DNA of 64,000 bases, from the IMG/VR virus record IMGVR_UViG_3300047499_000113, positions 62,001 through 126,000 of that record; one strand, given 5' to 3'. This document shows, one piece after another, positions 1 to 64,000 of the stretch. Both the position numbers and the translations under genes were made by a program. The notes beneath the pieces were generated by a model. That model saw only the letters and a program-made list of their open reading frames with translations. It made no database searches and was not told the DNA's origin. The number at the start of each line of letters is the position of its first letter. Within the stretch, counting starts at the first letter, position 1.

Positions 1-1884
1 GGACAGCTGCGTTCCGGTCGTCGAAGTAGACCCGGGAACCTTATGCTGCTGATTCTGGTTGGGCGCTGACTGCGTAGATCCGAACGATTGGATAATCTTC
101 TGCAGGTTGTCGCCGTTGAGCTGCGACCGGAACACCATCACCACATTCGGGAACCCGAGCAACTGACCGCTCTTCGGGTCACGAATGGCAACGGGTTGCC
201 CTGCGGTAACCTGGTTTCCTTGCGTCTGTGCGAGACCAGAACTCGCCCCAGCCTGGTCGGGGAACGTGATGGAGTACGTGTTCTCCGTTCCTTGGACGGT
301 CTTGTTCGGGCTCGTCGTATTGAAATTCTTGACCGTGACCGACTTCGTGCCCGATTGCTTGATGACGCCGATGTTGTTCGGCGCAATGAACGGTTGGCGC
401 CTCGCGATGAGGGTCAGAGTGGTCGTAGCTTGGCCACCAACCGAGAACTGGTGCGCGATTCCCTGGATGTAAAAGAACGAGTTGTAGTAGGGAACCCAAA
501 CAGGGAATCCCAGGCGCAGTTCCGGGCGCATCGGGATGGTGATGGTCCCGTTCTGACGTTTGGCGTTGGTCCGGTCGAGATAGTCCATCAAGTGGAAGAA
601 GAGCTTGCGAGGGTCGCCAGCCCACTCAGTGGAGTAGTCGAGACGTCGGAAACCATAACGCCTCAGCAGGTGGAAATCGAAGACGCCGGTGCGCGGAGTC
701 GTGATTTCGTCGTTCAGACCCCAATCCATCACGCCACCGAACGCATTGCCGCTCGAGGTGATGTGCGTGTAGACTTCTTGCTCGGTGTCAGTCAGGCTGT
801 CGTCGATGATCTCGAAGTCGTTGATCCACGACACCGGCTTGTTCGGGATGACGTTCAGATTGTAGAACGGCGGCTTGAAGACGATGTCGCCACACGGGTC
901 GCAGAAGAACTCGTAAGCGATCTGGTCGCGAGCCTGGAGAGCGACGGAGAGTTTCGTCTGGATCTCGTTTTGGAACAACTCGACGTCGCCGGCTTTCACG
1001 AGTTCCTTCTTGAACGTCGCGATTTCTGACGGCTGAATGGTGAAAAGCTGCGTCTCCTGGTTTTGGTTGGCCAGCTTCTGCTCGTTCTGGAGCATCGGCT
1101 CAAAGAGTTGGACCGGGGAGACCGTGCCGCCGCCACCCGTGAACTGATACGATTGTCCCGAGGACCCGTAAAGGACGAGACTGTTCCAGATATTCGAGAA
1201 TTTGTACTGCCAATAGGTCATGATGTCTTTAGCGTAGGAGCCAATGACACCCTTCTCCGGACCTTTCTCGGGCAGGAATGAAGTGAAGGAGCCCGTACTG
1301 AGCGAGAAGTCGCCCATCGCCTCCTTCGCGAGCTGGATGATGGTCGTATAGGGGTTGAGCCCGGCGAACTGGTTTTGCCAGAGCTGGTAACCGCCGGCGC
1401 TCGATCCGAAGCTCTCGAGGAATGCAGGGTTGATGGTGACGTTGGTGACTTCCCACCAACGCAGAATATCCTTGCATTGGATCTGGATAGTCGTGCTTCC
1501 GCCCGACCAGTCCTTCGTCACGCTCGAGACGACACCCCAAAAGATGCGGTAATATTGGGGAAATCCGCCAATGAGGTAGTAGCCCTTGGCGTAGATTTCG
1601 ACCTCCATCATCGGAATGACGACGAACTGTCCGTTGACGTAGAACGTGTTGACGTCGTTGTCCGGGATGGTCAACGTGATGGTGGCCGAACCTGGCGGCG
1701 AATCGACGCTGGCCTCTGTGGAGATGCCCGTGATGTAGTCGTTGAAGTTGATCGGTTGTTGGCATTCGCCGCACGCGATGATGGACGTCTCGCCCTGGAG
1801 GGCGACATACACGTCCGGCGCGATCGTCACATACGGACGAGTATTGGGTGCCCACGTACCGCGGAAGCCAGAGATCCTAGGCAT
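1..1884 (-). CDS. Baseplate hub-like tail protein (gp27/gpD-like), 3' end runs off the window
   Basis: Not in the ORF track because there is no stop in the window. Manual translation from ATG at 1884 (ATGA overlap with the upstream stop) stays open to base 1: MPRISGFRGTWAPNTRPYVTIAPDVYV...FWGVVSSVTKDWSGGSTTIQIQCKDILRWW...PMRPELRLGFPVW. Position after TMP and tube-initiator genes fits a hub. Confidence 0.7.
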   Translation of the reverse strand, partial: MPRISGFRGTWAPNTRPYVTIAPDVYVALQGETSIIACGECQQPINFNDYITGISTEASVDSPPGSATITLTIPDNDVNTFYVNGQFVVIPMMEVEIYAKGYYLIGGFPQYYRIFWGVVSSVTKDWSGGSTTIQIQCKDILRWWEVTNVTINPAFLESFGSSAGGYQLWQNQFAGLNPYTTIIQLAKEAMGDFSLSTGSFTSFLPEKGPEKGVIGSYAKDIMTYWQYKFSNIWNSLVLYGSSGQSYQFTGGGGTVSPVQLFEPMLQNEQKLANQNQETQLFTIQPSEIATFKKELVKAGDVELFQNEIQTKLSVALQARDQIAYEFFCDPCGDIVFKPPFYNLNVIPNKPVSWINDFEIIDDSLTDTEQEVYTHITSSGNAFGGVMDWGLNDEITTPRTGVFDFHLLRRYGFRRLDYSTEWAGDPRKLFFHLMDYLDRTNAKRQNGTITIPMRPELRLGFPVWVPYYNSFFYIQGIAHQFSVGGQATTTLTLIARRQPFIAPNNIGVIKQSGTKSVTVKNFNTTSPNKTVQGTENTYSITFPDQAGASSGLAQTQGNQVTAGQPVAIRDPKSGQLLGFPNVVMVFRSQLNGDNLQKIIQSFGSTQSAPNQNQQHKVPGSTSTTGTQLS

Positions 1885-3479
1885 CAGAACCCCGGCCCAA
1901 AATTACCGCTGTTGGGGCTGTTGATGCCCGGCGGAACAGCTCCAGCCGGAGTGAACCCAGAGCCCGGTTGGCCGTACGTCGAGATGAAGGTGTCCGACAC
2001 CTGCGTCGTATCGACGTCGTAGCGCACGGTGAACTTCCACGTGTACGACAGGTTGTACGGCTTGTTGCCGTCATCGGTGACTTCGAACTCATCGAAGGAC
2101 CCGATGTACAGGTGGTTGTCGTAATAGATGTAGAGGCTGAGCGCGATGAGCGGTATGCCTTGATTGCCCTGTCCGAACGAATCGTCCGTGAAAACGTAGC
2201 CGTTGTTCTTGAAAATCGACACAAGCGACATCAAGTTCTGGTACGAGACGGTCTGGATGCGGTTGTATGCGACGAGTCCTCCACCAGCTCCGGGCTGGAA
2301 GGCATATTGGCCAGCAGTCACGCCCTTGGACTGGATGGTCATAGGCTTCTCGAGCCACATGTTCACGATGAAGCCGGAGCGCGTCTTGACCGGGTCCGTA
2401 GTCTGCTCGTAATTGCGAGTGAACTCTTGCGGGTTGACTAGCATCATCAGCGCGGGAGTCTGCTGAATGAGCGAGATCTGCGCGTTCAAGTAATTCGTCT
2501 GCGCTTGAACTGCGGCAACACGCTGTTGGTTGGCTATTTGGATGTTGCGACCAAGCTGGCCAGCCAACGGATCCTGCGTCGGATCCGTGACGTTCCCGTT
2601 GGTCATGATGGAGGTCGACGAAGTCAGGCTCCCCGGTGTGCCTCCGTCAGGGTTGTTGTTGGGAAGAGTCTGCGTGAGCGAGCCTTCCGGAGGAGCTTCC
2701 GGAGTGATCTTGCTCATGGACCCGGCAATCTGACCGATCGTGTTGGCGTACACGTCGTACTGCTCTTGCGTCACCGGGGTTCCGTTGGCATCCGTACGAC
2801 CGATGACGCCAAGGTAGCCGGCATTGATCAATGCCTGCTTGTACGTGTCAATTCCTCCTGCCGCAGCAGTCAGCGCACCGCTGTTCCGAAGGAACCCGGC
2901 CATCGCGTTGGCGCCCGACTGAGGATCCGAGTACACGGCGAAAGGGATCTTGTTGCCGCCCTGGATCATGTAGGGCTGCGTCGTGGTGTTCGGCTGGGTG
3001 ATATTGCCGAAGTTGTAGCCGTTGAACCCGCCGCCCTTGCCGCCAGAGCCCCAATAGTTGGTTTCGGTGGCACTCTGCGCGGCCACGATGTAGAGCGCAG
3101 GAGGCTGAACGCCGGCCTGCTGCAAGTAGTACAGAGCTTGCGCCGGCGTGAGCTTGGTCGGAACAGTCGGAACCTGACCGACTGATTTCGTTGGGCCGGA
3201 CCCCGAGCCGCCAGCTCCGTTGTTGACGGTGACAGTCGTGAGAGTCGTTCCCACCTGCTGAATTGGGACGAAATTCACCGACACATCAGGCGGGATGAAA
3301 CCCACGATGAAGGGTTTGGCCGGAGTGCGCGCCGCTGCGAGCGTCGCCAGGATGTCGCCCGACACCGAACTCAGATCCCAGCTACGCTCTCGAGTGAGAG
3401 CCGCCAGAGCGTCCATGATGTTGAACGCCGGAAATGAGATCTTCGAATAGACCTGGCTCGGAGTGAAGGGCTGCGTCAT
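1884..3479 (-). CDS. Baseplate/tube-initiator-like protein with internal GH73 (FlgJ-like) peptidoglycan hydrolase domain
   Basis: AAQSATETNYWG...YNFGNI...FAVYSDPQSGANAMAGFL...YKQALINAGY parallels GH73 motifs (AQAALESGWG, NNLFGIK, FRAYxS, ALQKAGYAT). The C-terminal domain (VNPQEF...YIGSFDEFEVTDD...YTWKFTV) parallels the neighbouring 250-aa ORF. Confidence 0.68.
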   Translation of the reverse strand: MTQPFTPSQVYSKISFPAFNIMDALAALTRERSWDLSSVSGDILATLAAARTPAKPFIVGFIPPDVSVNFVPIQQVGTTLTTVTVNNGAGGSGSGPTKSVGQVPTVPTKLTPAQALYYLQQAGVQPPALYIVAAQSATETNYWGSGGKGGGFNGYNFGNITQPNTTTQPYMIQGGNKIPFAVYSDPQSGANAMAGFLRNSGALTAAAGGIDTYKQALINAGYLGVIGRTDANGTPVTQEQYDVYANTIGQIAGSMSKITPEAPPEGSLTQTLPNNNPDGGTPGSLTSSTSIMTNGNVTDPTQDPLAGQLGRNIQIANQQRVAAVQAQTNYLNAQISLIQQTPALMMLVNPQEFTRNYEQTTDPVKTRSGFIVNMWLEKPMTIQSKGVTAGQYAFQPGAGGGLVAYNRIQTVSYQNLMSLVSIFKNNGYVFTDDSFGQGNQGIPLIALSLYIYYDNHLYIGSFDEFEVTDDGNKPYNLSYTWKFTVRYDVDTTQVSDTFISTYGQPGSGFTPAGAVPPGINSPNSGNFGPGF

Positions 3480-4228
3480 GTCGGCTTCAACAGCTCCGCT
3501 ATGGCGGCGTCAGTGGGGTTGTTGGATGGGTTGAAGGCTTGGTTCGAATTCGGCGAGCCGGCCGCCGGCGTGGCCGTGCCAGGGAAAAGTGGGGCTGGTG
3601 CTCCGACGTTGACTCCGCTCGAGCCAACAGCGGTCGGGAATCTGTAGAGCGTCTTCTCCACCATGAATTCCCAGTCCAGGCGAAACGACCAGGCGTGTTC
3701 ATCGTCTTCGGTCACTTCAAACGTGGTGAAGTAGCCAAGATAGATGCCGCGATCGTAGATGAGCATGATGCGCCCACGAATAGCGGGCTGCCCAGTGCCA
3801 TCGAACACCATGCCGTTGTTGTGGAAGAGGTCGAGCAGATCTTCCTGGCGTTCCCAGGCCATCGTTCCTTGACGTCCACGGGCCTTTCCGCCGACCTGTG
3901 TCGCATCGCTGCCGGCGCTCAATCCCGAAGACGGAGAATAGAAAGCGCCCGTTGTGTTACCACCCGAAAGCGAAGTCAATTCATTCGGCCAGCGGAATTC
4001 GATCCATCCGCCTCGAGTCGGAACGACCGTCTTGGACGCCCCCATTCGTTCCTCGAGTTGCTCGGGGTTCACGTGCAGCGCGAGCAGGTACGAGTAGAGC
4101 GGCTGGTTAGTTCCAGGCGCCACGACCTGAAAGAGAAACGGTCGTCCGCGTTTCGGGCTATATGCCTCCGGATCTGCATCCGAGGAACTCGGATTCGGAA
4201 CTTGGGGGAGACTAACCCGCGCAGGCAT
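3476..4228 (-). CDS. Tail tube initiator / baseplate protein (tube-fold)
   Basis: LHVNPEQLEE...YLGYFTTFEVTEDDEHAWSFRLDWEFMVE; directly follows the tape measure; paralogous to the C-terminal domain of 1884..3479. Confidence 0.6.
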   Translation of the reverse strand: MPARVSLPQVPNPSSSDADPEAYSPKRGRPFLFQVVAPGTNQPLYSYLLALHVNPEQLEERMGASKTVVPTRGGWIEFRWPNELTSLSGGNTTGAFYSPSSGLSAGSDATQVGGKARGRQGTMAWERQEDLLDLFHNNGMVFDGTGQPAIRGRIMLIYDRGIYLGYFTTFEVTEDDEHAWSFRLDWEFMVEKTLYRFPTAVGSSGVNVGAPAPLFPGTATPAAGSPNSNQAFNPSNNPTDAAIAELLKPT

Positions 4229-7200
4229 CAGTCACTCCGTTGGAGGTTGGAGATGTGGTGAGCGATCTGGCTCGCAGGAACGCCTTGGGCGTAGATGGTG
4301 ACGTTGACGATCTTGCCTCCCACGCCGCCAGCGTTGGCCTTGGACACGACTTGCTCTCCAGCGTGGAGTTGAGCCATCATATCGTGAGGCACGTGGGTGA
4401 CGCCCGTGGCATACTGCTTCTCGCCACCGACGTTGAAGCCAACGAGATCGCTGAGCTTCCTGCCACCCTCCTGTCCTGCGAGCAGCAGTGCGTTGAGTCC
4501 TTGGGCGCCCGTCTGAGCGATATTCCATCCGCTGCCAGCCACAGCTTTGCGGAAGTCCGAGTCATCCCAAATCTTGGCATACCCGACGAGCTGCTCAAGC
4601 AAAGCGGGTCGTAGAGCGTCCAGAGATGCTTCCTTCAGGACGTTCCTGAATTTCGTGGTCATCCAGGATTGCTCGAAACGAATGCCCTTCTTGAGAAGAG
4701 ACAGCGTATCTGTCGCGGCTTCATACTGCTTGTCGGCCTGCTCGATGGCATCTTCCTGATTTTTGACCTGCTGGTCTGAGTTGTCGGCCTGCGTCTGTTG
4801 AGCCTCCGGCACAGCTTCCGCGGCCGGGGTCGCGCCCGAAGCAGCTGCCGCAGGCGGCACTCCGGGCGGAGCCTTGTTGCCTTCCGATACCTCATCAACC
4901 AATTGGCCCGCGAGCTTCTCCGCCCGATCGTCATGATCGGACTGAAGTTTGGCCATTTGTTCTTGCTTCTTCGCCGCACGCTCGGCCACTTTGCTAGGAG
5001 CATTCGGGACGTTGCCGCGACCGGCAGAGAATTTGGCAGTTTTGGCTTGATCCTTGGCGAGCCTAGCCAAAAGCTGGGCCGCCTTGTCTGGATCCAAGCC
5101 CTTGAGCATCTTGCTCGTGGTGACGCTGTCGTTTTCCTTCATCGCCTTGATGAAGTCACTCTCTTTCCCTCCAAACACTCCGGCGATGTCTTGGCTGACT
5201 TTCTTGTAGTAGTCAGCTTGAGCAGGGCTGTCCTTGACAGTGTGCAGCTGCTGCATGAGCAGGTCAGAGTTCGAATTCAAGAGGTCATTTGTCGTCGCAC
5301 CACGAGCGCCCGCGGCCTTCAACTCGGAGGCCATCTTGTTGTAGTAATCGAGCGCTTCCTTGTTGCCCGCCAATTCCTTTTTGGCGTTGTCATTCTCCTT
5401 GTCGACCGCCTTGCCGATCTCTTTCGAGTAAGTCCCACTCATCCATCCGGGCAGAGCGTCGTAGAGGCTGTTGAGCACTCCAAAGACGTCGTCCATGACA
5501 AAGTAGAGCTTCTCGAGAAGGTAGCCGAGAACGTTCTCGGTTTTGTCGCCAAGTGACTGAGTTGCGTCGATTAGATCAGCTGTGAGACCTTCAATCGACT
5601 CCTGCGCAGCCGCGGCGTCCTTCGCGTTCTGCTGCTGCTCCTCTATCTGCATCGTGGCAGCAGTCATGAGCGCTTTCTTGAGCTTCTCCGGGTTCTTCTT
5701 CTGCATCTCCTTGGTGGCCATCTCGAACTTATTCGAGTCGGTGAAAGGATCTGGCAGATTCAGGATCTTGGCCAAGTTGGCGTTGATGGACTTGCTGGAA
5801 GTACGACCAGACTCTTCTATGGCCGACTGATAGTCACCAAGAGAGTCCTGCATTCCGAGGATCGCCTTGTACTCCTCCTCAGATATGCCGAGTTGCTTGG
5901 CGACGTGCTCGCCTAGACCCGAGATGTCGCCACCGGTGAAGCGACCCGCGAGCTTTTGGAGAGCCTCCATGCGACCCATCAGACCCATCTCACGCATTCC
6001 AGAGGCTTGCTTGAGGACGCCGCCTCCCTGGAGCTGCTGATAGCGACCAAGACGATTCAGCTCTGAGATCTGAGTGCCGGTCGCGCCGCGGGCCATGGCC
6101 TTCGCGGCGAGATTTCGGAAAGCCTTGATGCTGTTCGGGCTCTTGAGCGCGGCGTCAATTTCTTTCGGAGAAAGAATATCTTTCAGACTGTCCTTCACTG
6201 CAGCGGACGCACGGCCGATGTCCTCGCGCATGATCTTGCCCATCTCGCCAGGACCGATGACGAGCGCCATCTTCAAGCGCTGCTTGAAGTCCATCTGATC
6301 GAAGCCCTTGCCCATCGCTGACATGAACCCCTTGACGGCACGGGGGTCCATCGTCTTGCTGAGCATCTTCATCACGCCGGTCAATTCCTCGATCCTGTTG
6401 GTGAACAGATCGAGGTTGGGAATGGCCTGATGGAAGATGTCCATAAACTTCTGTGTAGCCATGCCCGACTGGGAAGCTTGTTTGACGATGTCACCCATCG
6501 TCTTCTGAACGTCATCGGCGTTGACACCTACTTCGCTGACGAACTGACCCATCATGCCGGCAACGTCTTTGGCCTCCATCCCAAGAGCTTTGCCATAAAC
6601 TTGAGCATTTATCGCGAATTCGCTTAGACCCATACCTCGGAGTTGTACATCCATTTGGGCCAAAGACATTCCGGATTGCTTCGCAAAGGCGTTAACTGAC
6701 TCTAGGGCATCCTTGGAATTGAGCCCATACTTGAGCATCGCACCTGCCGCGTTGATAGCAGCGTTGCGAAGATTTTTGATTGCTTTCGAATACGTGCCAA
6801 TACTGCCGCCCATTTCTTGCGCCAGGCCAATGCCATCGGTAAGGCCCTTGTTAAGGTCCGCCATGTGCTGGCTGGCTGCAAGAATGAGCTTCACAAACGC
6901 CGTAAGTGCTGCTGCAGCAGCAGAAACCATAACCATGGATTCGCCAGCGGCAGCCATTTGAGAGGCGCCTGCCTCACCGCCAACGGATTCGGCCTTCGCA
7001 ATCCTGCCGCGAGCCATGGCTCCGCCGATGCCCTGAGCGAGAGTCGAAGCCATTCCCTTGAAATCGCCGCCCTTTACCTTCTTCAACATGTCGATCAGGG
7101 CGTCTTTGGGACTGTAGGAAGCCGCCTGCTTCAGATAAGCAGTGTTCTTCTGTTGCGCCTTGAGCCCTCGCTCAAGTTCATGGTTGTACTTCTTGGTTTT

Positions 7201-7608
7201 GTTCTTCTGGACCTCGATCTGCTTGTTCAGATCGGTGATCACCTTCATTTGCTTGGCGATCTGCTTGCCAATATCTTCTTTGGCTCCGCCCTTCGCCCCA
7301 CCGTACTGCTTGGCGAGCGTCTTGGCCTTCTTCTTCGCCTCTTCCAGTTCCTTGCCGAGGCCCCCGAGTTCCTTGTATGCCGACTTGGCTGCACTGGAGA
7401 GATTCTTGCCGAGAGAAGCCGCGCCGGAGGAGATCTTCTGCAGTTCTTTGACGTTGAGGCTGGCCGTTTTGGCGATACTCTTCCACGAGACGTCGAGCTT
7501 GCCGAGGTCATGCTCGAGCCGCTTGATGTCCTTGAGTAGGTTAGAGGTCCCCCTCTTGTCGAGTTCCGGTACTACTGGGACCCTGATTTTTATCTCTTCT
7601 TTGGCCAC
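4228..7608 (-). CDS. Tail tape measure protein
   Basis: 1126 aa, Ala/Gly/Lys-rich and helical; C-terminal YATGVTHVPHDMMAQLHAGEQVV is a typical TMP-terminal motif; follows the tube and chaperone genes. Confidence 0.85.
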   Translation of the reverse strand: MAKEEIKIRVPVVPELDKRGTSNLLKDIKRLEHDLGKLDVSWKSIAKTASLNVKELQKISSGAASLGKNLSSAAKSAYKELGGLGKELEEAKKKAKTLAKQYGGAKGGAKEDIGKQIAKQMKVITDLNKQIEVQKNKTKKYNHELERGLKAQQKNTAYLKQAASYSPKDALIDMLKKVKGGDFKGMASTLAQGIGGAMARGRIAKAESVGGEAGASQMAAAGESMVMVSAAAAALTAFVKLILAASQHMADLNKGLTDGIGLAQEMGGSIGTYSKAIKNLRNAAINAAGAMLKYGLNSKDALESVNAFAKQSGMSLAQMDVQLRGMGLSEFAINAQVYGKALGMEAKDVAGMMGQFVSEVGVNADDVQKTMGDIVKQASQSGMATQKFMDIFHQAIPNLDLFTNRIEELTGVMKMLSKTMDPRAVKGFMSAMGKGFDQMDFKQRLKMALVIGPGEMGKIMREDIGRASAAVKDSLKDILSPKEIDAALKSPNSIKAFRNLAAKAMARGATGTQISELNRLGRYQQLQGGGVLKQASGMREMGLMGRMEALQKLAGRFTGGDISGLGEHVAKQLGISEEEYKAILGMQDSLGDYQSAIEESGRTSSKSINANLAKILNLPDPFTDSNKFEMATKEMQKKNPEKLKKALMTAATMQIEEQQQNAKDAAAAQESIEGLTADLIDATQSLGDKTENVLGYLLEKLYFVMDDVFGVLNSLYDALPGWMSGTYSKEIGKAVDKENDNAKKELAGNKEALDYYNKMASELKAAGARGATTNDLLNSNSDLLMQQLHTVKDSPAQADYYKKVSQDIAGVFGGKESDFIKAMKENDSVTTSKMLKGLDPDKAAQLLARLAKDQAKTAKFSAGRGNVPNAPSKVAERAAKKQEQMAKLQSDHDDRAEKLAGQLVDEVSEGNKAPPGVPPAAAASGATPAAEAVPEAQQTQADNSDQQVKNQEDAIEQADKQYEAATDTLSLLKKGIRFEQSWMTTKFRNVLKEASLDALRPALLEQLVGYAKIWDDSDFRKAVAGSGWNIAQTGAQGLNALLLAGQEGGRKLSDLVGFNVGGEKQYATGVTHVPHDMMAQLHAGEQVVSKANAGGVGGKIVNVTIYAQGVPASQIAHHISNLQRSD

Positions 7609-7618
7609 CGGCTAGACC

Positions 7619-8809
7619 TCACTTCTCAGGGTCATTGGAATTTTGTCTATCGGGCCGATGCTCCCGGGACGCCTTTTGGATCTGCTCCCATTGGAGCTGC
7701 TTCATGCGAGCGACGTAGGCATCTGCCTCCGCCTTACCTCCTAGGATGCGTGCACCACCGCCCGACGCGCCGGCGGTCTGGAATACTGAAGCGCGAGCCA
7801 TCAGGGACTTCTGGAACTGCTCCCGCTCGTCGCGCTGTTGCTGGACCTGGGCGAGCTTGGAGTTGATAACAAGGTCGTGGTAGTCCAGCTCGCCCGAAAG
7901 CGCGGCCGAGAGCTGCTGGGCCAGTTCCTCGGCAGTCTCCGCACGGAACCTCTTGGCTACATGTGCCATACGGCCGTCCGGGAGTTTCACCGGTGCGGGC
8001 TCTTCCGTCTCGTCAACATCCTTGCCGACTTTGCGGTTGAGGTAGGTGTAAAGGACCTTCATCTTGAGGTCCTCGCGGTCAGTACGCTCCCTCTCGCGCC
8101 GGATCTTGTCCTTCTCTTCGATGGCTCGAACACCCTTGCCGGCGAAGCAAGACCCGATGAACTTGGCGTTTTGCCAGTCCCGTTCCATCTCCTCGTTGCG
8201 GTCAATGATGTTGTTGAGCGCGATCCAAGTCTGCTGGCAGACATTCATCCCAAGTTCTTCAGTTCCGGGAATGCCGGTGCTGATTGGGTGATGAATTGGA
8301 TTGTCGCGAAGTTGAAACCAGCGGTATCGCGAACGATTCTCGTGGACGTACGCCTCCACGAGTGGCATCAGCAGCTGGGACTTCTCGTTGAGCGCCGTCA
8401 GGTTGGAAACTATTTCGTCCTGGACTTTCGCAGGGAGCTTGCTGATTGTTTTGATCAGCCGGTTGATGTGGCGCGGCCTCTGATAGATGGCGTTCTGCGC
8501 ATCGATCATGAAGATGCTGTATGCGATAAAACACGCGCGGAAGAAAGCGCGCTCCTCGTGCAGACCAGTCATGGACCGCATGAGCTGGATGTTGCGCAGC
8601 TCGTAGTGATTGAGCGTCTTGAAGACGAACGACTTTCCGGAAATAGCAGCCGGGCTCACCAGAAACCCGGTATAGAGGAAGGTCTCCAGTTCCTGCCAAA
8701 CCGATTCATCTACTTGCTTGTAGATCTCGGGTACTTTTATCTCAACGCGCTGATTCCCATGCCCGTTCGTCTGCCCGTTCTGCTGCGTGGGCTGGTCGGT
8801 CATGTTCAC
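7619..8809 (-). CDS. Probable tail assembly chaperone (second)
   Basis: 396-aa ORF immediately upstream of the TMP, GTGA-coupled to the previous gene (start may be ATG at 8803). Function assigned from synteny only. Confidence 0.5.
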   Translation of the reverse strand: MNMTDQPTQQNGQTNGHGNQRVEIKVPEIYKQVDESVWQELETFLYTGFLVSPAAISGKSFVFKTLNHYELRNIQLMRSMTGLHEERAFFRACFIAYSIFMIDAQNAIYQRPRHINRLIKTISKLPAKVQDEIVSNLTALNEKSQLLMPLVEAYVHENRSRYRWFQLRDNPIHHPISTGIPGTEELGMNVCQQTWIALNNIIDRNEEMERDWQNAKFIGSCFAGKGVRAIEEKDKIRRERERTDREDLKMKVLYTYLNRKVGKDVDETEEPAPVKLPDGRMAHVAKRFRAETAEELAQQLSAALSGELDYHDLVINSKLAQVQQQRDEREQFQKSLMARASVFQTAGASGGGARILGGKAEADAYVARMKQLQWEQIQKASREHRPDRQNSNDPEK

Positions 8810-9816
8810 CTACGCTGTTGCGAAAATCTCGGATTGGTATTGCCTTGGGGCTGGTCAATCTTGGGTCGAACAGGAGGTTCGCGGACTGCCGGGCGCTCGA
8901 TGACCTCGTTCTGCACGGACGGAGAAGCCACGTGTGGATTCTCTGGACTGCTCTCTCGCGGTCCCTGTCCCGGAGGCATTGGCCGTCGCAAATTGGCCGG
9001 CAGGGCCGCAGGCATACCCATCGTGGGCTGAGGAGGCGGTGAAGGAGGTGGGGGTTGGCGCGGGCCGCCCGGTTGCGGACCTTGGTGCACAGGAGCCGCC
9101 TGCATCGAAGGAGGTGCCGCGGCCTGCTGCTCCGGGGAGAGCGGCTTGAAAGGATCGAAGTCCTCTTGCTTGCCTTTGGTGCGGTTCTCTTCCGTGCCTT
9201 CGTCCTGAAGCCGCTCTTCTTCATCGAGCGCGCGAGCGATGTCCTCCGGCGTAGGCTCGATACCATCCTGCTCGGTGGCATGCTCTCCGGTCTTTTCCAC
9301 CATCTGCGGGAGGCCAAGTTGGGCTCGAAGCGTGGCCGCCTTGCGCTCCAGTTCGATGAGTTCGAGTCGCGGGTCCTTGGTGTTTTCGAACTTGACCTCT
9401 TTGAGACTCTCGCGCTGGAACGTCTCCATCAAGTCGGCGTAGACCTCGAACACGCTGTCGAGGTAGTCCGTGCTCCAGCCGCGCATCTTCTCGTAGAGAT
9501 ACTTCTCGAGCGCTACGTTCGTTGTCTTGCCATCACGCCCCTTGATTGGGAAGACTGGCTGGTTGGTTCCTCGGTGGTCGCGGAAGTCCAAGCCATTGAC
9601 ACCGACAATCGTGTTCGAGAGCGTGATTTTCTTGCTCTCTCCGACGATGTTGAGGCCGGGAGTGGCCTTCTCGAGCGTGGCCGTGACTTTCTCCTGTCCA
9701 TCGACGGACAATGGGGACAGCCAGATCTCGAGCTGGCCGATCTTGCGCTTCCAGAAGACGTCAGTGCCCACGTTCGTGAGCGTCCTGTCCAATTCGGCAA
9801 TGAACTCAGGTTCCAT
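8806..9816 (-). CDS. Probable tail assembly chaperone (first), acidic/Pro-rich C-terminus
   Basis: 336 aa between tube and TMP, GGAGAG RBS upstream. Function from synteny only. Confidence 0.5.
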   Translation of the reverse strand: MEPEFIAELDRTLTNVGTDVFWKRKIGQLEIWLSPLSVDGQEKVTATLEKATPGLNIVGESKKITLSNTIVGVNGLDFRDHRGTNQPVFPIKGRDGKTTNVALEKYLYEKMRGWSTDYLDSVFEVYADLMETFQRESLKEVKFENTKDPRLELIELERKAATLRAQLGLPQMVEKTGEHATEQDGIEPTPEDIARALDEEERLQDEGTEENRTKGKQEDFDPFKPLSPEQQAAAPPSMQAAPVHQGPQPGGPRQPPPPSPPPQPTMGMPAALPANLRRPMPPGQGPRESSPENPHVASPSVQNEVIERPAVREPPVRPKIDQPQGNTNPRFSQQRR

Positions 9817-9900
9817 GCGCTCTCCAGCGTCACACTACCGCTTAGACGCCCGCGCAAGCGGAGCGGAGAGATATGCAAGGATAGATACCCTAAATAGGCG

Positions 9901-9933
9901 GAAGCCCGGGAAGTGGCGAAACTCCCGGGCTTC
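9901..9933. terminator. Stem-loop downstream of the tail tube gene (terminator or mRNA-processing hairpin)
   Basis: GAAGCCCGGG-A-AGT-GGCGAA-ACT-CCCGGGCTTC: perfect 10-bp outer stem. No strong U-tract on the minus strand, so termination is uncertain. Confidence 0.5.
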
Positions 9934-9957
9934 GAGGTGAACTTGAAAAGCGACGAC

Positions 9958-10647
9958 TTAGAAGCCGAACGCCTGGCCGCCCTGCGCCGTGAAGAGGCGC
10001 GAGCCCTGACCGAGCAGCGGGTTGTTACCCGAGTCGAGCAGGTCGCCGTACGTGTCGGCGGACGTGCCGTAGAGCGTCGTTCCGTCAGTCACGTCCGTGC
10101 ACGTGGCCGATGCGTCCTCGATGACGATGGCCGAGTCGCTCGGGTACGAGGCCGACATGCTGTTGAGCCAGCACGCCTCGTAGTACGTGATGACGCAGAG
10201 CGTGCCCGGGTCGGTGCCCGGGGTCACGACGAGGATCTGGCTCTGGTCGAAGTTCGTGACCAGCTCGGAGAACACCAGCTCTTGGCGGATGTCGAATGGC
10301 CACTTGTGCTGACGAAGCGAACGGACCATGCCGTCGACGCCGCCCTTGTACCCCAGCTCCTGCACGATGCCCGCGGTGTAGAGGAGCGTGCGGTTCAGGG
10401 TGAGCGTCATCGGCTCGGTCACGTTCGGCACCAGCTCGGCGATCTTGTCACCGAAGCCAACGCCACGCACCGGATCGATACCGCGGCTTTCCGACCAGTC
10501 GAAGGTCGCCAGCACGCCGACTTGCTTCTGCGTCGGGGTACCGGTGGTGTACGGAGTCGACCACACACGGTTCTTCTGCGAGATGGCCACCCGGGTGTTG
10601 GGCGAACTACCTCGGCGGTAGATATATGTGTCGGAATTGCCGCGCAT
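9958..10647 (-). CDS. Tail tube protein
   Basis: 229 aa: QVGVLATFDWSESRGIDPVRGVGFGDKIAELVP...LTLNRTLLY...YYEACWLNSMSASY...IVIEDASATCTDV resembles tube proteins; strong GGAGG/GAGGT RBS; upstream of chaperones and TMP. Confidence 0.8.
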   Translation of the reverse strand: MRGNSDTYIYRRGSSPNTRVAISQKNRVWSTPYTTGTPTQKQVGVLATFDWSESRGIDPVRGVGFGDKIAELVPNVTEPMTLTLNRTLLYTAGIVQELGYKGGVDGMVRSLRQHKWPFDIRQELVFSELVTNFDQSQILVVTPGTDPGTLCVITYYEACWLNSMSASYPSDSAIVIEDASATCTDVTDGTTLYGTSADTYGDLLDSGNNPLLGQGSRLFTAQGGQAFGF

Positions 10648-10707
10648 CTGCTTACCTCAGTCCTCCCTCGTCATAAACTCCTCATTGTTTATCTCAGAGG
10701 AAATATA

Positions 10708-11007
10708 ATGACTCCCCGTGAAGAGAACGCCCGGAAAGCGGCGCGGCGCCGATTTGAAGCCAGGAATCTTATCTTCCGCTTCAAGAAGAAGCACCCCAAT
10801 TGCAAAGACTGCGGCAATTCTTGGCATCCGTGTCAATTGGACTTTTACAGGCCAGAGGGCGGCCCGTCGCGAGCGATCTCCAGGCGTCTCTTACGCTCTC
10901 TCGAAGTCATTCAGCGCGACATGGAAGCGTGCGACTTGGTCTGTGCCAATTGTGGCCGCCTGCGCACGTGGCACGCGCAGAGGGCCAAGCGGGCAGGCCC
11001 GACGTAG
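10708..11007 (+). CDS. Degenerate HNH endonuclease-like protein
   Basis: ATG 10708 after AGAGG. CKDC...LDFYRP...CDLVCANCGRLRT aligns with the intact HNHs at 12456 and 13484 but lacks both His residues. The 5' part of the track ORF 9913..11007 is an antisense shadow of the tube gene. Confidence 0.6.
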   Translation: MTPREENARKAARRRFEARNLIFRFKKKHPNCKDCGNSWHPCQLDFYRPEGGPSRAISRRLLRSLEVIQRDMEACDLVCANCGRLRTWHAQRAKRAGPT

Positions 11008-11038
11008 GTCGCTTCGGGAGCGTTGTAAGATATTCCCC

Positions 11039-11425
11039 ATGCGACAAGGATACGAAACTGCACCCGAGTGGCTCGAAAGAGTCTCCACCTCCGCCGAAAG
11101 CTCACAGACGCGTCAGCTCGCGCGTTTCGCCCTCGACCAGTGGAACAGTCTGCTGCAGTCGTGGGAAGTGCGCGGCGTCAAGACGCGCAGGTCTCTCTAC
11201 GACCTGCTGTCCGGCATCCTGCAGATCGCCCGCACGCTCAAGCACCACCAGTATATGACGCCCGTCATCTCTGGCAAGGATACCTTCTATTTCCCGGTGT
11301 TCGCAGAAGCGTGCGATTACCGCGGCAAGAATCGCCCGCACGACGCGGTAGTGACTGGACTACCGGTCCTGTCGCATCGTCGGCCCCAAACCAAGAAGTG
11401 GGGCAACACGATCCTCAAGACCTAG
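11039..11425 (+). CDS. Hypothetical protein
   Basis: 128-aa ORF from ATG 11039 (MRQGYETAPEWL...) filling the gap; no motif recognised. Confidence 0.5.
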   Translation: MRQGYETAPEWLERVSTSAESSQTRQLARFALDQWNSLLQSWEVRGVKTRRSLYDLLSGILQIARTLKHHQYMTPVISGKDTFYFPVFAEACDYRGKNRPHDAVVTGLPVLSHRRPQTKKWGNTILKT

Positions 11426-12463
11426 TCACTCGACGACGTTGGCTTCCGCTTCGTAGCGGTCCAGCTCCACAGTCAGGCCGCGCATGAGCTGCTTGCGCAT
11501 GTCTTCCAGCTCGCGATGCTTTTGTGCCAGCTCTTGGAGAAAGAGCTGGACGTAGCGGTCCTGTACCTTGGGGTGCCTGTGCTCGATCTTCTCGCGCGTC
11601 TTGAGTAGGACGTCAGCAGCCTTCTCGAGCGCCTTGTCGATGGGAGGTAGCTTTCCGCGCGTCTTCTCGACAAAATCGACAATCGCCTTGTCGTATTCTT
11701 TGTCGTCGCCGTCGCGCTCGAGCTTCTCTTTCACCTGAGTCGTGATGTCCTGCTGGGCTTGCAGCCAACGCGCTGCGATGCGCGACGCCACCGACTTGTG
11801 AATCTGTCCGTCGTAGACGCCTATCGACTTCAGTAACTTCTCGTCGATGTCATTGCCGTGCATCCATTCGACGTTGTCCCCGTCACCATCCATCCAAACC
11901 GAAACGTCGACTCCACCGAGCGCCCCATGAAGAGCGTCGAGTACCTGCAGTCCCGTCATGACGGATGACGAAGTCAGTTTGGCCAGATCCTCTACAACGT
12001 CCTCGGTGAAAGGCACCAGAACGTAGGCGTCTCGACCCACACGGATCAGGTATTTCTGCGGATCGAGAGGATCTGGCGAAGGGCTGAATTTGCCGGCAGC
12101 CTCGGCTTCCTCGGCTCGGAGCCATCGGCTCGCGATGCGCGACGCCAATGTCACGCGGGTGGTAACGAGCGAACTCATGCTGTCCGTCCGAGGGTAACGC
12201 GCCCCGTGTCCTTGGAGCCAGGCGTCAGCAATCTTCGAGGCGGTGGTAGGCTCGGCCGGAGTACCCGTGCTCTTCTGTGCCCACTGGGTTTTGTCAGGCA
12301 TCTCGAACACGGTGCACCTGTATCCCTGAATAGTCAGATAGCCTGAGAATTTCGCCTCCTTCACTACTTCGGGAGGGAGCTTCTCAGGCTTCCAGGAGCC
12401 ATCAGGCTGCAGGCGAAATGCCACTCCCGGTTGCAGTCTGGGTTCTGAAGTCCCTTCAACCAT
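11426..12463 (-). CDS. Hypothetical modular protein with three ASxIAxxWL motifs (possible internal virion protein)
   Basis: 345 aa; ASKIADAWL, ASRIASRWL and ASRIAARWL separate apparent modules. Confidence 0.7.
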   Translation of the reverse strand: MVEGTSEPRLQPGVAFRLQPDGSWKPEKLPPEVVKEAKFSGYLTIQGYRCTVFEMPDKTQWAQKSTGTPAEPTTASKIADAWLQGHGARYPRTDSMSSLVTTRVTLASRIASRWLRAEEAEAAGKFSPSPDPLDPQKYLIRVGRDAYVLVPFTEDVVEDLAKLTSSSVMTGLQVLDALHGALGGVDVSVWMDGDGDNVEWMHGNDIDEKLLKSIGVYDGQIHKSVASRIAARWLQAQQDITTQVKEKLERDGDDKEYDKAIVDFVEKTRGKLPPIDKALEKAADVLLKTREKIEHRHPKVQDRYVQLFLQELAQKHRELEDMRKQLMRGLTVELDRYEAEANVVE

Positions 12464-12896
12464 TAGAGACCTCTGAGGTCAGATGCTGCCCTCGCCCATA
12501 GCTCCGAATGCGATGACAGTTTGCGCAAACAATATCACACTTGACGACCTCTGCCAGGATCCGGTCTCTACCCCATCGCTTGACACGGGGATGGGATAGA
12601 TTGATGATTTTATCCCCTCTATGATCAAAATCCATCACATAATGAGGAAACTCATTCCTGCAATCCGCGCAGGGCTTAGACTTCAGACTGCGAATAAATT
12701 CCGCAACATCTAGCCGACGAGCCTCTGCCTGGGCAAAGTACACAACTTTGTTTGCTTCGTAGTGGGATCTGCCGCTTTTCTTTCGGCATTCCACACAACG
12801 AGCCGACAGTCCATCCCGCTCGGACCAGTCAAAATGCTCTCGGTCAGCCGGTTTCGGTAGACCGCACTTGGTGCAAGTCTTGGAACCGGCTTCCAT
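12456..12896 (-). CDS. HNH homing endonuclease with N-terminal Zn-finger
   Basis: CTKC...CVEC N-terminus; CADC...MDFDH...CDIVCANCHRIR; visibly lower GC than the flanks. Confidence 0.85.
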   Translation of the reverse strand: MEAGSKTCTKCGLPKPADREHFDWSERDGLSARCVECRKKSGRSHYEANKVVYFAQAEARRLDVAEFIRSLKSKPCADCRNEFPHYVMDFDHRGDKIINLSHPRVKRWGRDRILAEVVKCDIVCANCHRIRSYGRGQHLTSEVSNG

Positions 12897-12899
12897 AGA

Positions 12900-13448
12900 T
12901 CACTTGCCCGACTCGACGTTTGTTTTATCGGAATGATGGCCCTTGCCACGACGGTCAAAGTAGTACGTTTTGTTAGAAGACTGGTCGCCGTAAAGGCCGT
13001 GGACCGCCTTCTCGATCTGCTCGAGCGGCTTGTCGAGGTCCTCCACCGTATCGACGCACTCGAAGACGCCGGCGGTCTTCTGGACGATGGTGGCGATCTT
13101 CGGGCGGAGGGCAGCGAACTGCGGGCGCTTGGAGATCTCGATGGCGCGCTGCAACCCGGCGAGGATGGACACGATCCTCGTGTAGTTGCGAGCGGCCGGC
13201 TCCGCGGCGCTCTTGAGCTTCTTGACCTGCTCGCCGATGAAGGAGATGTCGTCCTTCAGGGAGTTGTCGCCGTAGCTGCCGAACTCGCCCTTGTTCTTGT
13301 AGCCGGTCGGCTTCTCGATCTGGCCGAGCCACTGGACTTGGGCTTGGAGTTCGTCGCAGACGCGCTGGACCGCTTCCGACTGCGGATCGGTCTCGGCCAG
13401 GCGCCGGGCGGTAGCTTGGATGTTTCGGAGGCCGGTCTCGAAGTCCAT
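12900..13448 (-). CDS. Hypothetical protein
   Basis: 182-aa helical ORF with GAGGAA RBS and host-like codon bias. Confidence 0.75.
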   Translation of the reverse strand: MDFETGLRNIQATARRLAETDPQSEAVQRVCDELQAQVQWLGQIEKPTGYKNKGEFGSYGDNSLKDDISFIGEQVKKLKSAAEPAARNYTRIVSILAGLQRAIEISKRPQFAALRPKIATIVQKTAGVFECVDTVEDLDKPLEQIEKAVHGLYGDQSSNKTYYFDRRGKGHHSDKTNVESGK

Positions 13449-13483
13449 TGAGTTCCTCGTTCTCTGTGGATCAATGAAAGTTT

Positions 13484-13969
13484 ATGAAGTTGCCGTCGCG
13501 GGTCATGAAGTCGGTACAGTTCTTCATGACCATCAAGCACTGCCCGAAATGCGATAAAGACAAGTCTTTGGAAGACGATTTTTACAAGAATCGGTCCAAG
13601 AAGGACGGGCATCAGGCCATATGCAAAGAGTGCGTGGGGAAGAATACGAATCGATACTATGTTCGAAATAGGTCCCGGTTGAAATCACAGATTGAGGAGA
13701 GTAGGCTCAAGCGGGCAAAAGAGAACAAAGAATATGTCCTATCTTACCTGCGTGAGCATTCGTGCGTCGATTGTGGTGAAGGAGACCCCGTAGTGCTCGA
13801 ATTCGACCACATAGGCAAGAAAACACGCAACATTGCAGCTATGATCACCCGAGGCAACTCCATTGAAACAATTCAGGCGGAGATAGCCCAGTGCCAGGTA
13901 CGATGCGCTAATTGCCACCGGCGGAAAACAGCCAAGGACAAAGGCTACTTCCGGCTATCAGCCGCGTAA
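13484..13969 (+). CDS. HNH homing endonuclease
   Basis: CPKC...CKEC; CVDC...VLEFDH...CQVRCANCHRRKT; low GC. The true start may be ATG 13526 (MTIKHC). Confidence 0.87.
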   Translation: MKLPSRVMKSVQFFMTIKHCPKCDKDKSLEDDFYKNRSKKDGHQAICKECVGKNTNRYYVRNRSRLKSQIEESRLKRAKENKEYVLSYLREHSCVDCGEGDPVVLEFDHIGKKTRNIAAMITRGNSIETIQAEIAQCQVRCANCHRRKTAKDKGYFRLSAA

Positions 13970-15502
13970 AGCCTTCTTTAGCGGGATTATGTCAGCAGAT
14001 TCTTCGGCAGCGGCAACTGCGTGAACCTCTGCCTCAATCGTGTGATGACGCTTTGCGCGTTTCCCAATAGCATAATTGCGCATGACCTGCTCGGCCGCTG
14101 CATTCAGGTTGTCCGAGCTGAACTGGCAGGCGGTCCCATTCGGGCCACACTTGCCCTCGGCGACCGCACGGATGACCGTGGTCTTGGCGAGCAGGCGGAT
14201 GTACGCGCCAGTCAAGCCTTCCGTCATGTTGATGACGGTGGACCAGGTGTCCTGCGACACTGACGGATCCGGCGTGGCGTGGTACTCCGACAGGAAGCAC
14301 TTGAGCATGTTCGAACGATCCTCGGCGTCGGGCAGAGGAATCTCGAACTTTACGTCGAAACGACCGGGACGGTTGACGAGCGCCTCGTCCATTGAGGCGA
14401 TGTCGTTGGTCGAAGCCATCACGACTACCCCGGCGTTCTCTTGAGCGCCGTCGAGGCAAGCCAAGAACTCGTTGAGGACGTGCGTGTCCGAGCCGTACAG
14501 ACCGCTGCTGCGGTCGCGACCGAAGAGGTCCATGTCCTCGATGAAGACGATGCATGGTGCCAGCAGTCGTGCGGCCTGAAAGAGCGAGGTGACGTCGCTC
14601 GAGCGCTCGATGCTCTTGCCCGTGCACCAGATAATCGTCATCTTGCCGACGACTTCGCAGGACACGGCACGGAAGATCTTGGTCTTCGCCATACCGGGCG
14701 GCGAAATGAGGATGACGTTGGAGTTGGGGCACATGCCGAGCCCCTGGAGCTGCTCGGAGTGCTGCAGGACTTCCACCGTGCTCTGACGGATTCCGTCCTT
14801 GAGCAGCGGCTTGAGGATGATGCCAGACCATGGAGTCGGCGTCACTTCCATGAAGTCCAGGTGGCCGCGCACGTACGAGAGGCACTGGCGGTGATAAATA
14901 TCGTTCGCCAGGAGCGACGCGTTCATGTCGGCAATGAACTGCTCGGCCGCACCCTGCTGAGTAGGCGCTGCCATGACCGAAATCGAGCAGCCCATGCTCT
15001 CGAAGCAGAAGTCTGCGGTCACTACCAGGTGCGCGCCCGTACCGATGTGCTCGACAAAGAAGTTGCCGAACACGGGCAGCGTGACTTTGGTGTTCGGAGC
15101 GATGGTGATCTGCTCCGACTGGATTCGATATTGGTAGCTGCCCTTGAGCATGTCCTTGAATTCGTACTGATCCAAGAACGGAACGACCTTGTAAGTCGCC
15201 TGCTCGCCCGCGAATAGCCTCGAGAACGCCCACGCATTCAGGTCCCGGAAAACGGGCGGGAATGCCTGATTGAGCGTGACAACGGTGTGCAGCTCGCAGC
15301 CGAGCCACAGCTCCCGGATGTGTGCGTGAGGGTCTGCCGGTGCCCAACGAATTGGCCGCCTGGCGGCCATGGCACGCTGGTCGAGCTTGGCGAAATACGA
15401 GTCGAGGAGATAGTTGACCGCACCCGACACGGGCCCGGGAACCGCGTAGTCCACTTCCGCCAGCCTTCCAAGATATGCGGCAGCGGATCTGAGGGTGCCC
15501 AT
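13958..15502 (-). CDS. AAA+ ATPase (classical clade, FtsH/CDC48-like ATPase module) with unknown N-terminal domain
   Basis: Walker A variant ISPPGMAKT, Walker B IVFIEDMD, SRH ASTN...DEALVNRPGRFD with Arg finger; no TM segment or protease domain. Confidence 0.9.
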   Translation of the reverse strand: MGTLRSAAAYLGRLAEVDYAVPGPVSGAVNYLLDSYFAKLDQRAMAARRPIRWAPADPHAHIRELWLGCELHTVVTLNQAFPPVFRDLNAWAFSRLFAGEQATYKVVPFLDQYEFKDMLKGSYQYRIQSEQITIAPNTKVTLPVFGNFFVEHIGTGAHLVVTADFCFESMGCSISVMAAPTQQGAAEQFIADMNASLLANDIYHRQCLSYVRGHLDFMEVTPTPWSGIILKPLLKDGIRQSTVEVLQHSEQLQGLGMCPNSNVILISPPGMAKTKIFRAVSCEVVGKMTIIWCTGKSIERSSDVTSLFQAARLLAPCIVFIEDMDLFGRDRSSGLYGSDTHVLNEFLACLDGAQENAGVVVMASTNDIASMDEALVNRPGRFDVKFEIPLPDAEDRSNMLKCFLSEYHATPDPSVSQDTWSTVINMTEGLTGAYIRLLAKTTVIRAVAEGKCGPNGTACQFSSDNLNAAAEQVMRNYAIGKRAKRHHTIEAEVHAVAAAEESADIIPLKKALRG

Positions 15503-15578
15503 ATCCCTATCCTACCAGAAGAAGCTTAGGAAGCGGTTCGGAAGTGGCCGAGGAAATCCCGTAGAAAGGTTCGAAGTA

Positions 15579-15896
15579 ATGGGCACATCATACGCGAAAG
15601 TGATCTCGAAGTTCTACCGGCTCCGGATGGCCGAACAGCTTCAGGACTTTCTCGACTCGTTGCCCGTGCGTGGCGTGCACGAATCGCACATGGGCGACAA
15701 CATCTACATGGCCAAGGGAGAACTGCGTGTAGGGCACACGTATTATCCAGTGGGCATACGGATCTGGCTCAAGGCCGGGCAAGTCGTTGCGCACATCGAG
15801 GCTCCGGATGTTCACCTGTCGGTCTTCGCCGAGCCGTTCGACCCGTTCAAAACGGCCGAGCTAGTGCGGCTCGCGGCAATGAAGGCTGCGTCCTAA
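15579..15896 (+). CDS. Hypothetical protein
   Basis: ATG 15579 after GAAAGG; 105 aa (MGTSYAKVISKFYRL...). Confidence 0.6.
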   Translation: MGTSYAKVISKFYRLRMAEQLQDFLDSLPVRGVHESHMGDNIYMAKGELRVGHTYYPVGIRIWLKAGQVVAHIEAPDVHLSVFAEPFDPFKTAELVRLAAMKAAS

Positions 15897-16150
15897 CTCT
15901 CCATCACGTGCGCAACCTGTACCTCTTCGCAGGAGTATCCTTCCGGAGAGTCTTCTTCGGAGTCTTCCTCGGGGACCAGGTCGCGGAGACGCCCGCTGTG
16001 GTCTAGGTCGTCGAGGAAGACCTTCTCCGCGGGGTCCAGTTGAAGCTTGCTTCCGAGCGCGGCGCCGCAGTTCCGACAGCCCCAAACGGGGAGTCCGCCA
16101 TCTGCAGGGCCCTCGGAGTAACCGCCGGACAAATACCAGTCGTGCATCAC
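15893..16150 (-). CDS. Small protein with CxxC and C-terminal VAHVMES
   Basis: 85 aa; HDW...CRNCG, acidic linker; GTGA-coupled to the upstream ORF. Confidence 0.6.
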   Translation of the reverse strand: MMHDWYLSGGYSEGPADGGLPVWGCRNCGAALGSKLQLDPAEKVFLDDLDHSGRLRDLVPEEDSEEDSPEGYSCEEVQVAHVMES

Positions 16151-16506
16151 GACTCCATTACGTGAGCAACTAGCTCGAGTTCGAAGATCTCCTTGATCTT
16201 CTCCTGCGAGAGGCCGCCACGTAGTGCCGCTCGAATGCCTTCGCGGAGCTGGACCTCCGGCCGTTCGAAGTTTTTCGGCGAAGAGGAGGCGTAGAAACTG
16301 TCAATTTTGACAGTCGGATTGGGCTCGACGAAGAAGTCGGGATTGCGGACGCGATCCTCCGCTGCCCAAGTACCCAAGTGCTCGTTCTTCCACTCCGGGC
16401 CAGTGGTAGGAATCTTCTTGGGCTCGGGCTTGATCGGAAACTCATGCCCACCGATTTTGACCTTCCCCTCGCGAGCTGCCTTACGAAGAATATCTCTATC
16501 GTCCAC
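16147..16506 (-). CDS. Small protein with C-terminal VAHVMES
   Basis: 119 aa; ends ELELVAHVMES. Confidence 0.65.
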   Translation of the reverse strand: MDDRDILRKAAREGKVKIGGHEFPIKPEPKKIPTTGPEWKNEHLGTWAAEDRVRNPDFFVEPNPTVKIDSFYASSSPKNFERPEVQLREGIRAALRGGLSQEKIKEIFELELVAHVMES

Positions 16507-16530
16507 TTCGAAACCGTACAGTCCCCTCGA

Positions 16531-16776
16531 TTGGAAAAGCCCTGGCTCGTCTACATCCTCAAGTGTTCCGATGGCTCTTACTACACGGGGATAACCAACG
16601 ACCTAGCCAAGAGAGTCGAAAAGCACAATTCGGGCAGAGGGGCTAAGTACACGCGGACTCGAACGCCCGTGATACTCATGTACGCCAAGCCCGTGGGCAC
16701 GATGGTTGATGCAATGAGAGAAGAGCGTCGCATCAAGAAGCTCACACGCGAGCAGAAAGAGAAGCTCTTCACCTGA
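16531..16776 (+). CDS. Stand-alone GIY-YIG nuclease (YhbQ/UPF0213-like)
   Basis: WLVYILKCSDGSYYTGITNDLAKRVEKHNSGRGAKYTRTR...EERRIKKLTREQKEKL. Start taken as TTG 16531 (uncertain). Confidence 0.87.
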   Translation: MEKPWLVYILKCSDGSYYTGITNDLAKRVEKHNSGRGAKYTRTRTPVILMYAKPVGTMVDAMREERRIKKLTREQKEKLFT

Positions 16777-16813
16777 CGGAAATTGTAGCCGCCAGGATGT
16801 AGTATCTGTCGCG

Positions 16814-18385
16814 ATGTCTCGCGAATTCGAGAACGCGATGTGCGGCTACGCTGCCAGGAGTATCTTGAACGCGGACCGCCCGCTCGCGAGGCATGAGATC
16901 TTTCCCAAAGAAGGTATCTTTGCCGGGAGCCTGAGCAAGTCCTGGCAGAACCGCATTCTCGAGTGGTTCGTCAAAGACGGTCACGTCACAGAGCGAAAGC
17001 GCAACGGGGTCTTGCTTTACGAGGCCCGTAACAAAGCCGCGCTCGCGGACACTGCACGGGCCTGTCCGCCCATCGAGGAAGAAGAAGAGGAAGCGCCTAT
17101 GCGGACTGCAGGCTACAACAAGCAAGAATGGGACAAGTGGGCGAGGGTCACGGTTGCACTGCGTGCCCTCAAGCGGCTCCTGGCATCCCATCAGAGCGAC
17201 GGCGATTCGGCCAAGTGGCAGCCGCGGACCACACTCTTCATCGCCAAGAAGGGTGATAAGTTCCAGCAGCGCGCGGTCATGGACCCGAGCTGGCAGAAGG
17301 CGTTCCTCAACGAGTGCGTTGACAACGGCGTGCTCAAGATCAAGGACGAAGTCGGGATCCCGCTCTACGGGATCAAAAGCTTTGCCCGAGTCACCGGCAT
17401 CATCGAACAAAACAGCGAGCTTTGCGTACACACGCTCCTGTGGCCAGACACACCTTGCACCATCGACCACACGCGACTCCAGAACGACGAGGAGGAAGAG
17501 GAGTCAGAGGAGGAGACGGAAGAGTCGGAAGAGGAAGCTGGCGAGGATGAGGACGACAAGCCCGACGAGGACAAGGTCGAGGAGAAGATCCCTGAGGCTG
17601 CTGCGCAGCCTCAATTTCCCGCGCAGGTCCCGACCGTCGAACCCCACAAACCTGAGACGGACGAAGAGTCCAACGACAAAATGGGCGAATCGAACGAGGC
17701 ACTCGCTGCAATTCTCGACCTGGTGACGAGTGTGGCCGATAATCAATCCGCCGTCACGCGCACGATCGAAGCGAATAACCAGCTCCAAAGACGCCTCCTC
17801 GGCGAACTCGAACACCTGCATTCCAAGCTCGACAAGATCCACGACGAGAACGTGCACCTGCGCAAGGAGCACGAGGAGATGGGAGAGACGCTCGAGTCGA
17901 TGCAGGAGCAACTCAGCAAGGTCGCCAAGGCCATTAGCCCCGAGGAGTCTTCCATCAACGCCATTCGCAAGCGCCTGGGCGAACTGGAGAAGCTCTCGAA
18001 GGACCACGCCGACGCTCTGCACAGCAGCAACCAGCTGATGAAGGGAAGCCTGGCCGAGGCTGCAACAGCCATGGTCAACGCAGCGGCAAAGGCGTTCATC
18101 CAGACGGACCACTCGGCGGTGCTGATCAAGATGGAGACTGTCGAAGGCCATCTTGTCGAGGAACAGAGCCGCACGCAGCAGGTGCTGCGCGAAGTCTTCG
18201 AAGCGCTCGAGCGGGTGCGCGCCGAGTATAGGAGCAACACGCGGACGCCGGCCATCCTCGATCGCATGAACGCGATTGCCGAGGAGTTGCAACGGCTCCA
18301 GGGCCTTCTGCCGGGACTCAGCACCGATAATAGCGGCCTCAATCTCGTGAGCGACAAACTCGCCCGTGCGCAGGGTCGCCCGTAA
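16814..18385 (+). CDS. Tandem winged-helix-like domains + acidic linker + long coiled coil
   Basis: Two repeats, SWQNRILEWFVKDGHV...GVLLYE and SWQKAFLNECVDNGVL...GIPLYG; poly-Glu/Asp linker; heptad-rich C-terminal half. Confidence 0.75.
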   Translation: MSREFENAMCGYAARSILNADRPLARHEIFPKEGIFAGSLSKSWQNRILEWFVKDGHVTERKRNGVLLYEARNKAALADTARACPPIEEEEEEAPMRTAGYNKQEWDKWARVTVALRALKRLLASHQSDGDSAKWQPRTTLFIAKKGDKFQQRAVMDPSWQKAFLNECVDNGVLKIKDEVGIPLYGIKSFARVTGIIEQNSELCVHTLLWPDTPCTIDHTRLQNDEEEEESEEETEESEEEAGEDEDDKPDEDKVEEKIPEAAAQPQFPAQVPTVEPHKPETDEESNDKMGESNEALAAILDLVTSVADNQSAVTRTIEANNQLQRRLLGELEHLHSKLDKIHDENVHLRKEHEEMGETLESMQEQLSKVAKAISPEESSINAIRKRLGELEKLSKDHADALHSSNQLMKGSLAEAATAMVNAAAKAFIQTDHSAVLIKMETVEGHLVEEQSRTQQVLREVFEALERVRAEYRSNTRTPAILDRMNAIAEELQRLQGLLPGLSTDNSGLNLVSDKLARAQGRP

Positions 18386-18428
18386 ATTGTAGCAGTTGGT
18401 GAGTACCCTCTCGAGGTGAGAGATCTCG

Positions 18429-18836
18429 ATGAATCTCCGTGAAGCCATCCGCACAATCGTTCAGGAAGTCGCCGGCGAGGAGATTCGTCGCATAGTGCGA
18501 GAGGTCCTCCTCGAAGAGCTGATGGCAGGAGAGAGCCCCAGGACCGTCGCGGCCAAGAAAGCGGCGGCCACCAGGCGAGCGAATCTGGCCAGCAGGTCCG
18601 CTCCGACCGCGAGTCCGACCAAGATCCCGCATCTGGCTCGCAAGCACGGCGTGTCAGTCGGCCAGAAGTACAAGGGCAAGCATTGGGACCCCAAGACGAA
18701 GGACAGGGTCATCGAGGTGGCCAGGCTCGAGGACAAGGGAATCGTGCCCAAGATCTTGCAGTCGTCCTCCAAGCGCACCGCGGCCAAGCGGATCTCGTAC
18801 GCCCGGCTCATGCACTCGTACGACCGGGTGGAGTAA
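18429..18836 (+). CDS. Small basic protein with N-terminal amphipathic (dimerisation-like) helix
   Basis: MNLREAIRTIVQEVAGEEIRRIVREVLLEEL, Lys/Ala/Arg-rich linker, possible SH3-like C-terminus; GAGGTG RBS. Confidence 0.7.
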   Translation: MNLREAIRTIVQEVAGEEIRRIVREVLLEELMAGESPRTVAAKKAAATRRANLASRSAPTASPTKIPHLARKHGVSVGQKYKGKHWDPKTKDRVIEVARLEDKGIVPKILQSSSKRTAAKRISYARLMHSYDRVE

Positions 18837-19726
18837 TGACACTCCGGGCTTTGCTCCGAGAGGTGGTGAGGGTCGAAATCCGGAACATCGCGCGCGATAC
18901 AGTTCGCGAGATGAAGCCAGTGGCGAGGCCCTCAGTCGAGACGCGCGACAGGACGCCGGCCTACAAGGGAGACTCTCACGCCAAGAAGTCCGCCCGACTC
19001 CGCGTGTGGGAGCTGGTCCTCAAGACCATCGGCACCAAGGCGTTTCGCAAGGGCCTGCACTTGTTCCTTGCCTCCCGCGAGGGCGGGGATGCGTCTACCC
19101 TCCGAGGACTTGGCGTGCCGGACCAAGCCATGCTGGCTGTGGACCTCGACGCCAAGGCGCTTTCGGAGTTCCGCCGGCATTATCCTGACGTGCCATGCCG
19201 CCATCAGGACGTGGGGGACGTCCTGGACGAGTATCACCGCAAGCTCGAGTCCGTGTGGCTCGACTTCTCGTCACAGGTGACCGAGAACACCCTCAAAAGG
19301 GTCGGGCGTGCTGTGCAGGCTATTCGCCCAGGAGGCGTGCTCGCCTGCACGTTCGCCATCGGTCGCGAGAAGTGGTGGTACGGCGCCAGGGAAGACGACA
19401 CGCCGGGCACCAGCGAAGACAGACTCAATGTGCTGCAGGGGTTCCTGGCCGACCAGCTGCCGTACAGCCCGCGAGTGCTCGCCAGATTCGAGTACCAGAG
19501 CGAATCGATACGCGGACCGGGCGCCCTCATGGCTGTCATGGTCGTGCAGATGCAGGCCGGCAGGGACGCCAAGAACTCCCGGCTACAGGCGCTCGACTAC
19601 CATGACTTGCAAAGGGACGCTTTGCGCTACGTCGGCGATCCGAATCTGTGCTGGCTGCTCAACCTCACCGAGGACAAGGCAGAGAAGCTCCGCGCTCGCG
19701 TTCGCGAATATCCGCCACCTCCGTAA
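18836..19726 (+). CDS. Class I SAM-dependent methyltransferase-like protein
   Basis: TAATG-coupled ATG at 18836; LAVDLD (acidic end of beta2), QDVGDVL, SVWLDF, IRPGGVL. Confidence 0.62.
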   Translation: MTLRALLREVVRVEIRNIARDTVREMKPVARPSVETRDRTPAYKGDSHAKKSARLRVWELVLKTIGTKAFRKGLHLFLASREGGDASTLRGLGVPDQAMLAVDLDAKALSEFRRHYPDVPCRHQDVGDVLDEYHRKLESVWLDFSSQVTENTLKRVGRAVQAIRPGGVLACTFAIGREKWWYGAREDDTPGTSEDRLNVLQGFLADQLPYSPRVLARFEYQSESIRGPGALMAVMVVQMQAGRDAKNSRLQALDYHDLQRDALRYVGDPNLCWLLNLTEDKAEKLRARVREYPPPP

Positions 19727-19759
19727 CTGGACGCGGCTCAGGTGTAAACGGGATAGCTC

Positions 19760-20749
19760 ATGGCGACACTAATCGACCGGCCGACCTTCGATGCTCGCAT
19801 TTGGCTGGTAGCCCGCGCGGTGCAAGCCGCTCTGCGAACGTCGAACGTCCCACAGAGGCTGGATTACTTCTTCCCCGTTCCTGGTGAGATGGGCTCGCTC
19901 TTCGACAAGGGCGCTCCGCAGCATATCATTCGGGAACTGAAGGACAAGAAGTGGCAGGGCAACTTCTTGCTGCTACTCTCCACTAGGGGAGCCGTGACAG
20001 TCAGCGGCAATTTCACCTCGGTCAAGAATAGGTATTTCTTCGAAAACCTCATCGAGGGCGTCAAAAAGCGTGGACCCGAGTACAACACTCTGTTGGACCT
20101 GGTCTGGCAAGCAAGCGGCGGCGAGGCTGGAGGGTGGAGAGCCTTGGTTGCAGAGAAGAACGAGACGACACCGAGTCCGCCGCCAGAGCCCGAGCCGGAA
20201 GTCGACACGGACAGGCCCGCCGAGATCGTCGTGGACGCACCTGCCACCATGGCAGAAGAGATCCCGACCAAAGCCCCGCGCACTACGGACCCGATGGAGG
20301 TCCTGCGTCACATCGAAGCGGTCGTCATGACCCTCCTCAACTACGAGGAGAAGATCGCCGACAACATCGTCTACGTGCGCGACGACGTCATCAAGCTGCA
20401 CTCGCGCAACGACAAGCTCAACGAGAAGATGCGCGCGCTCCACGAGCGTATCGCAGCGCTCGAGGAGAAACTGCAACTCCCCACGCCTCCCATGCCGCAG
20501 GAGGCCGCAGAGCCCGTGGTCGACCAGGAGCTGCGCGACCAGGTACAATCCGTAATTGTATCTGTAAATTCCATGAGCAGCGCGGTAAACACCATGAAGC
20601 AGGAAGTGCAGCAAGTGGTCGAATCCTCTCTCCACCAGTCGGCTTCGGACCGGGTCCAGCAGATCCAGTCGTCGCTGGCCCGCATTTCCAGCGAGTTCGG
20701 GGCACTGCGTGAGCTGGCGCTCGAGACCTTCTCGGAGGTCGGCCGATGA
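19760..20749 (+). CDS. Winged-helix-like + coiled-coil protein, paralogue of 16814..18385
   Basis: KWQGNFLLLLSTRGAV matches the WQxxFL/IL...G(V/H) repeat; coiled coil KLHSRNDKL versus HLHSKLDKI. Confidence 0.72.
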   Translation: MATLIDRPTFDARIWLVARAVQAALRTSNVPQRLDYFFPVPGEMGSLFDKGAPQHIIRELKDKKWQGNFLLLLSTRGAVTVSGNFTSVKNRYFFENLIEGVKKRGPEYNTLLDLVWQASGGEAGGWRALVAEKNETTPSPPPEPEPEVDTDRPAEIVVDAPATMAEEIPTKAPRTTDPMEVLRHIEAVVMTLLNYEEKIADNIVYVRDDVIKLHSRNDKLNEKMRALHERIAALEEKLQLPTPPMPQEAAEPVVDQELRDQVQSVIVSVNSMSSAVNTMKQEVQQVVESSLHQSASDRVQQIQSSLARISSEFGALRELALETFSEVGR

Positions 20750-21714
20750 GTGATGTGGAACTCAAAGAGCTTCTCGCGCAGTACAAGGGCAGCTCTGCTC
20801 AGATGAGCGAGAAGGCCAAGGCCATCGCCGAGAACAACATCTGGAACGTGTGGCAGAACACCGCCGGGATGCCCAAGTACAAGGACCGTCGCCATTGGGC
20901 GGCGGCCACCTTCGGGGGCGCACCCGCCGAGTACGAGATCCGGTCGCAGCTCTTGCAGGCAGGACCGTGGGTCGAGCCCCTGTGGGCGATGATCGACGAT
21001 GGGATCTCCCGCAGCTCGGTGCGCAACCTCTTCCGGCAGGCCCGTACGTCGGCTATCAAGAAGAAGCTGCCTCCTGCCGAGGCTCTGAGCCTGGCCATCG
21101 ACGAGTACAACAAGACTGGCCATCAGGCGCACACGCCCGATGGCAGAGTCTACCGGCGCATGAGCCCGCTCGAGAAGCAGCGCTCGCAACCTCCGCCCTC
21201 CATGTCGGACGTCCCTACCGAGATGGATATGGACAGCTCGCAGAATCGGCGGTCCAAGCAGTTCCTGTCGCGCCTGACTGCGCTGGCCGACGAGTTCCTG
21301 CGAACTAGTGTCCCCGGTCTTTCAGGCATCGACGAGATGGGTGCCAAGATCGCGAAGGAAGAATTCGTGTCCTTCGTCCGGGAGGCGGCCGAAGACCTGC
21401 GCCGGCGCGTGTACGTTCTGCGTTCACAGATGAAGCGTGATCGCACCGCGGCATCGCGCGTGTCCCGAGAGGAGCTGCGGTATGCCTCGGAAATCCTGGG
21501 GATACCCATCGTATGGGGTCGTGACCTCGACCTGCGTAAGGCCAAGAAGATCATGCTCCAACGCTGCGCTCAGCTCCATCCCGACAAGGGAGCCACTACC
21601 GAGCAGCAGAAAGCCGAGTACAGCGCAGTCGTGGAGGCGTACAAGACCTGCGAACGCTACATGGAAGGACGCAAATCCCATGAGGATGGAGACCGAAGTC
21701 ATGAAGGCCAGTAG
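20746..21714 (+). CDS. Protein with C-terminal J-domain (HPD) and possible ParB-type HTH region
   Basis: YASEILGI...KAKKIMLQRCAQLHPDKG...EYSAVVEAYKTC is a DnaJ-domain pattern. N-terminal AATFGG...LWAMIDDGISRSSVRNL loosely resembles the ParB HTH region. Confidence 0.75.
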   Translation: MSDVELKELLAQYKGSSAQMSEKAKAIAENNIWNVWQNTAGMPKYKDRRHWAAATFGGAPAEYEIRSQLLQAGPWVEPLWAMIDDGISRSSVRNLFRQARTSAIKKKLPPAEALSLAIDEYNKTGHQAHTPDGRVYRRMSPLEKQRSQPPPSMSDVPTEMDMDSSQNRRSKQFLSRLTALADEFLRTSVPGLSGIDEMGAKIAKEEFVSFVREAAEDLRRRVYVLRSQMKRDRTAASRVSREELRYASEILGIPIVWGRDLDLRKAKKIMLQRCAQLHPDKGATTEQQKAEYSAVVEAYKTCERYMEGRKSHEDGDRSHEGQ

Positions 21715-22279
21715 TCCGAAACTTCCCGCCGCCGGAGGGCCCCGTTCTTCCAGGACGAAGCCTCTCAGCTTCGACGACTTCACTCCCGACACGGAGATGA
21801 GCGAGAACCAACGAGCCGCCCAATTTCTCGACTGGTGCGCCCGCAATTTGCCGGGTCGGTACGTGCCGTACGTGTGGATCACCAAACACGCGTACGTCAA
21901 GTCGAAGGTTCCTCGGCTCGACAACATCGACGTGGAAGCTTTGCGCCGCAAGCGCATGGACTCCATCAAGAAGATCCTCTGGAGCGAGTATCACCGCCGC
22001 ACGGTGTCCGCTCCGCGTGATCAGGAGCCGGGCGTGCGGGCCACGACCGATTCGGATGACCTCGCCGGCACCGACTATTTGCGCCGCACGCGCCGCATCG
22101 CCAACGGCGTGAAGGCCGCGCAGGAGACGCGCGAGAAGATCGACGTCACCGAGATGCGCAACAAGGACCTGAAGGCGATGGTCGAGCGCACGGACCCGAT
22201 CATGAAGCAGCTCGGCAAGGCCGACTTGCTGAAGCGCCTGGAGCTGCCGCCCCGCCGGCCGGACGACGACGAGGACTGA
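21701..22279 (+). CDS. Hypothetical basic protein
   Basis: ATG 21701 after GGAG; strong GC3 codon bias; no motif recognised. Confidence 0.7.
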   Translation: MKASSPKLPAAGGPRSSRTKPLSFDDFTPDTEMSENQRAAQFLDWCARNLPGRYVPYVWITKHAYVKSKVPRLDNIDVEALRRKRMDSIKKILWSEYHRRTVSAPRDQEPGVRATTDSDDLAGTDYLRRTRRIANGVKAAQETREKIDVTEMRNKDLKAMVERTDPIMKQLGKADLLKRLELPPRRPDDDED

Positions 22280-22282
22280 TCC

Positions 22283-22654
22283 GTGCCGTCTGACAGGGTG
22301 ATCCGCTGGAAGCGGAAAGGGCGCCGGCCCTCCAAGACTGACGTCCACACCATCCTGCTCGACTTTCTCGGTGGAGCGGGGACTGTGGAGGTAGGCAAGG
22401 ACAGGTTCTACGTGCGACTCGAGGGTTCATGGTCGCACCCTCTGAGGCGGTTCCCGGAGTTCCTAACAAAGGCCATGCACGCGGTGGCTTCCAAGCCCGA
22501 CCCGCGCTTTCTCGAGCGCATCATTGAAGTGTGGAAGGACCGTAGTAGCCTGTACGTGATGACCCGCCAGCAAGACGATTTCACGAACGGGGTCGCCGAG
22601 CGCATCGTAGATGTCTTCGCCCGCGCGTACGAAGCCGAGAGGGAACCTCTCTGA
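22283..22654 (+). CDS. Hypothetical protein
   Basis: 123 aa, GAGGA RBS, TGATG-coupled to the next ORF. Confidence 0.65.
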   Translation: MPSDRVIRWKRKGRRPSKTDVHTILLDFLGGAGTVEVGKDRFYVRLEGSWSHPLRRFPEFLTKAMHAVASKPDPRFLERIIEVWKDRSSLYVMTRQQDDFTNGVAERIVDVFARAYEAEREPL

Positions 22655-22902
22655 TGAACACCATCCAGCTTCTGCAGATGTTCGCGCGGACAATGAAGGG
22701 GCGCGTTATCGCAAGCGGCAACAACTCCGTGGGATTCTCCATGGAGGGCGTTCTCTACAAGCTCACAGTAGATGGCGACAAGGTCATCCTGCACCAGCTC
22801 TCGGGCAAGGAGCGCGGCAAGCAGGCCGAAGTCTCTACGCTCAGCGAACTCGCTTCCAGTCAGTCCAACCTCGAGGAGAACTCCCATGCCCACATGTTCT
22901 GA
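22654..22902 (+). CDS. Hypothetical protein
   Basis: 82 aa, last gene of the plus-strand cassette. Confidence 0.6.
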   Translation: MNTIQLLQMFARTMKGRVIASGNNSVGFSMEGVLYKLTVDGDKVILHQLSGKERGKQAEVSTLSELASSQSNLEENSHAHMF

Positions 22903-23105
22903 TCCCGGATGCAGCTGCAACCGTCGTGACCGCTCCCGTCGCACCAACAGGAAGACCGACGCCTTCTTGTGAGGTCAGGCCGACACCCTTCGCCGGCTCG
23001 CTAAGATCCCTGATCTTTCCGTTACTTTCGAAGATGGGTTTCATTGGTTCGAGATTGGTGGCTACAAGGCGCCCGGAGTCGTACTGCATGGTTGCGTGAG
23101 TATTC

Positions 23106-23145
23106 GCACCAGAGTTCAGAAGTGGAAACACCCGAACTCTGGTGC
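23106..23145. repeat. Perfect 12-bp inverted repeat with GAAA-capped inner hairpin
   Basis: GCACCAGAGTTC-AGAA-GTG-GAAA-CAC-CC-GAACTCTGGTGC in an intergenic region. Confidence 0.7.
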
Positions 23146-23209
23146 CAATTCACAAGCGTCGTCCTGAGTAGTCGAAGAGCCCGAGTTCTATACGTTCCGC
23201 GAGGGACGC

Positions 23210-23416
23210 ATGTGGATCTGCGCCTGGCGTCGGTTTGATGTGGTGTCGCAAGGTCGCACCGAAAAGATCGCGTGCGAGCGAATGCTTCGAACCGTGGCAG
23301 CCTACACCATCGATTGCGCGAAGGATGGAACGCTCAAGCTCGGCACTGTCAAGAAACCCACCAAGGCACTTCTAGAGCGCCGGCGCCGCGCCCACCTGGC
23401 GACACACGGAAACTAA
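23210..23416 (+). CDS. Small hypothetical protein
   Basis: 68 aa, GAGGGA RBS before ATG. Confidence 0.45.
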   Translation: MWICAWRRFDVVSQGRTEKIACERMLRTVAAYTIDCAKDGTLKLGTVKKPTKALLERRRRAHLATHGN

Positions 23417-23436
23417 AGTGTGACGAAGACCTAGGG

Positions 23437-24135
23437 CTAGGCCAGATTAGCTACGGCGCCGCCCTTGAACAAAACCCATTCACCCTTTTCGTCCAAGACA
23501 TGGAGCCGTCCGTCGTTGAACGGTGGTTCGCCTTTGTAGTAGAACTGGATTCGGAACCCTCGGAGAGTGTCATAACCTTCTGGATGACCGGCTTTCTTTG
23601 AGTGGAACTTGCGAATGGCAATCGCACGCTTCAGCACAGGCCAACGGTTTGGAGCTGAAGAGCGCCAATTACCAACGAACAAGTCTTGGGCTCGGATGAG
23701 CAACACATTGCCAGGCTCATTGTTGCAGCATTTGGGGTCTTTGCAAGTACCCCAATTCGATCCGTCTTGGCGTTCGAGACGGATTTCAATGGATCGATCT
23801 AAATCGGGCTCGCCATTCTTGAGTGCGGACTGGATGACCGTACGCAGTTTGGCGATGATCGGGTCTCCTGGCACATAGCAAATCTCACTCGCTTGGATCC
23901 ATGAGTCATCCAAGTCTTCGGGCTGCACCGCGAAGCTGATGTTCATGAGAATCCATTGGTCAGGCTGGAACTCGGCCGTGTAACCTTCTGGCGCTAGGAT
24001 CGAATTGATCTTGCGCGATTCTGAAAACGTAACGATGTTATCCCAGTTATCCGCAACCGGCGCGGCTTTCGCCTTGCGGCTGAAGAGCACGAGAGGGAGA
24101 GCCAGGAGAGACCGAAGGAGACTGCGCCTGCGCAT
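23437..24135 (-). CDS. Hypothetical protein with twin-arginine (Tat)-like signal peptide
   Basis: MRRRSLLRSLLALPLVLFSRKAKA-AP: RR motif, hydrophobic stretch, basic residues before an AxA site. Confidence 0.62.
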   Translation of the reverse strand: MRRRSLLRSLLALPLVLFSRKAKAAPVADNWDNIVTFSESRKINSILAPEGYTAEFQPDQWILMNISFAVQPEDLDDSWIQASEICYVPGDPIIAKLRTVIQSALKNGEPDLDRSIEIRLERQDGSNWGTCKDPKCCNNEPGNVLLIRAQDLFVGNWRSSAPNRWPVLKRAIAIRKFHSKKAGHPEGYDTLRGFRIQFYYKGEPPFNDGRLHVLDEKGEWVLFKGGAVANLA

Positions 24136-24267
24136 ACAGATACGTTACGCATTCATTAGATATTTGGAGTACAAAAAACCACCTTCGTGAGGATACTCAC
24201 AGCCAAGCGGATAGTAGTATCATCAAACTCCAGCATTTGGATATACCAGCCAAATGTACTCTTGCAT

Positions 24268-24825
24268 ATGGAAACTCGAGTCTGTCGTCTGTGTGGTGGT
24301 GATCCGAAGCCTCTTACAGAATTCTACGAGAACCGCGTAACTCGTGGTGACAAAGTCTATGTCACACATAGAACCGAATGCAGAGGGTGCACAGATGAGC
24401 GCACTCGCGAATACCACCAGAAGAATCGCGACCGCGTGATCCTGAACAACTGCCGTAAGGCAGACAAACTTCTCGGACTGAAAACCACAATCACACGTGA
24501 AGAAATCAGAGAGCTTATCTCTAAGCCATGTGAATACTGCGAGACTCCGGAAGAAAAGATGGGCGTTGATCGTAAGGATAACTCACGAGGTCATATGCCG
24601 GACAACACAGTTCCATGTTGCTTGAGATGCAACGCACTCAAGCGAGACATGCCGTGGGAAGCATGGATATTCCTCGTTCCAAAGATCCGAGAAGCCATGC
24701 AGTTAGGATTGTTCGGTGACTGGATCGGTCACAATCGCGGAAGTAACGAGATCGGCAAGCGCAAAGCCGCCAGTCCGGCATTCCGTGATATGCGGCTCCG
24801 GGAAAATCGCGATGGACGGTCCTAA
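24268..24825 (+). CDS. HNH-family (beta-beta-alpha-Me) endonuclease with N-terminal Zn-finger
   Basis: CRLC...CRGC; CEYC...GVDRKDNSRGHMPDNTVPCCLRCNALK; low GC; convergent with the sheath gene. Confidence 0.82.
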   Translation: METRVCRLCGGDPKPLTEFYENRVTRGDKVYVTHRTECRGCTDERTREYHQKNRDRVILNNCRKADKLLGLKTTITREEIRELISKPCEYCETPEEKMGVDRKDNSRGHMPDNTVPCCLRCNALKRDMPWEAWIFLVPKIREAMQLGLFGDWIGHNRGSNEIGKRKAASPAFRDMRLRENRDGRS

Positions 24826-24829
24826 ATCA

Positions 24830-27800
24830 CTATTGGCTAACGCGGATCTGCAAGGTTGCCACTATATACTCTAGTGGGAACACCGGCACGTAGATCGCGT
24901 CGACCAGAACGATCGTCGGATCGTTCGGCGAGGTGGCCACCGAGATTCCGGAGACCGACTGCACGATCTGCTTGTCGATGAGCTGCCCGAACATACCAAC
25001 CACCTGGTTGTTGATGTTCGTCAGCGTCGCGTTGGTCAGCTTGTTCCCGATGAAGGGATCAAGCGTGTTGCGCATCGTCTGCTGCACGTACTGGATGGTC
25101 AGCGTGACAGACGGGGTCCGCGTGATGACCGTATCCAGGCGCGTGGTCAGACCTTGGCGGATTCGCAGGCCGGACAGCACCTGCTCGATGATGGTGACGC
25201 CTGCGACGGCGACTTGGTTGGCAACCGTGGGGTCGAGCACCGTGCCGAGCGACGTGAAGCCCTGGATCTGGCGCCGCGTGAGCGGAGTCGCCACGTCGAT
25301 CGCCGGGTTGCACGTGGAGCCCGAGACGGCCGCTGCCATGAACGAACCGTCGATGAGCTGCTCGAGCGAGTTGCCGTTCGTGTCGGTCACCGTCACGACG
25401 AACGAGTCGGGGTAGACCACGATCATCAGCTCCGAGGAGAGCCCCTGAGCGATGGCCTGGACACCGAGCGCCGTCGTGCCGACTGCGACACCCACCACGC
25501 CCATGCGCTCGCCCTCTTGACGGGGGCTGCTCATGAAGACGCAGTGCTGGTTGAGGTACGTCATCACCGAGGGATCGGTCGTCAGCGGCGTGATGACGTC
25601 CGCCTTGACCTGACCCGAGATGGGCTTGCGCAGAGTGTCGATTGCCGCCGTGTAGGTGGCATCCGAAGCCTGCGACTGGCCCGGTGCACGCAGCACCTGC
25701 TCGAGTCCGACGATGACCGCGCCGTTGAGCAGCGCGAGCGAAGCCGCCAGCGACAGCGGGTTGTCCGGCGTCGGCGTTCCGAAGTTCATCTGAATCGTCT
25801 TCAGGTCTCGGAACAGTGCCGGCGCCAGATCCGTCTTGCCGTACTGATACGAGATGTAGTAGACGTCTCCGATGGACGGCTGGAAACCCTTGTGCGGGTA
25901 CGTCGACACGATGCCGGTGGTGCCCGGCGCCATGTTGATCGTGTTGTACACGAAGAGTTCGACGCCGGGGATTGCCTTGGTCGAGATGGCAGCGTCGCAC
26001 GTGAAGATGGAGTTAACCACCAGCGTGAAGCTGCCGCCGTTGTCGTAGTCGCCAGCGGAGGCCGGCAGCACCGTGAAGCGCAGACCGGTCGTCGCGTCCG
26101 TGTACGTCTGGCCGGGGAAGCCGTAGCCGTGAGAGCCGCTGCTTCCGGCCGAGGACGAGACCTGGAAGCCCGCCATCGAGTTCTCGCCGATGCCGCCGCT
26201 CATGCCCGGGACGATGCCGAGGCCAGCATCCGGGACGAATGCCGAGTTGGCGATGTTCGTGAAGGCGATGGTCGAGGCCGAGCCCACAGATCGGGAATCG
26301 ATCTCGAGGTAGTTGCCGAGACCCTGGACATTCAGGAAGTAGGCAACTGCCAGAGCACCGAATCCGGTGTTGTTGTTGAGCGCCGTGGAGATGAGGGCTG
26401 CCGTGGGCTGCGTACGGGCTGCCGAGACACCCGACGTGAAGCCGAGCGGCATGTTGCCCGTGCTCGCCTGCAGAACCGCAAGCTGCGACTGAACCGTGTT
26501 GATCCTCGAGGTGAGGACCAGCTCTCCCACGTACTGACCCACGCCCGCCGACGCCACGAGATTCGCCAGGACCGTGTTGGACGAGTCGACACCGTCATTG
26601 GTGCCGTGGACGCTGTAGAGGCCCGCCGTCTGGTTGCGGTGCAGGTTGAATGCACCGGAAGTGGTCGAGTACGCGATGGCGCTGACCAGCGGAGCGAGGG
26701 TCCCGAAGGCCGCCGTCGCATTGGCTTGCGTGATCGTGTTGACCGTGTCGTTGACGACGTGGACACCGGACGCGATGAAGTGCGCGTTGAGCGTCGTCTT
26801 CAGGGCGTTGGCGAGGTTTGCACCGGTCGTGTACGGACCGCCGACAGGATCCGAATCCACAGGCACTGCGTTGAGTGCCGTGTAGTTCGTGATGTCGTTG
26901 ATCTCGTGGTGGACCGCGACACCGCCGTTGTTGTAGTGGGCCAGAACCTCGGTGCGGATCTGGTTGAGCAGCGTCGAAACCGTCGTGTCGTCCACCACCG
27001 ATCCGCCGCCGGCGTAGGGGCCACCAGCCGCAGAGGCGTAGTTGACGGTGAAGGTTCCGGACCCGCCAGTCGTGATGAGCCACGCCTGGTTGTTGATGGC
27101 CGGGTATGTCGAGCCAGTGATGTAGACGTACGAGCCCGTTGCGAAGGCGTAGGCCGACGTCGTGGTCACGGTGAAGGAGACGCCCGCCACCACCGTGATG
27201 CCGGTGATCGGACCACCCGCCTCGTTGGCGTCGGTCACGACGTTCACGTAGTCGGGGTAGCCGTGCACTCCCTGCTGCGAGAGGTGGCGGTTGTACGCCT
27301 CCTGGAGAGCGTGAGCCAGCGTGATTGCCGTCTGCAGATTGGTCGCAGTCGGCGTGGTCACGACGTTCGTCGCATCCGACAGCTGGTGGGTCTGCACCGA
27401 GATGGCGCCGCCGCTCACGTAGCCAGTCTGGTAGGCCGAGAACTGGAGCGTGAAGTGCGTGCCGTCGACGACAGTGACGAGCCAGATGTCGTTGAGCGCC
27501 TGAACTCCCACCGCGCCCGTGATCTTGATCAGAGCGTTGGTCGTCAGGCCGTGCGCCGTGTTGGTCTGGATTTCGAAGAGACCGCCACTGTTCGTGACGG
27601 CCGCGATGCCGCCGCCGACTGGGTTGTTCTCTCCGAGGTGGACGTTGTAATGGGTCGCCAGGTCGTTGACCAGGGCGATGGCGGTCGGAAGATCGACTGC
27701 CGCAGCCAGGGGCTCGTAAGCCGCCGTGACATCACCACCGCTCGTGTACGCGCCGGTGAACACCGACCCGTTGAGCGTGAAGTGGGTCGCGTCGAGCATC

Positions 27801-30649
27801 GTCACGGTCCACGACTGGTTGATCGCCGCGGTCATGCCACCCGTGCCGGTGACACCCGTGATGGCGACCACAGTGCCGGTGCCGAAGGGGCACGGCGTCG
27901 TGGTCTGCACCTCGAAGAGACCGCCATTGTTCGTGACGGTCGTGACCGCGAGCGCAGTCGGGCCGTCCGCGTACAGGTGGTAACCCGTCGGGTATACCGA
28001 CCCAACGTGCGCGTTGTACTGCGTGCGGATGTTGTTGACGACCGTGATGAGGCTGGCCGTCATCGCCGCCACGTCAGTCGGAGACGCGACCGAGAGGAAC
28101 GCGTCGTTGATGGCCGTGACCACGTCGTTCAGAGGAACGGCGGGGCCGGACGGCAGAGTGACGCCGAACTGCTGGCCGTCGACCGACAGCTGGAGGCTGT
28201 CGTTGACGCCTTGCGAGATGTTGTAGGGCGCGATGGCCGTACCGACGAGCTGGGCCGGCTGGTTCAAAGCGTTGTACGAGCCCACCGAGGTGTTGTTGCT
28301 CTGCAGGCCGACCTTCGGAGCGCCGTTGGACTGTCCCGCGCCGACCGGCGTGATGACAGTGGCGTTCGAGATGAGGCCGGAGAGCGCCGAGCTGTTGACG
28401 TTGCGGCCCTTGATCTGCAGGATCGCCTCGGTGCCGCCCGCGAATGAGGTGGCCGACACGAGGTTGTTCGGTGCCGTGCTGAAGAAGGTGCCGGTTCCGT
28501 CCTTGTGAGTCTGGACGTCAGCATCGATCGCCGTGTTGAGCGCGGACACCACGCCGGCCATCGTCGTGATCCCGACCATGGGGACCGCAGCGATGTTGAT
28601 GCCGTCGATGTTGAGCGCGATGTAGTCGGTCGATGCGAAGACCAACGCGTTGGGGTTGGCGACGGGCTGACCGAGGAGCAGAGCCGGGAAGGCAGTGCCC
28701 AGGTTGACCGTGACCGGCGCGTTGCCGTCGATGACCACCCCGCCGAAGTTCTGGCTGAAGGTGTACAGGTCGTACGGCTCGGGATTGGCGTTGGTGAACG
28801 AGGCGCCGTACGCGGGGTCCAGCGAGTCGAGGAACTGGACGGTCACCGTCTCCGGGACCGGGCTTCCTGCGCCCGTGAGGAACGCATCCGGGTTGTTCTG
28901 CACGCCGCTCGGCCACTGGACCTGCTTGGACAGACCCGAGACCGTGCCGAACGTCACGTTGAAGAGGTTGCCGCCGGTTGCCGCCGACGACACGGTGTAC
29001 TGGCCCACTCCGCTCGGACCCACGGTCTGCACCGAGAAGGTGAAGACGTCCTCGCCGATGCGGTTGTACCAGAAGGTCGCGAACGCCTGGTAGTCGGCCG
29101 GGACCGGATTGGCCAGGGTCACGATGTTGGTCGAAGAATCGACCGCGTTGACCTGAACCGGAGGATGCGCCTGCGCGTCACGCCAGCTCTTGCCGACGTA
29201 GACGATGACGAGATCCGGACGGTTGGTCGGAAGGTCGATGCGGCCGTTGGTGATCGTCTGGTAGAGCGACTGACCCAGCGGCGTGTCGCGGCCGTTGCCA
29301 GTCGTCGGCGACAGCGGCATCACGAACTTGGTAGTGCTGACCTGGTTGGTCGTCGGGTCGGTGTAGCGGGCGAGCGGAGCCGCGAAGATGCGGTTGTCGA
29401 CCAGAAGGCCCGTGATGACCGTCGAGTCGAAGTTCGCCGTGCCCGTCGTGTTGCCAGCCGCCACCGTGAAGGCGGTGCCCCACTGGATGGTGGACTGCTC
29501 GCCGTTGTTGACGATGACGAAGTCCGGGCCGTTCACGAAGTCGGTGCGGCCGGGGCCAATACCGCAGTTGGTGACCGACAGGACGTTGCTGTTGGGCAGG
29601 TAGTCGAACGTGTCCTGCCACGTGTTGAAGTAGTACGTGATGGCGACGATCGACCCAGGCTTCGGGGCGAAGGGCAGCGTCACGGTCTGGTGCTGTCCGT
29701 CGACAGCTGCGGCGAGAACCTGCTGGTTGTTGACCAGCACGGTGACCTTCGAGGGGTCGGTGGTCGTGATGCCGCCGCCCGAACCATCGACGATCGGTCC
29801 GTTGTAGACGCGGAACGCATTGTTGCGGCCCGTGGTTTGTCCCGGGTTGAAGCCGAGGGCGCCGTTGGCGTTGCCCGAGCCCACCAGGATGTTGCCCTGC
29901 GACACCAGCTGAACGTGGTTCAGGCCCTGGTTGTCGACGTGCACCGACGCCGTGAGGTCCGTGACGTTTGCCGCGTTGATGTCGTTGGCGATGTCCGAGG
30001 CGGCGCGCGTGGCGCCGGCCGTCAGCTTGATGGCGACGGTGTTCGTGTCATCGACCGTCAGTTGCAGCGTGTCGTTGACGCCGAGGATGATGTTGTAGGT
30101 CTCGGCCTTGGGCGCCACGAGGATGCCCGGAGTCGGCGTGACTTGCGGCGAGACGTTGTCGGTGATCCGAGTGTCGCCACGGTGGAAGTAGTAGTTGACC
30201 GCGACGATGTCAGTCGGCTGCGGCGGGATGAGCAGCTGGATGATGCCGTTCTGTCCGTCGACGGCCGAAACCACTGCTTGGCTGCCGTTGACCGTGACCG
30301 ACACCTTCGTGGTGTCGTAGGTGACCTTGCCCACGCCCGATCCATCGACGATCGGGTAGTTGCGCACCTTGAACTTCGTGATCGTCCCGTTGGCGTTGCC
30401 GAGCACGGGCTGCGCGTTCGTTCCGCTGACCACGAAACGGCCAGTGGGATCCTCGCCGTACACCGGCGTGTCAGCGACGCTGCTGGAGCCGCGAATCAGC
30501 TCGAAGTTCGTCTGCGTCAGGCTCTCCTGCGCGACTCCGATCAGAACTGGGACCCGCAACCCGCCGAGGATCTGGTTCAGCACCGGCTCGGCCAGCGTTT
30601 GCACGTAAACGCCGGGGGGCGCGTAGGTCGAGAAAGGTCCGATGCCCAT
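24830..30649 (-). CDS. Contractile tail sheath protein with large repeat insertions
   Basis: N-terminal YAPPGVYVQT; C-terminal sheath core (GVTIIEQ...LRIRQGLTT...FIGNKLTN...YVPVFPLEYIVAT); 1939 aa; GGGAG RBS. Confidence 0.92.
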   Translation of the reverse strand: MGIGPFSTYAPPGVYVQTLAEPVLNQILGGLRVPVLIGVAQESLTQTNFELIRGSSSVADTPVYGEDPTGRFVVSGTNAQPVLGNANGTITKFKVRNYPIVDGSGVGKVTYDTTKVSVTVNGSQAVVSAVDGQNGIIQLLIPPQPTDIVAVNYYFHRGDTRITDNVSPQVTPTPGILVAPKAETYNIILGVNDTLQLTVDDTNTVAIKLTAGATRAASDIANDINAANVTDLTASVHVDNQGLNHVQLVSQGNILVGSGNANGALGFNPGQTTGRNNAFRVYNGPIVDGSGGGITTTDPSKVTVLVNNQQVLAAAVDGQHQTVTLPFAPKPGSIVAITYYFNTWQDTFDYLPNSNVLSVTNCGIGPGRTDFVNGPDFVIVNNGEQSTIQWGTAFTVAAGNTTGTANFDSTVITGLLVDNRIFAAPLARYTDPTTNQVSTTKFVMPLSPTTGNGRDTPLGQSLYQTITNGRIDLPTNRPDLVIVYVGKSWRDAQAHPPVQVNAVDSSTNIVTLANPVPADYQAFATFWYNRIGEDVFTFSVQTVGPSGVGQYTVSSAATGGNLFNVTFGTVSGLSKQVQWPSGVQNNPDAFLTGAGSPVPETVTVQFLDSLDPAYGASFTNANPEPYDLYTFSQNFGGVVIDGNAPVTVNLGTAFPALLLGQPVANPNALVFASTDYIALNIDGINIAAVPMVGITTMAGVVSALNTAIDADVQTHKDGTGTFFSTAPNNLVSATSFAGGTEAILQIKGRNVNSSALSGLISNATVITPVGAGQSNGAPKVGLQSNNTSVGSYNALNQPAQLVGTAIAPYNISQGVNDSLQLSVDGQQFGVTLPSGPAVPLNDVVTAINDAFLSVASPTDVAAMTASLITVVNNIRTQYNAHVGSVYPTGYHLYADGPTALAVTTVTNNGGLFEVQTTTPCPFGTGTVVAITGVTGTGGMTAAINQSWTVTMLDATHFTLNGSVFTGAYTSGGDVTAAYEPLAAAVDLPTAIALVNDLATHYNVHLGENNPVGGGIAAVTNSGGLFEIQTNTAHGLTTNALIKITGAVGVQALNDIWLVTVVDGTHFTLQFSAYQTGYVSGGAISVQTHQLSDATNVVTTPTATNLQTAITLAHALQEAYNRHLSQQGVHGYPDYVNVVTDANEAGGPITGITVVAGVSFTVTTTSAYAFATGSYVYITGSTYPAINNQAWLITTGGSGTFTVNYASAAGGPYAGGGSVVDDTTVSTLLNQIRTEVLAHYNNGGVAVHHEINDITNYTALNAVPVDSDPVGGPYTTGANLANALKTTLNAHFIASGVHVVNDTVNTITQANATAAFGTLAPLVSAIAYSTTSGAFNLHRNQTAGLYSVHGTNDGVDSSNTVLANLVASAGVGQYVGELVLTSRINTVQSQLAVLQASTGNMPLGFTSGVSAARTQPTAALISTALNNNTGFGALAVAYFLNVQGLGNYLEIDSRSVGSASTIAFTNIANSAFVPDAGLGIVPGMSGGIGENSMAGFQVSSSAGSSGSHGYGFPGQTYTDATTGLRFTVLPASAGDYDNGGSFTLVVNSIFTCDAAISTKAIPGVELFVYNTINMAPGTTGIVSTYPHKGFQPSIGDVYYISYQYGKTDLAPALFRDLKTIQMNFGTPTPDNPLSLAASLALLNGAVIVGLEQVLRAPGQSQASDATYTAAIDTLRKPISGQVKADVITPLTTDPSVMTYLNQHCVFMSSPRQEGERMGVVGVAVGTTALGVQAIAQGLSSELMIVVYPDSFVVTVTDTNGNSLEQLIDGSFMAAAVSGSTCNPAIDVATPLTRRQIQGFTSLGTVLDPTVANQVAVAGVTIIEQVLSGLRIRQGLTTRLDTVITRTPSVTLTIQYVQQTMRNTLDPFIGNKLTNATLTNINNQVVGMFGQLIDKQIVQSVSGISVATSPNDPTIVLVDAIYVPVFPLEYIVATLQIRVSQ

Positions 30650-30682
30650 CTTAGCTCCCTTGGTCGAGCAGAAGTCTAAATA

Positions 30683-30762
30683 TGCGTATTGGTATCGGCG
30701 GGCGACGTGGTCTGCGTATCGAGATTGGTATGCGTATCCGAGCTGGGCTCCAAACGTCGCCC
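30683..30762. promoter_or_regulatory. Repeat-rich, hairpin-forming leader upstream of the sheath gene
   Basis: TGCGTAT x3 (30683, 30713, 30731), ATTGGTAT x2 (30688, 30724), 9-bp inverted repeat GGGCGACGT (30700) / ACGTCGCCC (30754). Confidence 0.45.
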
Positions 30763-30794
30763 ATCATGAAAGCTCGAATATCAAAATTTCGTGA

Positions 30795-31244
30795 TCAGTC
30801 GCCAGCTTTACGCTTTTCGACCAAGTAGCGGGCGACTCCCATCTCACGGACCTTGAGACTCTCACCATCCGCAGGCCGGAAGGTGTTCTTGTCTTTGCCA
30901 GGCTCCTTCGCGATGGCAGCGGCGCCAGTCTCGCGCCGCACCTTGTCACGTTCCGCCTGTTCTCCGTTGATTCGGTTCCAGCGCTTGGCTGCACTCCGGC
31001 CAACAGCTTTATCTAGGGAGGGGTAGTCGAGATCATGCACGCCCGACTGGCCGTGCACTCCACTCTCTCCTCTCACACCACCCTTGAAGCTAAAGTTGGT
31101 GAGAGAGACTCCAGCCCGCGGTGCCAATTGGCCACATCCGGGACATGGATGGGCATTCTCGTACTGCTTGATATCGTCCTGGTTGACGAGGGTCTCCTCG
31201 AACTCCGCGTTGCAGGGCTCGCAGCGATACTCAAAAATCGGCAC
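30795..31244 (-). CDS. FmdB-family zinc-ribbon protein
   Basis: MPIFEYRCEPCNAEFE...HPCPGCG...SFKGG. Confidence 0.8.
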   Translation of the reverse strand: MPIFEYRCEPCNAEFEETLVNQDDIKQYENAHPCPGCGQLAPRAGVSLTNFSFKGGVRGESGVHGQSGVHDLDYPSLDKAVGRSAAKRWNRINGEQAERDKVRRETGAAAIAKEPGKDKNTFRPADGESLKVREMGVARYLVEKRKAGD

Positions 31245-31247
31245 AGT

Positions 31248-32097
31248 TCACAATACCTTATGAGAGTCTCGTCGCTGTTTGTTGCGTGCGTCAACGCAAA
31301 GCTTGCACTCAATTCTCGGAGCGTCTAAATGAGTCCTGCCAACATAGCACTCATTGAGTGGAATTAAGCCATGTTTCTTACAAATCTTTTGAGTGGATGT
31401 GTAACTTATTTTCTTCGCACGAAATTCGGGGTCTTTCCATTTATCAAGCAGCGCTGATGAGATGTTAGCCGTCACTTTGGTGCGGTAGTTAGCATCGTTC
31501 CAGTTTTTCCTGCTCGATTCCGAAAGTAATGTTTGCATGTCAGGATGCAACATTTTTTCTATAATTTTCGGCAAAGCTTTCGCAATCGCTATGGGACTCA
31601 GGGGCTTTCCAAGCCTTGATCGAGCAATCGCTGCACAATGTTCTGGACTAAGTTTCACACCCTTGTGTGACGCAGACACTTTGGCTCGCCAAGCAGGATC
31701 TCGAGCGCGCTTCCTGGAAGCGGAAGTACATTTATCACGAAAATCGGGATCATCCCACGGGTTCTTCGTTGGGTGTGGAACATGAAGACCCCCACGCATG
31801 ATGTTGAATCCAATCTCTGGATTCCGAGTGTTAAAAAAATTCGATCCAACATTCTTCTGCTAGATTCGCAACTTCGATATTTTGACAAGTCTCTAGGACT
31901 TCGTGGGAGAAGGCGTCCGGTCCATATTTGCGAATAGCATTCGGAAAGTGCCAACGTCCGCCCTTACTTCTCAGGGCAGTCGAGACATGGTCTTTCCATC
32001 GCTTCTCCATTGTCCGAGAAGTGATACCAATGTAACGACGACCAGAGTCAGTATGTGTATGACAGTAAATTGTCCAGACGGATTTTGATGATGCCAT
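31248..32097 (-). pseudogene. GIY-YIG/NUMOD3 homing endonuclease split by a +1 frameshift in a T7 run
   Basis: 5' ORF 31831..32097 (IYCHTHTDSGRRYIGIT...RWKDH...AIRKYG...EECWIEFF-stop). Removing one T of the T7 run at 31833-31839 gives FFNTRNPEIGFNIMRGG, in frame with 31248..31799 (NUMOD3-like KVSASHKGVKLSPEH plus a C-terminal Cys/His finger). Confidence 0.85.
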
Positions 32098-33353
32098 TGA
32101 ATAACACTACCAATTAGTAGCGTTATAAACGGACTCAAAACACGCTCGTAGGTCAGCTTCTTGCCAATCTTGACCGGCACCCCATTGATCCCAAGCTCGG
32201 TGGCCAACTGGAGCAAATCGTAGGAGGCTGCGCCCGAGAGGAAACCAAGGGTGTTGGCCTGCGATTCGGACGTGAGGTCCGTGCGGTTGATGACGATCGG
32301 CAACGGGACCCAGGTCTCCCAGTCCACGCGCAGCGAAAGGGTGACCGCGCTCTCGTAGTAGTAGTCGTCGATCTCGGCGTTGTAGACCTCTTCACTCTCG
32401 CCGCCGGGAGTGATGTCGAGAAGCTCAAGTCCCTCGAACCCGAGGACGTTCTGCCGCTCGAGGAACTTCTCGACCACGTAGTCACTCATGCGCTCTCTGT
32501 CGGTCGCATCACGAGCGAACACGATGAGGCTGAAAGTGACCTCGAACTTGCCACCGTAAACTTCGGCCACCTCGCCGCGAGTTCCGGTGACGACGATGGC
32601 CATTTGGTCGCCCTTCTGCACGCGGTCTCCGAACGCCAGAACAGCGCCGGGGATAGACTGAATATCCGTCCAATCGCGGTAGAAGTCGTAGGGACCCTGC
32701 TGAGGCAGCTGGTACCTGTAGTTGGCGAAAATGGAATCGCCGGCGGGAGTCGGCTGCAGGAACGTAACGACGGTGGTGTTATCCTCGGCCTCGTAGTTGA
32801 CCGAGTAGTCGACCCCAGGAACGAGGACGCGTCTGTTGTTGAGCGACAGACGCAGCGAGCCCGGATACACGTTCTCGTGAGAAAGCTGAGCGTATTGATC
32901 CGCCGAGTTCGTGAAGTAGATGAGCGGCTCGTTTAGGACCGTGATGATCGGGTCTACGATGAACTTTCCCGGCTTCTGGCGAGCGTCGTCTGGAAGCTCC
33001 TGCACCGTGACGATGTAGACGCCAGGCGGAGTCGGGAAGACACTTCTGTCCGGGTTGACTTCCTCGAGAATGGTGAAATTCTCGCGGGTCCACTCGAGTG
33101 AAGTGCCCGGGAAGTTCTTGACTGGCGCGAGCATCACGAATGACGACAGACGGCCGACGTAGTTGTCCGCGCTCAGGCGAACACGGTCAGCCGTCGTGTT
33201 ATCAACGATAATGCCGCGCTGGGGCCGCTGCTCAAACGAGAACTTGTTCTGGACGTTCTCGGAGTCCTCTCGATACCTCGGGTGATCGTAGAGGATCTGC
33301 TTGAGTTCGTGGATGACCCGCTCTTTCGTGGCGTTGGTGAGCCAATTCTTCAC
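31971..33353 (-). CDS. Probable tail terminator / tail completion protein
   Basis: 460 aa between neck genes and sheath; C-terminal FEVTFSLIVFARDATDRERMSDYV...YYESAVTLSLRVDWE resembles terminator-type folds. The last ~55 aa overlap the endonuclease and look non-homologous. Confidence 0.55.
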   Translation of the reverse strand: MKNWLTNATKERVIHELKQILYDHPRYREDSENVQNKFSFEQRPQRGIIVDNTTADRVRLSADNYVGRLSSFVMLAPVKNFPGTSLEWTRENFTILEEVNPDRSVFPTPPGVYIVTVQELPDDARQKPGKFIVDPIITVLNEPLIYFTNSADQYAQLSHENVYPGSLRLSLNNRRVLVPGVDYSVNYEAEDNTTVVTFLQPTPAGDSIFANYRYQLPQQGPYDFYRDWTDIQSIPGAVLAFGDRVQKGDQMAIVVTGTRGEVAEVYGGKFEVTFSLIVFARDATDRERMSDYVVEKFLERQNVLGFEGLELLDITPGGESEEVYNAEIDDYYYESAVTLSLRVDWETWVPLPIVINRTDLTSESQANTLGFLSGAASYDLLQLATELGINGVPVKIGKKLTYERVLSPFITLLIGSVIQWHHQNPSGQFTVIHILTLVVVTLVSLLGQWRSDGKTMSRLP

Positions 33354-33377
33354 AGCGGGCCTCCACCCGAGCCCAGG

Positions 33378-33629
33378 TCAGACTCCTTTGAACGGATCCG
33401 GTTCCGTTGCAGGCTCGGGAGCCGGGAGAGTCGTGCGCTCGGAATCGTCGACTTCGACCTTTGCCTTCTTCGCTTTGGACTTCGGCGTAGCGGCCGGGGT
33501 GGGAGGGGGAGGAGGTGCAGCGCCCTTGTCCGCCTTCTGGGCCTTGTGCAGGTCCGGATAGCAGAATTCGATGACGTCGGCTTCGGTCAACAACGTCCGC
33601 GGGAACATCGCGCCTTTGATGTGTGCCAT
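33378..33629 (-). CDS. Small hypothetical protein, Pro/Lys-rich
   Basis: 83 aa, AGGAGAG RBS. Confidence 0.65.
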   Translation of the reverse strand: MAHIKGAMFPRTLLTEADVIEFCYPDLHKAQKADKGAAPPPPPTPAATPKSKAKKAKVEVDDSERTTLPAPEPATEPDPFKGV

Positions 33630-33653
33630 GCGCTCTCCTATGCCATAAAGGTC

Positions 33654-34661
33654 TCAGTCGTCCATCTGAGACAGCATCAGGAGACCAGTCGCGACGGCCG
33701 TCATCGGGTCGATCGCGCCACGCACCTCCGAGATCTGGATGGGGAACTTGGCGCGATGAAGCTCGAAGCGCTCCTTGAACTTGTCGAGGAAGCCGCCGGC
33801 GAGCGAGGTCCCGCCCGACACGATGATGGGGATGGGCTTCGGGACGAGAAGCTCGTTCTTGGCCTTCGCGAAGCGCTTGCTGAACTCGTCGATGGTGTAA
33901 TCGATGAGTGTCTGGACGAAGAGCGCGATGGCCTCTTCCTCGCGCGTCTTGGGCTTGGTGATGTCGATGCCGCCTTCCTTGACGGCGCACATCTTGGCCG
34001 CCGTCGAGTTGACAGCTTTGGCCGCACCACCATCGATCCAGTCACCACCCTTGCCGAGAGAAAACTCGAGGGCGCTCATGGCGTTGTACGCCAGACACAC
34101 GTTTGTCATGCCCGAGCCATACGAGATGCCGAGTCCGGAGAAGCTCTCCTTCGTGCAATCCGCATAGATGATGGCGAGCGCTTCGTTGACGGGCTCTGCC
34201 TGATACCCGAGTTCGCCCAGGATCTTGCCGAGGATTGCCCGGTGGTAGGTCACGTCCGACCCCACGACGTCGACCGCCGGCGCCGGGATGGAGTAGCAGC
34301 ACTTCTCCTTGGGCATGCGAGGCTCGCCCAAGATCTGCTTCATCATCAGACCGATGACCTGCTGCGCGTCGATTTCGCCCGAGGCGATCACGCCCTGGGA
34401 CATGGGACGACGAGCCTCCCTGTTGAACAGGTTGGCCGTCTCGAGGGCTTTGTCACCGATGACTAGGAGCTTGCCGTCGACCTCCACGTAGTCGGTGTTG
34501 GAGATCTTGAGCATCCGCTTGGTGTCGAGCGGAAGGTCCAAGAAGGCGTCGCGGACCCGGGAGTGCACGATCTTCTTGGCACTGCGCCGCGCGGCCACGA
34601 AATTCATCGTGCCGCAGTCGAGTCCTACCCCCGCGTCTTCAGGCTTCTTGGTGTCGGTCAT
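33654..34661 (-). CDS. Actin-family ATPase (volactin/MamK-like group)
   Basis: Phosphate-1 GLDCGTMN, connect-1 EPVNEALA, phosphate-2 GISYGSGMTNVC, adenosine VSGGTS, connect-2 DPMTAVATG; start taken as ATG 34661. Confidence 0.9.
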   Translation of the reverse strand: MTDTKKPEDAGVGLDCGTMNFVAARRSAKKIVHSRVRDAFLDLPLDTKRMLKISNTDYVEVDGKLLVIGDKALETANLFNREARRPMSQGVIASGEIDAQQVIGLMMKQILGEPRMPKEKCCYSIPAPAVDVVGSDVTYHRAILGKILGELGYQAEPVNEALAIIYADCTKESFSGLGISYGSGMTNVCLAYNAMSALEFSLGKGGDWIDGGAAKAVNSTAAKMCAVKEGGIDITKPKTREEEAIALFVQTLIDYTIDEFSKRFAKAKNELLVPKPIPIIVSGGTSLAGGFLDKFKERFELHRAKFPIQISEVRGAIDPMTAVATGLLMLSQMDD

Positions 34662-34694
34662 GGGTCTGCGTCTCCGTATCCAGGACAATACAGC

Positions 34695-35048
34695 TCAGTA
34701 CCACCTGGGCAGTATATCTTTGGATTCCGGAACAGGAGCAGAATCCTGTCGTTCACGCAAGTCGTCGAAGGTAGCCAGGAGCTGCTCGAGGACGACTATC
34801 TCCGCGCGCAGCCGCTTGTTCACGAACTCGTCGAAGTGAGCCAGTGCCTCCGGGTGGTTCAGAAGGTCGACACCACCGCGGCCGGAGTATAGGTCACCCT
34901 TCGCATACTGCTCGAGACGGCCCAGGGCGGTCAGCACCAGGGCCGCCACCCGCTGAGCAAGAGCGTCCCCACTATCCACCAGGTCCTGCCTGCCGCACTC
35001 CAGCAGGAAGTCCCTTGCTTCGTTGGACCAGAAGGATTGGCGGGGCAT
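34695..35048 (-). CDS. Hypothetical protein
   Basis: 117 aa, TAATG-coupled to the upstream gene. Confidence 0.65.
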   Translation of the reverse strand: MPRQSFWSNEARDFLLECGRQDLVDSGDALAQRVAALVLTALGRLEQYAKGDLYSGRGGVDLLNHPEALAHFDEFVNKRLRAEIVVLEQLLATFDDLRERQDSAPVPESKDILPRWY

Positions 35049-35596
35049 TACTTCTTGCGCGCTTTCTTGAGGGCCTCGAGTCCGGCGTCGAAGTCTTCCG
35101 TGTCAGCTTCCGAGGTTTGGACGTTGAGTTTGACCTCGGCGGATTCTGGCACTATCTGCTTCGGTATGAACATCGGCTCATCAGAAGGCTTGCTGACTGC
35201 CTGCGCGGCTTGACCGGGAAGAGCAGAGGCCGTCTGATAGATGACTTGCGGGGTAGGCGCCCGTTGAAGAGCGGCAGCCATACTATCGAGTTTCGCCATG
35301 ATGCTTTGGAGCATGGCGGATTCCACGGGCGGCGCCGGCGGAGGAATTGTGGGGTGCGAGGGAGCAGCCGAGAAAGGCCACACTGGGATGGGCGGTTTCG
35401 GCGGAACTGGGGCGGGAGCGCGCTGCTCTATGGTTATCCACTTCTTGCGTTCGTACTCTCGAACCTGGCGCGACGACATGAAGGTCTGCTCGGGCAAGAG
35501 CTTCGAGCTGGATGCACCGCCAGCACCATCGAGCCGCACACCAATGTCCTCGATGGTCAGGCTCGAAGGCAATCGGTTCGTCACCAAGTACATCAT
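35048..35596 (-). CDS. Hypothetical protein (structural region), Pro-rich linker
   Basis: 182 aa, in-operon overlaps at both ends. Confidence 0.7.
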   Translation of the reverse strand: MMYLVTNRLPSSLTIEDIGVRLDGAGGASSSKLLPEQTFMSSRQVREYERKKWITIEQRAPAPVPPKPPIPVWPFSAAPSHPTIPPPAPPVESAMLQSIMAKLDSMAAALQRAPTPQVIYQTASALPGQAAQAVSKPSDEPMFIPKQIVPESAEVKLNVQTSEADTEDFDAGLEALKKARKK

Positions 35597-36291
35597 GTGG
35601 ATATGTAGTTCTTGAGAATCTTCTCTATCTGCGGTGCGAACTTCTCCAACACTACTTGCCGCAGCTCATCCATGAACCTCTTCATGATGCCCTGGAACTT
35701 GCCCTGCGGAAAGTGGATGTCGCCCGATTTGGCCACCCGAGTCTGGCGTTCGAAAGTGACCGAGAGCCGACCCTCTCGGTTGATGTTCATGTCGCGCGGC
35801 GCGCTCATGGCGAGCCTATGGTTCATCTTGCGCTCTTCAGGACCTTTGAACGCGTTGCGCGGTCCATATTTGCTACTGTTGGGACCCCACTGGCGCAAGT
35901 TGGACCGGGTCCGATTGGGCCTGTTGAGCGCACTTGGAACAGGCCGCCTCTTATCCTTCATCCGCGCGACGCGGTTGAAGCCTCCGCGGGCGATAACCTG
36001 GTAGGTCCTGTCGGCCGCTTCTTCGTACGCTTCGGCGGCTCGAGCTGCCGATTCCTCGAGCTTCTTGACGTCGATGTCGACCGCCTCGAGCTGAAGAAGG
36101 ATTTCGAACACGATGCCCTCGGCGCCAACGTGCGAGAACACCTCGTAGTCCTTGAGCATCGGCTTTTGCGGGAAGCCAGCCTCGTCGAGCACTTTCTTCA
36201 GTGCCATCAGGCCGTCTTTGGCAATCTCGTCCTTGACTGCCTCAGTGGCCCTCTCGAGTTGTGCCACCAGGCTGGTCGCGATGCTGGCCAC
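35593..36291 (-). CDS. Hypothetical protein (possible neck/tail-completion protein)
   Basis: 232 aa with basic central region; position among head-tail joining genes. Confidence 0.65.
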   Translation of the reverse strand: MASIATSLVAQLERATEAVKDEIAKDGLMALKKVLDEAGFPQKPMLKDYEVFSHVGAEGIVFEILLQLEAVDIDVKKLEESAARAAEAYEEAADRTYQVIARGGFNRVARMKDKRRPVPSALNRPNRTRSNLRQWGPNSSKYGPRNAFKGPEERKMNHRLAMSAPRDMNINREGRLSVTFERQTRVAKSGDIHFPQGKFQGIMKRFMDELRQVVLEKFAPQIEKILKNYIST

Positions 36292-36293
36292 GA

Positions 36294-37625
36294 TTACCTA
36301 CGGTTCGTGTTCTCTGCAGTCGGCGAGTTACCGCGATACTGACGCTCGGCCGGAATGGTCTCGCGGTCAGTGAGCATCGGGAATGCTTTACCCTTGCCCG
36401 GAACGATGTACCGAGTCTGCGGTGCGACGAGGAGTTCCGTCTGAATGACGGGAACTTTGTACCGAATATCGGCTGTGTCGAGGTGCGACGTCGTGAAGAA
36501 CTGCTGGAGCTGCATGCCACGAATGCTCGGCATGCGCACCGGGCCGATTCCGTACCTGTCGCCGTTGAGCTTCACGAAGAAATCGCGCTGGGTCAGCAGC
36601 GGGCTCGGACCAGTCCACGTGTCGTACGGGTGCTGGACCGTGCGACCTCGATTGCCCTGCGAAATGGAGCGTTCCCCATCTTCCGGAGCGATGAGGATGT
36701 CGTACGGACCGTCGTATCCTCCGATGATGCTCGTGCCGTAGCACGTGAGGCAGGAAGCGTCGGGCTGCTTGCGAGAATAGTCGTAGCAGCCGCACTTCGG
36801 GCCGACCAGCTTCATCTTGAAGAGTTTGACCGGCTCGCCACCGTTGCCCAGCATCCAGCGGTTACGGCGGATGGCTTCACGCCAAATCCAGTCCAGGCTC
36901 TCTATCTGACGATTGTTGGCCTCGGCCGCGCGGTCCAGCGAGGTCTCGATGAGCGCGCCGGTGTTCCTGTCGACGGCGACCGTCGTGATCCGGTAATAAG
37001 TCTTCTGGTCCAGCTCCGAGGGGACCTCACGCTCGAGGTAGTAGCGGTACGTCGCCAGGACGAGGTCAGTCGGATTCTGAGGCAGGACGGGCGGAGACTG
37101 CACCTGCGAAGCCACGTCGAAGGTCACGGTCCGGCGAAGCTCGACCTCTCCCATCTTGGCGTTGATGCTCTCGACGAACGCCGGGATGCCGTTGACTGTG
37201 ACGTAGACGTTGAGGTTCGTACAATTCGGGCTGTGAGCCGACGTCGTGTCGAGGATTATCGGCTTGTTCTCCGTTTGGAAGATCCAGCGGCCATCCGGGT
37301 CCGTGTCACCGCGCGCGATGAAGCGCTGGGTGACATTCTCGTTCATGGCGACCCGGATGAGGAGTCGGTCGCGATAGAAGTCCCCGCCAATGGGCAAGGC
37401 ATTGAGCCGGACGTAGGGCCCATACTCGGAGTCGAAGCTCCGGTAGACGTTGACGCCCACGATGTCGAACTGCGTGTTGGCTGGAATCTCTGTCGGACTC
37501 GTCCACCTCAAGTCCGTGACATGCAGTTCGAACCCGCTTGAACACATGATGTTCAGCGGTGGCAGAGGCAGCGCCGGATACTGAAGCTCGAGCGTGCCTA
37601 TTGGGCGATCGGGCGGGAAGGGCAT
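36294..37625 (-). CDS. Head closure / neck (stopper-like) protein with Cys cluster
   Basis: GGEPVKLF...GPKCGC...QPDASCLTCYGTSIIGGY resembles the CxC...CxxCxG motif of Herelleviridae-type neck proteins; N-terminal beta-rich domain. Confidence 0.65.
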   Translation of the reverse strand: MPFPPDRPIGTLELQYPALPLPPLNIMCSSGFELHVTDLRWTSPTEIPANTQFDIVGVNVYRSFDSEYGPYVRLNALPIGGDFYRDRLLIRVAMNENVTQRFIARGDTDPDGRWIFQTENKPIILDTTSAHSPNCTNLNVYVTVNGIPAFVESINAKMGEVELRRTVTFDVASQVQSPPVLPQNPTDLVLATYRYYLEREVPSELDQKTYYRITTVAVDRNTGALIETSLDRAAEANNRQIESLDWIWREAIRRNRWMLGNGGEPVKLFKMKLVGPKCGCYDYSRKQPDASCLTCYGTSIIGGYDGPYDILIAPEDGERSISQGNRGRTVQHPYDTWTGPSPLLTQRDFFVKLNGDRYGIGPVRMPSIRGMQLQQFFTTSHLDTADIRYKVPVIQTELLVAPQTRYIVPGKGKAFPMLTDRETIPAERQYRGNSPTAENTNRR

Positions 37626-37646
37626 GTCCCTTCCTTCGATACCCGA

Positions 37647-38012
37647 TTAGGAGGTTGGCGACTCGCCAGCCGGGGGCGCAGGAGCAGCTTGCGGGACGGG
37701 CGGCGGAGGGGCTCCGTTCGCCGGCGGAGCCATCGGGTTGGGCACGCAGACGATGTCCACCAGGCCCTCCTTGGTCTCCTTGTTCATGCTAATGCGGATG
37801 TCCTGGATGGTGTTCTCGTCGACACCCGCTTCCTTGTACGCCTTGCTCAGGAGCTGATTGCGGGCCGTTGTGATGGCCTCGAACTGTGCCATGGCTTGCT
37901 TGTGCTGCATTTCCAGGTTGCAAGCCTGGATGGCCCAATGCTGGGCGGACGACTCGAGCTTGGCGAGACTCTGAAGCTCTTCGGCCGAGAGCTTCGCTTG
38001 GCGGTGGATCAT
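37647..38012 (-). CDS. Hypothetical coiled-coil protein with Pro-rich tail
   Basis: Probable start ATG 38012 (MIHRQAKLSAEEL). Confidence 0.6.
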   Translation of the reverse strand: MIHRQAKLSAEELQSLAKLESSAQHWAIQACNLEMQHKQAMAQFEAITTARNQLLSKAYKEAGVDENTIQDIRISMNKETKEGLVDIVCVPNPMAPPANGAPPPPVPQAAPAPPAGESPTS

Positions 38013-38031
38013 GCCGCACAGTACCGAGCGA

Positions 38032-38343
38032 CTATTCTTCCTGTTCGCCCTGCTCGTCTTCGCCGAAGTCACCCTGGTCGTTGATGGCTACCTCGAGCTT
38101 CAGAGGCTTGACAAGCACGCGGCCCGGTTCCAAGCGCAGTTCCCGGGATACCACCTTGATGGCCGCCTCGAGCGCGCTCATGACCTCGGACTCGAGCTTT
38201 TTGACCAGAACATCCTTGGCGACCTGTCCCTCGAACTCTGCGCTGAAGGCTATCTCCGTCCGGACGCTGTACTCGGTCGCCGGGTGCTCCAGGCTCTCGT
38301 GGGTAGAGGCCGCAACGCGAGCAGCGATGGACTCGAGTCTCAT
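38032..38343 (-). CDS. Hypothetical protein with N-terminal SIAARVAA motif
   Basis: Probable start ATG 38343 (MRLESIAARVAAST); the longer track ORF is an upstream extension through the divergent gene. Confidence 0.65.
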   Translation of the reverse strand: MRLESIAARVAASTHESLEHPATEYSVRTEIAFSAEFEGQVAKDVLVKKLESEVMSALEAAIKVVSRELRLEPGRVLVKPLKLEVAINDQGDFGEDEQGEQEE

Positions 38344-38390
38344 ATTCTGGGCACGCATGAAAATTCTGGAGGCTTGGTTGTAACCTGGGT

Positions 38391-38957
38391 GTGGGTCGGG
38401 CCCGGTTTCCTCATCCCTGCGTCTGCAAGGTCTGCGACAAGGAAGTTCCATACAAGGAACGCAAACGCTGTCACAAGTGCGGCGATTGGGTCCACAACTT
38501 TTGCGGCAACGTGGACAGCCGTCATCCCGAAAAGCGGACTCTTTGCTTCGGCTGCCTGCCTCCATGTTCGAACATGGAACTCATCGATGCGCAGATGCAG
38601 GATCTCGACACCAATTGGGAGCCCGAGGCGTACAAGTCCGGGGCTATCTTCCTTGCGTCGCTGCACTGCGGGCCAGACGAGCAGAAAATCGCCGAGCTGA
38701 CTGGCTACCTGCCGGACGAAGTCCGACTCCGAGGCGACAGACTTCGAGCGAACAAGCTCTGGTTCGACGACAAGGTTGCCATTCCAGGACCAGTCCCGGA
38801 AGGTGACGGTCGAGCCGCGAGCATCGCGCTTCTCATGGCCGTCCTGTGCGCGGACGGGATGATTCAGCGCTCAGATACCGAGGAAGCGGCGGGGAGTAAG
38901 GGCGCCGCGGCCGACGCTGGGACCAAACGAGCTGCGGATGCCGACACCGAAGCGTGA
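38391..38957 (+). CDS. PHD-finger-like (C4HC3) + HTH-like protein
   Basis: CKVC-x11-CHKC-GDWV-H-NF-C-x13-CFGC, then EQKIAELTGYLPDEVRLRGDRLRANKLW. GTG start with weak RBS; 3' end overlaps the adaptor gene by 87 nt. Confidence 0.62.
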   Translation: MGRARFPHPCVCKVCDKEVPYKERKRCHKCGDWVHNFCGNVDSRHPEKRTLCFGCLPPCSNMELIDAQMQDLDTNWEPEAYKSGAIFLASLHCGPDEQKIAELTGYLPDEVRLRGDRLRANKLWFDDKVAIPGPVPEGDGRAASIALLMAVLCADGMIQRSDTEEAAGSKGAAADAGTKRAADADTEA

Positions 38958-39770
38958 CTGACGCAAACCGCGAATGATCTTCACGGTCTCCTTCGCGGCT
39001 GTCACGAAGTCGGTGAAACGCTGCTGGGCGTCGTTGGCCATGCCCTGGTACTTGGCGCTCTTCTCCAAGTCGAGCGACACACCGCCGATGGTGTATCCGA
39101 ACTCGTCGAGGATCCAGTTCAAGGACACGGCGTTGACCGCGTGCACCATAGCGCCTGTGAAGAGCAGAGTGCGCCAGTCGCGGTGCTCCGAGATGAGCTG
39201 GTCGAGCGTCTGGTAGAACGTCTGCGGCGGGTACATGTTGATGGAGTCGTTGGACATCCGCAGGAACTCGAGCAGTTCCGCGTCCTCCCAAATGTAGCCG
39301 AACACACGCGTGAACTCGTTGACCGATTCTTCGCCCGCCGGCGGCACGAAGTGGTAGTTGCGCGCCGGGTTGTTGTCGCGGAGCATGATGCGCATGCCGC
39401 GAATGAGGTCGTACTCGATGGGCGTGATCCCAGGAAGGGTCACGACCTGCGTCGCGTTATCGACGATCGAGAACTCCTGGACCGTCTGGACTTGAGGCGA
39501 GTTGACGAACTGCCTGAAGTACCAGCGAATGCGATAGTTGCCGATATTGGCGTCGAGCGGGATGACGAAACAAGCGAAGTATTCACCCGTTGCCGGATTG
39601 CGCGGATGACGATTCGCTGGCGGGAGGATGACCTCGAGTCCCGTCGTGAAATCGTAGACGCTGTAGGTGATCTCGGCCGCGTTGGTGGGCGAGCCGTCCT
39701 TCGACTTCAGGAAGATGTTGAGGCCATTCGCGCGCCCCAACTCCTGACCCCGCCGGAATGTGGTCGCCAT
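38871..39770 (-). CDS. Head-tail adaptor/neck protein with N-terminal Ig-like domain
   Basis: GEYFACFVIP...GNYRIRWYF (Ig-like), then LIRGMRIMLRDNNP...WEDAELLEFL...GGVSLDLEKSAKY (adaptor-like helical domain). Confidence 0.65.
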   Translation of the reverse strand: MATTFRRGQELGRANGLNIFLKSKDGSPTNAAEITYSVYDFTTGLEVILPPANRHPRNPATGEYFACFVIPLDANIGNYRIRWYFRQFVNSPQVQTVQEFSIVDNATQVVTLPGITPIEYDLIRGMRIMLRDNNPARNYHFVPPAGEESVNEFTRVFGYIWEDAELLEFLRMSNDSINMYPPQTFYQTLDQLISEHRDWRTLLFTGAMVHAVNAVSLNWILDEFGYTIGGVSLDLEKSAKYQGMANDAQQRFTDFVTAAKETVKIIRGLRQSRFGVGIRSSFGPSVGRGALTPRRFLGI

Positions 39771-39779
39771 GAAGGCACC

Positions 39780-40448
39780 TTACTCTTTGACGTGCGGCGT
39801 ATGGCCTTCGTTGTATTGGTTCCAGCTGAGTGCCTCGGCCCGCTCCTTCGAGAAGCCGTGGTCCTTGACCATCTTCTCGACGACGCCACCCCAGCCCGGA
39901 GGAGACTTGGCCGTCTCCTGCTGCTGACCCTGGTGTTCGCCCTCGTTCAGATGGACCTCGGGAATGGGCTCGTCGCCCTCCGCGTCCTCGAGGGTCATCT
40001 TCCAGTCAGCTTGCTGCTGACCCTGCTGCTCTTGCTGCCCAGTGGTCTCCATCGCAGCGATGATGGACTGCAGGTCGGACAGTACGACCTCGAGCTGAGG
40101 TTTCGTCGAGTTGGCAAGACGCGCGGCGACGAGCCGGATGTCGTGTGCGATGTCGTTGGGCGTAACTGCGCCCTTCTTCATGTGCTTGAACTTCTCGACC
40201 TGCTTGAGGCGCTCCTCGGCCTTGCCGTGCGAGGGATAGCAACCACCACTCCAGTCCGGGTTTTTCTCGGACTTGACGCAGTAGCCCTTGCCCTTCTCGT
40301 GCTTGATGTAGCCAACCTGCTCCTGCTGGCCCTGCTGTTCCTGCTGCGAAACAACCGCGGGCGGAGCATCCGCGGGCAGACCTTCAGATTGCTGCTGAGC
40401 GCAGACGGAACGCGATGCTACCCGGGCGGCCAGAGAGAGCAGACTCAT
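39780..40448 (-). CDS. Modular Gln-rich hypothetical protein with N-terminal SLAARVAS motif
   Basis: Probable start ATG 40448 (MSLLSLAARVASRS); modules GYCVKSEK...GCYPSHGKAEERLKQVEKFKH and SPPGWGGVVEKM...AEALSWNQYN joined by QQEQQGQQ repeats. Confidence 0.7.
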   Translation of the reverse strand: MSLLSLAARVASRSVCAQQQSEGLPADAPPAVVSQQEQQGQQEQVGYIKHEKGKGYCVKSEKNPDWSGGCYPSHGKAEERLKQVEKFKHMKKGAVTPNDIAHDIRLVAARLANSTKPQLEVVLSDLQSIIAAMETTGQQEQQGQQQADWKMTLEDAEGDEPIPEVHLNEGEHQGQQQETAKSPPGWGGVVEKMVKDHGFSKERAEALSWNQYNEGHTPHVKE

Positions 40449-40649
40449 ATCTCTGGTCGACATAAAAGGTATAGTCGAGAGGCCATGCTCAGAGGACTGC
40501 GCAAGCTCGCCATTTCCTTCCGCTGGATGAGCGAGAACTCGGACCGGATACAAGTGCAGCCGCAGATTGTATGGACCAGGCGCTCTGCAGTCACAGAGAA
40601 GCCGAAAGCACGGCCCGTAAGTCCGAGGCCACATCGTGTAGCCCGGTCT

Positions 40650-41294
40650 ATGACGATGACCGCGCAGCTGCCCTGGAAGTTTCCGTTCAAGCCAGTGCGG
40701 GCGCCATGGTCAGTCTTCCAGACGTTGACACTCTCCAACTACTTCATGGAGAAGAAGTTCGACGGCTGGCGAGCCATCGTGCAGGTCGGCGCGAACAACA
40801 TCGTGACGCTCTGGACCCGCGAGAAGCGGCTGATCACGATGCCGGACAACTTGAACAAGCAGCTCGCATTGCTCCAGATGCCGGAAGGCACTCTTCTGGA
40901 CGGCGAGATTTGGAACATGTCCAAGCGCGGCGCCTGGAAGCACAATCGCTCGGCCGTGTGCGCCCTGACGCTTTGGGACGCCATCCGGGTCGACACGCGA
41001 GACTTCTCAGGCGAGCCCATCGAGAAGCGGCGGGAGGCCCTGGAGAAGCTGCTCGAGGGCAAGGACACGCCCGACATCAAGGCGACGGAGCTTCTGGCGG
41101 CCGACGAGACTATCGCGCGTCAGATCGACGCGGAAGCCCGGTCATTTCGCGAGGGCTCGCAGGCTCGATCCGGTTTCATTCACGGCGTGGTTTTGAAGCG
41201 GCGTGGGTCGCCGCGACGAGACAACGCCGTTCGGTGTGTCGAGCACGCCGATTGGATCAAGATTGTCTTCGACGGCATGCAGAGCGGCCTCTGA
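40650..41294 (+). CDS. ATP-dependent ligase-like nucleotidyltransferase domain, no OB-fold
   Basis: Motif I EKKFDGWR, III LLDGEI, IIIa LTLWDAI, RREALEKL, IV variant IHGVVLK, V WIKI. The start could be upstream at ATG 40485. Confidence 0.8.
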   Translation: MTMTAQLPWKFPFKPVRAPWSVFQTLTLSNYFMEKKFDGWRAIVQVGANNIVTLWTREKRLITMPDNLNKQLALLQMPEGTLLDGEIWNMSKRGAWKHNRSAVCALTLWDAIRVDTRDFSGEPIEKRREALEKLLEGKDTPDIKATELLAADETIARQIDAEARSFREGSQARSGFIHGVVLKRRGSPRRDNAVRCVEHADWIKIVFDGMQSGL

Positions 41295-42608
41295 TTCTGG
41301 CTGATACTTCCGGACGATCCCGAACAGCTTGACGCCGGCTGCGTCAAAATCGCGCTCGTCCCAAACGTTGCGGCCATCGAAGGCCACCAGGTCCCGGGAT
41401 AGGCGCTTGAGATGCTGCACGTCAGGATTGCGATACTGACGCCACTCGGTGCAAAGGACGATGGCGTCCGCACCAAGGACAGACTCGTACATTTCGCTCG
41501 CGATGCTCACGCGATTGCCGTATCTCTCGTGCACCCGCTGCAAAGCTTGCGGGTCATGCACGATGACGTCGGCTCCGGCCGCGAGCATATCGTCGATGAA
41601 ATCGACAGCAGGAGACTCGCGGATGTCGTCGGTCTCCGCTTTGAACGCGGCACCCCACACGCAGATCTTCTTGCCATGCAGATTGCCGTAGAACTTGGAC
41701 ACGAGCTGGCCGAGCAGGTGTCGCTGGACGTTGTTGGCGTTGTTCGCTGCGTTGACCACGAGAAGATCCTGCCCGACCATCTCCGCCATGTGACGCAGAG
41801 CCATCACATCTTTGGGAAGACAGGAGCCGCCGTACCCGGGCCCGGGGTACAGGTACTGGTGTCCGATACGGGGATCGGCGCCCATCCCGCGACGCACGAA
41901 GTCGATGTCCGCCCCAAGAGCGGTAGCGAGTCTGGCCAGCTCGTTTATGTACGAAATGCGCGTCGCAAGAAACGCATTCGAGGCGTACTTCACGAGTTCG
42001 GAGGACGCCGGATCCATGACGAGCGTCTTGCCCGAGGCCATCGGCCGATAGAGCCGCATGAGGGCGTCTCTTGCGCCGGCGCAGGTGGTTCCAATGACCA
42101 CTCGGTCGGGCCGCATGAAGTCTTCGACCGCCGTACCCTCGCGGAGGAACTCCGGATTGGAGGCCACGCAGCAGTGCTTGTCGAAGTACGACGAGATGAT
42201 CTTGCCGACTGCGTGCGTCGTCCCGACCGGCACTGTGCTCTTGACCACGACAACCTTGTGGGGCTGCTTGGTCTCGCGCAAGACTTCTCCGATCGTGCGC
42301 GCCGTGGCCATCACACTCGATAGGTCGGCCGACCCGTCCGAAGCCTGCGGCGTGCCGACAGTGATGAAGACGACGTCGGCCTGAACGATCGATTGATGAA
42401 CATCAGTCGTGAAGGACAGCCGACCCTCGCCCATGTTGCTGGCGAGCAGGTCGTCCAGGCCGGGCTCGTAGATCGGCGACTTGATGCGGTTGAGCTGGGA
42501 GATCTTGGTCGCGTCGGTGTCCGCGCAAACCACTTCGTTCCCGAACTGCGCGAATCCCGTGCCCGAAACCAAACCAACGTATCCCGCCCCGATCATCGCC
42601 AGCTTCAT
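41142..42608 (-). CDS. ugd: UDP-glucose 6-dehydrogenase
   Basis: IGAGYVGL, FITVGTP, KSTVPVGT, NPEFLREG, KYASNAFLA, GYGGSCLPKD, AFKAETDDIRESP, DGRN; C-terminal extension overlaps the convergent ligase gene. Confidence 0.96.
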   Translation of the reverse strand: MKLAMIGAGYVGLVSGTGFAQFGNEVVCADTDATKISQLNRIKSPIYEPGLDDLLASNMGEGRLSFTTDVHQSIVQADVVFITVGTPQASDGSADLSSVMATARTIGEVLRETKQPHKVVVVKSTVPVGTTHAVGKIISSYFDKHCCVASNPEFLREGTAVEDFMRPDRVVIGTTCAGARDALMRLYRPMASGKTLVMDPASSELVKYASNAFLATRISYINELARLATALGADIDFVRRGMGADPRIGHQYLYPGPGYGGSCLPKDVMALRHMAEMVGQDLLVVNAANNANNVQRHLLGQLVSKFYGNLHGKKICVWGAAFKAETDDIRESPAVDFIDDMLAAGADVIVHDPQALQRVHERYGNRVSIASEMYESVLGADAIVLCTEWRQYRNPDVQHLKRLSRDLVAFDGRNVWDERDFDAAGVKLFGIVRKYQPESEAALHAVEDNLDPIGVLDTPNGVVSSRRPTPLQNHAVNETGSSLRALAK

Positions 42609-42627
42609 CTGCCACCTGTCTGCAACG

Positions 42628-44184
42628 TTACTCGGCGACGGCCTCGGCCATTGGGGGGCTCCTTCTCAGGATAAAATGAGGAAGGTCGCTCTGGCCCATG
42701 GAGTGCTCGTAACGCATGGCCGCCTTGCCTGGATTGAACGGAATACCGAGCTTCTCGCGCACGGAGTTCTCGACCCAATTGCGCATCTTCACCAGCTCTT
42801 CACCGCTCAGGTGATCGGTGAAGACGTACGAGTGGTACCCGCCGTTGGGGTCGCCCTTGTAATATTCGGCCACTTTCGTGAAGTCCACGTCGTAGGCATG
42901 CAGCCTATCACCGGACTTCTTACATGTGTACGTCCAAACGTCCTCGAGCGTCGGGTGCTCGATGGCCTCGTCGTAATACGGGGTGCCGGGGTAGGTCGTG
43001 ATGACCGTGCAGTCGAAATCGTCTGGCTTGACCTGCAAGAGCCAATCATGTACCGCGGTGATCGTTTCCTCGGACTCTCCGGGATGACCCACCGACATCA
43101 GGGCCTTGACCTTGAGCCCATGGCGGCGAGCGATTTCGAGGACGCGCGTGTTGTCGTCGATAGTCGCTTTCTTGTTGATGTTCTGCAGGATGCGCGGAGA
43201 AGCCGCCTCGAATCCGCAGAGAAGCCAGCGGAAGCCAGCGCGGTACATGGCCGCAGCCTGTTCGTCCGTGAAAAGCTCCGACTTAACAAACCCGCGGAGT
43301 CGAAACTCGGCGCCTACTTCGGACTGCAAATCCGACAGTGCATTCATCAGCTCGACGATGCTCGGGTTGACGTTCAGTTCGTCATCGTAGAACATGAACC
43401 CGCGGAATCCGTAGTTGCGATGAAGCATCGCCACTTCGCGCACGATAGACTGCGTCGTGCGAGTGCGGATCATGCGCAGGGACTTGGAATTGCGGCCACC
43501 GCAGAACCCGCATCCGAATGGGCAGCCGAGCTGCGCGATGAGACTCGTGGCCTTCTCGCCATCGATGGTGTAATTGTATGAGCTGACGTCGACGAGATGC
43601 CGTGCCGGGTAGGGCGATGCATCGTAGGAAACGTCCGTCATGAACAGCCCGCTTCGAGGGTCGTCACCGTCGATGATGCGAGGAGCGTCGGGTTTGAGAG
43701 CAGCGAATACGGCAGCCTCACCATCACCCGAGACAAGAACGTCGAAATTCTGCAGCAAGCGGTCGAGTGCGGCGTGGGCACGGCCAGTGCGACCTGCCTT
43801 CTTCTCGAGCTTGACGGCCGAATGCACAAGTGTGACGTGCGGGCCGCCGATGATGATCTTCATGTCCGGTCGGACGGCTCGGATGCGCTCAGCCACCTTC
43901 ACCGCGGCCGGCAATTGCGGTGTGGTCGTAGTCAGGGCTGCGACCCGAGCCCGGGATTTCTTGGCGTACTCGTCGACGACATCGAGATAGTTCTCGATGC
44001 CCGACAAATCGAGGAGTTCGACCTCGTGACCCGCACGCTCAAGAACAGCGGCCACCTTGAGGATGCCGAGACTCATGAATACCCGCTCGTCGAGCAAAAA
44101 CACCGAGGGCGGTGTGATCATCAGGACCGGCTCCGGCGATCCCCTATCCTTGCCGACAAGCCTCCCGAGCGGAATGATATTCAC
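42628..44184 (-). CDS. Cobalamin-binding radical SAM enzyme (class B methyltransferase-like)
   Basis: N-terminal B12-binding domain (LGILKVAAVLERAGHEV...IIIGGPHVT), CPFGCGFC, FYDDELN, GFEAAS, GHPGESEET, TYPGTPYY. Confidence 0.92.
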   Translation of the reverse strand: MNIIPLGRLVGKDRGSPEPVLMITPPSVFLLDERVFMSLGILKVAAVLERAGHEVELLDLSGIENYLDVVDEYAKKSRARVAALTTTTPQLPAAVKVAERIRAVRPDMKIIIGGPHVTLVHSAVKLEKKAGRTGRAHAALDRLLQNFDVLVSGDGEAAVFAALKPDAPRIIDGDDPRSGLFMTDVSYDASPYPARHLVDVSSYNYTIDGEKATSLIAQLGCPFGCGFCGGRNSKSLRMIRTRTTQSIVREVAMLHRNYGFRGFMFYDDELNVNPSIVELMNALSDLQSEVGAEFRLRGFVKSELFTDEQAAAMYRAGFRWLLCGFEAASPRILQNINKKATIDDNTRVLEIARRHGLKVKALMSVGHPGESEETITAVHDWLLQVKPDDFDCTVITTYPGTPYYDEAIEHPTLEDVWTYTCKKSGDRLHAYDVDFTKVAEYYKGDPNGGYHSYVFTDHLSGEELVKMRNWVENSVREKLGIPFNPGKAAMRYEHSMGQSDLPHFILRRSPPMAEAVAE

Positions 44185-44221
44185 CCCGAAAAAGCCTGAT
44201 TAGAACTCTGTATAGTCCTCC

Positions 44222-44923
44222 ATGATCGGGACAGAGATTCGACGTGGGTCTTTTGCCGGTAAAGAGTTCAGCTTCGTGTACTGGAGCGAGCAGACAGGAC
44301 TCGACCCGGACAGGTCCAATGACACATGGTGGGTGTTCGAGGACGAAAAAGAGGTCCGCGAACGTCACTGGCATTTCCAGCCGGGTGACGTTGTCATAGA
44401 CGTGGGTTCGAACTGCGGAGGATATACCCTGACTGCAGCCGTCCAGGGCGCGGAGGTATGGGCTTTCGAGCCCTACAAGCTCTGCTCGAATTGCCTCGCA
44501 GCCAACGTCGCCATCAACCCCGATTTCAACATTCACATCATGCGGGTCGGAGCCTCAGACAAAGAAGAGGAGATCACGGGAATCGATGTATTCGGTCCTC
44601 GACTTGCCGGTTCGAATTCTTTCCCTGGGTATCACGAGCCGCTCAAGCTAGTCCCGCTCGACAGCGTCTTGGGGAATCTGGACAAGGTCGACATGATCAA
44701 GGTCGACATCGAGGGGCACGAGGCTAAGATGTTGCGAGGGGCGGCCGAGCTGATAAAGCGGTGCAAGCCCCGGATGCTCATCGAGGAGCACATCTTCCGC
44801 GACCCATCACTCAGCCAGCAATGTCAGGAGATCATCGAATCATGGAATCTCGGCTACAAAGTCGAGCGGGTTCCACGCGGAGCGGTGATCCACGCGTTCT
44901 GGACTACCGCGGGCCCCTTGTGA
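44222..44923 (+). CDS. FkbM-family methyltransferase
   Basis: VIDVGSNCGGYT, VWAFEP, MIKVDIEGHEAKMLRGA. Confidence 0.9.
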   Translation: MIGTEIRRGSFAGKEFSFVYWSEQTGLDPDRSNDTWWVFEDEKEVRERHWHFQPGDVVIDVGSNCGGYTLTAAVQGAEVWAFEPYKLCSNCLAANVAINPDFNIHIMRVGASDKEEEITGIDVFGPRLAGSNSFPGYHEPLKLVPLDSVLGNLDKVDMIKVDIEGHEAKMLRGAAELIKRCKPRMLIEEHIFRDPSLSQQCQEIIESWNLGYKVERVPRGAVIHAFWTTAGPL

Positions 44924-45062
44924 TCGGATTACCGCATTCCTCACAGCATCCTTCGAGACCGTCGTCGTCTTCGTCGTCTTGAGACACGATCTCGACCAGA
45001 ACCGGATTGCATCGATCCGCTGACGGTCCGTCGATCGGTCGCAGGCATACTGTCTTGTTCAT
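44904..45062 (-). CDS. Small Cys-rich acidic protein (52 aa, below the ORF-track cutoff)
   Basis: ATGA-coupled to the GT stop: MNKTVCLRPIDGPSADRCNPVLVEIVSQDDEDDDGLEGCCEECGNPITRGPR. Confidence 0.45.
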   Translation of the reverse strand: MNKTVCLRPIDGPSADRCNPVLVEIVSQDDEDDDGLEGCCEECGNPITRGPR

Positions 45063-46192
45063 TGGCTAGCCTTCTTGGCTTTGACGTCCTGAATGATGCG
45101 CTCGAGTTCGACGCAGAGAACTCGATAGTCGTACTTCTTGGCGCGTTCACGGCCAAGATCCCACCACTTCTTGTGCTCTTGCTCGTCCTTCAAGAGCTTG
45201 ATGACCAAGTCGGCCCACTCGTGACCGTGATGGCTCGCCGGCGCATTGACCATCGGGCATGCACCCTCATAGATTTCTGGAAGCGCATCCGCTCGAGAGA
45301 TGACCGGCACTGCGCCTGAAGCGCAGCCCTCGATGATGGCTACTCCATACCCTTCCGTGTATTGGAAGGGATCGCACGGATAGGCCAGAACCATTGCCTC
45401 GCTGTACTCGAGCGCGAGCTGGTCCCGGGAAATGGATCCGATGTGAATGACACCCGGCAAGTCGAGCCTGTCGCGCACGAACATTGCTCGACGACCGTGC
45501 TCACGCAGATTGGCCTGAGGCGCACTAATCAGCCCGGGGATGCTCTCGAACCAATGGGCCATCGAGTGATAAAACACTCGAAGCTCGGCATGGGGAACAG
45601 CCTCGCGAATGCGTGGCCACTGGTCAAGGACCAGGTGGAGTCCGCGATCGGGCGACGATGTGTAAATGCAACGACCCGGCACCTTCGGAGCCATATCGTA
45701 GACGGTGGGGTCGCACCCGTTGTACATGGTGTACCACGGGATGTGGGCCGGCGGGCCCATCGTCTTCAATCGCTCACCGAGCGACGTCGAAGCCGGGCCG
45801 AACGCATCCACCCAAGCATACTCGTGCCCTTTGACATACGAAAAGTCGTTGAACTGCATGTCACAGATTCGTACGACTTTCGGGCTGACAATACCGAGCG
45901 CCGCGGGCTCGTTCCAAGTCAACGCAGCATCCCAGGTCTCGTCGATGCATCCGCGCTCAGGATATGGGCGGACTTTGACCTGGCCCCACATCATCGTTTG
46001 GGGATTTTCCGCACAGAAGACAGTCACGTCATGGCCTCGAGCAGCCATGAATTTCGCGTACGACAGGAACGAGCCATCCGTGCCCGTCAGGCCGCGGGGG
46101 TCCTGATTGATACGCGTGAAGTCGAAGGGCCGAGGACCCTGAGGCGACGTTGTGCCTGCGCTGATGGGGCCGAAAAGGAACCCGAGTTTCAT
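45059..46192 (-). CDS. GT-B (GT4-like) glycosyltransferase
   Basis: MYNGCD, YTSSPDRGL, EX7E motif EGYGVAIIE, SGAVPV. Confidence 0.9.
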   Translation of the reverse strand: MKLGFLFGPISAGTTSPQGPRPFDFTRINQDPRGLTGTDGSFLSYAKFMAARGHDVTVFCAENPQTMMWGQVKVRPYPERGCIDETWDAALTWNEPAALGIVSPKVVRICDMQFNDFSYVKGHEYAWVDAFGPASTSLGERLKTMGPPAHIPWYTMYNGCDPTVYDMAPKVPGRCIYTSSPDRGLHLVLDQWPRIREAVPHAELRVFYHSMAHWFESIPGLISAPQANLREHGRRAMFVRDRLDLPGVIHIGSISRDQLALEYSEAMVLAYPCDPFQYTEGYGVAIIEGCASGAVPVISRADALPEIYEGACPMVNAPASHHGHEWADLVIKLLKDEQEHKKWWDLGRERAKKYDYRVLCVELERIIQDVKAKKASQ

Positions 46193-48459
46193 GTGAGCCC
46201 CATGAGCAAGCGGACCTGCTTCGAGATCTCTGCCCAGTTGTGGGTCTTGCCCATCTCTCGCCCCCTGGCCTGAGCCACTTTGTAGACTTCGTTATCAGTC
46301 AAGAACCTGAGCAGGTTGTCGAAGTAGTGGTCCTTATTCTTCGCGTACGGTGCCGGAGTCGTCGGCACGAAGTTCCCGTAGATCTCGCCCAGCGCATCCG
46401 AACCACAGATTACCGGGAGGCATCCGGACACGGCGCCTTCGAGAGTTGTGCAAGAGAACCCTTCGGTAAACCGCACCGGGTCGCATGTGTAAGCGAGGAT
46501 TCGTGATTCGGACAGAACCTTCACCATTTGGCAGCGAGACACGCTCTTGTGATGGAAGAGCCCACGGCCCTGGAGCTGGCTGACCGCCATGTTGATGTAT
46601 TTGTACCTGTTGGCCAGTTCCTTCTCACCCAGCTGTTCGTAGATCTGAACGGCGTTGTCCTGGATGTGATAATAGACGTGGCATTCCACGTCGGGGACAC
46701 GCTTCTTCAGGCGCGGGAAAAGTTCCAGGAGCCAGTGAAGACCACGATCAGGACTTGAGGCATACACCAGCTTGTGGTTATTCCTCGGGAACTCGTAGTA
46801 AACTGATGGGTCGCATCCATTGGGTAGAATCCGCCAGTCCTTGAACTGGCTGAACTGCGACAGATGCTTCTGGTGCGCGTGCGACAGGGCGGTCACGATG
46901 TCCGTATACTGCTCCCATCCATGGCAGTATCCGAAATCGTTGACTTGCTGATTGAAAATACGCAGCGGCCCCTTATTCATATGTTGGAAGCCACCGGGGT
47001 GAATGGTCGCGAAGGCCGCGTACCAATCCTGTTTCGCTTCCTGCTGCCAGCGGTCCCACCTGGCGAACTGAATGCCATGAGCCGAGAAGTTCTGGCTGAA
47101 GTTCGAGTACATGGTCACATCGTGACCCTGTCTCCCCATTTCAATGGCCTGCATCAAGTTCGTGATCTCGGAACCTGTCAGTCCCCGAGGGTCTGTGAAC
47201 AGGACTTCTGGATTGATTGGTCGAACCGCCGCCCACGGGTCGAGCAAGAAAGCGATCTTCTTGCGTGACGATGACGTGGGAGCTGGCTTTGGGTCCGGTG
47301 CATCGCTCGGCTGGTAGCCAGGGACATCATTCGAGGGCTGGGGCGGGGGCTCGGGCGGTGGCGTAGTCGTGACAATCGGGACGAATCCGGTGTTCTGGCA
47401 GATGATGTCGCTCAGGACCTTTCCGGCTTTTTCGTACGTATATTGCTTGGCCAGTTCTCGGCCGAGCGCCGAGTAATGCTTGGACACATCACTGTCTTGC
47501 AGGACTTTCACTACCGCATCGGTAAACGGAGCCAGGCTCTTCTCAGCCGGACCGGGGACCATGTAGACATGGTCCTTGTAGATGGATTCCAGTGCATCCT
47601 GCGGGGTCAGGACGACGGGAATACCGATCTTGCAGCATTCCATGATGCTGACGGAAAATGTCTCGCACGGGGAAACGACCGAGCAGGGAAAGGCGAATAC
47701 ACTGGCTGCCGACAGCTCCTTCAGAACCTCGGTGCGAGGAAGGTTGGCCATCAGGGTGACGCCACCAGCCTTCTGAGCAAGTTCCAGGTTCTGCTTGAGA
47801 GCGCGGACTCGCCTGCTGATCTCGGAGTTCTCGATGCCGCGACGGTCCACGTGTGCGTAGAGCTTATCGAGGTCGCTGATCACGTGGAGAGTGGCGTGCG
47901 GGACTCGAGCCTTGATTTCTGGCCACATCTGCGCAAGAAGATGCAGGCCGCGCCCTGCTGACGTGTGATAGACGACGCGCCCAGAGACTGGGTTCCAATC
48001 CGGGACAGCCTCTACCGCGTTCGGAAGGACACGCCAATCCGCCCATGGAGCCCAGAATGCCTTCAGAGTCTCCAATGCTGCCTGGCTCGGCGCGGTATTG
48101 ACATCCGTGTGTTCGAATGCAGCCAGACCCTCAATGAGGTAGCTGTGGTGAGATGCAATCCGGAGACAGCCCCACCTGCCGCGAAGAGGCCGGGCGTCAT
48201 ACTGCGCCCACATGACGTTCGGGTGCCCATGCTTGTCTAGTTGATCAAGCGGAAAGTATTGGACGTTGTTGATCGAAGCGGGTGTCCGAAAGAGCGAAAA
48301 CGCCCGAACCTGGTGCCCGTACTTCGGCAGCTCTTTGACCAAATTGAGGAACGCAGCGCGACACCCACCACCCACGCTGTCAGACAGCGGGTTCAGCACG
48401 TCCATCGTGTATCCGCTGGCAGCGTCGGGTGACAGAATTGCGTGAACGATGGAGCCCAT
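46189..48459 (-). CDS. Tandem double GT-B (GT4-like) glycosyltransferase
   Basis: TGATG-coupled ATG 48459; two domains with SAGRGL/ETFSVSIME and SSPDRGL/EGFSCTTLE, joined by a Pro-rich linker. Confidence 0.9.
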   Translation of the reverse strand: MGSIVHAILSPDAASGYTMDVLNPLSDSVGGGCRAAFLNLVKELPKYGHQVRAFSLFRTPASINNVQYFPLDQLDKHGHPNVMWAQYDARPLRGRWGCLRIASHHSYLIEGLAAFEHTDVNTAPSQAALETLKAFWAPWADWRVLPNAVEAVPDWNPVSGRVVYHTSAGRGLHLLAQMWPEIKARVPHATLHVISDLDKLYAHVDRRGIENSEISRRVRALKQNLELAQKAGGVTLMANLPRTEVLKELSAASVFAFPCSVVSPCETFSVSIMECCKIGIPVVLTPQDALESIYKDHVYMVPGPAEKSLAPFTDAVVKVLQDSDVSKHYSALGRELAKQYTYEKAGKVLSDIICQNTGFVPIVTTTPPPEPPPQPSNDVPGYQPSDAPDPKPAPTSSSRKKIAFLLDPWAAVRPINPEVLFTDPRGLTGSEITNLMQAIEMGRQGHDVTMYSNFSQNFSAHGIQFARWDRWQQEAKQDWYAAFATIHPGGFQHMNKGPLRIFNQQVNDFGYCHGWEQYTDIVTALSHAHQKHLSQFSQFKDWRILPNGCDPSVYYEFPRNNHKLVYASSPDRGLHWLLELFPRLKKRVPDVECHVYYHIQDNAVQIYEQLGEKELANRYKYINMAVSQLQGRGLFHHKSVSRCQMVKVLSESRILAYTCDPVRFTEGFSCTTLEGAVSGCLPVICGSDALGEIYGNFVPTTPAPYAKNKDHYFDNLLRFLTDNEVYKVAQARGREMGKTHNWAEISKQVRLLMGLT

Positions 48460-49427
48460 CAGATTCCCCTCTTGAGATACCAGGCAATCGTCTTGGCGAT
48501 GCCCTGATCGTACGGCACTTTCGGTTCCCAGCCCAAGAATTTCTTGGCGAGCGCGATGTCCGGGCAACGCTGCTTCGGATCATCCGTGGGCAATGGCTTC
48601 ATGACGATGTCGCCCTCTCCGCCGAAAGCGGAGATGACATCCATGGCCACACTCTTGATGGTACGCTCGTCGGGGTTGCCGATGTTGACCACCGGGATGC
48701 GCTGATGGAGTGTGTCCACATCGACGTTCTTGATGGCTCGGAAGTTGACCTCCATGAGCTTCACGAGTGCATCGACGGTATCCGAGACGTAGCAGAAGCT
48801 CCTGGTCTGGCTTCCGTCGCCGTAGACCGTCAGCGGCTCTTTCTGCATGGCCTGCAGGATGAAGTTCGGAATGAGCCGGCCGTCACGGAAAGCCATCCGT
48901 GGACCGTAGGTGTTGAAGAGTCGCGCGATGCGAACGTCGGTGCCGTACTGGTTGGCCCAGGCGACCGCGAGACTCTCGCCGATGCGCTTGCCCTCGTCAT
49001 AGCAGGCACGCGGCCCGAGCGGATTGACGTGACCCCAGTAGCTCTCCTTCTGCGGATGCACCTCGGGGTCGCCGTAGACTTCGGAAGTCGACGTGATGAG
49101 GAGACGTGCCCGGGTGTTGCGCGCGCACTCGAGCGCGTTGCGCGTGCCCATCATCGCAGTCTCGATGGTCCGCACCGGGTTGCGTTGGTAGTGCACCGGG
49201 CTCGCAGGGCAGGCCAGATGGTAAATCTGGTCACACTCGATGTGCCACGGGTCGCAGACGTCGTGCCGGTAGAACTCGAAGTCCCGATGGTCGAACAGGT
49301 GAGCGATGTTCTCCCGGTGAGAGGTGAACATATTGTCGATGCAGACGACCTCGTGTTTCTGCGCGAGCAGAAATTCGCAGAGGTGACTTCCGATGAAACC
49401 CGCGCCTCCTGTGACAATTATGCGCAT
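48459..49427 (-). CDS. uxs: UDP-glucuronate decarboxylase (UDP-xylose synthase)
   Basis: TGGAGFIGSHL, YHLACPASPVHYQRNP, TSTSEVYGDP, YDEGKR, RLFNTYGPRM, GSQTRSFCYVSD, DDPKQRCPDI. Confidence 0.93.
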   Translation of the reverse strand: MRIIVTGGAGFIGSHLCEFLLAQKHEVVCIDNMFTSHRENIAHLFDHRDFEFYRHDVCDPWHIECDQIYHLACPASPVHYQRNPVRTIETAMMGTRNALECARNTRARLLITSTSEVYGDPEVHPQKESYWGHVNPLGPRACYDEGKRIGESLAVAWANQYGTDVRIARLFNTYGPRMAFRDGRLIPNFILQAMQKEPLTVYGDGSQTRSFCYVSDTVDALVKLMEVNFRAIKNVDVDTLHQRIPVVNIGNPDERTIKSVAMDVISAFGGEGDIVMKPLPTDDPKQRCPDIALAKKFLGWEPKVPYDQGIAKTIAWYLKRGI

Positions 49428-49912
49428 ATGAACTTCTCCAGATACCTAATAGCGGCTTTGAGAAGCTGGATGTTATCCAGAAAGCGCGCAAGTCCATTAT
49501 TGCATCTATCGCAGAGGAGACCTCGAATGATCTGAGTCAGATGATCATGATCCACGCTTAGACGCTTGAATTTCGTGCACTTTCGTTCGCAGATTGCACA
49601 TACACCATTCTGAGCTGCGAGCATCTGCTCATATTCTTCAACAGTGAGATTTCGACGCTGAAGGCTCCGAACTAACGGATAGTTAGGATGCTTCTCCTTC
49701 CAACGGAGATCTGCTTGTTTTTTATCCTCTGGGTCTCGAGCTGCTCTCCTAGCCTTCACTCTCTCAGGATGTCGTTTCTGATAATTCTCGACATTCACAC
49801 GTTGTTTGTCGAGATGGAACCCGCACTTCCAGGGAGTGAGACCTTTGGCTTTGCGATCGCGACAATCTTCGCATGGAGCATTTGTTGGTCTTGTAATTTC
49901 GAAAACGCTCAT
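49418..49912 (-). CDS. Endonuclease VII-family homing endonuclease
   Basis: ATGA-coupled ATG 49912; QNGVCAICE...LSVDHDH...IRGLLCDRCNNGL; low GC. Confidence 0.9.
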   Translation of the reverse strand: MSVFEITRPTNAPCEDCRDRKAKGLTPWKCGFHLDKQRVNVENYQKRHPERVKARRAARDPEDKKQADLRWKEKHPNYPLVRSLQRRNLTVEEYEQMLAAQNGVCAICERKCTKFKRLSVDHDHLTQIIRGLLCDRCNNGLARFLDNIQLLKAAIRYLEKFICA

Positions 49913-52347
49913 TGTGCAGCCGCCTGGTATTCGGGGAGTTCCAGATCTGAGTCCACGCCTTGGAGAAGCATTTCTTCCCAATCTTTGGCGAGGTCATCCC
50001 AGCCAAAGTGCTCGGTGGCGTAAAGCTGTAGCTCGAGCCTATCCGCGTCGCCATCCTTCAGCAGAGCCGCCACAGTCGCATCGAGGAACCGGTTTTGGAA
50101 GTCAGCGTTCTTCCAATCGCCATGGACCATGGTGCCGCGATCGCCGACCGTCTCGTTGAGTGCGGCGAGTGGAGTAGTCACCATGCGGAGACCGGCGGCC
50201 TGCGCCTCCATGGCTGTGATGCACGAGGTTTCGGAGAACCAAGTCGGGTAGGCCCAGACTCCGCTCTTGAGCATCTCGCGCGCAAGCTCTTCTTGCGACA
50301 CGCGACCGTGGTAGAAAACGCCCTGATTCTTGAATTTTTCGATTGAATTCTTTAGGCTGATGATGGTCAGGCGCTGCGCATTATCGGCGCAGGCTTCCCA
50401 AGTCTGGAAACCGTAGTAGATGTGCAGCTCAGCGTCGGGCACACGCTCACGCAGTCGCGGCCAGATGTCGAAGAGCGCGTCGAGCCCGCGATCTGGACTC
50501 GAGGAATAGACGATTCGATGCGGACTGCGCTCGTGCTTCTGATCGAAGCGCGACAAATCGATGCCGTTTCTCGTCTTCTGCACCTTCTGCGGAGGCAGCC
50601 AGTTGTACCTCGACAACAGATTCTGGCGGTGCCAGTCAGAGAGCGCGAGGATACGGTCGATCTTGCCAGCGCGCTCTTGGTTCAGAGAGTCGCCGCAGTG
50701 GATGTCGTGCACCCAAAGAACTGAGTGCTTCCATCTGACGTTGTGGTGGGCGTCGACAGCCTCAGGGCGCCGCGACGTGATGAGTACGTCGCACGACAGG
50801 TCCTTGTACTTGTTGACGTCGAGATACTGCACTCCGTCGAACGTGTACTCGAGCGTTTTGTTGCTATTGCGCGGGCTGCAGTCGCCGAAGACGCGCACGC
50901 GGTGGCCTCGCGCCGCAAGGCGACGACCCATTTCGATGACGGCGGTCTCGGATCCTCCGATGCCATTGAGCTTGGCCGTTTCCGGGTTCCAAGCCTCGAC
51001 GCCGCGGCCGACATAGAAGACGATGTCGAGCTTTCCGTCCGGTGCTTGCGATTGTTCGACAGGCTTCGGGCCCTGAGGCGCCGGGATCTTGTTCTCCCGC
51101 TGCGTGGCTTCGAGAAAGTCGCGGACTTCCTTCGTAATCTTGCCGAGTTCGACAAGTCGATTGAGCTTCTGCTTGTATTCCTCGACCGCGTCGTACTCTT
51201 CGAAGACGCGCTTGTTGAGATTGAGCTGCTCGTCGTTCGGAAAGACTTGGAGAGCCTTCTTGATGCTCTCGACTGCACCCTTCGTGTCGCCTATCTTGCT
51301 CAGCGCCAGGTTGTAATACCTGTGGATCTCGAAGTTGCGCTCGAGCGGGTTCACGAAGAGAGTCGTTGCAGTCGGAGGCTTGTCCAGGCCCATGCGCGCG
51401 TAATGCACGCACCGCTGCCACCAGCGATGAGCGTTGTTGCCTCGCTGGGCCATGAAGTAGCAACCCTTGGCGACGGTGAAGTAGCCTTCACCCCAGTCCT
51501 CGCGAATGAGGATAGCCTTGAATCCCCACTCAATCGCTTTCTCGTATTCGGCTCGGTTCATGTAGTGGTTGGCGACGAGCTGCGCTGCCTGCCAGCGCTC
51601 GTCGTCCCAACCGGACTTGTCCATGTACAGAGCCAGCCACTTGATGGCCTCGTCGATGAGGCCGTTGTTGCCGCACTCCATCCCGAGGTAGTAGAGGTGC
51701 CGAGCGTCCTTGTCTCCACAAACCTCGTACTGCTTGCGGAGAATGCGCAGATTCCGGCCCGGCTCCATCTTCTTGTGGGCCGCGTTCCGGTGGTGGACGA
51801 TCTTCACCCGGTTGGTGTGCTGGCGGACGTCTGCGCCGAGCGGGCAAAGGACTTCGTGCACCCACCCGCGCCACTCGAAATGCTGCCGCGGGGTCACGAG
51901 CCTCTCGCGCTCGTGGACCATGTTCACGTTTCCCGCGTGGTCCCGGCTGTACTCGTACGGCATCATGACCAGCGACGGCTGGCCGTTGCGCGCCCGGTCA
52001 TATTCCTCGACGAGACTCCCTAGATTCTCGGCGCCGACCACCTCGTCGTCGCCGTCTATCCACATCACCCAAGGCTGCTTGGCGTGGCTGAAAGCACGGT
52101 TCCGGGCCTGATCGAAACGTAGAATCAGACCATTCGGATTCTCGGGCGTCCTCGTTGCCGGGGCATTGCACTCCGTATACGTCTCGACAAAATCCGCGTA
52201 CTTGCGCGCGATTTCGACCGAGTTGTCTTCGGAGCCCGTGTCGACGACGATCAGCTCGGCGACGTGCGGGCGGATTGACTTGAGGCAGTTCTCGAGTTGG
52301 CCGTGCTCATCGCGAACGATGAGGCACACGGAGATGGGAGCCACCAT
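49909..52347 (-). CDS. GT2 (GT-A) + TPR + GT-B multidomain glycosyltransferase
   Basis: ISVCLIVRDE, VVDTGSEDNS, ARNRAF, WIDGDD, WRGWVHE (SunS/SgtA-like GT2); helical TPR-like repeats; C-terminal GIGGSE, SSSPDRGL, ETSCITAME. Start taken as ATG 52347. Confidence 0.92.
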   Translation of the reverse strand: MVAPISVCLIVRDEHGQLENCLKSIRPHVAELIVVDTGSEDNSVEIARKYADFVETYTECNAPATRTPENPNGLILRFDQARNRAFSHAKQPWVMWIDGDDEVVGAENLGSLVEEYDRARNGQPSLVMMPYEYSRDHAGNVNMVHERERLVTPRQHFEWRGWVHEVLCPLGADVRQHTNRVKIVHHRNAAHKKMEPGRNLRILRKQYEVCGDKDARHLYYLGMECGNNGLIDEAIKWLALYMDKSGWDDERWQAAQLVANHYMNRAEYEKAIEWGFKAILIREDWGEGYFTVAKGCYFMAQRGNNAHRWWQRCVHYARMGLDKPPTATTLFVNPLERNFEIHRYYNLALSKIGDTKGAVESIKKALQVFPNDEQLNLNKRVFEEYDAVEEYKQKLNRLVELGKITKEVRDFLEATQRENKIPAPQGPKPVEQSQAPDGKLDIVFYVGRGVEAWNPETAKLNGIGGSETAVIEMGRRLAARGHRVRVFGDCSPRNSNKTLEYTFDGVQYLDVNKYKDLSCDVLITSRRPEAVDAHHNVRWKHSVLWVHDIHCGDSLNQERAGKIDRILALSDWHRQNLLSRYNWLPPQKVQKTRNGIDLSRFDQKHERSPHRIVYSSSPDRGLDALFDIWPRLRERVPDAELHIYYGFQTWEACADNAQRLTIISLKNSIEKFKNQGVFYHGRVSQEELAREMLKSGVWAYPTWFSETSCITAMEAQAAGLRMVTTPLAALNETVGDRGTMVHGDWKNADFQNRFLDATVAALLKDGDADRLELQLYATEHFGWDDLAKDWEEMLLQGVDSDLELPEYQAAAQ

Positions 52348-52410
52348 GCGGTCTTGGTCTCTGTATGCGTGTGGACCGGCGAACCTGCCGGTCAATCACA
52401 CGTTACCGAG

Positions 52411-52737
52411 TTAGACTAGCGTGGCGAAAAACTCCATGTCCGAAATCGCCCGGTTGATGGTCATGATGGGAGCAGATTGGTCGAAGACCTTCAGTTGCGC
52501 CTTGTGAGGCGAATGGCTGTTGTGGGCTTCGACCCATTTCTGCATACCATCCATGGTCCCGTGCGTGAAGACGTGCACGCGATTCTGCTGATCCGGGATT
52601 CGGCACCAAGCGACGACGACCTGCTCAGACGAATGGGTAAGTTCCGAGACGGTCTGTTTCTCACCCTTCTCGTCCGTCTTGTCGACGTCGTTGAAGAGAT
52701 GGAACTTTCCGCCTTCTTGCTTGTAGAACGAACCCAT
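52411..52737 (-). CDS. Hypothetical protein
   Basis: 108-aa ORF co-oriented in the operon. Confidence 0.65.
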   Translation of the reverse strand: MGSFYKQEGGKFHLFNDVDKTDEKGEKQTVSELTHSSEQVVVAWCRIPDQQNRVHVFTHGTMDGMQKWVEAHNSHSPHKAQLKVFDQSAPIMTINRAISDMEFFATLV

Positions 52738-52749
52738 TCGCCACCCTAC

Positions 52750-53673
52750 TCAGGTCATCTGGGAATACGAGGCGTACGCGTCGATGCACTGGCCGCGGAA
52801 GCTCATGTTGGTCCACGGCGTGGTTTGCGACGTGTACGCGTTGGAGATTGCCGTGTGAGCGGTCTCCATCGTCGCGAGAGCGCCTGGAGCTCCAGTCCAG
52901 TAGGACTCGTTACCAAGGCCCGAATCAGTCTCTGATCCGCAGAACAGGCCAAAATCACGCGCCGAGGCCGTCACGCTCGCGTAGTTGTACCAGAACGCGA
53001 ACTCATTGATCTGCGTTGTCGAGTTGTTGGAGTAACACCCGACCGCAACGAAGTCCGCGTTATCAATGAGGTTCAGACCCTCGAGCTGGCTCGCCTTGCC
53101 GTTGTAGGAGAAAGAGAGCGCTGCAGAGGACGGATCTGCGAGCCACTCGGTGGCGAAACATCCGACCGGGATGTGAAGCACGCGACGAGCAGCCTGCATC
53201 AGGTCACACAGACCGATCGGGTCCGCAGTCGTGTACCCGGTGACCGAGTAGTATTCGACGTCGAAAATGAGCCCGTCGAAGCCACCAGCCTCGTTCGTGA
53301 TGGAGCCGGTCTGCGCAATGGCGTTGAACTGCGCGATGTTCTTGATGATGTTGGAAGCCACCCAGCCCTGCTGCTGACCCCACGTGGTGTCGCCGGCGAG
53401 GGCGTAGACGCGGATACCGGAAGCGTGGCACCAGTGAATGAACTTCGCCATTTGCTGCTGGTTGGCCACACTCCAGTTCGAGCCACCGATATACTCCCAC
53501 ATGTCGAGGAAGATGAGGTTGACCCCCTTCGACGAGCACCAGTTCAACACGCTCTGGATGTTGGCGTCGCTCCCGATGACGCCCGAGCTACCTGTAGCAG
53601 GAACCCACAGAAACATGGCTCGGTCCATGTTCGAATTCGGAGGTGTCGGGACTGTAACGGCGGTGATCGTCAT
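52750..53673 (-). CDS. Glycoside hydrolase-like TIM-barrel protein
   Basis: AGGAG RBS before ATG 53673; GVNLIFL...FIHWCHASGIRVYALAG...GFDGLIFDVEYY resembles GH18-like DGxxxDxE. Confidence 0.5.
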   Translation of the reverse strand: MTITAVTVPTPPNSNMDRAMFLWVPATGSSGVIGSDANIQSVLNWCSSKGVNLIFLDMWEYIGGSNWSVANQQQMAKFIHWCHASGIRVYALAGDTTWGQQQGWVASNIIKNIAQFNAIAQTGSITNEAGGFDGLIFDVEYYSVTGYTTADPIGLCDLMQAARRVLHIPVGCFATEWLADPSSAALSFSYNGKASQLEGLNLIDNADFVAVGCYSNNSTTQINEFAFWYNYASVTASARDFGLFCGSETDSGLGNESYWTGAPGALATMETAHTAISNAYTSQTTPWTNMSFRGQCIDAYASYSQMT

Positions 53674-53722
53674 ATGTTTCGTCTCCTGAATCATCTAGCA
53701 ATGATGGAAGATGATAGACGAT

Positions 53723-54481
53723 CTAGAATTGGACATATTCGAACGTCGCGTAGGCTGTTGATACCGTTGCCGCGCCAGGCTTCTCGTTGACGAAGATGAA
53801 GTCAGGGCCAAGCACCGGGATCGCCGTCCCGAAGGGCACAAGCACTTCGCCAGGACCCCCGTGCGGGAAAAAGCCGCCCATATTGAGCTGCGGGAGATTG
53901 GTCGCGAGTGGATTTTGCTGGTGCATCAAATTAGTCGCACCTCCAGCCGCCGTCGCTCCGGCGTAGATGTCGAGGATGTAACAGGTCACACCTGTTGGCA
54001 CATAGTGCTGTGCCCAGAATGTCTGGTTGTCGGTCGCCGCAATAGATCCCCAAGCGCCTCCGGTACCGCCCGTGTTAACATCGATGCTAATAGTGCCGAC
54101 GTTGCCACCAGTCGTCCCCGTCATTGTGACCAACATGGCCTCGATGAACGCGATGGTGGTGCTCACGGTATTCACGGCCGTCGTGCCATTCATCGTCACG
54201 ACTTCTTGATTGAGCGTAAAGGTTGTATCGAGGTAGCTGACCGTGACCTGTTGGGCTCCCGTCCCCGCCGAGGCATCGTTCACACTCGAAGAGACAAGGC
54301 TGCGTTGGGCGTTGGCCCCCTGAGGCGCGTATACCGTGGCGCGAACGACCTTCCCACCCGTACCGGACGTGCCGACGTAACCAACGGCAACACCTCGAGT
54401 CGCACTCGGGGGCAGTCCGCCAATCCTGGCAAGATCGAGAGTTGTGAGCGCTTGCGTGCCGTCGAGTAGTCCAAGACCCAT
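53723..54481 (-). CDS. Fibre/appendage-like beta-rich virion protein
   Basis: SSSVNDASAGTGAQQVTV...VTMNGTTAVNT...DNQTF..HYVPTGVTCYI; paralogue of the C-terminal half of 54484..55920. Confidence 0.6.
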   Translation of the reverse strand: MGLGLLDGTQALTTLDLARIGGLPPSATRGVAVGYVGTSGTGGKVVRATVYAPQGANAQRSLVSSSVNDASAGTGAQQVTVSYLDTTFTLNQEVVTMNGTTAVNTVSTTIAFIEAMLVTMTGTTGGNVGTISIDVNTGGTGGAWGSIAATDNQTFWAQHYVPTGVTCYILDIYAGATAAGGATNLMHQQNPLATNLPQLNMGGFFPHGGPGEVLVPFGTAIPVLGPDFIFVNEKPGAATVSTAYATFEYVQF

Positions 54482-54483
54482 GT

Positions 54484-55920
54484 TTAGAACTCCACCCAGT
54501 CGAAAGATGCATCAATTAGATTTCCCGAAGTGCTCGCCCTGTAGAACCGAATGCGCGCCGGACCCGCAATGACAGAAGTTGGTTCTGTCGAGCGAGCATA
54601 TCCTCCATAGCGAGCCCCTGGGCCAACATGAAGCGTGGTCTCGGCGGGTCCGGTTGCGATTGGATTGATGACGCGAAGGAGTGTCGTGAATGAACTCTCA
54701 ACTCCCGTGTTATCCCACTGAATGCCGACGATGTAGCAGGTCTTTCCGGTCTGAACGTAATGCATCCCCAAGAACGTCTGATTGTCACCACCTGCGATGA
54801 TCGAGCCAGTGCCGATAGTCGTGATCGTCCCGCCGCCACCCGCGTTGTTCACGTAGAGCGTGATGACCCCTGCGTTCACCCCACCGCTACCAGCCCTCGT
54901 CACTATAAGGCTCTCGATGAATCGGTAGCTGTTCACCGTTGCCACTGCTGTCGTGCCGTTCATGGACACAACTTCAGTGAGTCGGTTCATGTTTCCGTCG
55001 AATCCGACTACCGTGACTTGCTGAGCGCCCGTGCCCGCTGAGGCATCACTCGCACTCGCCGATTTGAGGGATCGAATTGCAGCGGAAGTCTGCTCTGTAT
55101 ATGCAGTCGCAGACAATTGTCCCGCAGAACCCGAAGAATTGAAACCAACCGTGTGGCCGACGTATGCACCAGAAATCCTTGCGACTGCCGCCGCGTAGGC
55201 AAAATTTCCAGTTAGAGCGAGACCATTAACGTCGGTAATAATAGAGCGCAGAGTGTTGGAAGCGTCGATACCTCCAACCATGGCGGCTGTAGGTGGCATG
55301 GCGCCAGTAACGCCAATTGGACCATCGAACAGAGTGGATGGATCTCTAACTTGGCTCGCCCGCATCGCACAGTTCGCCGAGCCTGAAGTGAACGCAGAAA
55401 CTCTGACGCGAGCGTGCGATGCGCCACCTGCACCGACGATCGTTTTACCTGTAGTTCCATTCGCCGAAGAGAATACGATAGTCGAAGCTTTGGAACCTGT
55501 CGCCGGATCGTCAAAAAATGACGTGTTCCAAGTAGTTCCACCATCAAAGGAGATTTCGGGAACGATCGTGCCGATGAGTGTACCTGAAAGAAGCTGGAAT
55601 CCAACGCTCTGCGATCCCGCGAGTGCCACCTGAACCGCTGCATTCAACGCATTCAGAAGCCCAGAGCCTGTTGTATCAGGAATTTGAGTGGAAAGAACTC
55701 CACCTGTGGGGCCGCCAGCGGCACCAAGTCCGACCACGGTCGCATTGAGGTTCGCTGCGGTCGGCTGCGTGACTTGAATGGGTCCCGTCACGCCAACTGG
55801 CATCATGCCGTTTTGGCCCTGCACAGTCATCACCCCGCCCGTGGGCGAGGGGAATCCGGGGGTCCCCTGGCTCGTATCGACGAAGATCGGGGCGGGAGCA
55901 GCTACTATCACCGCGGGCAC
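54484..55920 (-). CDS. Fibre/appendage-like beta-rich virion protein
   Basis: Gly/Ala/Thr-rich; SASASDASAGTGAQQVTV...VSMNGTTAVAT...DNQTF..HYVQTGKTCYI. Confidence 0.62.
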   Translation of the reverse strand: MPAVIVAAPAPIFVDTSQGTPGFPSPTGGVMTVQGQNGMMPVGVTGPIQVTQPTAANLNATVVGLGAAGGPTGGVLSTQIPDTTGSGLLNALNAAVQVALAGSQSVGFQLLSGTLIGTIVPEISFDGGTTWNTSFFDDPATGSKASTIVFSSANGTTGKTIVGAGGASHARVRVSAFTSGSANCAMRASQVRDPSTLFDGPIGVTGAMPPTAAMVGGIDASNTLRSIITDVNGLALTGNFAYAAAVARISGAYVGHTVGFNSSGSAGQLSATAYTEQTSAAIRSLKSASASDASAGTGAQQVTVVGFDGNMNRLTEVVSMNGTTAVATVNSYRFIESLIVTRAGSGGVNAGVITLYVNNAGGGGTITTIGTGSIIAGGDNQTFLGMHYVQTGKTCYIVGIQWDNTGVESSFTTLLRVINPIATGPAETTLHVGPGARYGGYARSTEPTSVIAGPARIRFYRASTSGNLIDASFDWVEF

Positions 55921-56345
55921 TTTGACTTCTCCAGATACTCGGCGGCCATCCGCAACTGAATGGAACTGTCTTTCATCAGCTCAAGAGCCCTATTGCAATC
56001 TGTGCATAGAAGACCACGGATCACGTTTGTCTTGTGATCGCGGTCCACGGAAAGACGGATGACTTTGCCGTTTATCGTGCGCACTTCCTTCTCGCGACAT
56101 ATGGCACAGACTCCATTCTGTTCAACGAGAATTTGATCATAGTCTTCAGGAGGGATGCCGTAATCGTTCTTGAGGTTTCGTCGACGGACGCTCTCAGAGT
56201 GGAGAGGATCTAACCCATCGCGTTCGCGCCGAGTCGCAACACTTCTTTTTTTGCTGGCGGCATACGCTTCTGGATTCAGTTCACGGCTTTTCTTACTCCG
56301 TTCTATAGATGCTGCCTTCCTTTTCTGGGGGTCTTTGTACGGCAT
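55908..56345 (-). CDS. Endonuclease VII-family protein with His-to-Arg change in the DHDH motif
   Basis: TAATG-coupled; QNGVCAICR...LSVDRDH...IRGLLCTDCNRAL; low GC. Confidence 0.85.
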   Translation of the reverse strand: MPYKDPQKRKAASIERSKKSRELNPEAYAASKKRSVATRRERDGLDPLHSESVRRRNLKNDYGIPPEDYDQILVEQNGVCAICREKEVRTINGKVIRLSVDRDHKTNVIRGLLCTDCNRALELMKDSSIQLRMAAEYLEKSKCPR

Positions 56346-59300
56346 TAGATATTCCTGACTTCGGTGTACGAAATGAGCGTGTTACCTGAGTAGGTATATG
56401 TGATCGTCACTTGTCCAATGACGGTGACGCCATCAGAAGCATAGGTTTTGCGAACTTCCTGCGTGACTCGAGAACCCGAGTAGGTGTAGTCGATGGATTT
56501 GAGGAGGGTGCTCGTAGCGTGATTCGTCCAAGTCTCTCGATAGACCTTGCTCCCAGAGTAAGTCGCTGCGTAATCGTTGGTGACCTCGACGGGATCGTTG
56601 CAAGCGAGCAGGAAGTCATTGTAGCTAGGACCGGTGACTGACGGACCGGTTGCTCCTTGCGGTCCAGTTGCACCGGTGCTTCCAACAGGACCCGTTGCTC
56701 CCTGGGGGCCAGTTTGCCCTTGTGGCCCTGTTGCTCCTTGAGGCCCCGTAGCGCCAGTGCGACCAGCGGCTCCAGTTGGTCCTGTCGCGCCTTGCGGTCC
56801 CGTCGACCCGGTGACACCTGGTGAACCTTGAGCACCTTGCGGACCGGTCGATCCGGTAACACCTGGCGAGCCTTGAGTCCCCTGCGGACCGGTAGCTCCA
56901 GTTGATCCGGCGGGGCCGGTGGCGCCTTGTGGTCCTGTGGCACCCGTCGGTCCAATTTGGCCAGTAGGTCCTTGCGATCCGACCGGTCCCGTAGCACCTT
57001 GAGGACCTGTTGCTCCAGGAGATCCTTGCTGCCCTTGTGGACCTGTAGCGCCTGGAGATCCCTGTGCACCCTGGGGCCCTATCGGTCCTGTCGGCCCAGT
57101 GGCCCCGGTAACTCCGGGAGAACCCTGCAGCCCTTGTGGTCCTGTAGCGCCGGTAACACCAGGTGAACCCTGAGGGCCTTGCGGCCCGGTAGATCCTGTA
57201 CTTCCGACAGGGCCTGTCTGTCCTTGAGGCCCGGTTGCTCCCGTAGCGCCAATTGGTCCGGTCGGACCTTGTGGCCCAGTAGCCCCCGTGATTCCAGGTG
57301 AACCCTGCTGCCCTTGTGGACCTGTAGCGCCAGTGCGACCAGCGGCTCCAGTTGGTCCTGTCGCGCCTTGCGGTCCGGTCGCTCCTGTAGCTCCAATGGG
57401 GCCGGTCGCACCCTGAGGACCAATGGGACCAGTCGATCCTTGAGGACCCGTGGCTCCGGTGCTACCAATAGGACCAGTGGAACCCGTGACTCCGGGGCTC
57501 CCTTGGGATCCTTGAGGTCCGGTGGCGCCGGTAGATCCAATGGGCCCAGTTGCACCTTGTGGTCCTGTAGCGCCGGTAACACCAGGTGAACCCTGAGGAC
57601 CTTGCGGCCCAGTCGACCCAGTGACTCCGGGTGAACCTTGAGGTCCCTGTGGACCTGTAGCGCCGGTGCTCCCGATAGGACCAGTCGCTCCTTGCGGACC
57701 GGTGGGTCCAGTCGCACCGATCTGTCCAGTTGGACCATGCGGACCGGTCGCGCCAGTGCTTCCAATCGGGCCAGTCGACCCAGTTACTCCAGGCGAACCT
57801 TGTGCGCCTTGAGGACCGGTGGCACCAGTTGAACCAACCGGGCCCGTAGCACCCTGCGGTCCGGTGCTTCCCGTTACCCCTGGACTACCCTGCTGACCTT
57901 GCGGACCGGTGGGGCCAGTGGCACCAGTAGAACCGACCGGACCCGTGGCACCCTGCGGTCCAGTGGAACCCGTACTACCGATTTGTCCAGTTGGGCCCTG
58001 GGGTCCTGTAGTTCCGGTTACCCCCGGGGATCCCTGAGGACCAATAGGACCGGTTGGGCCCGTATTTCCTGTGACTCCGGGTGAACCCTGCGGGCCTTGG
58101 GGTCCAGTTGCTCCTGTGGATCCTATGGGGCCAGTTGAACCTTGCGGTCCTGTGGCTCCGGTGCTCCCAATTGGGCCAGTCGATCCTTGTGGTCCAGTTG
58201 CTCCTGTGACTCCCGGCGACCCCTGCGAACCTTGAGGGCCAGTGGCACCCGTGACCCCTGGGCTGCCCTGTTGACCTTGGGGGCCTGTAGCGCCAGTGCT
58301 GCCAATCGGACCAGTTTGTCCCTGAGGACCGGTAGGACCGGTAGGACCCGTAACTCCTGGCGATCCCTGCGAACCTTGCGGGCCCGTTGAACCAGTGACC
58401 CCGGTGACTCCAGGAGATCCTTGCTGACCCTGAGGTCCAATGGCGCCAGTGCTGCCTACAGGACCAGTCGGACCGGTTGCACCCGTCGAACCGATCGGGC
58501 CGGTTTGCCCCTGTGGACCGGTGGCGCCCGTAGACCCTATCGGGCCAGTTGAGCCCTGAGGCCCTGTGGCGCCCTTTACGCCAGGGGACCCTTGGGGGCC
58601 TGTACTTCCGGTTGAGCCTTGCGGTCCAGTCGACCCAGTAACTCCCGGACTTCCTTGTTGTCCTTGAGGTCCGGTTGACCCCGTGACGCCAGGAGAGCCC
58701 TGCTGACCTTGCGGGCCGGTCGCACCGGTAGACCCGATCGGGCCGGTTGGACCTTGGGGACCGGTTGCGCCAGTGCTACCCACAGGACCGGTCGAGCCCT
58801 GAGCACCTGTCGCTCCTGTGACTCCTGGCGATCCTTGTGTTCCCTGAGGTCCGGTAGCACCGGTCGGTCCGACATCGCCAGTCGGTCCCTGAGGTCCTGT
58901 GGAACCTGTGACTCCCGGTGATCCTTGAGGTCCTTGCGGTCCTGTCGATCCGGTTGGGCCCTGTGGACCAGTCGATCCAGTTTGGCCCTGAGGACCTGTG
59001 CTGCCAGTGACACCAGGCGATCCCTGAGCGCCTTGGGGGCCCGTTGGACCCGTGACGCCTGGCGATCCTTGAGTTCCTTGCGGACCAGTTGCACCTGTGG
59101 AACCGATCTGGCCGGTTGGTCCTTGCGGGCCGGTCGACCCCGTAGACCCTATTGGTCCGGTCGCTCCCGTGATGCCTGGTGAGCCTTGAGGTCCTGTGGC
59201 GCCAGTGACCCCGTCAGCACCAGTAGCACCCTGCGGTCCGGTCGCTCCTATAACGCCAGGAGATCCCTGCGGTCCAATAGAACCAGTCGCACCTGTGACA

Positions 59301-61048
59301 CCCGGTGAACCTTGGGAGCCTTGCGGGCCTGTGCTTCCGGTCGGTCCAACATCTCCGGTCGCACCTTGGGGCCCAGTCGCTCCCGTCGATCCAACAGGCC
59401 CGGTCTCTCCCTGTGGGCCAGTTGAACCTGTAGGTCCGATGTTTCCCGTAGGTCCTTGGGGCCCGGTGCTACCGGTGACACCGGGAGATCCCTGGGGGCC
59501 AGTCGCGCCAATCGGACCGGTCTGGCCCTGGGGACCAGTTGCGCCAGTAACACCCGGAGACCCTTGCGGGCCAGTAGACCCCGTAATCCCAGGGCTTCCC
59601 TGCGGGCCAGTGGCACCTGTAACCCCGGGAGATCCCTGACTACCCTGCGGGCCTGTAGCGCCGGTGGCCCCGTCCGGCCCTGTAGCTCCAGTGGAACCAA
59701 TTGGCCCGGTAGAACCCTGAGGGCCAGTGCTGCCGGTAACTCCTGGTGACCCTTGAGTGCCCTGCGGGCCAGTGGCACCTGTAACCCCGGGAGATCCCTG
59801 TTCACCTTGCGGGCCGGTCGCTCCCGTGGCTCCGACGTCACCCGTAGGACCCTGAGGTCCAGTTGCGCCAGTCGATCCTTGCTGTCCAGTCGGCCCTTGG
59901 GGACCTGTAGACCCCGTTACTCCGGGAGAACCTTGATCCCCTTGAGGGCCAGTTGCTCCCGTTGGTCCGATGCTGCCAGTCGATCCCTGGGGGCCAGTTG
60001 CTCCCGTGACTCCTGGGCTGCCCTGATCGCCCTGAGGACCTGTAGAACCGGTCGGTCCAATAGAGCCCGTTGATCCTTGCGGACCCGTGGCTCCAGTTGC
60101 TCCTTGGGGCCCAGTTGCACCGGTAGAACCAACAGGTCCCGTGGACCCGGTGACTCCTGGAGAGCCTTGGCTGCCTTGCGGTCCTGTAGCTCCAGTGGCA
60201 CCATCTACGCCAGTTGCGCCTTGAGGGCCCGTGGTACCTTGAGGACCGGTCGAGCCCGTGACACCAGGGGAACCCTGCTGGCCCTGAGGACCCGTGGACC
60301 CCGTGACACCCGGCGAGCCTTGATCTCCCTGTGGACCGGTTGCCCCTGTAGCACCTTGGGGACCTTGCGGGCCTGTAGCGCCAGTGGAACCGACTTCTCC
60401 AGTCGGCCCTTGCGCTCCGGTTGAGCCAGTTACGCCTGGCGATCCTTGCTGTCCTTGCGGTCCTGTGGCGCCCGTAGCCCCGTCGACACCCGTCGCACCC
60501 TGGGGACCCGTTGCGCCTGTGGAGCCGACTGGTCCGGTTTCTCCTTGCGGGCCAGTAGAACCGGTGACGCCAGGGGTCCCCTGATCACCCTGAGGTCCCG
60601 TCGCGCCTGGAGAACCCTGCTGCCCTTGCGGACCGGTCGGACCAGTAACTCCATCATTGCCTTGAGGCCCGGTCGGACCAGTAACTCCCGGAGAACCCTG
60701 CGGGCCTTGGGGACCGGTCGGTCCAGTCGCGCTGAGAGGCCCTGTAACTCCAGAGGGGCTGAGTGAATAAATCTGACCGGTGTCAGTGATGTAGAGGTCC
60801 CAAGGCAGACCGCTCGGAGTGAGGATTTGGAGAGGCGGAGCTAGTCCGGTCGGCGACAAACCCGTGTACGGCACGAAACCGACATAGCTCATCGCCAGAT
60901 CGAGATCTGGCTTCAGCGAGTCATCGTCGAGATAGATATCGACGTAGATCGTCGCATTCGAGACACCAGTGATCACCGCGCCCGCGTCGATGACATTCTC
61001 GAGCGCAGTCTGATTGATCGGGTTGGACTGGTATCTATAGATGCCCAT
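56345..61048 (-). CDS. Giant Thr-rich collagen-like fibre protein (1567 aa)
   Basis: ~105-aa N-terminal domain, roughly 455 Gly-X-Y triplets ([18 protein letters not shown]) with no interruption that I could see, and a ~95-aa beta-rich C-terminal domain. Confidence 0.92.
56748..57376. repeat. Exact 53-nt direct repeat within the collagen gene
   Basis: GTAGCGCCAGTGCGACCAGCGGCTCCAGTTGGTCCTGTCGCGCCTTGCGGTCC at 56748-56800 and 57324-57376. Confidence 0.8.
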
Positions 61049-64000
61049 TACACGAGCTCAACGGTCACAACGACCTGGCTAACAGCAGGGGAAACGCTGG
61101 CTGTTTTTGTGGCCTGAATCGTCACTTGATCGCCGGCGTTGACGTTGACGGTGTGAAGCGTGTCCTGGCCAGTCGTCACGTTGCCGGCAACAGTCGCGGA
61201 GAGACTCGTGGTTGTGCCATTGACCTCCACCGTGTAAGTGATGGTGTTTGTAGAAGTGCTCGGCGAATTCTGCATCACGTAGAGATGCTGCAGAGTGCCG
61301 CTCCTCGTCACGCGCAAGCGATAGATATCTGAAGTTGCAGCGAGGCTCGAGACGTAGCCTGGATAGAGCCAGCGCGTTGCAGTCGTCGTCGCCATGCTGT
61401 CGGCGGCGAAGACGAGAATGGTGCCCGCGCCCGGACCTCGAGGTCCGGTGGGTCCGGTTACACCCGTGGGACCAGCCGGGCCAGTTGGACCAGTTGCACC
61501 TTGAGGCCCGGTCGGTCCCGTGGCTCCGATCGGTCCCGTGGCTCCTGTAGTGCCGAATGGTCCGGTGGGCCCAGTGAAGCCCGTAACGCCTGGCGATCCT
61601 TGCGGACCGATCGGACCTGTGGGCCCGGTGACACCGGTCACTCCGGGGCTGCCCTGCGGCCCAATCGGTCCAGTTGGACCAGTTGCACCCTGAGGTCCTG
61701 TTGCGCCGGTGACCCCCGGCGATCCTTGCGGACCGACAGGACCAGTCGGACCAGTGAATCCAGTTACTCCCGGGCTGCCATGCGGCCCGATCGGACCGGT
61801 GGGTCCAGTGACACCCGTTGCTCCCTGAGGCCCGGTGGGTCCAGTTGCGCCTTGCGGGCCAGTTGCACCCGTGACACCATTGGCCCCGGTCGGTCCTTGC
61901 GGGCCAGTGAATCCAGTGACGCCCGGCGATCCTTGAGGCCCGGTCGCGCCAGTGGGGCCAATGTCGCCGGTCGGGCCCTGAGGACCCGTAGCCCCCGTGA
62001 CTCCCGGAGAGCCTTGTGGTCCGATCGGACCCGTAGGTCCGGTTGCACCCGTGACCCCAGGAGAGCCTTGCGACCCGACCGGGCCGGTAGCACCTGTTGG
62101 TCCTATGTCACCAGTCGGTCCTTGAGGACCCGTGGCCCCTGTGACGCCAGGTGAGCCCTGCTCACCTTGGGGTCCAGTTGGACCCGTGGCTCCAGTGACT
62201 CCATCAGCACCGGTAGCCCCTTGCGGACCGGTTGCACCCGTCGGCCCGATATCGCCAGTCGGACCTTGAGGACCTGTAGCGCCAGTAACTCCAGGAGATC
62301 CCTGATCGCCTTGCGGACCGGTTGCACCCGTGACGCCGGGAGAACCTTGCGGCCCGATGGGGCCTGTAGCACCGGTGACGCCAGGTGAGCCCTGCGGTCC
62401 TGTGGCGCCGGTTGCTCCGTCAGCTCCCGTTGCTCCTTGCGGCCCAGTTGCCCCGGTAACACCCGGTGAGCCTTGAGGACCTGTTGCTCCTGTAACGCCA
62501 TCTACTCCGGTGGCTCCTTGAGGCCCGGTAGCACCGGTTGGGCCAATTTCTCCAGTTGGACCCTGCGGCCCAGTGGCGCCAGTCACCCCCGGTGAGCCCT
62601 GATCGCCTTGCGGACCTGTCGGTCCAGTGGTGCCTGTCACACCATCGGCGCCAGTGGCTCCTTGTGGTCCGGTAGCGCCCGTGACTCCAGGAGACCCTTG
62701 TTCACCTTGCGGGCCGGTCGCGCCCGTAGCACCGTCCGCTCCGGTCGCTCCTCGAGGACCGGTGGCGCCAGTCACACCATCAAAGCCAGTAGCACCCTGC
62801 GGACCAGTCGCTCCGGTAACTCCCGGGCTGCCCTGATCGCCTTGCGTACCAGTTGCTCCCGTGGGCCCAATGTCTCCCGTGGGCCCTTGCGGTCCAGTCG
62901 CTCCTGTAACGCCCGGCGAACCCTGCGGACCGAAGTCTCCAGTCGGGCCCTGAGGCCCGGTGGCTCCAGTTACACCATCTGCACCGGTCGGGCCCTGCGG
63001 ACCTGTGGCGCCCGTGGGACCGATATCGCCAGTTGGACCTTGTGGGCCGGTGGCTCCAGTGACTCCGGGTGACCCCTGCTCCCCTTGAGGCCCTGTCGCG
63101 CCCGTGACTCCATCAGCGCCCGTAGGACCCTGAGGACCAGTTGCTCCAGTCGGTCCAACATCACCAGTAGGACCCTGGGGACCTGTCGCGCCCGTAACTC
63201 CGGGTGAACCCTGATCACCTTGTGGACCCGTAGCACCCGTGACGCCATCAACTCCGGTAGCCCCTTGAGGTCCGGTGGCGCCGGTAACTCCATCGACACC
63301 TGTCGCGCCCTGAGGGCCTGTCGCCCCGGTAACGCCCGGCGAGCCTTGGTCTCCTTGCGGGCCGGTGGCTCCAGTAACTCCTGGGCTACCTTGATCGCCC
63401 TGCGGGCCCGTGGGACCGGTCGCGCCTGTGACACCGTCATTGCCCTGTGGTCCAGTGGCGCCCGTGGGTCCGATGTCACCAGTAGGCCCTTGAGGTCCTG
63501 TCGCGCCCGTAACTCCAGGAGATCCCTGGTCTCCCTGAGGACCCGTAGCGCCGGTCGCGCCATCAGGTCCAGTTGCACCCGTAAAGCCATCGGCACCAGT
63601 CGGTCCCTGTGGGCCAGTAGCTCCGGTGACTCCATCGGCACCCGTAGCCCCTTGTGGGCCGGTGGCTCCGGTGATACCCGGCGAGCCTTGATCACCTTGA
63701 GGCCCAGTTGGACCGGTGGCACCCGTGGCTCCGTCTGGACCCGTGGCTCCTGTGACTCCTGGAGATCCTTGATCGCCCTGGGGTCCAGTCGCTCCCGTAA
63801 CTCCGGGGGAACCCTGCGGTCCAGTCGCTCCTGTGGGACCAATATCACCAGTTGGTCCTTGGGGTCCTGTGGAGCCAGTAACCCCATCAGCTCCCGTCGC
63901 ACCTTGCGGTCCAGTTGCTCCGGTGACTCCGGGTGAACCTTGATCGCCTTGCGGACCTGTCGGACCGGTTGCCCCATCAGGTCCTGTGGCTCCCGTCACT
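61048..64000 (-). CDS. Second Thr-rich collagen-like fibre protein, 5' end outside the window
   Basis: More than 850 aa of Gly-X-Y, then a ~125-aa beta-sandwich C-terminal domain (C1q/BclA-CTD-like); TAATG-coupled to the next collagen gene. The Met in the ORF track is an edge artefact. Confidence 0.92.

What the first reader, a model, noticed from the sequence alone, without database searches (positions are those of the whole stretch)
11426..40448. Recurring (S/A)x(R/K)(I/V)A(A/S)R peptide motif across unrelated proteins: possible capsid-targeting or maturation-cleavage signal
Seen: three copies in 11426..12463 (ASKIADAWL ~12216-12240, ASRIASRWL ~12118-12146, ASRIAARWL ~11762-11790; two share the DNA 16-mer GCGATGCGCGACGCCA on the plus strand). 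It also starts 39780..40448 (MSLLSLAARVASRS, with internal RLVAARLA) and 38032..38343 (MRLESIAARVAAST), with a weaker copy in 34695..35048 (LAQRVAALVL). Established: T4 internal proteins carry a short N-terminal capsid-targeting sequence removed by the prohead protease. Inference: an analogous signal. In 11426..12463 the motif punctuates separate modules, as in a polyprotein.
Basis: partly seen in the sequence, partly recalled or inferred. Interest (0 to 1): 0.66.

Follow-up and report, generated by a model that had tools for sequence, protein, structure and literature searches.

The report
Shared address tag in huge phage
A 240-kb uncultivated phage and its relatives put the same 12-residue peptide (consensus M-x-L-x-R-IAARVAA) on the ends of at least ten otherwise unrelated proteins; it most likely addresses them to the assembling capsid, as the T4 capsid-targeting sequence does, but no experiment has tested this.

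Summary
The window is part of a 240,015-bp huge-phage genome. The core [ILV]A[AS][RK][VI]A occurs 13 times in 226 proteins, against 0.19 in shuffles and 0 for the reversed pattern. Nine of the ten strongest copies lie within 20 residues of the N-terminus (7) or 15 of the C-terminus (2).

The codons differ freely at third positions, so the protein is conserved, not the DNA. The carriers share nothing else and are mostly small orphans. Several are scaffold-like proteins of the head module.

Six related genomes carry the same tag, usually exactly five codons after ATG. One has six consecutive tagged genes, plus a seventh with an internal copy, starting 410 bp downstream of the capsid gene. A sister lineage with a more diverged capsid protein uses a different tag, NPRKAFExAL.

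In 11426..12463 the copies bound variable modules between two conserved domains. The copy in 34695..35048 is not supported.

Best reading: a lineage-specific capsid-addressing peptide like the T4 CTS (confidence about 0.45). Cleavage at the tag is untested. One complex prediction, capsid protein with tag, gave no answer.

The parts
11426..12463 (-). Gene for P0001 (345 aa). It has a conserved N-terminal beta domain (about residues 10-65) and a conserved C-terminal helical hairpin (about 250-341), with three tag copies and a variable middle between them.
   Evidence: There are 33 homologues. S227, A230 and L234 are invariant and W233 nearly so. The model gives pLDDT around 90 for the two end domains and below 50-65 for the tag regions.
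12215..12241 (-). Tag copy 1 of P0001 (ASKIADAWL, residues 75-83), directly after the N-terminal domain.
   Evidence: The copy is kept in nearly all homologues as TAS(K/R)IA..W/F-L.
12119..12145 (-). Tag copy 2 of P0001 (ASRIASRWL, residues 107-115). The core LASRIA matches the unified tag regex.
   Evidence: It contains one of the two copies of the shared 16-mer.
11762..11788 (-). Tag copy 3 of P0001 (ASRIAARWL, residues 226-234), directly before the conserved C-terminal domain. This is the best conserved copy in the family.
39780..40448 (-). Gene for a 222-aa tagged protein, immediately upstream of the conserved 299-aa neck protein gene.
   Evidence: Orthologues in relatives keep the N-terminal tag (L013, L014, G010). 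No Pfam or PHROG family matches.
40410..40448 (-). N-terminal tag of the 222-aa protein (residues 1-13, MSLLSLAARVASR).
   Evidence: HMM score 17.1 bits.
38032..38343 (-). Gene for a 103-aa tagged acidic protein (pI 4.8 computed on the 108-aa call), immediately downstream of the 299-aa neck protein gene.
   Evidence: The start at 38343 puts the ATG five codons before the core, which is the rule across the clade.
38305..38343 (-). N-terminal tag of the 103-aa protein (MRLESIAARVAAS).
   Evidence: This is the highest HMM score in the genome, 25.9 bits.
38871..39770 (-). Context: a 299-aa conserved neck or head-completion protein flanked by the two tagged genes.
   Evidence: It is homologous to Tunturi_5 gp319, annotated 'head-tail connector', and to phage G gp165. 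It has 83 relatives in IMG/VR.

Best explanation
The motif is a short helical address tag. Its consensus is M-[DNR]-[LFI]-x-[RK]-I-A-[AS]-R-[VI]-A-[ASG]. It usually forms the first 12 residues of a protein, and sometimes the last 10-15 residues or an internal linker. It is attached to at least ten otherwise unrelated proteins of this huge phage.

Inferred mechanism: the tag docks its carrier onto a conserved component of the assembling prohead, which could be the scaffolding core, the inner face of the very conserved HK97-fold capsid protein, or the protease. The carriers are thereby enclosed in the capsid, and some are probably ejected with the DNA. This parallels the T4 capsid-targeting sequence of the internal proteins and Alt.

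Scaffold-like head proteins carry the same tag, so cargo and scaffold would use one docking mode. The candidate protease ends in a conserved related tail, KGRIASV..F. Whether the tag is later cut off is open. In the P0001 family the internal copies probably mark joints where tagged modules were fused.

Shown: the tag exists, is enriched, lies at protein ends, is selected at the protein level, is conserved across the clade, differs between lineages and is associated with the head module. Inferred: binding to the prohead, packaging and cleavage.
For: - **Enrichment and position.** The core gives 13 hits against 0.19 expected, and the reversed pattern gives 0. Nine of the ten strongest copies lie in terminal windows that hold 10.7% of residues.
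- **Protein-level selection.** Pairwise identity among copies is 0.85 at codon positions 1 and 2 and 0.24 at position 3.
- **Unrelated carriers.** With the tag masked, no pair of carriers scores better than E = 0.2. Of 34 tagged proteins, only two have a Pfam family.
- **Abrupt end of conservation.** Nothing is conserved after the tag, as expected for a tethered docking peptide.
- **Conservation across the clade.** The DNA pattern gives 5, 5, 10, 10, 3 and 7 hits in six related genomes and 0 for the backwards control. Most of these hits are N-terminal, with the ATG at -5. Orthologues of the 222-aa and 364-aa proteins keep the tag at the same end.
- **Link to the head module.** Copies lie in the 887-aa Q/E/K-rich protein next to the portal gene, in an 86-aa protein next to the large terminase gene, and as weaker, below-threshold resemblances in the 488-aa Q-rich scaffold-like protein and in neighbouring genes. 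In G006, seven genes starting 410 bp after the capsid gene carry the tag, six of them at the N-terminus.
- **Co-variation with the head.** Tag-bearing genomes have a capsid protein 85-98% identical to ours. Genomes with 75-76% identity lack the tag, and G011 uses NPRKAFExAL instead.
- **Precedent.** The T4 CTS is a 10-20-residue N-terminal propeptide (PMC5694885).
Against: - No virion proteome exists for any tag-bearing phage, so packaging is not shown for a single carrier.
- The cultured relative Tunturi_5 and phage G lack the tag.
- The receptor is unknown.
- The protease assignment is weak (PHROG E = 4.5e-4; no Pfam or PDB match for its exteins).
- Several tagged genes lie far from the head genes. 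One (205 aa) lies among putative tail or baseplate genes.
- Co-variation of the tag with the capsid clade would also arise with any other lineage-specific partner.
- C-terminal and internal copies have no T4 precedent.
Confidence: 0.45

Rival explanations
1. The tag is mainly a recognition and cleavage signal for the prohead protease. P0001 would be a polyprotein cut at each copy, and N-terminal leaders would be removed from the other carriers.
For: In the P0001 family the copies sit exactly at module boundaries. In G011, internal copies of that lineage's own tag keep a preceding Met. In T4 the targeting sequence ends in the gp21 cleavage site, so one peptide serves both roles. A candidate protease lies in the head module.
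Against: No residue is conserved at a fixed distance after the tag. Two copies are 3-10 residues from the C-terminus, and most are within 12 residues of the N-terminus, so cleavage alone would achieve little. The capsid protein itself has no copy. The protease type and specificity are unknown.
Confidence: 0.15
2. The tag anchors small proteins on the outside of the virion. This could be as decoration or cement proteins on the capsid lattice, or as a docking peptide on a branched tail or neck structure, like the conserved N-terminal docking peptides of secondary receptor-binding proteins in Klebsiella phages.
For: A 296-aa capsid protein without insertion domains, building a capsid for 240 kb or more, would plausibly need accessory proteins. 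Two tagged genes flank the neck protein gene and one lies among putative tail genes. There is precedent for shared docking peptides on otherwise unrelated virion proteins (PMC13352976).
Against: The carriers are 64-364 aa orphans, not receptor-binding proteins. The tag also occurs in Q/E/K-rich scaffold-like proteins, one of which has a lysine-rich tail, and these look like internal proteins. Arrays of hypervariable small acidic proteins resemble the T4 internal-protein locus more than decoration proteins.
Confidence: 0.15
3. The tag is a docking motif or degron for a partner outside the virion. It would act as a terminal recognition tag for an AAA+ unfoldase or protease, either the phage's own (window 13958-15502, in the same gene cluster as P0001) or the host's. 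Alternatively it addresses proteins to another intracellular structure.
For: Degrons also work at either terminus. The AAA ATPase, a 182-aa gene, a 146-aa gene and the P0001 gene keep their order in a relative.
Against: There is no link between the AAA gene and the other tagged genes. The head-module enrichment and the array next to the capsid gene remain unexplained. Internal copies behind folded domains argue against a motif that needs a free end.
Confidence: 0.12
4. There is no common function. The copies are a chance low-complexity Ala/Arg-rich helix in a GC-rich genome, a DNA-level repeat, or a signal of the translation-start region.
For: The genome has 60% GC, which favours Ala and Arg codons. 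Two P0001 copies share a 16-mer.
Against: Composition-preserving shuffles give 0.19 hits against 13 observed, and the reversed pattern gives 0. Third codon positions are randomised. Lower-GC relatives with different codons keep the peptide. C-terminal and internal copies rule out a start-region element.
Confidence: 0.02

Closest known systems
T4 capsid-targeting sequence (CTS) of internal proteins IPI-III and Alt (Mullaney and Black 1996, as summarised in PMC5694885)
   Same: Both are short (10-20 residue) N-terminal peptides shared by otherwise unrelated, often small, proteins. In G006 the tagged genes form a tandem array next to the head genes. Sequence conservation stops right after the tag.
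   Different: The sequence is unrelated, and no Glu-terminated cleavage site is conserved. The tag also occurs at C-termini, internally, and in scaffold-like proteins. Packaging and removal are unproven here. The capsid protein is a small HK97-type protein, not gp23-like.
Shared capsid-binding tails of protease and scaffold (established knowledge, from memory: the HK97 gp4 C-terminal tail; the herpesvirus protease and scaffold with a common C-terminus; the P22 and 80alpha scaffold C-terminal helices)
   Same: One terminal peptide would bring several different proteins into the procapsid. The candidate protease here ends in a conserved tail, KGRIASV..F, that resembles the tag.
   Different: In those systems two or three proteins share the tail, usually through nested genes. 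Here ten or more independent genes carry it, mostly at the N-terminus.
Encapsulin cargo-loading peptides and microcompartment encapsulation peptides
   Same: These are short terminal peptides at either end of unrelated cargo, followed by a flexible linker. In encapsulins they dock on the inside of an HK97-fold shell. The capsid protein here is HK97-fold, with encapsulins among its structural matches.
   Different: This is a DNA-packaging phage with portal and terminase, not a cellular compartment. There is no sequence similarity to known loading peptides, and binding is untested.
Conserved N-terminal docking peptides of branched receptor-binding proteins in Klebsiella phages (PMC13352976)
   Same: A conserved N-terminal peptide on otherwise unrelated virion proteins serves as a plug-in connector.
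   Different: Those carriers are large tailspikes. The carriers here are small orphans and scaffold-like proteins.

Membership tests
T4-type capsid-targeting sequence (CTS) | A short N-terminal peptide shared by several otherwise unrelated proteins of one phage | tested here: met
   There are seven N-terminal copies in this genome. The carriers show no similarity beyond the tag. Six related genomes carry 25 further tagged ORFs.
T4-type capsid-targeting sequence (CTS) | The carriers are found inside the prohead or virion | not testable with these tools
   No proteome exists for any tag-bearing phage. Tunturi_5 and phage G lack the tag.
T4-type capsid-targeting sequence (CTS) | The tag ends in a prohead-protease site and is removed on maturation | tested here: inconclusive
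   No residue is conserved after the tag. An [SAG]-x-E site occurs within 12 residues in only some copies. The protease family is unresolved.
T4-type capsid-targeting sequence (CTS) | The tag alone is sufficient to package a foreign protein | not testable with these tools
   This needs a fusion experiment.
T4-type capsid-targeting sequence (CTS) | Sequence homology to the T4 CTS, or a T4-like head (gp23, gp22, gp21) | tested here: not met
   The capsid protein is a 296-aa HK97-type protein. No gp21 or gp22 family was found. The tag is therefore an analogue, not a member.
Encapsulin cargo-loading peptide | The peptide binds the inner face of an HK97-fold shell protein | tested here: inconclusive
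   The one complex prediction returned 'no answer', which counts neither for nor against.
Encapsulin cargo-loading peptide | The shell has no portal, terminase or tail | tested here: not met
   Portal and large terminase are present. A sheath-like protein and a neck protein are present.
Polyprotein with repeated cleavage sites (P0001) | Independent modules are separated by a repeated site | tested here: met
   In alignment A1, variable inserted modules are bounded by tag copies.
Polyprotein with repeated cleavage sites (P0001) | Cleavage occurs at the repeated site | not testable with these tools
   This needs protein-level data.

The most novel reading that the evidence does not exclude
Huge phages of this group would run a programmable, lineage-specific protein-sorting code. 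Interchangeable 10-12-residue tags (IAARVAA in one lineage, NPRKAFExAL in a sister lineage, and possibly the C-terminal ...VMES tag as a second channel) would route dozens of fast-evolving orphan proteins to distinct destinations. The P0001 family would serve as a multi-tag hub, or as a fusion product of tagged modules. If so, the packaged or ejected proteome of uncultivated huge phages could be read directly from sequence, and the tag and its receptor would form a new natural cargo-loading system for large HK97 capsids.
Probability: 0.2. Interest if true: 0.8.

Novelty: new variant of a known kind. Interest (0 to 1): 0.62.

Why it matters
Most genes of huge phages are orphans. A sequence-readable tag marking a functional class, probably capsid-packaged and perhaps ejected proteins, would annotate ten or more orphans per genome at once. 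It would also point to the phage's early-acting arsenal.

The sister lineage has swapped to a different tag while keeping the same arrangement. That suggests a general tag-and-receptor system that co-evolves with the head.

If binding is confirmed, the tag is a natural 12-residue handle for loading foreign cargo into very large HK97-type capsids.

Tried and rejected
- **Complex prediction.** Capsid protein (alignment A3) with the first 45 residues of a tagged protein (alignment A2) returned 'no answer', score 0.00. This is not evidence either way.
- **Fold of P0001.** The search found only generic helical hairpins for the C-terminal domain. The N-terminal domain was not searched on its own.
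- **Carrier annotation.** Pfam, PHROGs and the ESM Atlas gave no function for the carriers.
- **Phage collection.** Megablast of window 30000-42000 found nothing. tblastn with two head proteins added little.
- **Protease.** Its exteins have no Pfam or PDB sequence match.
- **G001 C-terminal copy.** I first suspected that the C-terminally tagged 511-aa ORF of G001 was the protease orthologue. BLAST showed it is the orthologue of our 364-aa protein instead.
The copy in 34695..35048 and the internal copy in 39780..40448 were rejected as noise.
- **Neck-region loci.** In the loci of more distant relatives the IAARVA-type HMM is barely above the reversed control (4-6 hits against 2-3). The tag is therefore limited to a subclade.
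- **DNA repeat or start-region element.** Rejected by codon analysis.
- **Sec or Tat signal, clamp-binding motif.** Considered from memory and set aside. The tag has no hydrophobic core and no twin arginine, and the carriers are not replication proteins.
- **Literature.** Searches found no description of this tag.
Full report
**What the window is.** The window is bases 62001-126000 of a single 240,015-bp virus record with 59.8% GC. My own gene call gives 225 genes covering 92% of the record. The large terminase, portal, a candidate prohead protease interrupted by an intein, Q-rich scaffold-like proteins and a 296-aa capsid protein all lie outside the window, at genome 156-173 kb. The capsid protein model is confident (pLDDT 92) and matches HK97 gp5 (Foldseek E = 4.5e-12), with encapsulins further down the list. 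The nearest named relatives are distant: Tunturiibacter phage Tunturi_5, an uncultured 485-kb phage, and phage G. IMG/VR holds more than 80 huge-phage contigs with the 299-aa neck protein encoded in the window, and 45 with the head module.

**Checking the observation.** Looser searches of the whole genome brought up many more copies outside the window. A 15-column HMM built from nine copies then recovered a tenth in an uncalled 64-aa ORF on the other strand.

In called proteins the ten copies score 15.8-25.9 bits. Reversed and shuffled proteomes give nothing at or above 8 bits. The unified core [ILV]A[AS][RK][VI]A gives 13 hits against 0.19 expected (maximum 3 in 500 shuffles), and the reversed pattern gives 0. 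These 13 include two of the three P0001 copies.

Seven of the ten strong copies start within the first 9 residues. Two end within 10 residues of the C-terminus. One lies at residue 69 of an 887-aa protein. The terminal windows hold 10.7% of all residues.

**Protein or DNA.** Across the 13 copies, pairwise identity is 0.85 at codon positions 1 and 2 and 0.24 at position 3. All four Ala codons and five Arg codons are used. Selection therefore acts on the peptide. C-terminal and internal copies exclude a signal of the translation-start region.

**The carriers.** With the tag masked, no two carriers are similar (best E = 0.2). None has a Pfam or PHROG family. Most are 64-222 aa and several are acidic.

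The head module carries further copies:
- The 887-aa Q/E/K-rich protein just downstream of the portal gene has the tag at residue 69. It also has two longer helix-Pro-helix variants, and a lysine-rich tail.
- An 86-aa protein next to the large terminase gene ends in the tag.
- The 324-aa protein ends in the long variant.
- The 488-aa Q-rich scaffold-like protein and the N-termini of the 182-aa and 450-aa proteins show degenerate forms. These score below the HMM threshold and are resemblances only.

The candidate protease ends in F-L-x-W-K-G-R-I-A-S-V-x-F in nearly every relative.

**Relatives.** A degenerate DNA pattern for I-A-[AS]-R-[VI]-A gives 5, 5, 10, 10, 3 and 7 hits in six related genomes of 184-427 kb. 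The backwards control gives 0. Nearly all hits are terminal, and in 21 of 32 N-terminal copies the ATG lies exactly five codons before the Ile. The consensus is M-[DNR]-[LFI]-x-[RK]-I-A-[AS]-R-[VI]-A-[ASG], and no position after it is conserved.

Orthologues keep the tag at the same end: the 222-aa protein in L013, L014 and G010, and the 364-aa protein in G001. In G006 the gene order is protease, scaffold, a 232-aa gene and the capsid gene. A run of seven genes begins 410 bp after the capsid gene. Six of them start with the tag and one carries it after a 65-residue domain, and they are otherwise dissimilar. Of 34 tagged proteins, one is a NIF-type phosphatase and one carries DUF5661; the rest are orphans.

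**Lineage specificity.** The capsid protein is 85-98% identical in all 43 head-module loci of other contigs where it was matched. The protease (32-68%) and the scaffold (38-69%) diverge much further. Tunturi_5, phage G and G011 have no copy of the tag, and G012 and G013 have one or two. Their capsid proteins are 49% (Tunturi_5), 75-76% (G011-G013) and 65% (G005) identical to ours.

G011 instead carries M-(x)-N-P-R-K-A-F-E-x-A-L at the start of at least nine ORFs. That pattern gives 13 hits against 0 for the control, and none in G006 or G007. Its protease tail reads KGRLFSL rather than KGRIASV. The tag type therefore tracks the head lineage. Any other lineage-specific partner would give the same picture.

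**P0001 (11426..12463).** This protein has 33 homologues. The alignment shows a conserved 70-residue N-terminal domain and a conserved 110-residue C-terminal domain. Between them lie modules that differ from one homologue to the next, each bounded by a tag copy of the form [TLV]AS[RK][IV]A..[WYF][LI].

The AlphaFold model is confident for the two end domains. It predicts the tag regions as helices with low confidence, not packed against anything. The fold search returned only generic helical hairpins. The gene keeps its neighbours in a relative: an AAA ATPase gene, a 182-aa gene and a 146-aa gene.

Tandem arrays of N-terminally tagged genes, and internal tags in G011 that keep a preceding Met, suggest that internal copies arise by fusion of tagged genes. 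Cleavage at these sites is possible but untested.

**Interpretation.** The best-supported reading is a capsid-addressing tag, analogous to but not homologous with the T4 CTS (PMC5694885). It also parallels the shared capsid-binding tails of protease and scaffold in other HK97-fold viruses (from memory). The basis is:
- the terminal position of the tag, followed by an unconserved region;
- unrelated orphan carriers;
- copies in scaffold-like proteins;
- the array next to the capsid gene;
- the related protease tail;
- co-variation of tag type with the head lineage.

Packaging, the receptor and removal of the tag are all inferred. Rivals are a pure cleavage signal, an external decoration or docking peptide (compare the docking peptides of Klebsiella phage receptor-binding proteins, PMC13352976), and a degron or docking motif for the neighbouring AAA ATPase. 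The chance or DNA-repeat explanation is refuted. Literature searches found no description of this tag.

**Limits.** The gene calls are my own, and N-terminal positions depend on the chosen start codons; the ATG-at-minus-5 regularity supports them. The HMM statistics are partly circular, because nine of the ten hits seeded the model; the regex counts are not affected by this. 

Noticed in passing
window 15893-16147 (-) and 16147-16506 (-); 12 more genes elsewhere in the genome: There is a second terminal tag. 14 of 226 proteins end in ...[VI]-x-x-[VI]-(M/H)-(E/D/A/C/T)-S, mostly VMES or IMES at the very C-terminus. In the relatives' loci, 16 ORFs end in [VI][MH]ES, against 0 for three permuted patterns.
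   Followed up: partly
G011 (record behind L018), e.g. L193-L199: A sister lineage has no IAARVA tag. Instead it carries M(x)NPRKAFExAL at the start of at least nine ORFs, several of them clustered near its neck gene, and some stop-to-stop frames hold two copies, each preceded by Met.
   Followed up: partly
genome 156191-157081 (outside the window; L005:10191-11081): The 296-aa HK97-fold capsid protein is 85-98% identical across the 43 matched head-module loci of other contigs, while the neighbouring protease and scaffold are only 32-69% identical. This is unusually strong constraint on a capsid protein.
   Followed up: partly
genome 159526-162330 (L005:13526-16330) and 199219-203304: The candidate prohead protease (934 aa) carries an intein with a LAGLIDADG endonuclease. 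The 1361-aa protein has an insertion of about 400 aa relative to its 954-aa orthologue in G001, which may be another intein.
   Followed up: no
genome 163139-164113 (C-terminus) and 165476-168139 (about residue 800); L059 N-terminus: A longer helix-Pro-helix variant, [LIV][IV]R[LY]AH..P..R..LLP[IV][IL], occurs at the C-terminus of the 324-aa head protein (conserved in most of its orthologues), inside the 887-aa protein, and at the N-terminus of an ORF in a distant relative. Its first helix aligns with the tag.
   Followed up: partly
window 33654-34661 (-): An actin-like protein of the Volactin family (PF25216, E = 2.4e-73) is encoded between the neck and tail genes.
   Followed up: no
window 24830-30649 (-): A 1939-aa protein starts like a tail sheath. 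Tunturi_5 has a long sheath gene in the corresponding place.
   Followed up: no
window 18429-18836 (+) and 18836-19726 (+): Two adjacent genes start with a similar Arg/Glu/Val-rich helical N-terminus (M-x-L-R-...-E-I-R-x-I-x-R), unlike the tag studied here.
   Followed up: no
window 12456-12896 (-) and 12900-13448 (-): A 146-aa ORF that my gene caller missed is conserved in synteny between the 182-aa gene and the P0001 gene. The 182-aa protein starts with a degenerate tag-like helix followed by Pro; it scores below threshold.
   Followed up: no
genome 136650-138059 (L004:10650-12059): A 469-aa protein with a SWIM zinc finger (at the Pfam threshold) and a Q/E-rich C-terminus carries a core copy (LASRIA) at residue 69, the same position as in the 887-aa protein.
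   Followed up: no

What the first reader, a model, noticed from the sequence alone, without database searches (positions are those of the whole stretch)
26580..28060. Tail sheath insert of His-x-His-Asp helical repeats interleaved with three beta-barrel repeats
Seen: about six or seven copies of L/VxNxLxxxYNxH...(G)VH...DxxNxxT (e.g. VVNNIRTQYNAH...GYHLYAD; LAHALQEAYNRHLSQQGVHGYPDYVN; LANALKTTLNAHFIASGVHVVNDTVN; FNLH...SVHGTND). Between them are three ~70-aa beta repeats (GGLFEVQT...VAITGV...INQSWTVT.LDATHFTL...YTSGG; ~27720-27945, 27400-27600, 27000-27210) resembling the FCCH-like barrels of phage tail proteins. Inference: surface sheath decoration with regularly spaced metal sites (His/His/Asp) and adhesin-like barrels, multiplied over the whole sheath.
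Basis: partly seen in the sequence, partly recalled or inferred. Interest (0 to 1): 0.62.

Follow-up and report, generated by a model that had tools for sequence, protein, structure and literature searches.

The report
Giant phage sheath with His-triad domains
A 1939-residue tail sheath protein of a giant environmental phage carries an outward insert made of six helix-loop units (two three-unit domains, each unit with an invariant His, His and Asp) and three FCCH beta-barrels; the His unit is a widespread but undescribed phage surface module, and whether it binds metal is still untested.

Summary
Window 26570-28072 lies inside one gene, 24830-30649 on the minus strand. It encodes a 1939-aa tail sheath protein of a jumbo phage. 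The record is 240 kb and about 56% complete; a relative sits on a 439-kb contig.

The insert contains:
- six ~45-aa units, each a helix ending in His, then a loop with a second His and an Asp four residues later;
- three beta-barrels of the E1 FCCH fold (Pfam, Foldseek).

The barrels are optional. One homolog has six bare units and another has a different barrel layout. Barrel 2 is spliced into the loop between the two His of unit 2.

The unit is a family of its own. It occurs 24 times in three proteins of this phage, and a profile finds 1122 representative proteins in metagenomes. Tandem runs come mostly in threes. The two His and the Asp are kept in 99-100% of 531 units. With a deep alignment, units 4-6 fold as one compact domain (pLDDT 86.6, pTM 0.85). 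No Pfam or NCBIfam model and no convincing structural relative was found.

Best reading: rigid pseudo-threefold "His-triad" pedestals that display barrels on the tail surface. Small three-unit proteins sit in the head-decoration gene slot. Metal binding is plausible but could not be tested, and an adhesin role is speculation.

The parts
24830..30649 (-). Tail sheath gene, 1939 aa (P0001). Conserved N-terminal segment, a giant insertion of about 1500 aa, and the C-terminal sheath core (residues 1593-1936).
   Evidence: ORF list and translation. PHROG 2839 tail sheath E 1.8e-25. Pfam Phage_sheath_1C at residues 1848-1936. Full-length homologs of 1684-1954 aa on contigs up to 439 kb.
27929..28072 (-). 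His unit 1 (residues 860-907): helix ending in H881, then H891 and D895.
   Evidence: Profile hit of 40 bits. H881, H891 and D895 are invariant in homologs.
27725..27937 (-). FCCH barrel 1 (residues about 905-975), placed after unit 1.
   Evidence: Pfam E1_FCCH. AF2 strands plus Foldseek match to E1 FCCH. Absent in homologs P0007 and P0010.
27614..27700 (-). His unit 2, first half (residues 984-1012): helix ending in H1004.
   Evidence: Profile hit. H1004 is invariant.
27395..27613 (-). FCCH barrel 2 (residues 1013-1085), spliced into the loop between the two His of unit 2.
   Evidence: Best Pfam E1_FCCH stretch, 1024-1083. Its position follows from the alignment.
27350..27394 (-). His unit 2, second half (residues 1086-1100): H1088, D1092, N1095.
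   Evidence: Weak profile hit to model positions 27-46. The three residues are invariant in homologs.
27209..27349 (-). His unit 3 (residues 1101-1147): H1122, H1129, D1133, N1136.
   Evidence: Best unit, 61.6 bits. The residues are invariant.
26999..27208 (-). FCCH barrel 3 (residues 1148-1217), between units 3 and 4.
   Evidence: Pfam E1_FCCH, weak (E 0.072). AF2 strands at pLDDT 84-92. P0007 carries extra barrels at this site.
26570..26998 (-). His units 4, 5 and 6 (residues 1218-1260, 1272-1315, 1318-1360), forming the second triad domain. Motif residues: H1238/H1248/D1252, H1290/H1297/D1301, H1337/H1348/D1352.
   Evidence: Profile hits. AF2 with a 131-row alignment gives pLDDT 86.6 and pTM 0.85 for residues 1212-1366. 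The residues are invariant.

Best explanation
The stretch is an outward-facing decoration module carried by every subunit of a contractile tail sheath.

Its constant part is six ~45-aa units with the consensus A-T-D-L-x-S/T-A-I-x-L-A-N-x-L-K-x-x-Y-N-A-H-x5-V-H-x3-D-x2-N-x-V. Each unit is one helix that ends in the first His, followed by an extended return loop carrying the second His and the Asp. Three successive units close into one compact domain with pseudo-threefold symmetry, so the sheath has two such 'His-triad' domains: units 1-3 and units 4-6.

The first triad serves as a pedestal. Three FCCH beta-barrels are spliced into its surface loops and linkers, and their number and position change between related phages.

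Inferred, not shown:
- The three helices of a triad run parallel.
- The first His continues the hydrophobic stripe L11-L15-Y19-H22, so the three first His point towards the bundle axis at one pole.
- Together with the second His and the Asp they form a buried polar or metal-binding cluster that locks the small domain rigid.

The function of the module is virion-surface decoration: stiffening or shielding of the tail surface and display of accessory barrels. The same triad is used in head-decoration-slot proteins and in giant fibre-like proteins.
For: Sheath identity and position of the insertion.

Six units, and His/His/Asp invariant across sheath homologs.

The same unit elsewhere:
- 15 copies in a 2080-aa protein and 3 in a 680-aa Ig-domain protein of this genome. 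That makes 24 units, or 8 triads.
- A profile search of 1.84 billion representative proteins gives 1122 hits at E<=1e-3 and 550 at E<=1e-10.

Grouping in threes:
- Units per protein peak at 3 (46 proteins) and 6 (30).
- Tandem runs of 3, 6, 9 and 12 number 161, 26, 6 and 3. Runs of 4, 5, 7 and 8 number 29, 18, 6 and 4.

Conservation: over 531 units from 163 proteins, H22 is 100%, H29 100% and D33 99%. The stripe L11 (85%), L15 (L 53%, I 32%) and Y19 (Y 56%, F 34%) runs in phase with H22.

Fold: AF2 of units 4-6 with a 131-row alignment gives pLDDT 86.6 and pTM 0.85, one compact domain.

Barrels optional: P0010 is 55% identical and has six bare tandem units. P0007 lacks barrel 1 and has extra barrels at site 3.

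FCCH fold.

Decoration context:
- The 175-aa three-unit protein P0154 lies just downstream of the major capsid gene, after one HNH gene.
- PHROG 6994 'head fiber protein' weakly matches the helix part of the unit.
Against: - No coordinates were available, so neither the parallel topology nor the clustering of His and Asp was measured.
- The 100% His figures are partly circular, because the units were collected with a profile that rewards those residues.
- Runs of 1 and 2 units are also common (88 and 65). This may reflect missed degenerate or interrupted units.
- Triad 1 (units 1-3, with barrels) was not folded with a deep alignment.
- No tube or baseplate gene was recognised next to the sheath gene.
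- No experiment bears on function.
Confidence: 0.65

Rival explanations
1. Structural metal sites. Each triad binds one or more metal ions (Zn, Fe or Ni) through its six His and three Asp. The sites are either a His3 or His6 site on the pseudo-threefold axis, or three separate 2-His-1-Asp sites. The metal is needed for folding or rigidity, so a tail would carry on the order of a thousand or more sites.
For: - Near-absolute invariance of exactly two His and one Asp per unit over 531 units, well above the core hydrophobic positions and across all sheath homologs.
- His22 lies in phase with the hydrophobic stripe.
- From my own knowledge, not tested here: homotrimeric phage fibres such as the T4 gp37 tip hold metal ions on the threefold axis through His residues.
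Against: - No geometry was measured and no metal-binding family matched (Pfam, NCBIfam, PDB sequence and fold searches).
- Asp33 precedes a short helix in unit 4 of the model, so it could equally be a helix N-cap.
- His can serve in buried hydrogen-bond networks without metal.
Confidence: 0.35
2. Host or matrix adhesion. The FCCH barrels, and perhaps the triads, bind cell-surface polysaccharide or protein weakly and reversibly. The whole tail surface then acts as a low-affinity adhesin, as proposed for Ig-like decoration domains.
For: - Barrel number and position vary between close relatives, as expected for accessory surface modules.
- The same barrel occurs in an 861-aa protein of this genome that, read by eye, has Ig-like repeats, and in 'phage stabilization protein' genes of other phages.
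- A published review proposes adhesion or stabilisation for extra sheath domains (PMC9230969).
Against: - No ligand-binding family, lectin or carbohydrate-binding module matched.
- The barrels are dispensable in P0010.
- There are no binding data.
Confidence: 0.3
3. Lattice cement. The insert domains of neighbouring sheath subunits contact each other and stabilise the extended state of a very long tail, or tune its contraction.
For: - Extra sheath domains have been proposed to cement the tail (PMC9230969, citing phage 812).
- The six-unit scaffold is constant in all sheath homologs while the barrels are not.
Against: - No interface was predicted or tested; no complex job was run.
- The same triad occurs in proteins that are not lattice-forming sheaths.
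Confidence: 0.2
4. Enzyme. The His/His/Asp sets are catalytic centres, for example a hydrolase or a 2-His-1-carboxylate iron centre.
For: Only the residue types.
Against: - Units of 45 aa repeated up to about 27 times in one protein, with no substrate-binding domain.
- No match to any enzyme family or fold.
Confidence: 0.03

Closest known systems
Multi-domain ('type 3') phage tail sheath proteins (T4 gp18, Staphylococcus phage 812, Bacillus phage AR9), as reviewed in PMC9230969
   Same: A conserved core built from the N- and C-terminal parts, with additional domains inserted between them that point away from the tube. Large phages have more such domains. The C-terminal core matches PHROG 2839 and Pfam PF17482.
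   Different: At 1939 aa it is far above the sizes the review quotes; its type 2 proteins reach 713 aa. The review describes most extra domains as Ig-like. Here the insert includes two His-triad helical domains and three FCCH barrels. No solved sheath matched by sequence.
E1 ubiquitin-activating enzyme FCCH domain (Pfam PF16190)
   Same: The same small beta-barrel fold. Pfam gives 35 bits against a cut-off of 29.5. Foldseek gives probability 1.0 and rmsd 2.2-4.6 A over 81-95 columns to UBA6, UBA1 and the isolated FCCH domain 2v31.
   Different: There is no E1 context. Here the barrel is a movable cassette spliced into loops of a virion protein. Its copy number differs between relatives and its function is unknown.
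PHROG 6994, 'head fiber protein' (67-position profile)
   Same: It matches the helix half of the unit. The six-unit array of sheath homolog P0010 scores E 8.9e-8, and small three-unit proteins score E 4.5e-6 to 7e-4.
   Different: The sheath's own units score only E 0.084. The profile covers the helix and not the His-Asp loop, and the annotation is untested. It does not describe the three-unit domain.
Metal sites on the threefold axis of homotrimeric phage fibres (for example the T4 gp37 tip); from my own knowledge, a lead only
   Same: A threefold arrangement of repeated His in a virion surface protein. This is a possible analogy for how the triad is stabilised.
   Different: Those are three separate chains with His-x-His in beta structure. 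Here one chain supplies three helix-loop units. No sequence or fold match was found, and metal binding was not tested here.
BARA domain of Beclin/Atg6 (three beta-alpha repeats, pseudo-threefold) and single-chain helical bundles
   Same: The general idea of a closed domain made of three tandem repeats. They appear among the best VIA-align rows (Z 5.5-6.6).
   Different: The Z scores are below what chance gives for helical models, according to the tool's own note. There is no sequence similarity, and Foldseek finds nothing (best E 1.3). These are not relatives.

Membership tests
Phage contractile tail sheath | C-terminal sheath core domain | tested here: met
   PHROG 2839 'tail sheath' at E 1.8e-25 over residues 1593-1936 (profile positions 223-565 of 581). 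Pfam PF17482 scores 23-26 bits at residues 1848-1936, just under the cut-off of 26.9. PF17482 is precomputed on homologs P0005 and P0007.
Phage contractile tail sheath | Conserved N-terminal segment that joins the C-terminal core, with extra domains inserted between the two | tested here: inconclusive
   Residues 1-60 are nearly invariant in five homologs and conserved in P0010. No profile or structure match covers them, so their role in the core is inferred.
Phage contractile tail sheath | Neighbouring tail genes (tube, baseplate) | tested here: inconclusive
   PHROG and Pfam scans of about 25 neighbouring ORFs found homing endonucleases, an AAA ATPase, a zinc ribbon and a volactin-like protein. 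They found no recognisable tube or baseplate gene. Most neighbours have no match at all.
E1_FCCH barrel (PF16190) | Pfam score above the gathering cut-off | tested here: met
   Whole protein scores 35 bits against 29.5, E 1.5e-8, with two stretches counted. The single copies score 18.6, 21.3 and 13.6 bits, each below the cut-off on its own.
E1_FCCH barrel (PF16190) | FCCH beta-barrel fold | tested here: met
   The AF2 barrels mostly have pLDDT 70-92. Foldseek gives probability 1.0 to UBA6 9qic (rmsd 2.2 A over 81 columns) and to the isolated FCCH domain 2v31.
His-triad repeat (defined here; no public model) | A ~45-aa unit with a helix ending in His, a second His 6-14 residues later, and Asp four residues after that | tested here: met
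   Five intact units plus one split by barrel 2. H22, H29 and D33 are invariant in 22 units of this genome and kept in 99-100% of 531 units.
His-triad repeat (defined here; no public model) | Units grouped in threes into a closed domain | tested here: met
   The sheath has 6 units, and the genome has 24 in arrays of 3, 3, 9, 3 and 6. The family-wide run-length mode is 3. AF2 gives pTM 0.85 for units 4-6. Triad 1 was not folded with a deep alignment.
Metal-binding site (His/His/Asp) | Side chains converge to coordination distance, and metal is bound | not testable with these tools
   Structure prediction returns no coordinates and no metal assay is possible. Only indirect sequence evidence is available.
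PHROG 6994 'head fiber protein' | Significant profile match | tested here: not met
   The sheath's best unit scores E 0.084, and the whole sheath gives no hit at E<=0.01. Homolog P0010's array does match, at E 8.9e-8.

The most novel reading that the evidence does not exclude
The His-triad is a new single-chain, pseudo-trimeric metal-binding fold. Three parallel helices converge on an axial His cluster, a one-chain mimic of the metal-stapled threefold axis of trimeric phage fibres. Phages would use it as a universal rigid pedestal on heads, fibres and sheaths. In this megaphage it would place on the order of a thousand or more metal sites along one tail.
Probability: 0.25. Interest if true: 0.75.

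Novelty: new variant of a known kind. Interest (0 to 1): 0.55.

Why it matters
Extra domains on sheath proteins are known, but their functions are mostly guessed. Three points make this case worth following up:
- The extra part is built from a repeat family with more than a thousand representative clusters in metagenomes. It has no Pfam or NCBIfam model, no solved or convincingly similar structure, and near-absolute conservation of two His and one Asp per 45 residues.
- A small, confident, closed three-repeat domain is an easy target for expression, metal analysis and crystallography. A structure would annotate a whole class of 'hypothetical' virion proteins of uncultured large phages.
- The movable FCCH barrels show how such pedestals accept inserted cassettes, which is of interest for phage display and engineering.

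Tried and rejected
Searches that found no named family for the unit:
- Pfam at E<=5 on every piece of the sheath, and on the motif-rich parts of the 2080-aa protein.
- NCBIfam.
- PDB sequence search with the unit profile: best E 0.015, with no stretch significant on its own.
- PDB sequence searches with the barrels, the sheath core and the full-length alignment: only weak FCCH rows.

Fold searches with the confident triad model, all negative:
- Foldseek against PDB, best E 1.3.
- VIA-align against 48,161 chains, best Z 6.6, generic helical bundles below the tool's own noise level for helical models.
- ESM Atlas, TM <= 0.43.
- BFVD viral models, best E 1.3.

Other searches:
- The language-model atlas gave only scores of 0.84 or less, not informative.
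- GenBank phage records: no DNA match to the gene. tblastn with unit arrays found nothing in two tries, and one metagenomic record in a third. BLAST's low-complexity filter may hide some matches.
- Source names of ten hit clusters were all 'hypothetical protein' or blank.
- Three literature searches found no description of the unit or of such a sheath.

Rejected:
- An enzyme reading.
- A reading of the units as an inter-chain coiled coil. The reasons are the preference for multiples of three, a carrier that has no local threefold axis in the lattice, and the confident single-chain model.
- The long ORFs on the plus strand over the gene (for example 25154-28447). They look like Arg-rich shadow frames of a GC-rich gene and were not pursued.

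Not done:
- No complex prediction was run, because I claim no specific binding pair.
Full report
**1. What is there**

The finding lies wholly inside one ORF, window 24830-30649 on the minus strand, 1939 aa (P0001).
- The window is bases 62001-126000 of a 240,015-bp virus record that CheckV rates about 56% complete.
- A near relative of the protein sits on a 439,200-bp contig. The lineage is therefore a very large jumbo phage.
- GC content is about 58-65%.
- The C-terminal third matches PHROG 2839 'tail sheath' (E 1.8e-25, residues 1593-1936) and Pfam Phage_sheath_1C.
- The N-terminal 60 residues are almost invariant among homologs.

Everything between these ends, about 1500 residues, is insertion. 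This is the arrangement known for multi-domain sheath proteins (PMC9230969).

**2. Check of the observation**

- 18 of the 27 His lie in residues 860-1360 (P = 1e-5).
- H-x(5-13)-H-x3-D occurs five times, only there. Shuffles of the same residues give a mean of 0.19.
- A profile built from the units finds six copies.
- Three ~70-aa segments match Pfam E1_FCCH (35 bits against a cut-off of 29.5).
- In an AlphaFold2 model these segments form barrels that Foldseek aligns to solved E1 FCCH domains, with probability 1.0 and rmsd 2.2 A over 81 columns.
- Internal BLAST gives E 3e-17 for residues 891-993 against 1004-1105. The DNA still shows 71% identity over 91 nt at a spacing of 339 nt. This points to an old tandem duplication of barrel plus helix.

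There are six units rather than six or seven. Only units 1-3 are interleaved with barrels.

**3. Anatomy**

- Each unit is about 45 aa: a helix that ends in '...Y-N-x-H', five or more loop residues, then 'V-H-x3-D-x2-N-x-V'.
- Barrels 1 and 3 sit in the linkers after units 1 and 3.
- Barrel 2 is spliced into unit 2 between its two His. H1004 lies before the barrel; H1088, D1092 and N1095 lie after it. All are invariant in homologs.
- Four homologs that are 67-78% identical over the whole protein (34-63% in the insert) keep every motif His and Asp.
- The barrels are not constant. P0010, a 1684-aa sheath that is 55% identical over the rest of the protein, has six bare tandem units at 863-1105. 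P0007 lacks barrel 1 and has additional barrels at site 3.

The six-unit array is therefore the scaffold, and the barrels are accessory cassettes.

**4. The unit is a family, and it comes in threes**

In this genome:
- The same unit occurs 15 times in a 2080-aa protein (P0012, genome 31877-38116, arrays of 3, 3 and 9).
- It occurs three times in the adjacent 680-aa protein that also has a Big_5 Ig-like domain (P0013).
- In 22 units aligned from the three proteins, the two His and the Asp are the only invariant columns.

In metagenomes:
- A profile search of 1.84 billion representative proteins gave 1122 hits at E<=1e-3, 550 at E<=1e-10 and 81 at E<=1e-30.
- Among the listed proteins, units per protein peak at 3 (46 proteins) and 6 (30).
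- Tandem runs of 3, 6, 9 and 12 number 161, 26, 6 and 3. Runs of 4, 5, 7 and 8 number 29, 18, 6 and 4.
- Over 531 full-length units from 163 proteins, H22 and H29 are 100% and D33 is 99%. L11 is 85%, N13 is 84% and N36 is 74%. The collecting profile favours these residues, so the figures are partly circular.

Fold:
- With a 131-row alignment of three-unit segments, AlphaFold2 folds sheath units 4-6 (residues 1212-1366) as one compact domain, pLDDT 86.6 and pTM 0.85.
Its loops holding the second His and the Asp were poorly defined.

**5. What it is not**

- No Pfam or NCBIfam model covers the unit.
- The PDB holds no sequence relative.
- The confident triad model has no convincing structural neighbour in PDB by Foldseek (best E 1.3), in PDB by VIA-align (best Z 6.6, generic bundles), in the ESM Atlas (TM <= 0.43) or in BFVD.
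- Deposited phage genomes hold almost none.
- The only catalogued echo is PHROG 6994 'head fiber protein'. It matches the helix half of the unit weakly.

**6. How it most likely works**

Shown:
- It is a sheath insertion.
- It contains two three-unit domains' worth of repeats, of which units 4-6 fold compactly.
- The barrels are FCCH-fold and optional.
- The same unit is shared with other large proteins of this phage.
- In another phage, a 175-aa three-unit protein lies just downstream of the major capsid gene, separated by an HNH gene. This is the usual slot of head-decoration proteins.

Inferred:
- A closed domain built from three like units has pseudo-threefold symmetry, so its three helices are parallel and equivalent residues form rings around the axis.
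- The conserved stripe L11-L15-Y19-H22 (spacing 4-4-3) places the first His on the core face at the helix C-terminus. The three first His should then meet near the axis at one pole, with the second His and the Asp of the return loops close by.
- This cluster would either bind metal or form a buried hydrogen-bond network. Either would make a small domain rigid.
- The triads would act as pedestals that display barrels on the tail surface.

I put the structural description at about 0.6 to 0.7 and metal binding at about 0.35. Adhesion by the barrels (about 0.3) and lattice cementing (about 0.2) are not exclusive of the main reading.

**7. Comparison and novelty**

- As a sheath it belongs to a known kind, the multi-domain sheath. 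It is unusually long, and its insert is made of modules not described for sheaths in the review consulted.
- The FCCH barrels are members of a known fold family.
- The His-triad appears to be an undescribed domain family.
- I file the whole as a new variant of a known kind, interest 0.55.
- The most novel reading not excluded is a single-chain mimic of the metal-stapled threefold axis of phage fibres (probability about 0.25).

**8. Limits**

- Triad 1 was not folded with a deep alignment.
- No tube or baseplate gene was recognised nearby.
- The host is unknown.
- No experiment bears on function.

Noticed in passing
window 33654-34688 (-): A 344-aa protein matches Pfam PF25216 Volactin, an actin-fold family, at E 2.6e-73. 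It lies 3 kb upstream of the sheath gene. The gene keeps this place in related contigs (L013-L015). So this megaphage lineage encodes an actin-like protein.
   Followed up: partly
genome G000:C1:31877-38116 (-) and 38119-40158 (-), outside the window (L008:378-6617 and 6620-8659): A 2080-aa protein carries 15 His units in arrays of 3, 3 and 9, and has no Pfam or PHROG match. The adjacent 680-aa protein has Big_5 Ig-like domains and 3 units. They are probably fibre or decoration proteins built from the same triad. Homologs of 2200-2580 aa with up to 27 units exist in metagenomes.
   Followed up: partly
genome G000:C1:221418-224003 (+), outside the window (L009:419-3004): An 861-aa protein has several repeats that look Ig-like by eye and one FCCH barrel 46% identical to the sheath's barrel 1. 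The barrel is therefore a cassette shared between virion proteins of this phage.
   Followed up: no
window 24187-24825 (+), 31248-31799 (-), 12456-12896 (-): Homing-endonuclease-like genes (endonuclease VII / HNH; PHROG E 2e-25, 1e-4 and 1e-25). The first lies directly beside the sheath gene and the second about 0.6 kb upstream. In relatives a GIY-YIG gene sits next to the sheath gene instead (L013).
   Followed up: no
window 30379-30442 and 29626-29896 (-) = sheath residues 70-156 and 252-342: Two copies of an ~85-aa segment ('RNYPIVDGSG...VNG...V..VDG....I.L...P...D.V.V.YYF') are 45% identical (E 6e-18). By eye a similar segment occurs in the 2080-aa protein. It is another undescribed module of the sheath insertion.
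   Followed up: no
window 28100-28200 and 26440-26560 (-) = sheath residues about 818-853 and 1366-1404: By eye, the segments flanking the His/FCCH array resemble the two halves of a flagellin 'IN'-type motif. If so, the array is an insertion within an insertion. Pfam gave no hit on the pieces holding the two halves (residues 400-860 and 1380-1600) at E<=5; the 2080-aa protein scored only E 0.06 for Flagellin_IN. Unverified.
   Followed up: no
window 23437-24135 (-): A 232-aa protein with a signal-peptide-like N-terminus lies about 0.7 kb downstream of the sheath gene, beyond the 24187-24825 endonuclease gene. It has no family match.
   Followed up: no

What the first reader, a model, noticed from the sequence alone, without database searches (positions are those of the whole stretch)
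33654..34661. Phage-encoded actin homologue resembling archaeal volactin, inside the head-neck-tail operon
Seen: all five actin-fold motifs, with a distinctive phosphate-2 GISYGSGMTNVC (Ser where MreB/ParM have Asp). From memory, this and GLDxGTMN, ANxFNxExRRPMxxG, EPxNExxAxIY and GGDWID match the haloarchaeal volactin-type family much better than MreB, ParM or FtsA. Established: jumbo phages use tubulin PhuZ, and the Corynebacterium prophage CGP3 uses the actin AlpC. Inference: a filament for capsid/DNA trafficking or assembly-site positioning, expressed with late genes. A likely bacterial host (GH73 muramidase) with an archaeal-type actin would be evolutionarily notable.
Basis: partly seen in the sequence, partly recalled or inferred. 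Interest (0 to 1): 0.82.

Follow-up and report, generated by a model that had tools for sequence, protein, structure and literature searches.

The report
Huge-phage actin with partner adaptor
A huge bacteriophage from a moss metagenome carries an intact actin-like gene of the volactin family inside its neck-and-tail gene block, next to a small partner gene with a tail motif also found beside cellular volactin genes, which points to an unstudied actin-based system that is common in huge phages.

Summary
A 335-aa ORF on the minus strand (33654-34661) matches Pfam Volactin PF25216 at 248 bits (cut-off 35). MreB models score only 15-16 bits. The AlphaFold model (pLDDT 96) is closest to the filament formers MamK, MreB and BeeR.

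The "archaeal-type" reading does not hold. The family is found in at least 537 bacterial and archaeal species genomes, mostly Planctomycetota among the best hits, and on at least 555 IMG/VR viral contigs, many of 200-485 kb. In a careful tree the window protein falls in a strongly supported phage clade, apart from both the haloarchaeal and the bacterial clades.

The position is conserved: neck protein (443 aa), small genes, volactin, neck protein (about 403 aa), Zn-ribbon, giant sheath.

New here: the gene just upstream of volactin genes ends in a shared short motif (about A-L-[KR]-x-L-[KR]-K-K/G-G) in phages and Planctomycetota, and haloarchaeal partners carry it internally. In the window this is ORF 35048-35596.

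Best reading: a polymerising actin plus an adaptor, used late in infection to position or assemble virion parts. Polymerisation, binding and timing are inferred, not shown.

The parts
33654..34661 (-). Volactin-family actin-like ATPase gene, 335 aa, intact, single copy in the window
   Evidence: ORF. Pfam PF25216 at 247.9 bits. AlphaFold2 pLDDT 96.4, pTM 0.93. Foldseek PDB top hits are MamK 5ljv, MreB and BeeR 8r2n. It is the only hit of the family profile among window ORFs.
34095..34130 (-). Phosphate-2 motif GISYGSGMTNVC (residues 178-189), with the family-wide Ser180 and Asn187 in place of the usual acidic residues
   Evidence: Coordinates. Family conservation. Alignment to MreB D-I-G-G-G-T-T-E. 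Relatives carry inteins at six or more different points in and just after this motif.
35048..35596 (-). Candidate volactin adaptor, 182 aa: conserved N-terminal domain of about 60 aa, proline-rich linker, 'FIPxxIVP' box and a basic C-terminal tail
   Evidence: Homologues in 38 of 85 viral loci by phmmer, always co-directional and upstream of volactin. No Pfam family. Only 16 database homologues, all unnamed or generically named.
35051..35095 (-). C-terminal tail motif DFDAGLEALKKARKK of the adaptor, proposed as the volactin-binding peptide
   Evidence: The motif L[KRE]x[LMAI][RK][KGRQ] in the last 22 residues occurs in a co-directional ORF ending within 1.6 kb upstream of volactin in 53 of 77 viral loci and 51 of 72 loci L013-L088 (nearly all Planctomycetota MAGs). 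Background is 45 of 12,098 ORFs. Group consensus. A related internal motif occurs in haloarchaeal DUF7139 partners.
34695..35048 (-). 117-aa ORF between adaptor and volactin; poorly conserved (8 of 85 loci), function unknown
   Evidence: no Pfam family.
33378..33629 (-). 83-aa proline/lysine-rich ORF just downstream of volactin. A small ORF of 96-103 aa holds this place in related phages, but the sequence is poorly conserved.
32136..33353 (-). Neck protein (tail-terminator/gateway-like), about 403 aa in relatives. In the window the ORF runs on to 31971.
   Evidence: Present in 74 of 80 loci with enough downstream DNA. AlphaFold2 pLDDT 83.9. Foldseek: neck of phage 812 (8qkh_G, E 2.7e-7), then E217, Sf14, Pam3 and Pa193 necks. 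Atlas leads to terminator and sheath-stabiliser families.
36294..37625 (-). 443-aa virion neck/head-completion-like protein (a lead only)
   Evidence: Present in 59 of 66 loci with enough upstream DNA. All close Atlas clusters are viral. The structure of its best Atlas hit (not shown to be a relative) matches T4 neck and head-completion families. phrog_2806 E 3.7e-5.
30795..31244 (-). Zn-ribbon protein, 149 aa, conserved between the neck protein and the sheath
   Evidence: Pfam Zn_ribbon_8 at 31.5 bits, below the cut-off of 34.4. Present in 62 of 75 loci.
24830..30649 (-). Giant tail sheath protein, 1,939 aa
   Evidence: phrog_2839 tail sheath E 1.8e-25. Pfam Phage_sheath_1C at 23.1 bits, below the cut-off of 26.9. 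Present in 68 of 75 loci.

Best explanation
The gene encodes a phage-specific member of the volactin family of actin-like ATPases. It most likely binds ATP and polymerises into filaments, as its haloarchaeal relative does in vivo.

It probably works as a two-part system with the protein encoded at 35048-35596. That protein's basic C-terminal tail (…GLEALKKARKK) is proposed to dock on the filament, while its N-terminal domain binds a cargo or anchor.

Both genes are packed co-directionally between neck genes and just upstream of the sheath gene in a large clade of huge phages. The system is therefore most likely made late in infection and used to position, move or bring together large virion parts (filled heads, tails) or the assembly site. 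This would be an actin-based counterpart of the PhuZ tubulin system.

Shown here: family membership, fold, conserved nucleotide-binding motifs, the phage clade, the synteny, and the shared partner motif.
Inferred: polymerisation, tail-filament binding, late expression, and the cargo.
For: - Family and fold: Pfam Volactin at 248 bits, full length. pLDDT 96 model closest to MamK, MreB and BeeR filaments. The family profile hits MamK at E 1e-14 and BeeR at 3e-10.
- Nucleotide-binding residues are invariant or nearly so across 84 diverse members: D15, G17, T18, E160, G182, G184, D207, D210, G283, G284.
- A family member forms dynamic filaments in vivo in Haloferax volcanii (PMC10869688).
- Relatives carry inteins at six or more separate sites in and next to the phosphate-2 loop, as is typical of functionally critical sites.
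- The protein lies in a phage clade with 100/98 support. At least 555 IMG/VR contigs carry a relative, and 20 of the best 80 are 200 kb or longer.
- Synteny: neck protein present in 74 of 80 loci, sheath in 68 of 75, 443-aa protein in 59 of 66, all on the same strand. The downstream gene is a neck protein by fold.
- In the window, gaps between genes run from -4 to +33 nt.
- The partner motif is found upstream in about 70% of loci against a background of 0.37%. It is shared with Planctomycetota, other bacteria and small membrane-anchored partners on phage-like contigs, and haloarchaeal DUF7139 partners carry it internally.
Against: - No expression or protein data: no RNA run was listed.
- Timing is inferred from gene position only. 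The promoter and terminator scans were no better than chance.
- Tail-filament binding could not be tested, because no complex prediction was available.
- The adaptor's N-terminal domain has no recognisable fold or family, so the cargo is unknown.
- In this window a 117-aa ORF separates adaptor and actin, unlike the median gap of 47 nt in relatives.
- About 30% of loci lack a regex match to the motif.
- The family replaces two acidic phosphate-2 residues with Ser and Asn, so its ATPase chemistry may differ from MreB and ParM.
Confidence: 0.55

Rival explanations
1. It is a DNA-positioning or segregation system like ParMRC or AlpAC. The filament moves or anchors replicating phage genomes, or maintains the huge genome as a plasmid-like episome. 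The upstream adaptor would act like ParR or AlpA and bind phage DNA.
For: It has the two-gene actin-plus-adaptor layout, with a short C-terminal tail as the likely docking element. From established knowledge, the plasmid ParM/ParR system and the CGP3 prophage AlpC/AlpA system work this way (PMC4446434).
Against: The cassette sits inside the neck/tail block, not among replication genes. No iterated centromere-like repeats were found within 33000-38200. The adaptor has no detectable DNA-binding family. Partners elsewhere are membrane proteins or coiled coils, not DNA binders.
Confidence: 0.18
2. It takes over host cell shape, size or division. The phage filament remodels or enlarges the host cell, or blocks division, to make room for very large virions. 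This would echo volactin's role in the rod-to-disk shape change of Haloferax.
For: The characterised family member affects cell shape, and its filaments attach to the membrane by their tips (PMC10869688). Some phage-like contigs have a small membrane-anchored partner with the same tail motif (L181).
Against: The window's adaptor has no transmembrane segment. A host-takeover gene would be expected among early genes, not fixed between neck genes in most relatives.
Confidence: 0.12
3. It is a non-polymerising ASKHA ATPase, for example a chaperone-like factor (Hsp70 or EutJ type) that helps fold or assemble the giant structural proteins.
For: EutJ and viral Hsp70 homologues appear lower in the structure lists. 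The phosphate-2 motif is unusual.
Against: The top structural and profile hits are all filament formers: MamK, MreB, BeeR, actin. The protein has no Hsp70 substrate-binding domain. A member of the same Pfam family polymerises in vivo.
Confidence: 0.05
4. It is a recent capture of an archaeal volactin gene by a phage of bacteria, or the phage infects archaea.
For: The family name and Pfam model are centred on haloarchaea, which score 436-466 bits against 248 for the window protein. One relative at 55% identity sits in a Thermoplasmata MAG, on a 9-kb contig.
Against: Identity to haloarchaeal members is only 36%, lower than the 39-43% to Planctomycetota. The phage clade is separate with 100/98 support. 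A haloarchaeal query found no relative in IMG/VR. The short MAG contigs carrying close relatives are assigned to four unrelated phyla, which looks like mis-binning. Shine-Dalgarno-like sequences lie upstream of several genes, and a glucosaminidase-like domain scores below cut-off; both fit a bacterial host only weakly.
Confidence: 0.04

Closest known systems
Volactin (VolA, HVO_2015) of Haloferax volcanii; Pfam PF25216
   Same: Same Pfam family with a full-length match. Same Ser/Asn phosphate-2 signature and GGDWID motif. Also preceded by a partner gene that carries the L-[KR]-x-L-[KR]-G-G motif.
   Different: Only 36% identical to the haloarchaeal members fetched here (Natrinema, Haloarcula, Halogeometricum; HVO_2015 itself was not obtained), and in a different clade. 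The haloarchaeal partner is a DUF7139 membrane protein, while the phage partner is soluble. The archaeal gene is a chromosomal cell-shape gene, while this one is fixed in a phage neck/tail block.
Volactin-family proteins of Planctomycetota and other bacteria (uncharacterised)
   Same: 39-43% identity. Upstream partner ends in …LKKLKGG.
   Different: They lie on chromosomal contigs of up to 1.18 Mb. The partner is a coiled-coil protein of about 280 aa. Tandem paralogue pairs occur in two other bacterial contigs, L006 and L089. They form a separate clade (90/98).
MamK, BeeR and MreB (solved bacterial actin filaments)
   Same: Closest solved folds: TM 0.64-0.71, profile E 1e-14 for MamK and 3e-10 for BeeR. 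All five actin motifs align.
   Different: 16-19% identity. MreB models score below their cut-offs. Two phosphate-2 acidic residues are replaced.
PhuZ tubulin spindle of nucleus-forming jumbo phages
   Same: A cytoskeletal polymer encoded by very large phages. From established knowledge (reviewed in PMC7950403; not read for this point), PhuZ positions the phage nucleus and delivers capsids. That is the kind of role proposed here.
   Different: A different fold (tubulin, GTPase). No evidence was gathered here on whether these phages also have PhuZ or a nucleus shell.
AlpC/AlpA of Corynebacterium prophage CGP3, and the ParM/ParR plasmid system
   Same: An actin-like ATPase of a mobile element working with a small adaptor (PMC4446434).
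   Different: No detectable sequence similarity in phage collections. Only two uncultured huge phages match in 50,697 phage records, and BFVD holds no close model. The adaptor here is upstream, lacks a DNA-binding family, and no centromere repeats were found.

Membership tests
Pfam PF25216 Volactin | Full-length match to the family HMM above the gathering score (35 bits) | tested here: met
   247.9 bits, E 2.4e-73, profile positions 3-318 of 321. For calibration, haloarchaeal members score 436-466 bits, Planctomycetota 272-276 and other phage members 228-253.
Pfam PF25216 Volactin | Actin (ASKHA) fold with phosphate-1, connect-1, phosphate-2, adenosine and connect-2 motifs, including the family's S-[FYW]-G-[AS]-G-M-x-N phosphate-2 | tested here: met
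   Motifs located and conserved in the family. The model has pLDDT 96.4 and the fold of filament-forming actins.
Pfam PF25216 Volactin | Dynamic filament formation, the property shown for the founding member | not testable with these tools
   Shown only for H. volcanii volactin (PMC10869688). It needs purified protein or imaging.
Orthologue of haloarchaeal volactin (the 'archaeal-type' claim) | Groups with the haloarchaeal clade in a phylogeny | tested here: not met
   The careful tree puts the window protein in a phage clade (100/98), apart from the haloarchaeal clade (100/100) and the bacterial clade (90/98). Identity is 36%.
MreB/Mbl | Score above the family cut-offs (Pfam PF06723 at 27 bits; NCBIfam TIGR00904 at 365.75 bits) | tested here: not met
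   16.1 bits and 15.1 bits. hhalign to E. coli MreB gives probability 95% and 21% identity, a remote homology only.
ParMRC / AlpAC-type segregation cassette | Actin-like ATPase plus a DNA-binding adaptor plus centromere-like repeats | tested here: inconclusive
   An actin and an adaptor are present. No DNA-binding family was found in the adaptor and no iterated repeats nearby. DNA binding itself was not testable.
Volactin-adaptor pair (a grouping proposed here, not an established family) | Co-directional upstream gene ending in about A-L-[KR]-x-[LMA]-[RK]-[KG]-[KG] | tested here: met
   The window ORF 35048-35596 ends in …GLEALKKARKK. Enrichment is 53 of 77 viral loci and 51 of 72 loci L013-L088 (nearly all Planctomycetota MAGs), against 0.37% background.
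Tailed huge phage (contractile tail) | Tail sheath and neck proteins, on a contig of viral size | tested here: met
   Sheath phrog_2839 E 1.8e-25. Neck protein by fold. The window is identical to part of IMGVR_UViG_3300047499_000113, 240,015 bp.

The most novel reading that the evidence does not exclude
Huge phages of this clade run an actin-based transport or assembly machine. Volactin filaments, coupled through a short basic C-terminal peptide on a modular adaptor, would carry or join giant heads and tails.

The same peptide-filament interface would be ancient and shared by archaea, bacteria and phages. Different N-terminal modules would give different anchors or cargoes: a membrane anchor in haloarchaea, a coiled coil in Planctomycetota, and a soluble cargo-binding domain in phages.

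The peptide's L-K-K core loosely recalls the LKKT/V core of eukaryotic WH2 actin-binding motifs. That resemblance is from memory and untested.
Probability: 0.25. Interest if true: 0.85.

Novelty: new variant of a known kind. Interest (0 to 1): 0.66.

Why it matters
Phage cytoskeletons are known mainly from the PhuZ tubulin of nucleus-forming jumbo phages and from one prophage actin, AlpC. This gene shows that a different polymer family is fixed in the structural gene block of a large, environmentally widespread clade of huge phages. At least 555 IMG/VR contigs carry it, some up to 485 kb.

None of the papers searched mentions it. Databases already label such proteins automatically as 'Volactin domain-containing'.

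The finding also changes how the volactin family should be viewed. It is not a haloarchaeal speciality but a broad family with phage, bacterial and archaeal branches.

The shared partner-tail motif gives a concrete, cheap experiment: test peptide binding and co-polymerisation. The result would bear on three open points at once:
- what anchors volactin filament tips to the membrane in Haloferax;
- what the uncharacterised Planctomycetota actin does;
- what the phage filament carries.

Tried and rejected
- Sequence searches of the protein against PHROGs, NCBIfam and PDB found nothing useful.
- Two attempts to scan GTDB genomes with broad alignments failed because no conserved stretch was long enough. 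A 10-sequence alignment worked.
- I tried to find haloarchaeal members by picking acidic representatives. These turned out to be halophile-like bacterial genes with bacterial neighbours such as GGDEF/EAL and LpxA. Haloarchaeal sequences finally came from the plasmid collection.
- Cluster look-ups gave no taxonomy.
- The first neighbour-clustering script timed out.
- No RNA run was listed for the gene, and the window has no tRNAs.
- Promoter and terminator scans were at chance level, and no parC-like repeats were found.
- PDB sequence searches of two neighbours were empty.
- Haloarchaeal and Planctomycetota queries found no close relatives in IMG/VR. I take this as evidence against recent exchange.
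- Literature searches for PF25216, DUF7139, 'phage-encoded actin', and actin in huge phages or megaphages found nothing on this system.
- The host could not be assigned. MAG labels of close relatives conflict (Methylobacter, Actinomycetota, Thermoplasmata, Legionellales), and Atlas labels point to Acidobacteriota.
- I did not test whether these phages also encode PhuZ or a nucleus shell protein.
Full report
**1. The observation**

The coordinates hold a real gene, but on the minus strand. The ORF runs 33654..34661 from an ATG and encodes 335 aa. An in-frame TTG at 34688 would add nine residues. The plus strand of the same span is interrupted by a stop. A GGAG lies about 9 nt upstream of the ATG, and the closest homologues are also 335 aa, so the ATG is the likely start.

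Pfam's Volactin model PF25216 matches end to end at 247.9 bits, E 2.4e-73, against a cut-off of 35. MreB models reach only 16.1 bits (Pfam) and 15.1 bits (NCBIfam). PHROGs and a PDB sequence search gave nothing.

**2. What the protein is**

An AlphaFold2 model built on 84 diverse relatives is very confident: pLDDT 96.4, pTM 0.93.

- Foldseek against the PDB ranks the MamK filament (5ljv), C. crescentus and T. maritima MreB, and the BeeR filament (8r2n) first, with TM 0.64-0.71 at 16-19% identity. Actin, crenactin and ParM follow. EutJ appears only at rank 25.
- A family profile hits MamK at E 1e-14 and BeeR at 3e-10.
- hhalign to E. coli MreB aligns the connect-1, phosphate-2, adenosine and connect-2 motifs, residues 63-327; phosphate-1 lies outside the aligned span.
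- D15, G17, T18, E160, G182, G184, D207, D210, G283 and G284 are invariant or nearly so in the family.
- The family replaces the two acidic residues of the canonical phosphate-2 motif with Ser180 and Asn187. This is true of the haloarchaeal members too.
- Relatives carry inteins at six or more distinct points in and just after this loop, with Cys+1 and His-Asn junctions. The Atlas lists a viral cluster with LAGLIDADG and intein-splicing domains. Inteins typically sit in sites under the strongest constraint.

The founding member, Haloferax volcanii volactin, forms dynamic filaments in vivo that touch the membrane by their tips (PMC10869688).

**3. Where the family lives**

The family is not archaeal-specific.

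- The large protein collection holds more than 2,070 homologues. There are 1,053 clusters at 50% identity with E up to 0.001.
- A scan of one genome per prokaryotic species found at least 537 genomes with a relative. The best 80 are almost all Planctomycetota, including Brocadiaceae/Kuenenia and Phycisphaerales, at 39-43% identity on contigs of up to 1.18 Mb.
- Acidic representatives that I first took for haloarchaeal lie in clearly bacterial neighbourhoods: GGDEF/EAL and GatCAB; LpxA, an ECF sigma factor and MscL. Two of these three contigs carry tandem paralogues.
- Haloarchaeal members from Natrinema, Haloarcula and Halogeometricum came from the plasmid collection at 35.5-37% identity.
- Pfam scores calibrate the picture: haloarchaea 436-466 bits, Planctomycetota 272-276, phage members 228-253.

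**4. The phage branch**

The window is identical to part of IMGVR_UViG_3300047499_000113, which is 240,015 bp. It occurs in moss metagenomes.

- IMG/VR holds at least 555 contigs with a relative. Of the best 80, all at 50% identity or more, 20 are 200-485 kb.
- Among 50,697 deposited phage genomes, only two unannotated metagenomic 'uncultured phage' genomes match: LR745208.1 (485 kb, 52%) and LR756511.1 (595 kb, 31%). The huge-phage survey of Al-Shayeb et al. mentions tubulin but not actin; I did not confirm that these two records come from it.
- BFVD has no close viral model.

A careful maximum-likelihood tree of 51 sequences, with E. coli MreB and FtsA as outgroup, gives three groups:
- a phage super-clade (100/98) holding the window's clade (100/100), the LR745208 clade and others;
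- a cellular bacterial clade (90/98);
- a weakly joined group (92/38) with the haloarchaea (100/100), LR756511 and short contigs, at least one with a phage baseplate domain.

The quick 102-sequence tree agrees. Haloarchaeal and Planctomycetota queries find no close relatives in IMG/VR. The window protein therefore belongs to an old, phage-specific branch and is not a captured archaeal gene.

Evidence on the host is weak: Shine-Dalgarno-like sequences upstream of several genes and a glucosaminidase-like domain below cut-off, both weakly consistent with a bacterial host. MAG labels of close relatives conflict, which suggests mis-binning.

**5. Context**

On the minus strand, reading in the direction of transcription:

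| Coordinates | Product |
|---|---|
| 36294-37625 | 443-aa protein |
| 35593-36291 | 232-aa protein |
| 35048-35596 | 182-aa protein (candidate adaptor) |
| 34695-35048 | 117-aa protein |
| 33654-34661 | volactin |
| 33378-33629 | 83-aa protein |
| 32136-33353 | protein of about 403 aa |
| 31248-32097 | GIY-YIG homing-endonuclease insert |
| 30795-31244 | Zn-ribbon protein |
| 24830-30649 | 1,939-aa sheath |

Gaps between the genes from 37625 to 33353 run from -4 to +33 nt.

Across 85 viral loci, all on the same strand:
- the 403-aa gene is present in 74 of 80 with enough flank;
- the sheath in 68 of 75;
- the Zn-ribbon in 62 of 75;
- the 443-aa gene in 59 of 66.

The same order is seen on 292-kb and 436-kb contigs. 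The 403-aa protein folds (pLDDT 83.9) like neck components of phages 812, E217, Sf14, Pam3 and Pa193. The 443-aa protein has only leads to T4 neck and head-completion folds. 'Head-neck-tail operon' is therefore a fair description, although promoter and terminator scans were uninformative.

**6. A partner with a shared tail**

While comparing neighbourhoods I found that volactin genes of every kind are preceded by a co-directional gene whose product carries the same short basic motif.

- In the window, the 182-aa product ends …DFDAGLEALKKARKK.
- Its phage homologues share an N-terminal domain of about 60 aa, a proline-rich linker, a 'FIPSxIVP' box and the tail D-x-A-x-x-A-L-[RK]-x-L-[RK]-K-K. 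The gene typically ends about 47 nt before the actin start.
- Planctomycetota partners are coiled-coil proteins of about 280 aa ending …GGIAxNLArLKKLKGG.
- Other bacterial partners end …AKLRGMRGGKK.
- A phage-like short contig has a 101-aa single-pass membrane protein ending …SLDALKSLKRG.
- Haloarchaeal partners are DUF7139 membrane proteins with an internal …GLRGLRGGEKK.

The regular expression L[KRE]x[LMAI][RK][KGRQ] in the last 22 residues is met by an upstream ORF in 53 of 77 viral loci and 51 of 72 loci L013-L088 (nearly all Planctomycetota MAGs). Only 45 of 12,098 other ORFs meet it.

The N-terminal parts are unrelated, so this looks like a modular adaptor with one conserved docking peptide. 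[quoted passage not shown] No paper mentions DUF7139 or PF25216.

**7. Mechanism**

The best-supported reading is an ATP-dependent filament (inferred from family, fold and motifs) that is coupled through the adaptor tail (inferred from the conserved linkage and motif) to a cargo or anchor chosen by the adaptor's N-terminal domain (unknown).

Because the cassette is fixed between neck genes in huge phages with giant sheaths, the most likely use is late: positioning or bringing together very large virion parts or the assembly site.

Rivals are a ParMRC/AlpAC-like DNA-positioning system, a host shape or division takeover, and a non-polymerising ATPase.
- Against the first: the position in the structural block, no repeats and no DNA-binding family.
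- Against the second: the window's adaptor has no membrane segment.
- Against the third: the structural neighbours are all filament formers.

None of the rivals is excluded.

**8. Novelty and verdict**

The protein is a new, phage-specific branch of a known family. Phage cytoskeletal polymers are a known kind of system. An actin of this family in huge phages, with a conserved adaptor, was not found in the literature available here, although databases auto-label such proteins.

I rate it a new variant of a known kind and moderately to highly interesting. The 'archaeal actin in a bacterial phage' angle should be dropped.

Noticed in passing
L093:3971-4894, L094:3917-4825, L095:3791-4690 (haloarchaea); L014:7037-7894 and other loci in L013-L088 (nearly all Planctomycetota MAGs); L089:5925-6842; L181:708-1013: Cellular and other volactin genes are preceded by a partner gene with the same short basic motif (…L-[KR]-x-L-[KR]-G-G). 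In haloarchaea the partner is a DUF7139 membrane protein. It could be the unknown factor that anchors volactin filament tips to the membrane in Haloferax.
   Followed up: partly
window 31248-32135: A GIY-YIG homing endonuclease (ORF 31831-32097, Pfam 31.7 bits) and a second endonuclease-like ORF (31248-31799) are inserted between the neck gene and the Zn-ribbon gene. The neck ORF has lost its usual stop after …ERVL and reads on for 55 extra residues to 31971, overlapping the endonuclease ORF in another frame.
   Followed up: partly
window 24830-30649: The tail sheath protein is 1,939 aa (1,557-1,931 aa in relatives). Only the last 350 residues or so match sheath models. The rest includes stretches that hit the E1_FCCH domain model.
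   Followed up: no
window 56345-61048 and 61048-63999: Two very large collagen-triple-helix repeat proteins, 1,567 aa and at least 983 aa, with Pfam Collagen at 661 and 425 bits. They are probably fibres. An endonuclease VII gene sits at 55908-56345.
   Followed up: no
window 41142-52395: A sugar-modification cluster lies next to the structural block: UDP-glucose dehydrogenase, a B12-binding radical SAM enzyme, an FkbM methyltransferase (plus strand, 44222-44923), an NDP-sugar epimerase/dehydratase and three multi-domain glycosyltransferases. This hints at glycosylated virions or modification of the host surface.
   Followed up: no
window 40650-41294 (+): A minimal 214-aa nucleotidyltransferase with a KxDG motif, on the opposite strand inside the structural block. 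It hits ATP-dependent DNA ligase (34.8 bits) and mRNA-capping enzyme (30.7 bits). It is conserved at the same place in related phages.
   Followed up: partly
P0121, P0123, P0125, P0144, P0177, P0196 and others (relatives, not in the window): Many viral volactin genes are split by inteins at six or more different insertion points clustered in the phosphate-2 loop and before GGDWID. Other relatives carry N-terminal fusions, including an HU-like DNA-binding domain in an Atlas cluster labelled Acidobacteriota.
   Followed up: partly
L006:7939-10708 and L089:6906-10100: In some bacterial chromosomes two volactin paralogues sit in tandem, a short one and a longer one with an extension, behind the motif-bearing partner gene.
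   Followed up: no
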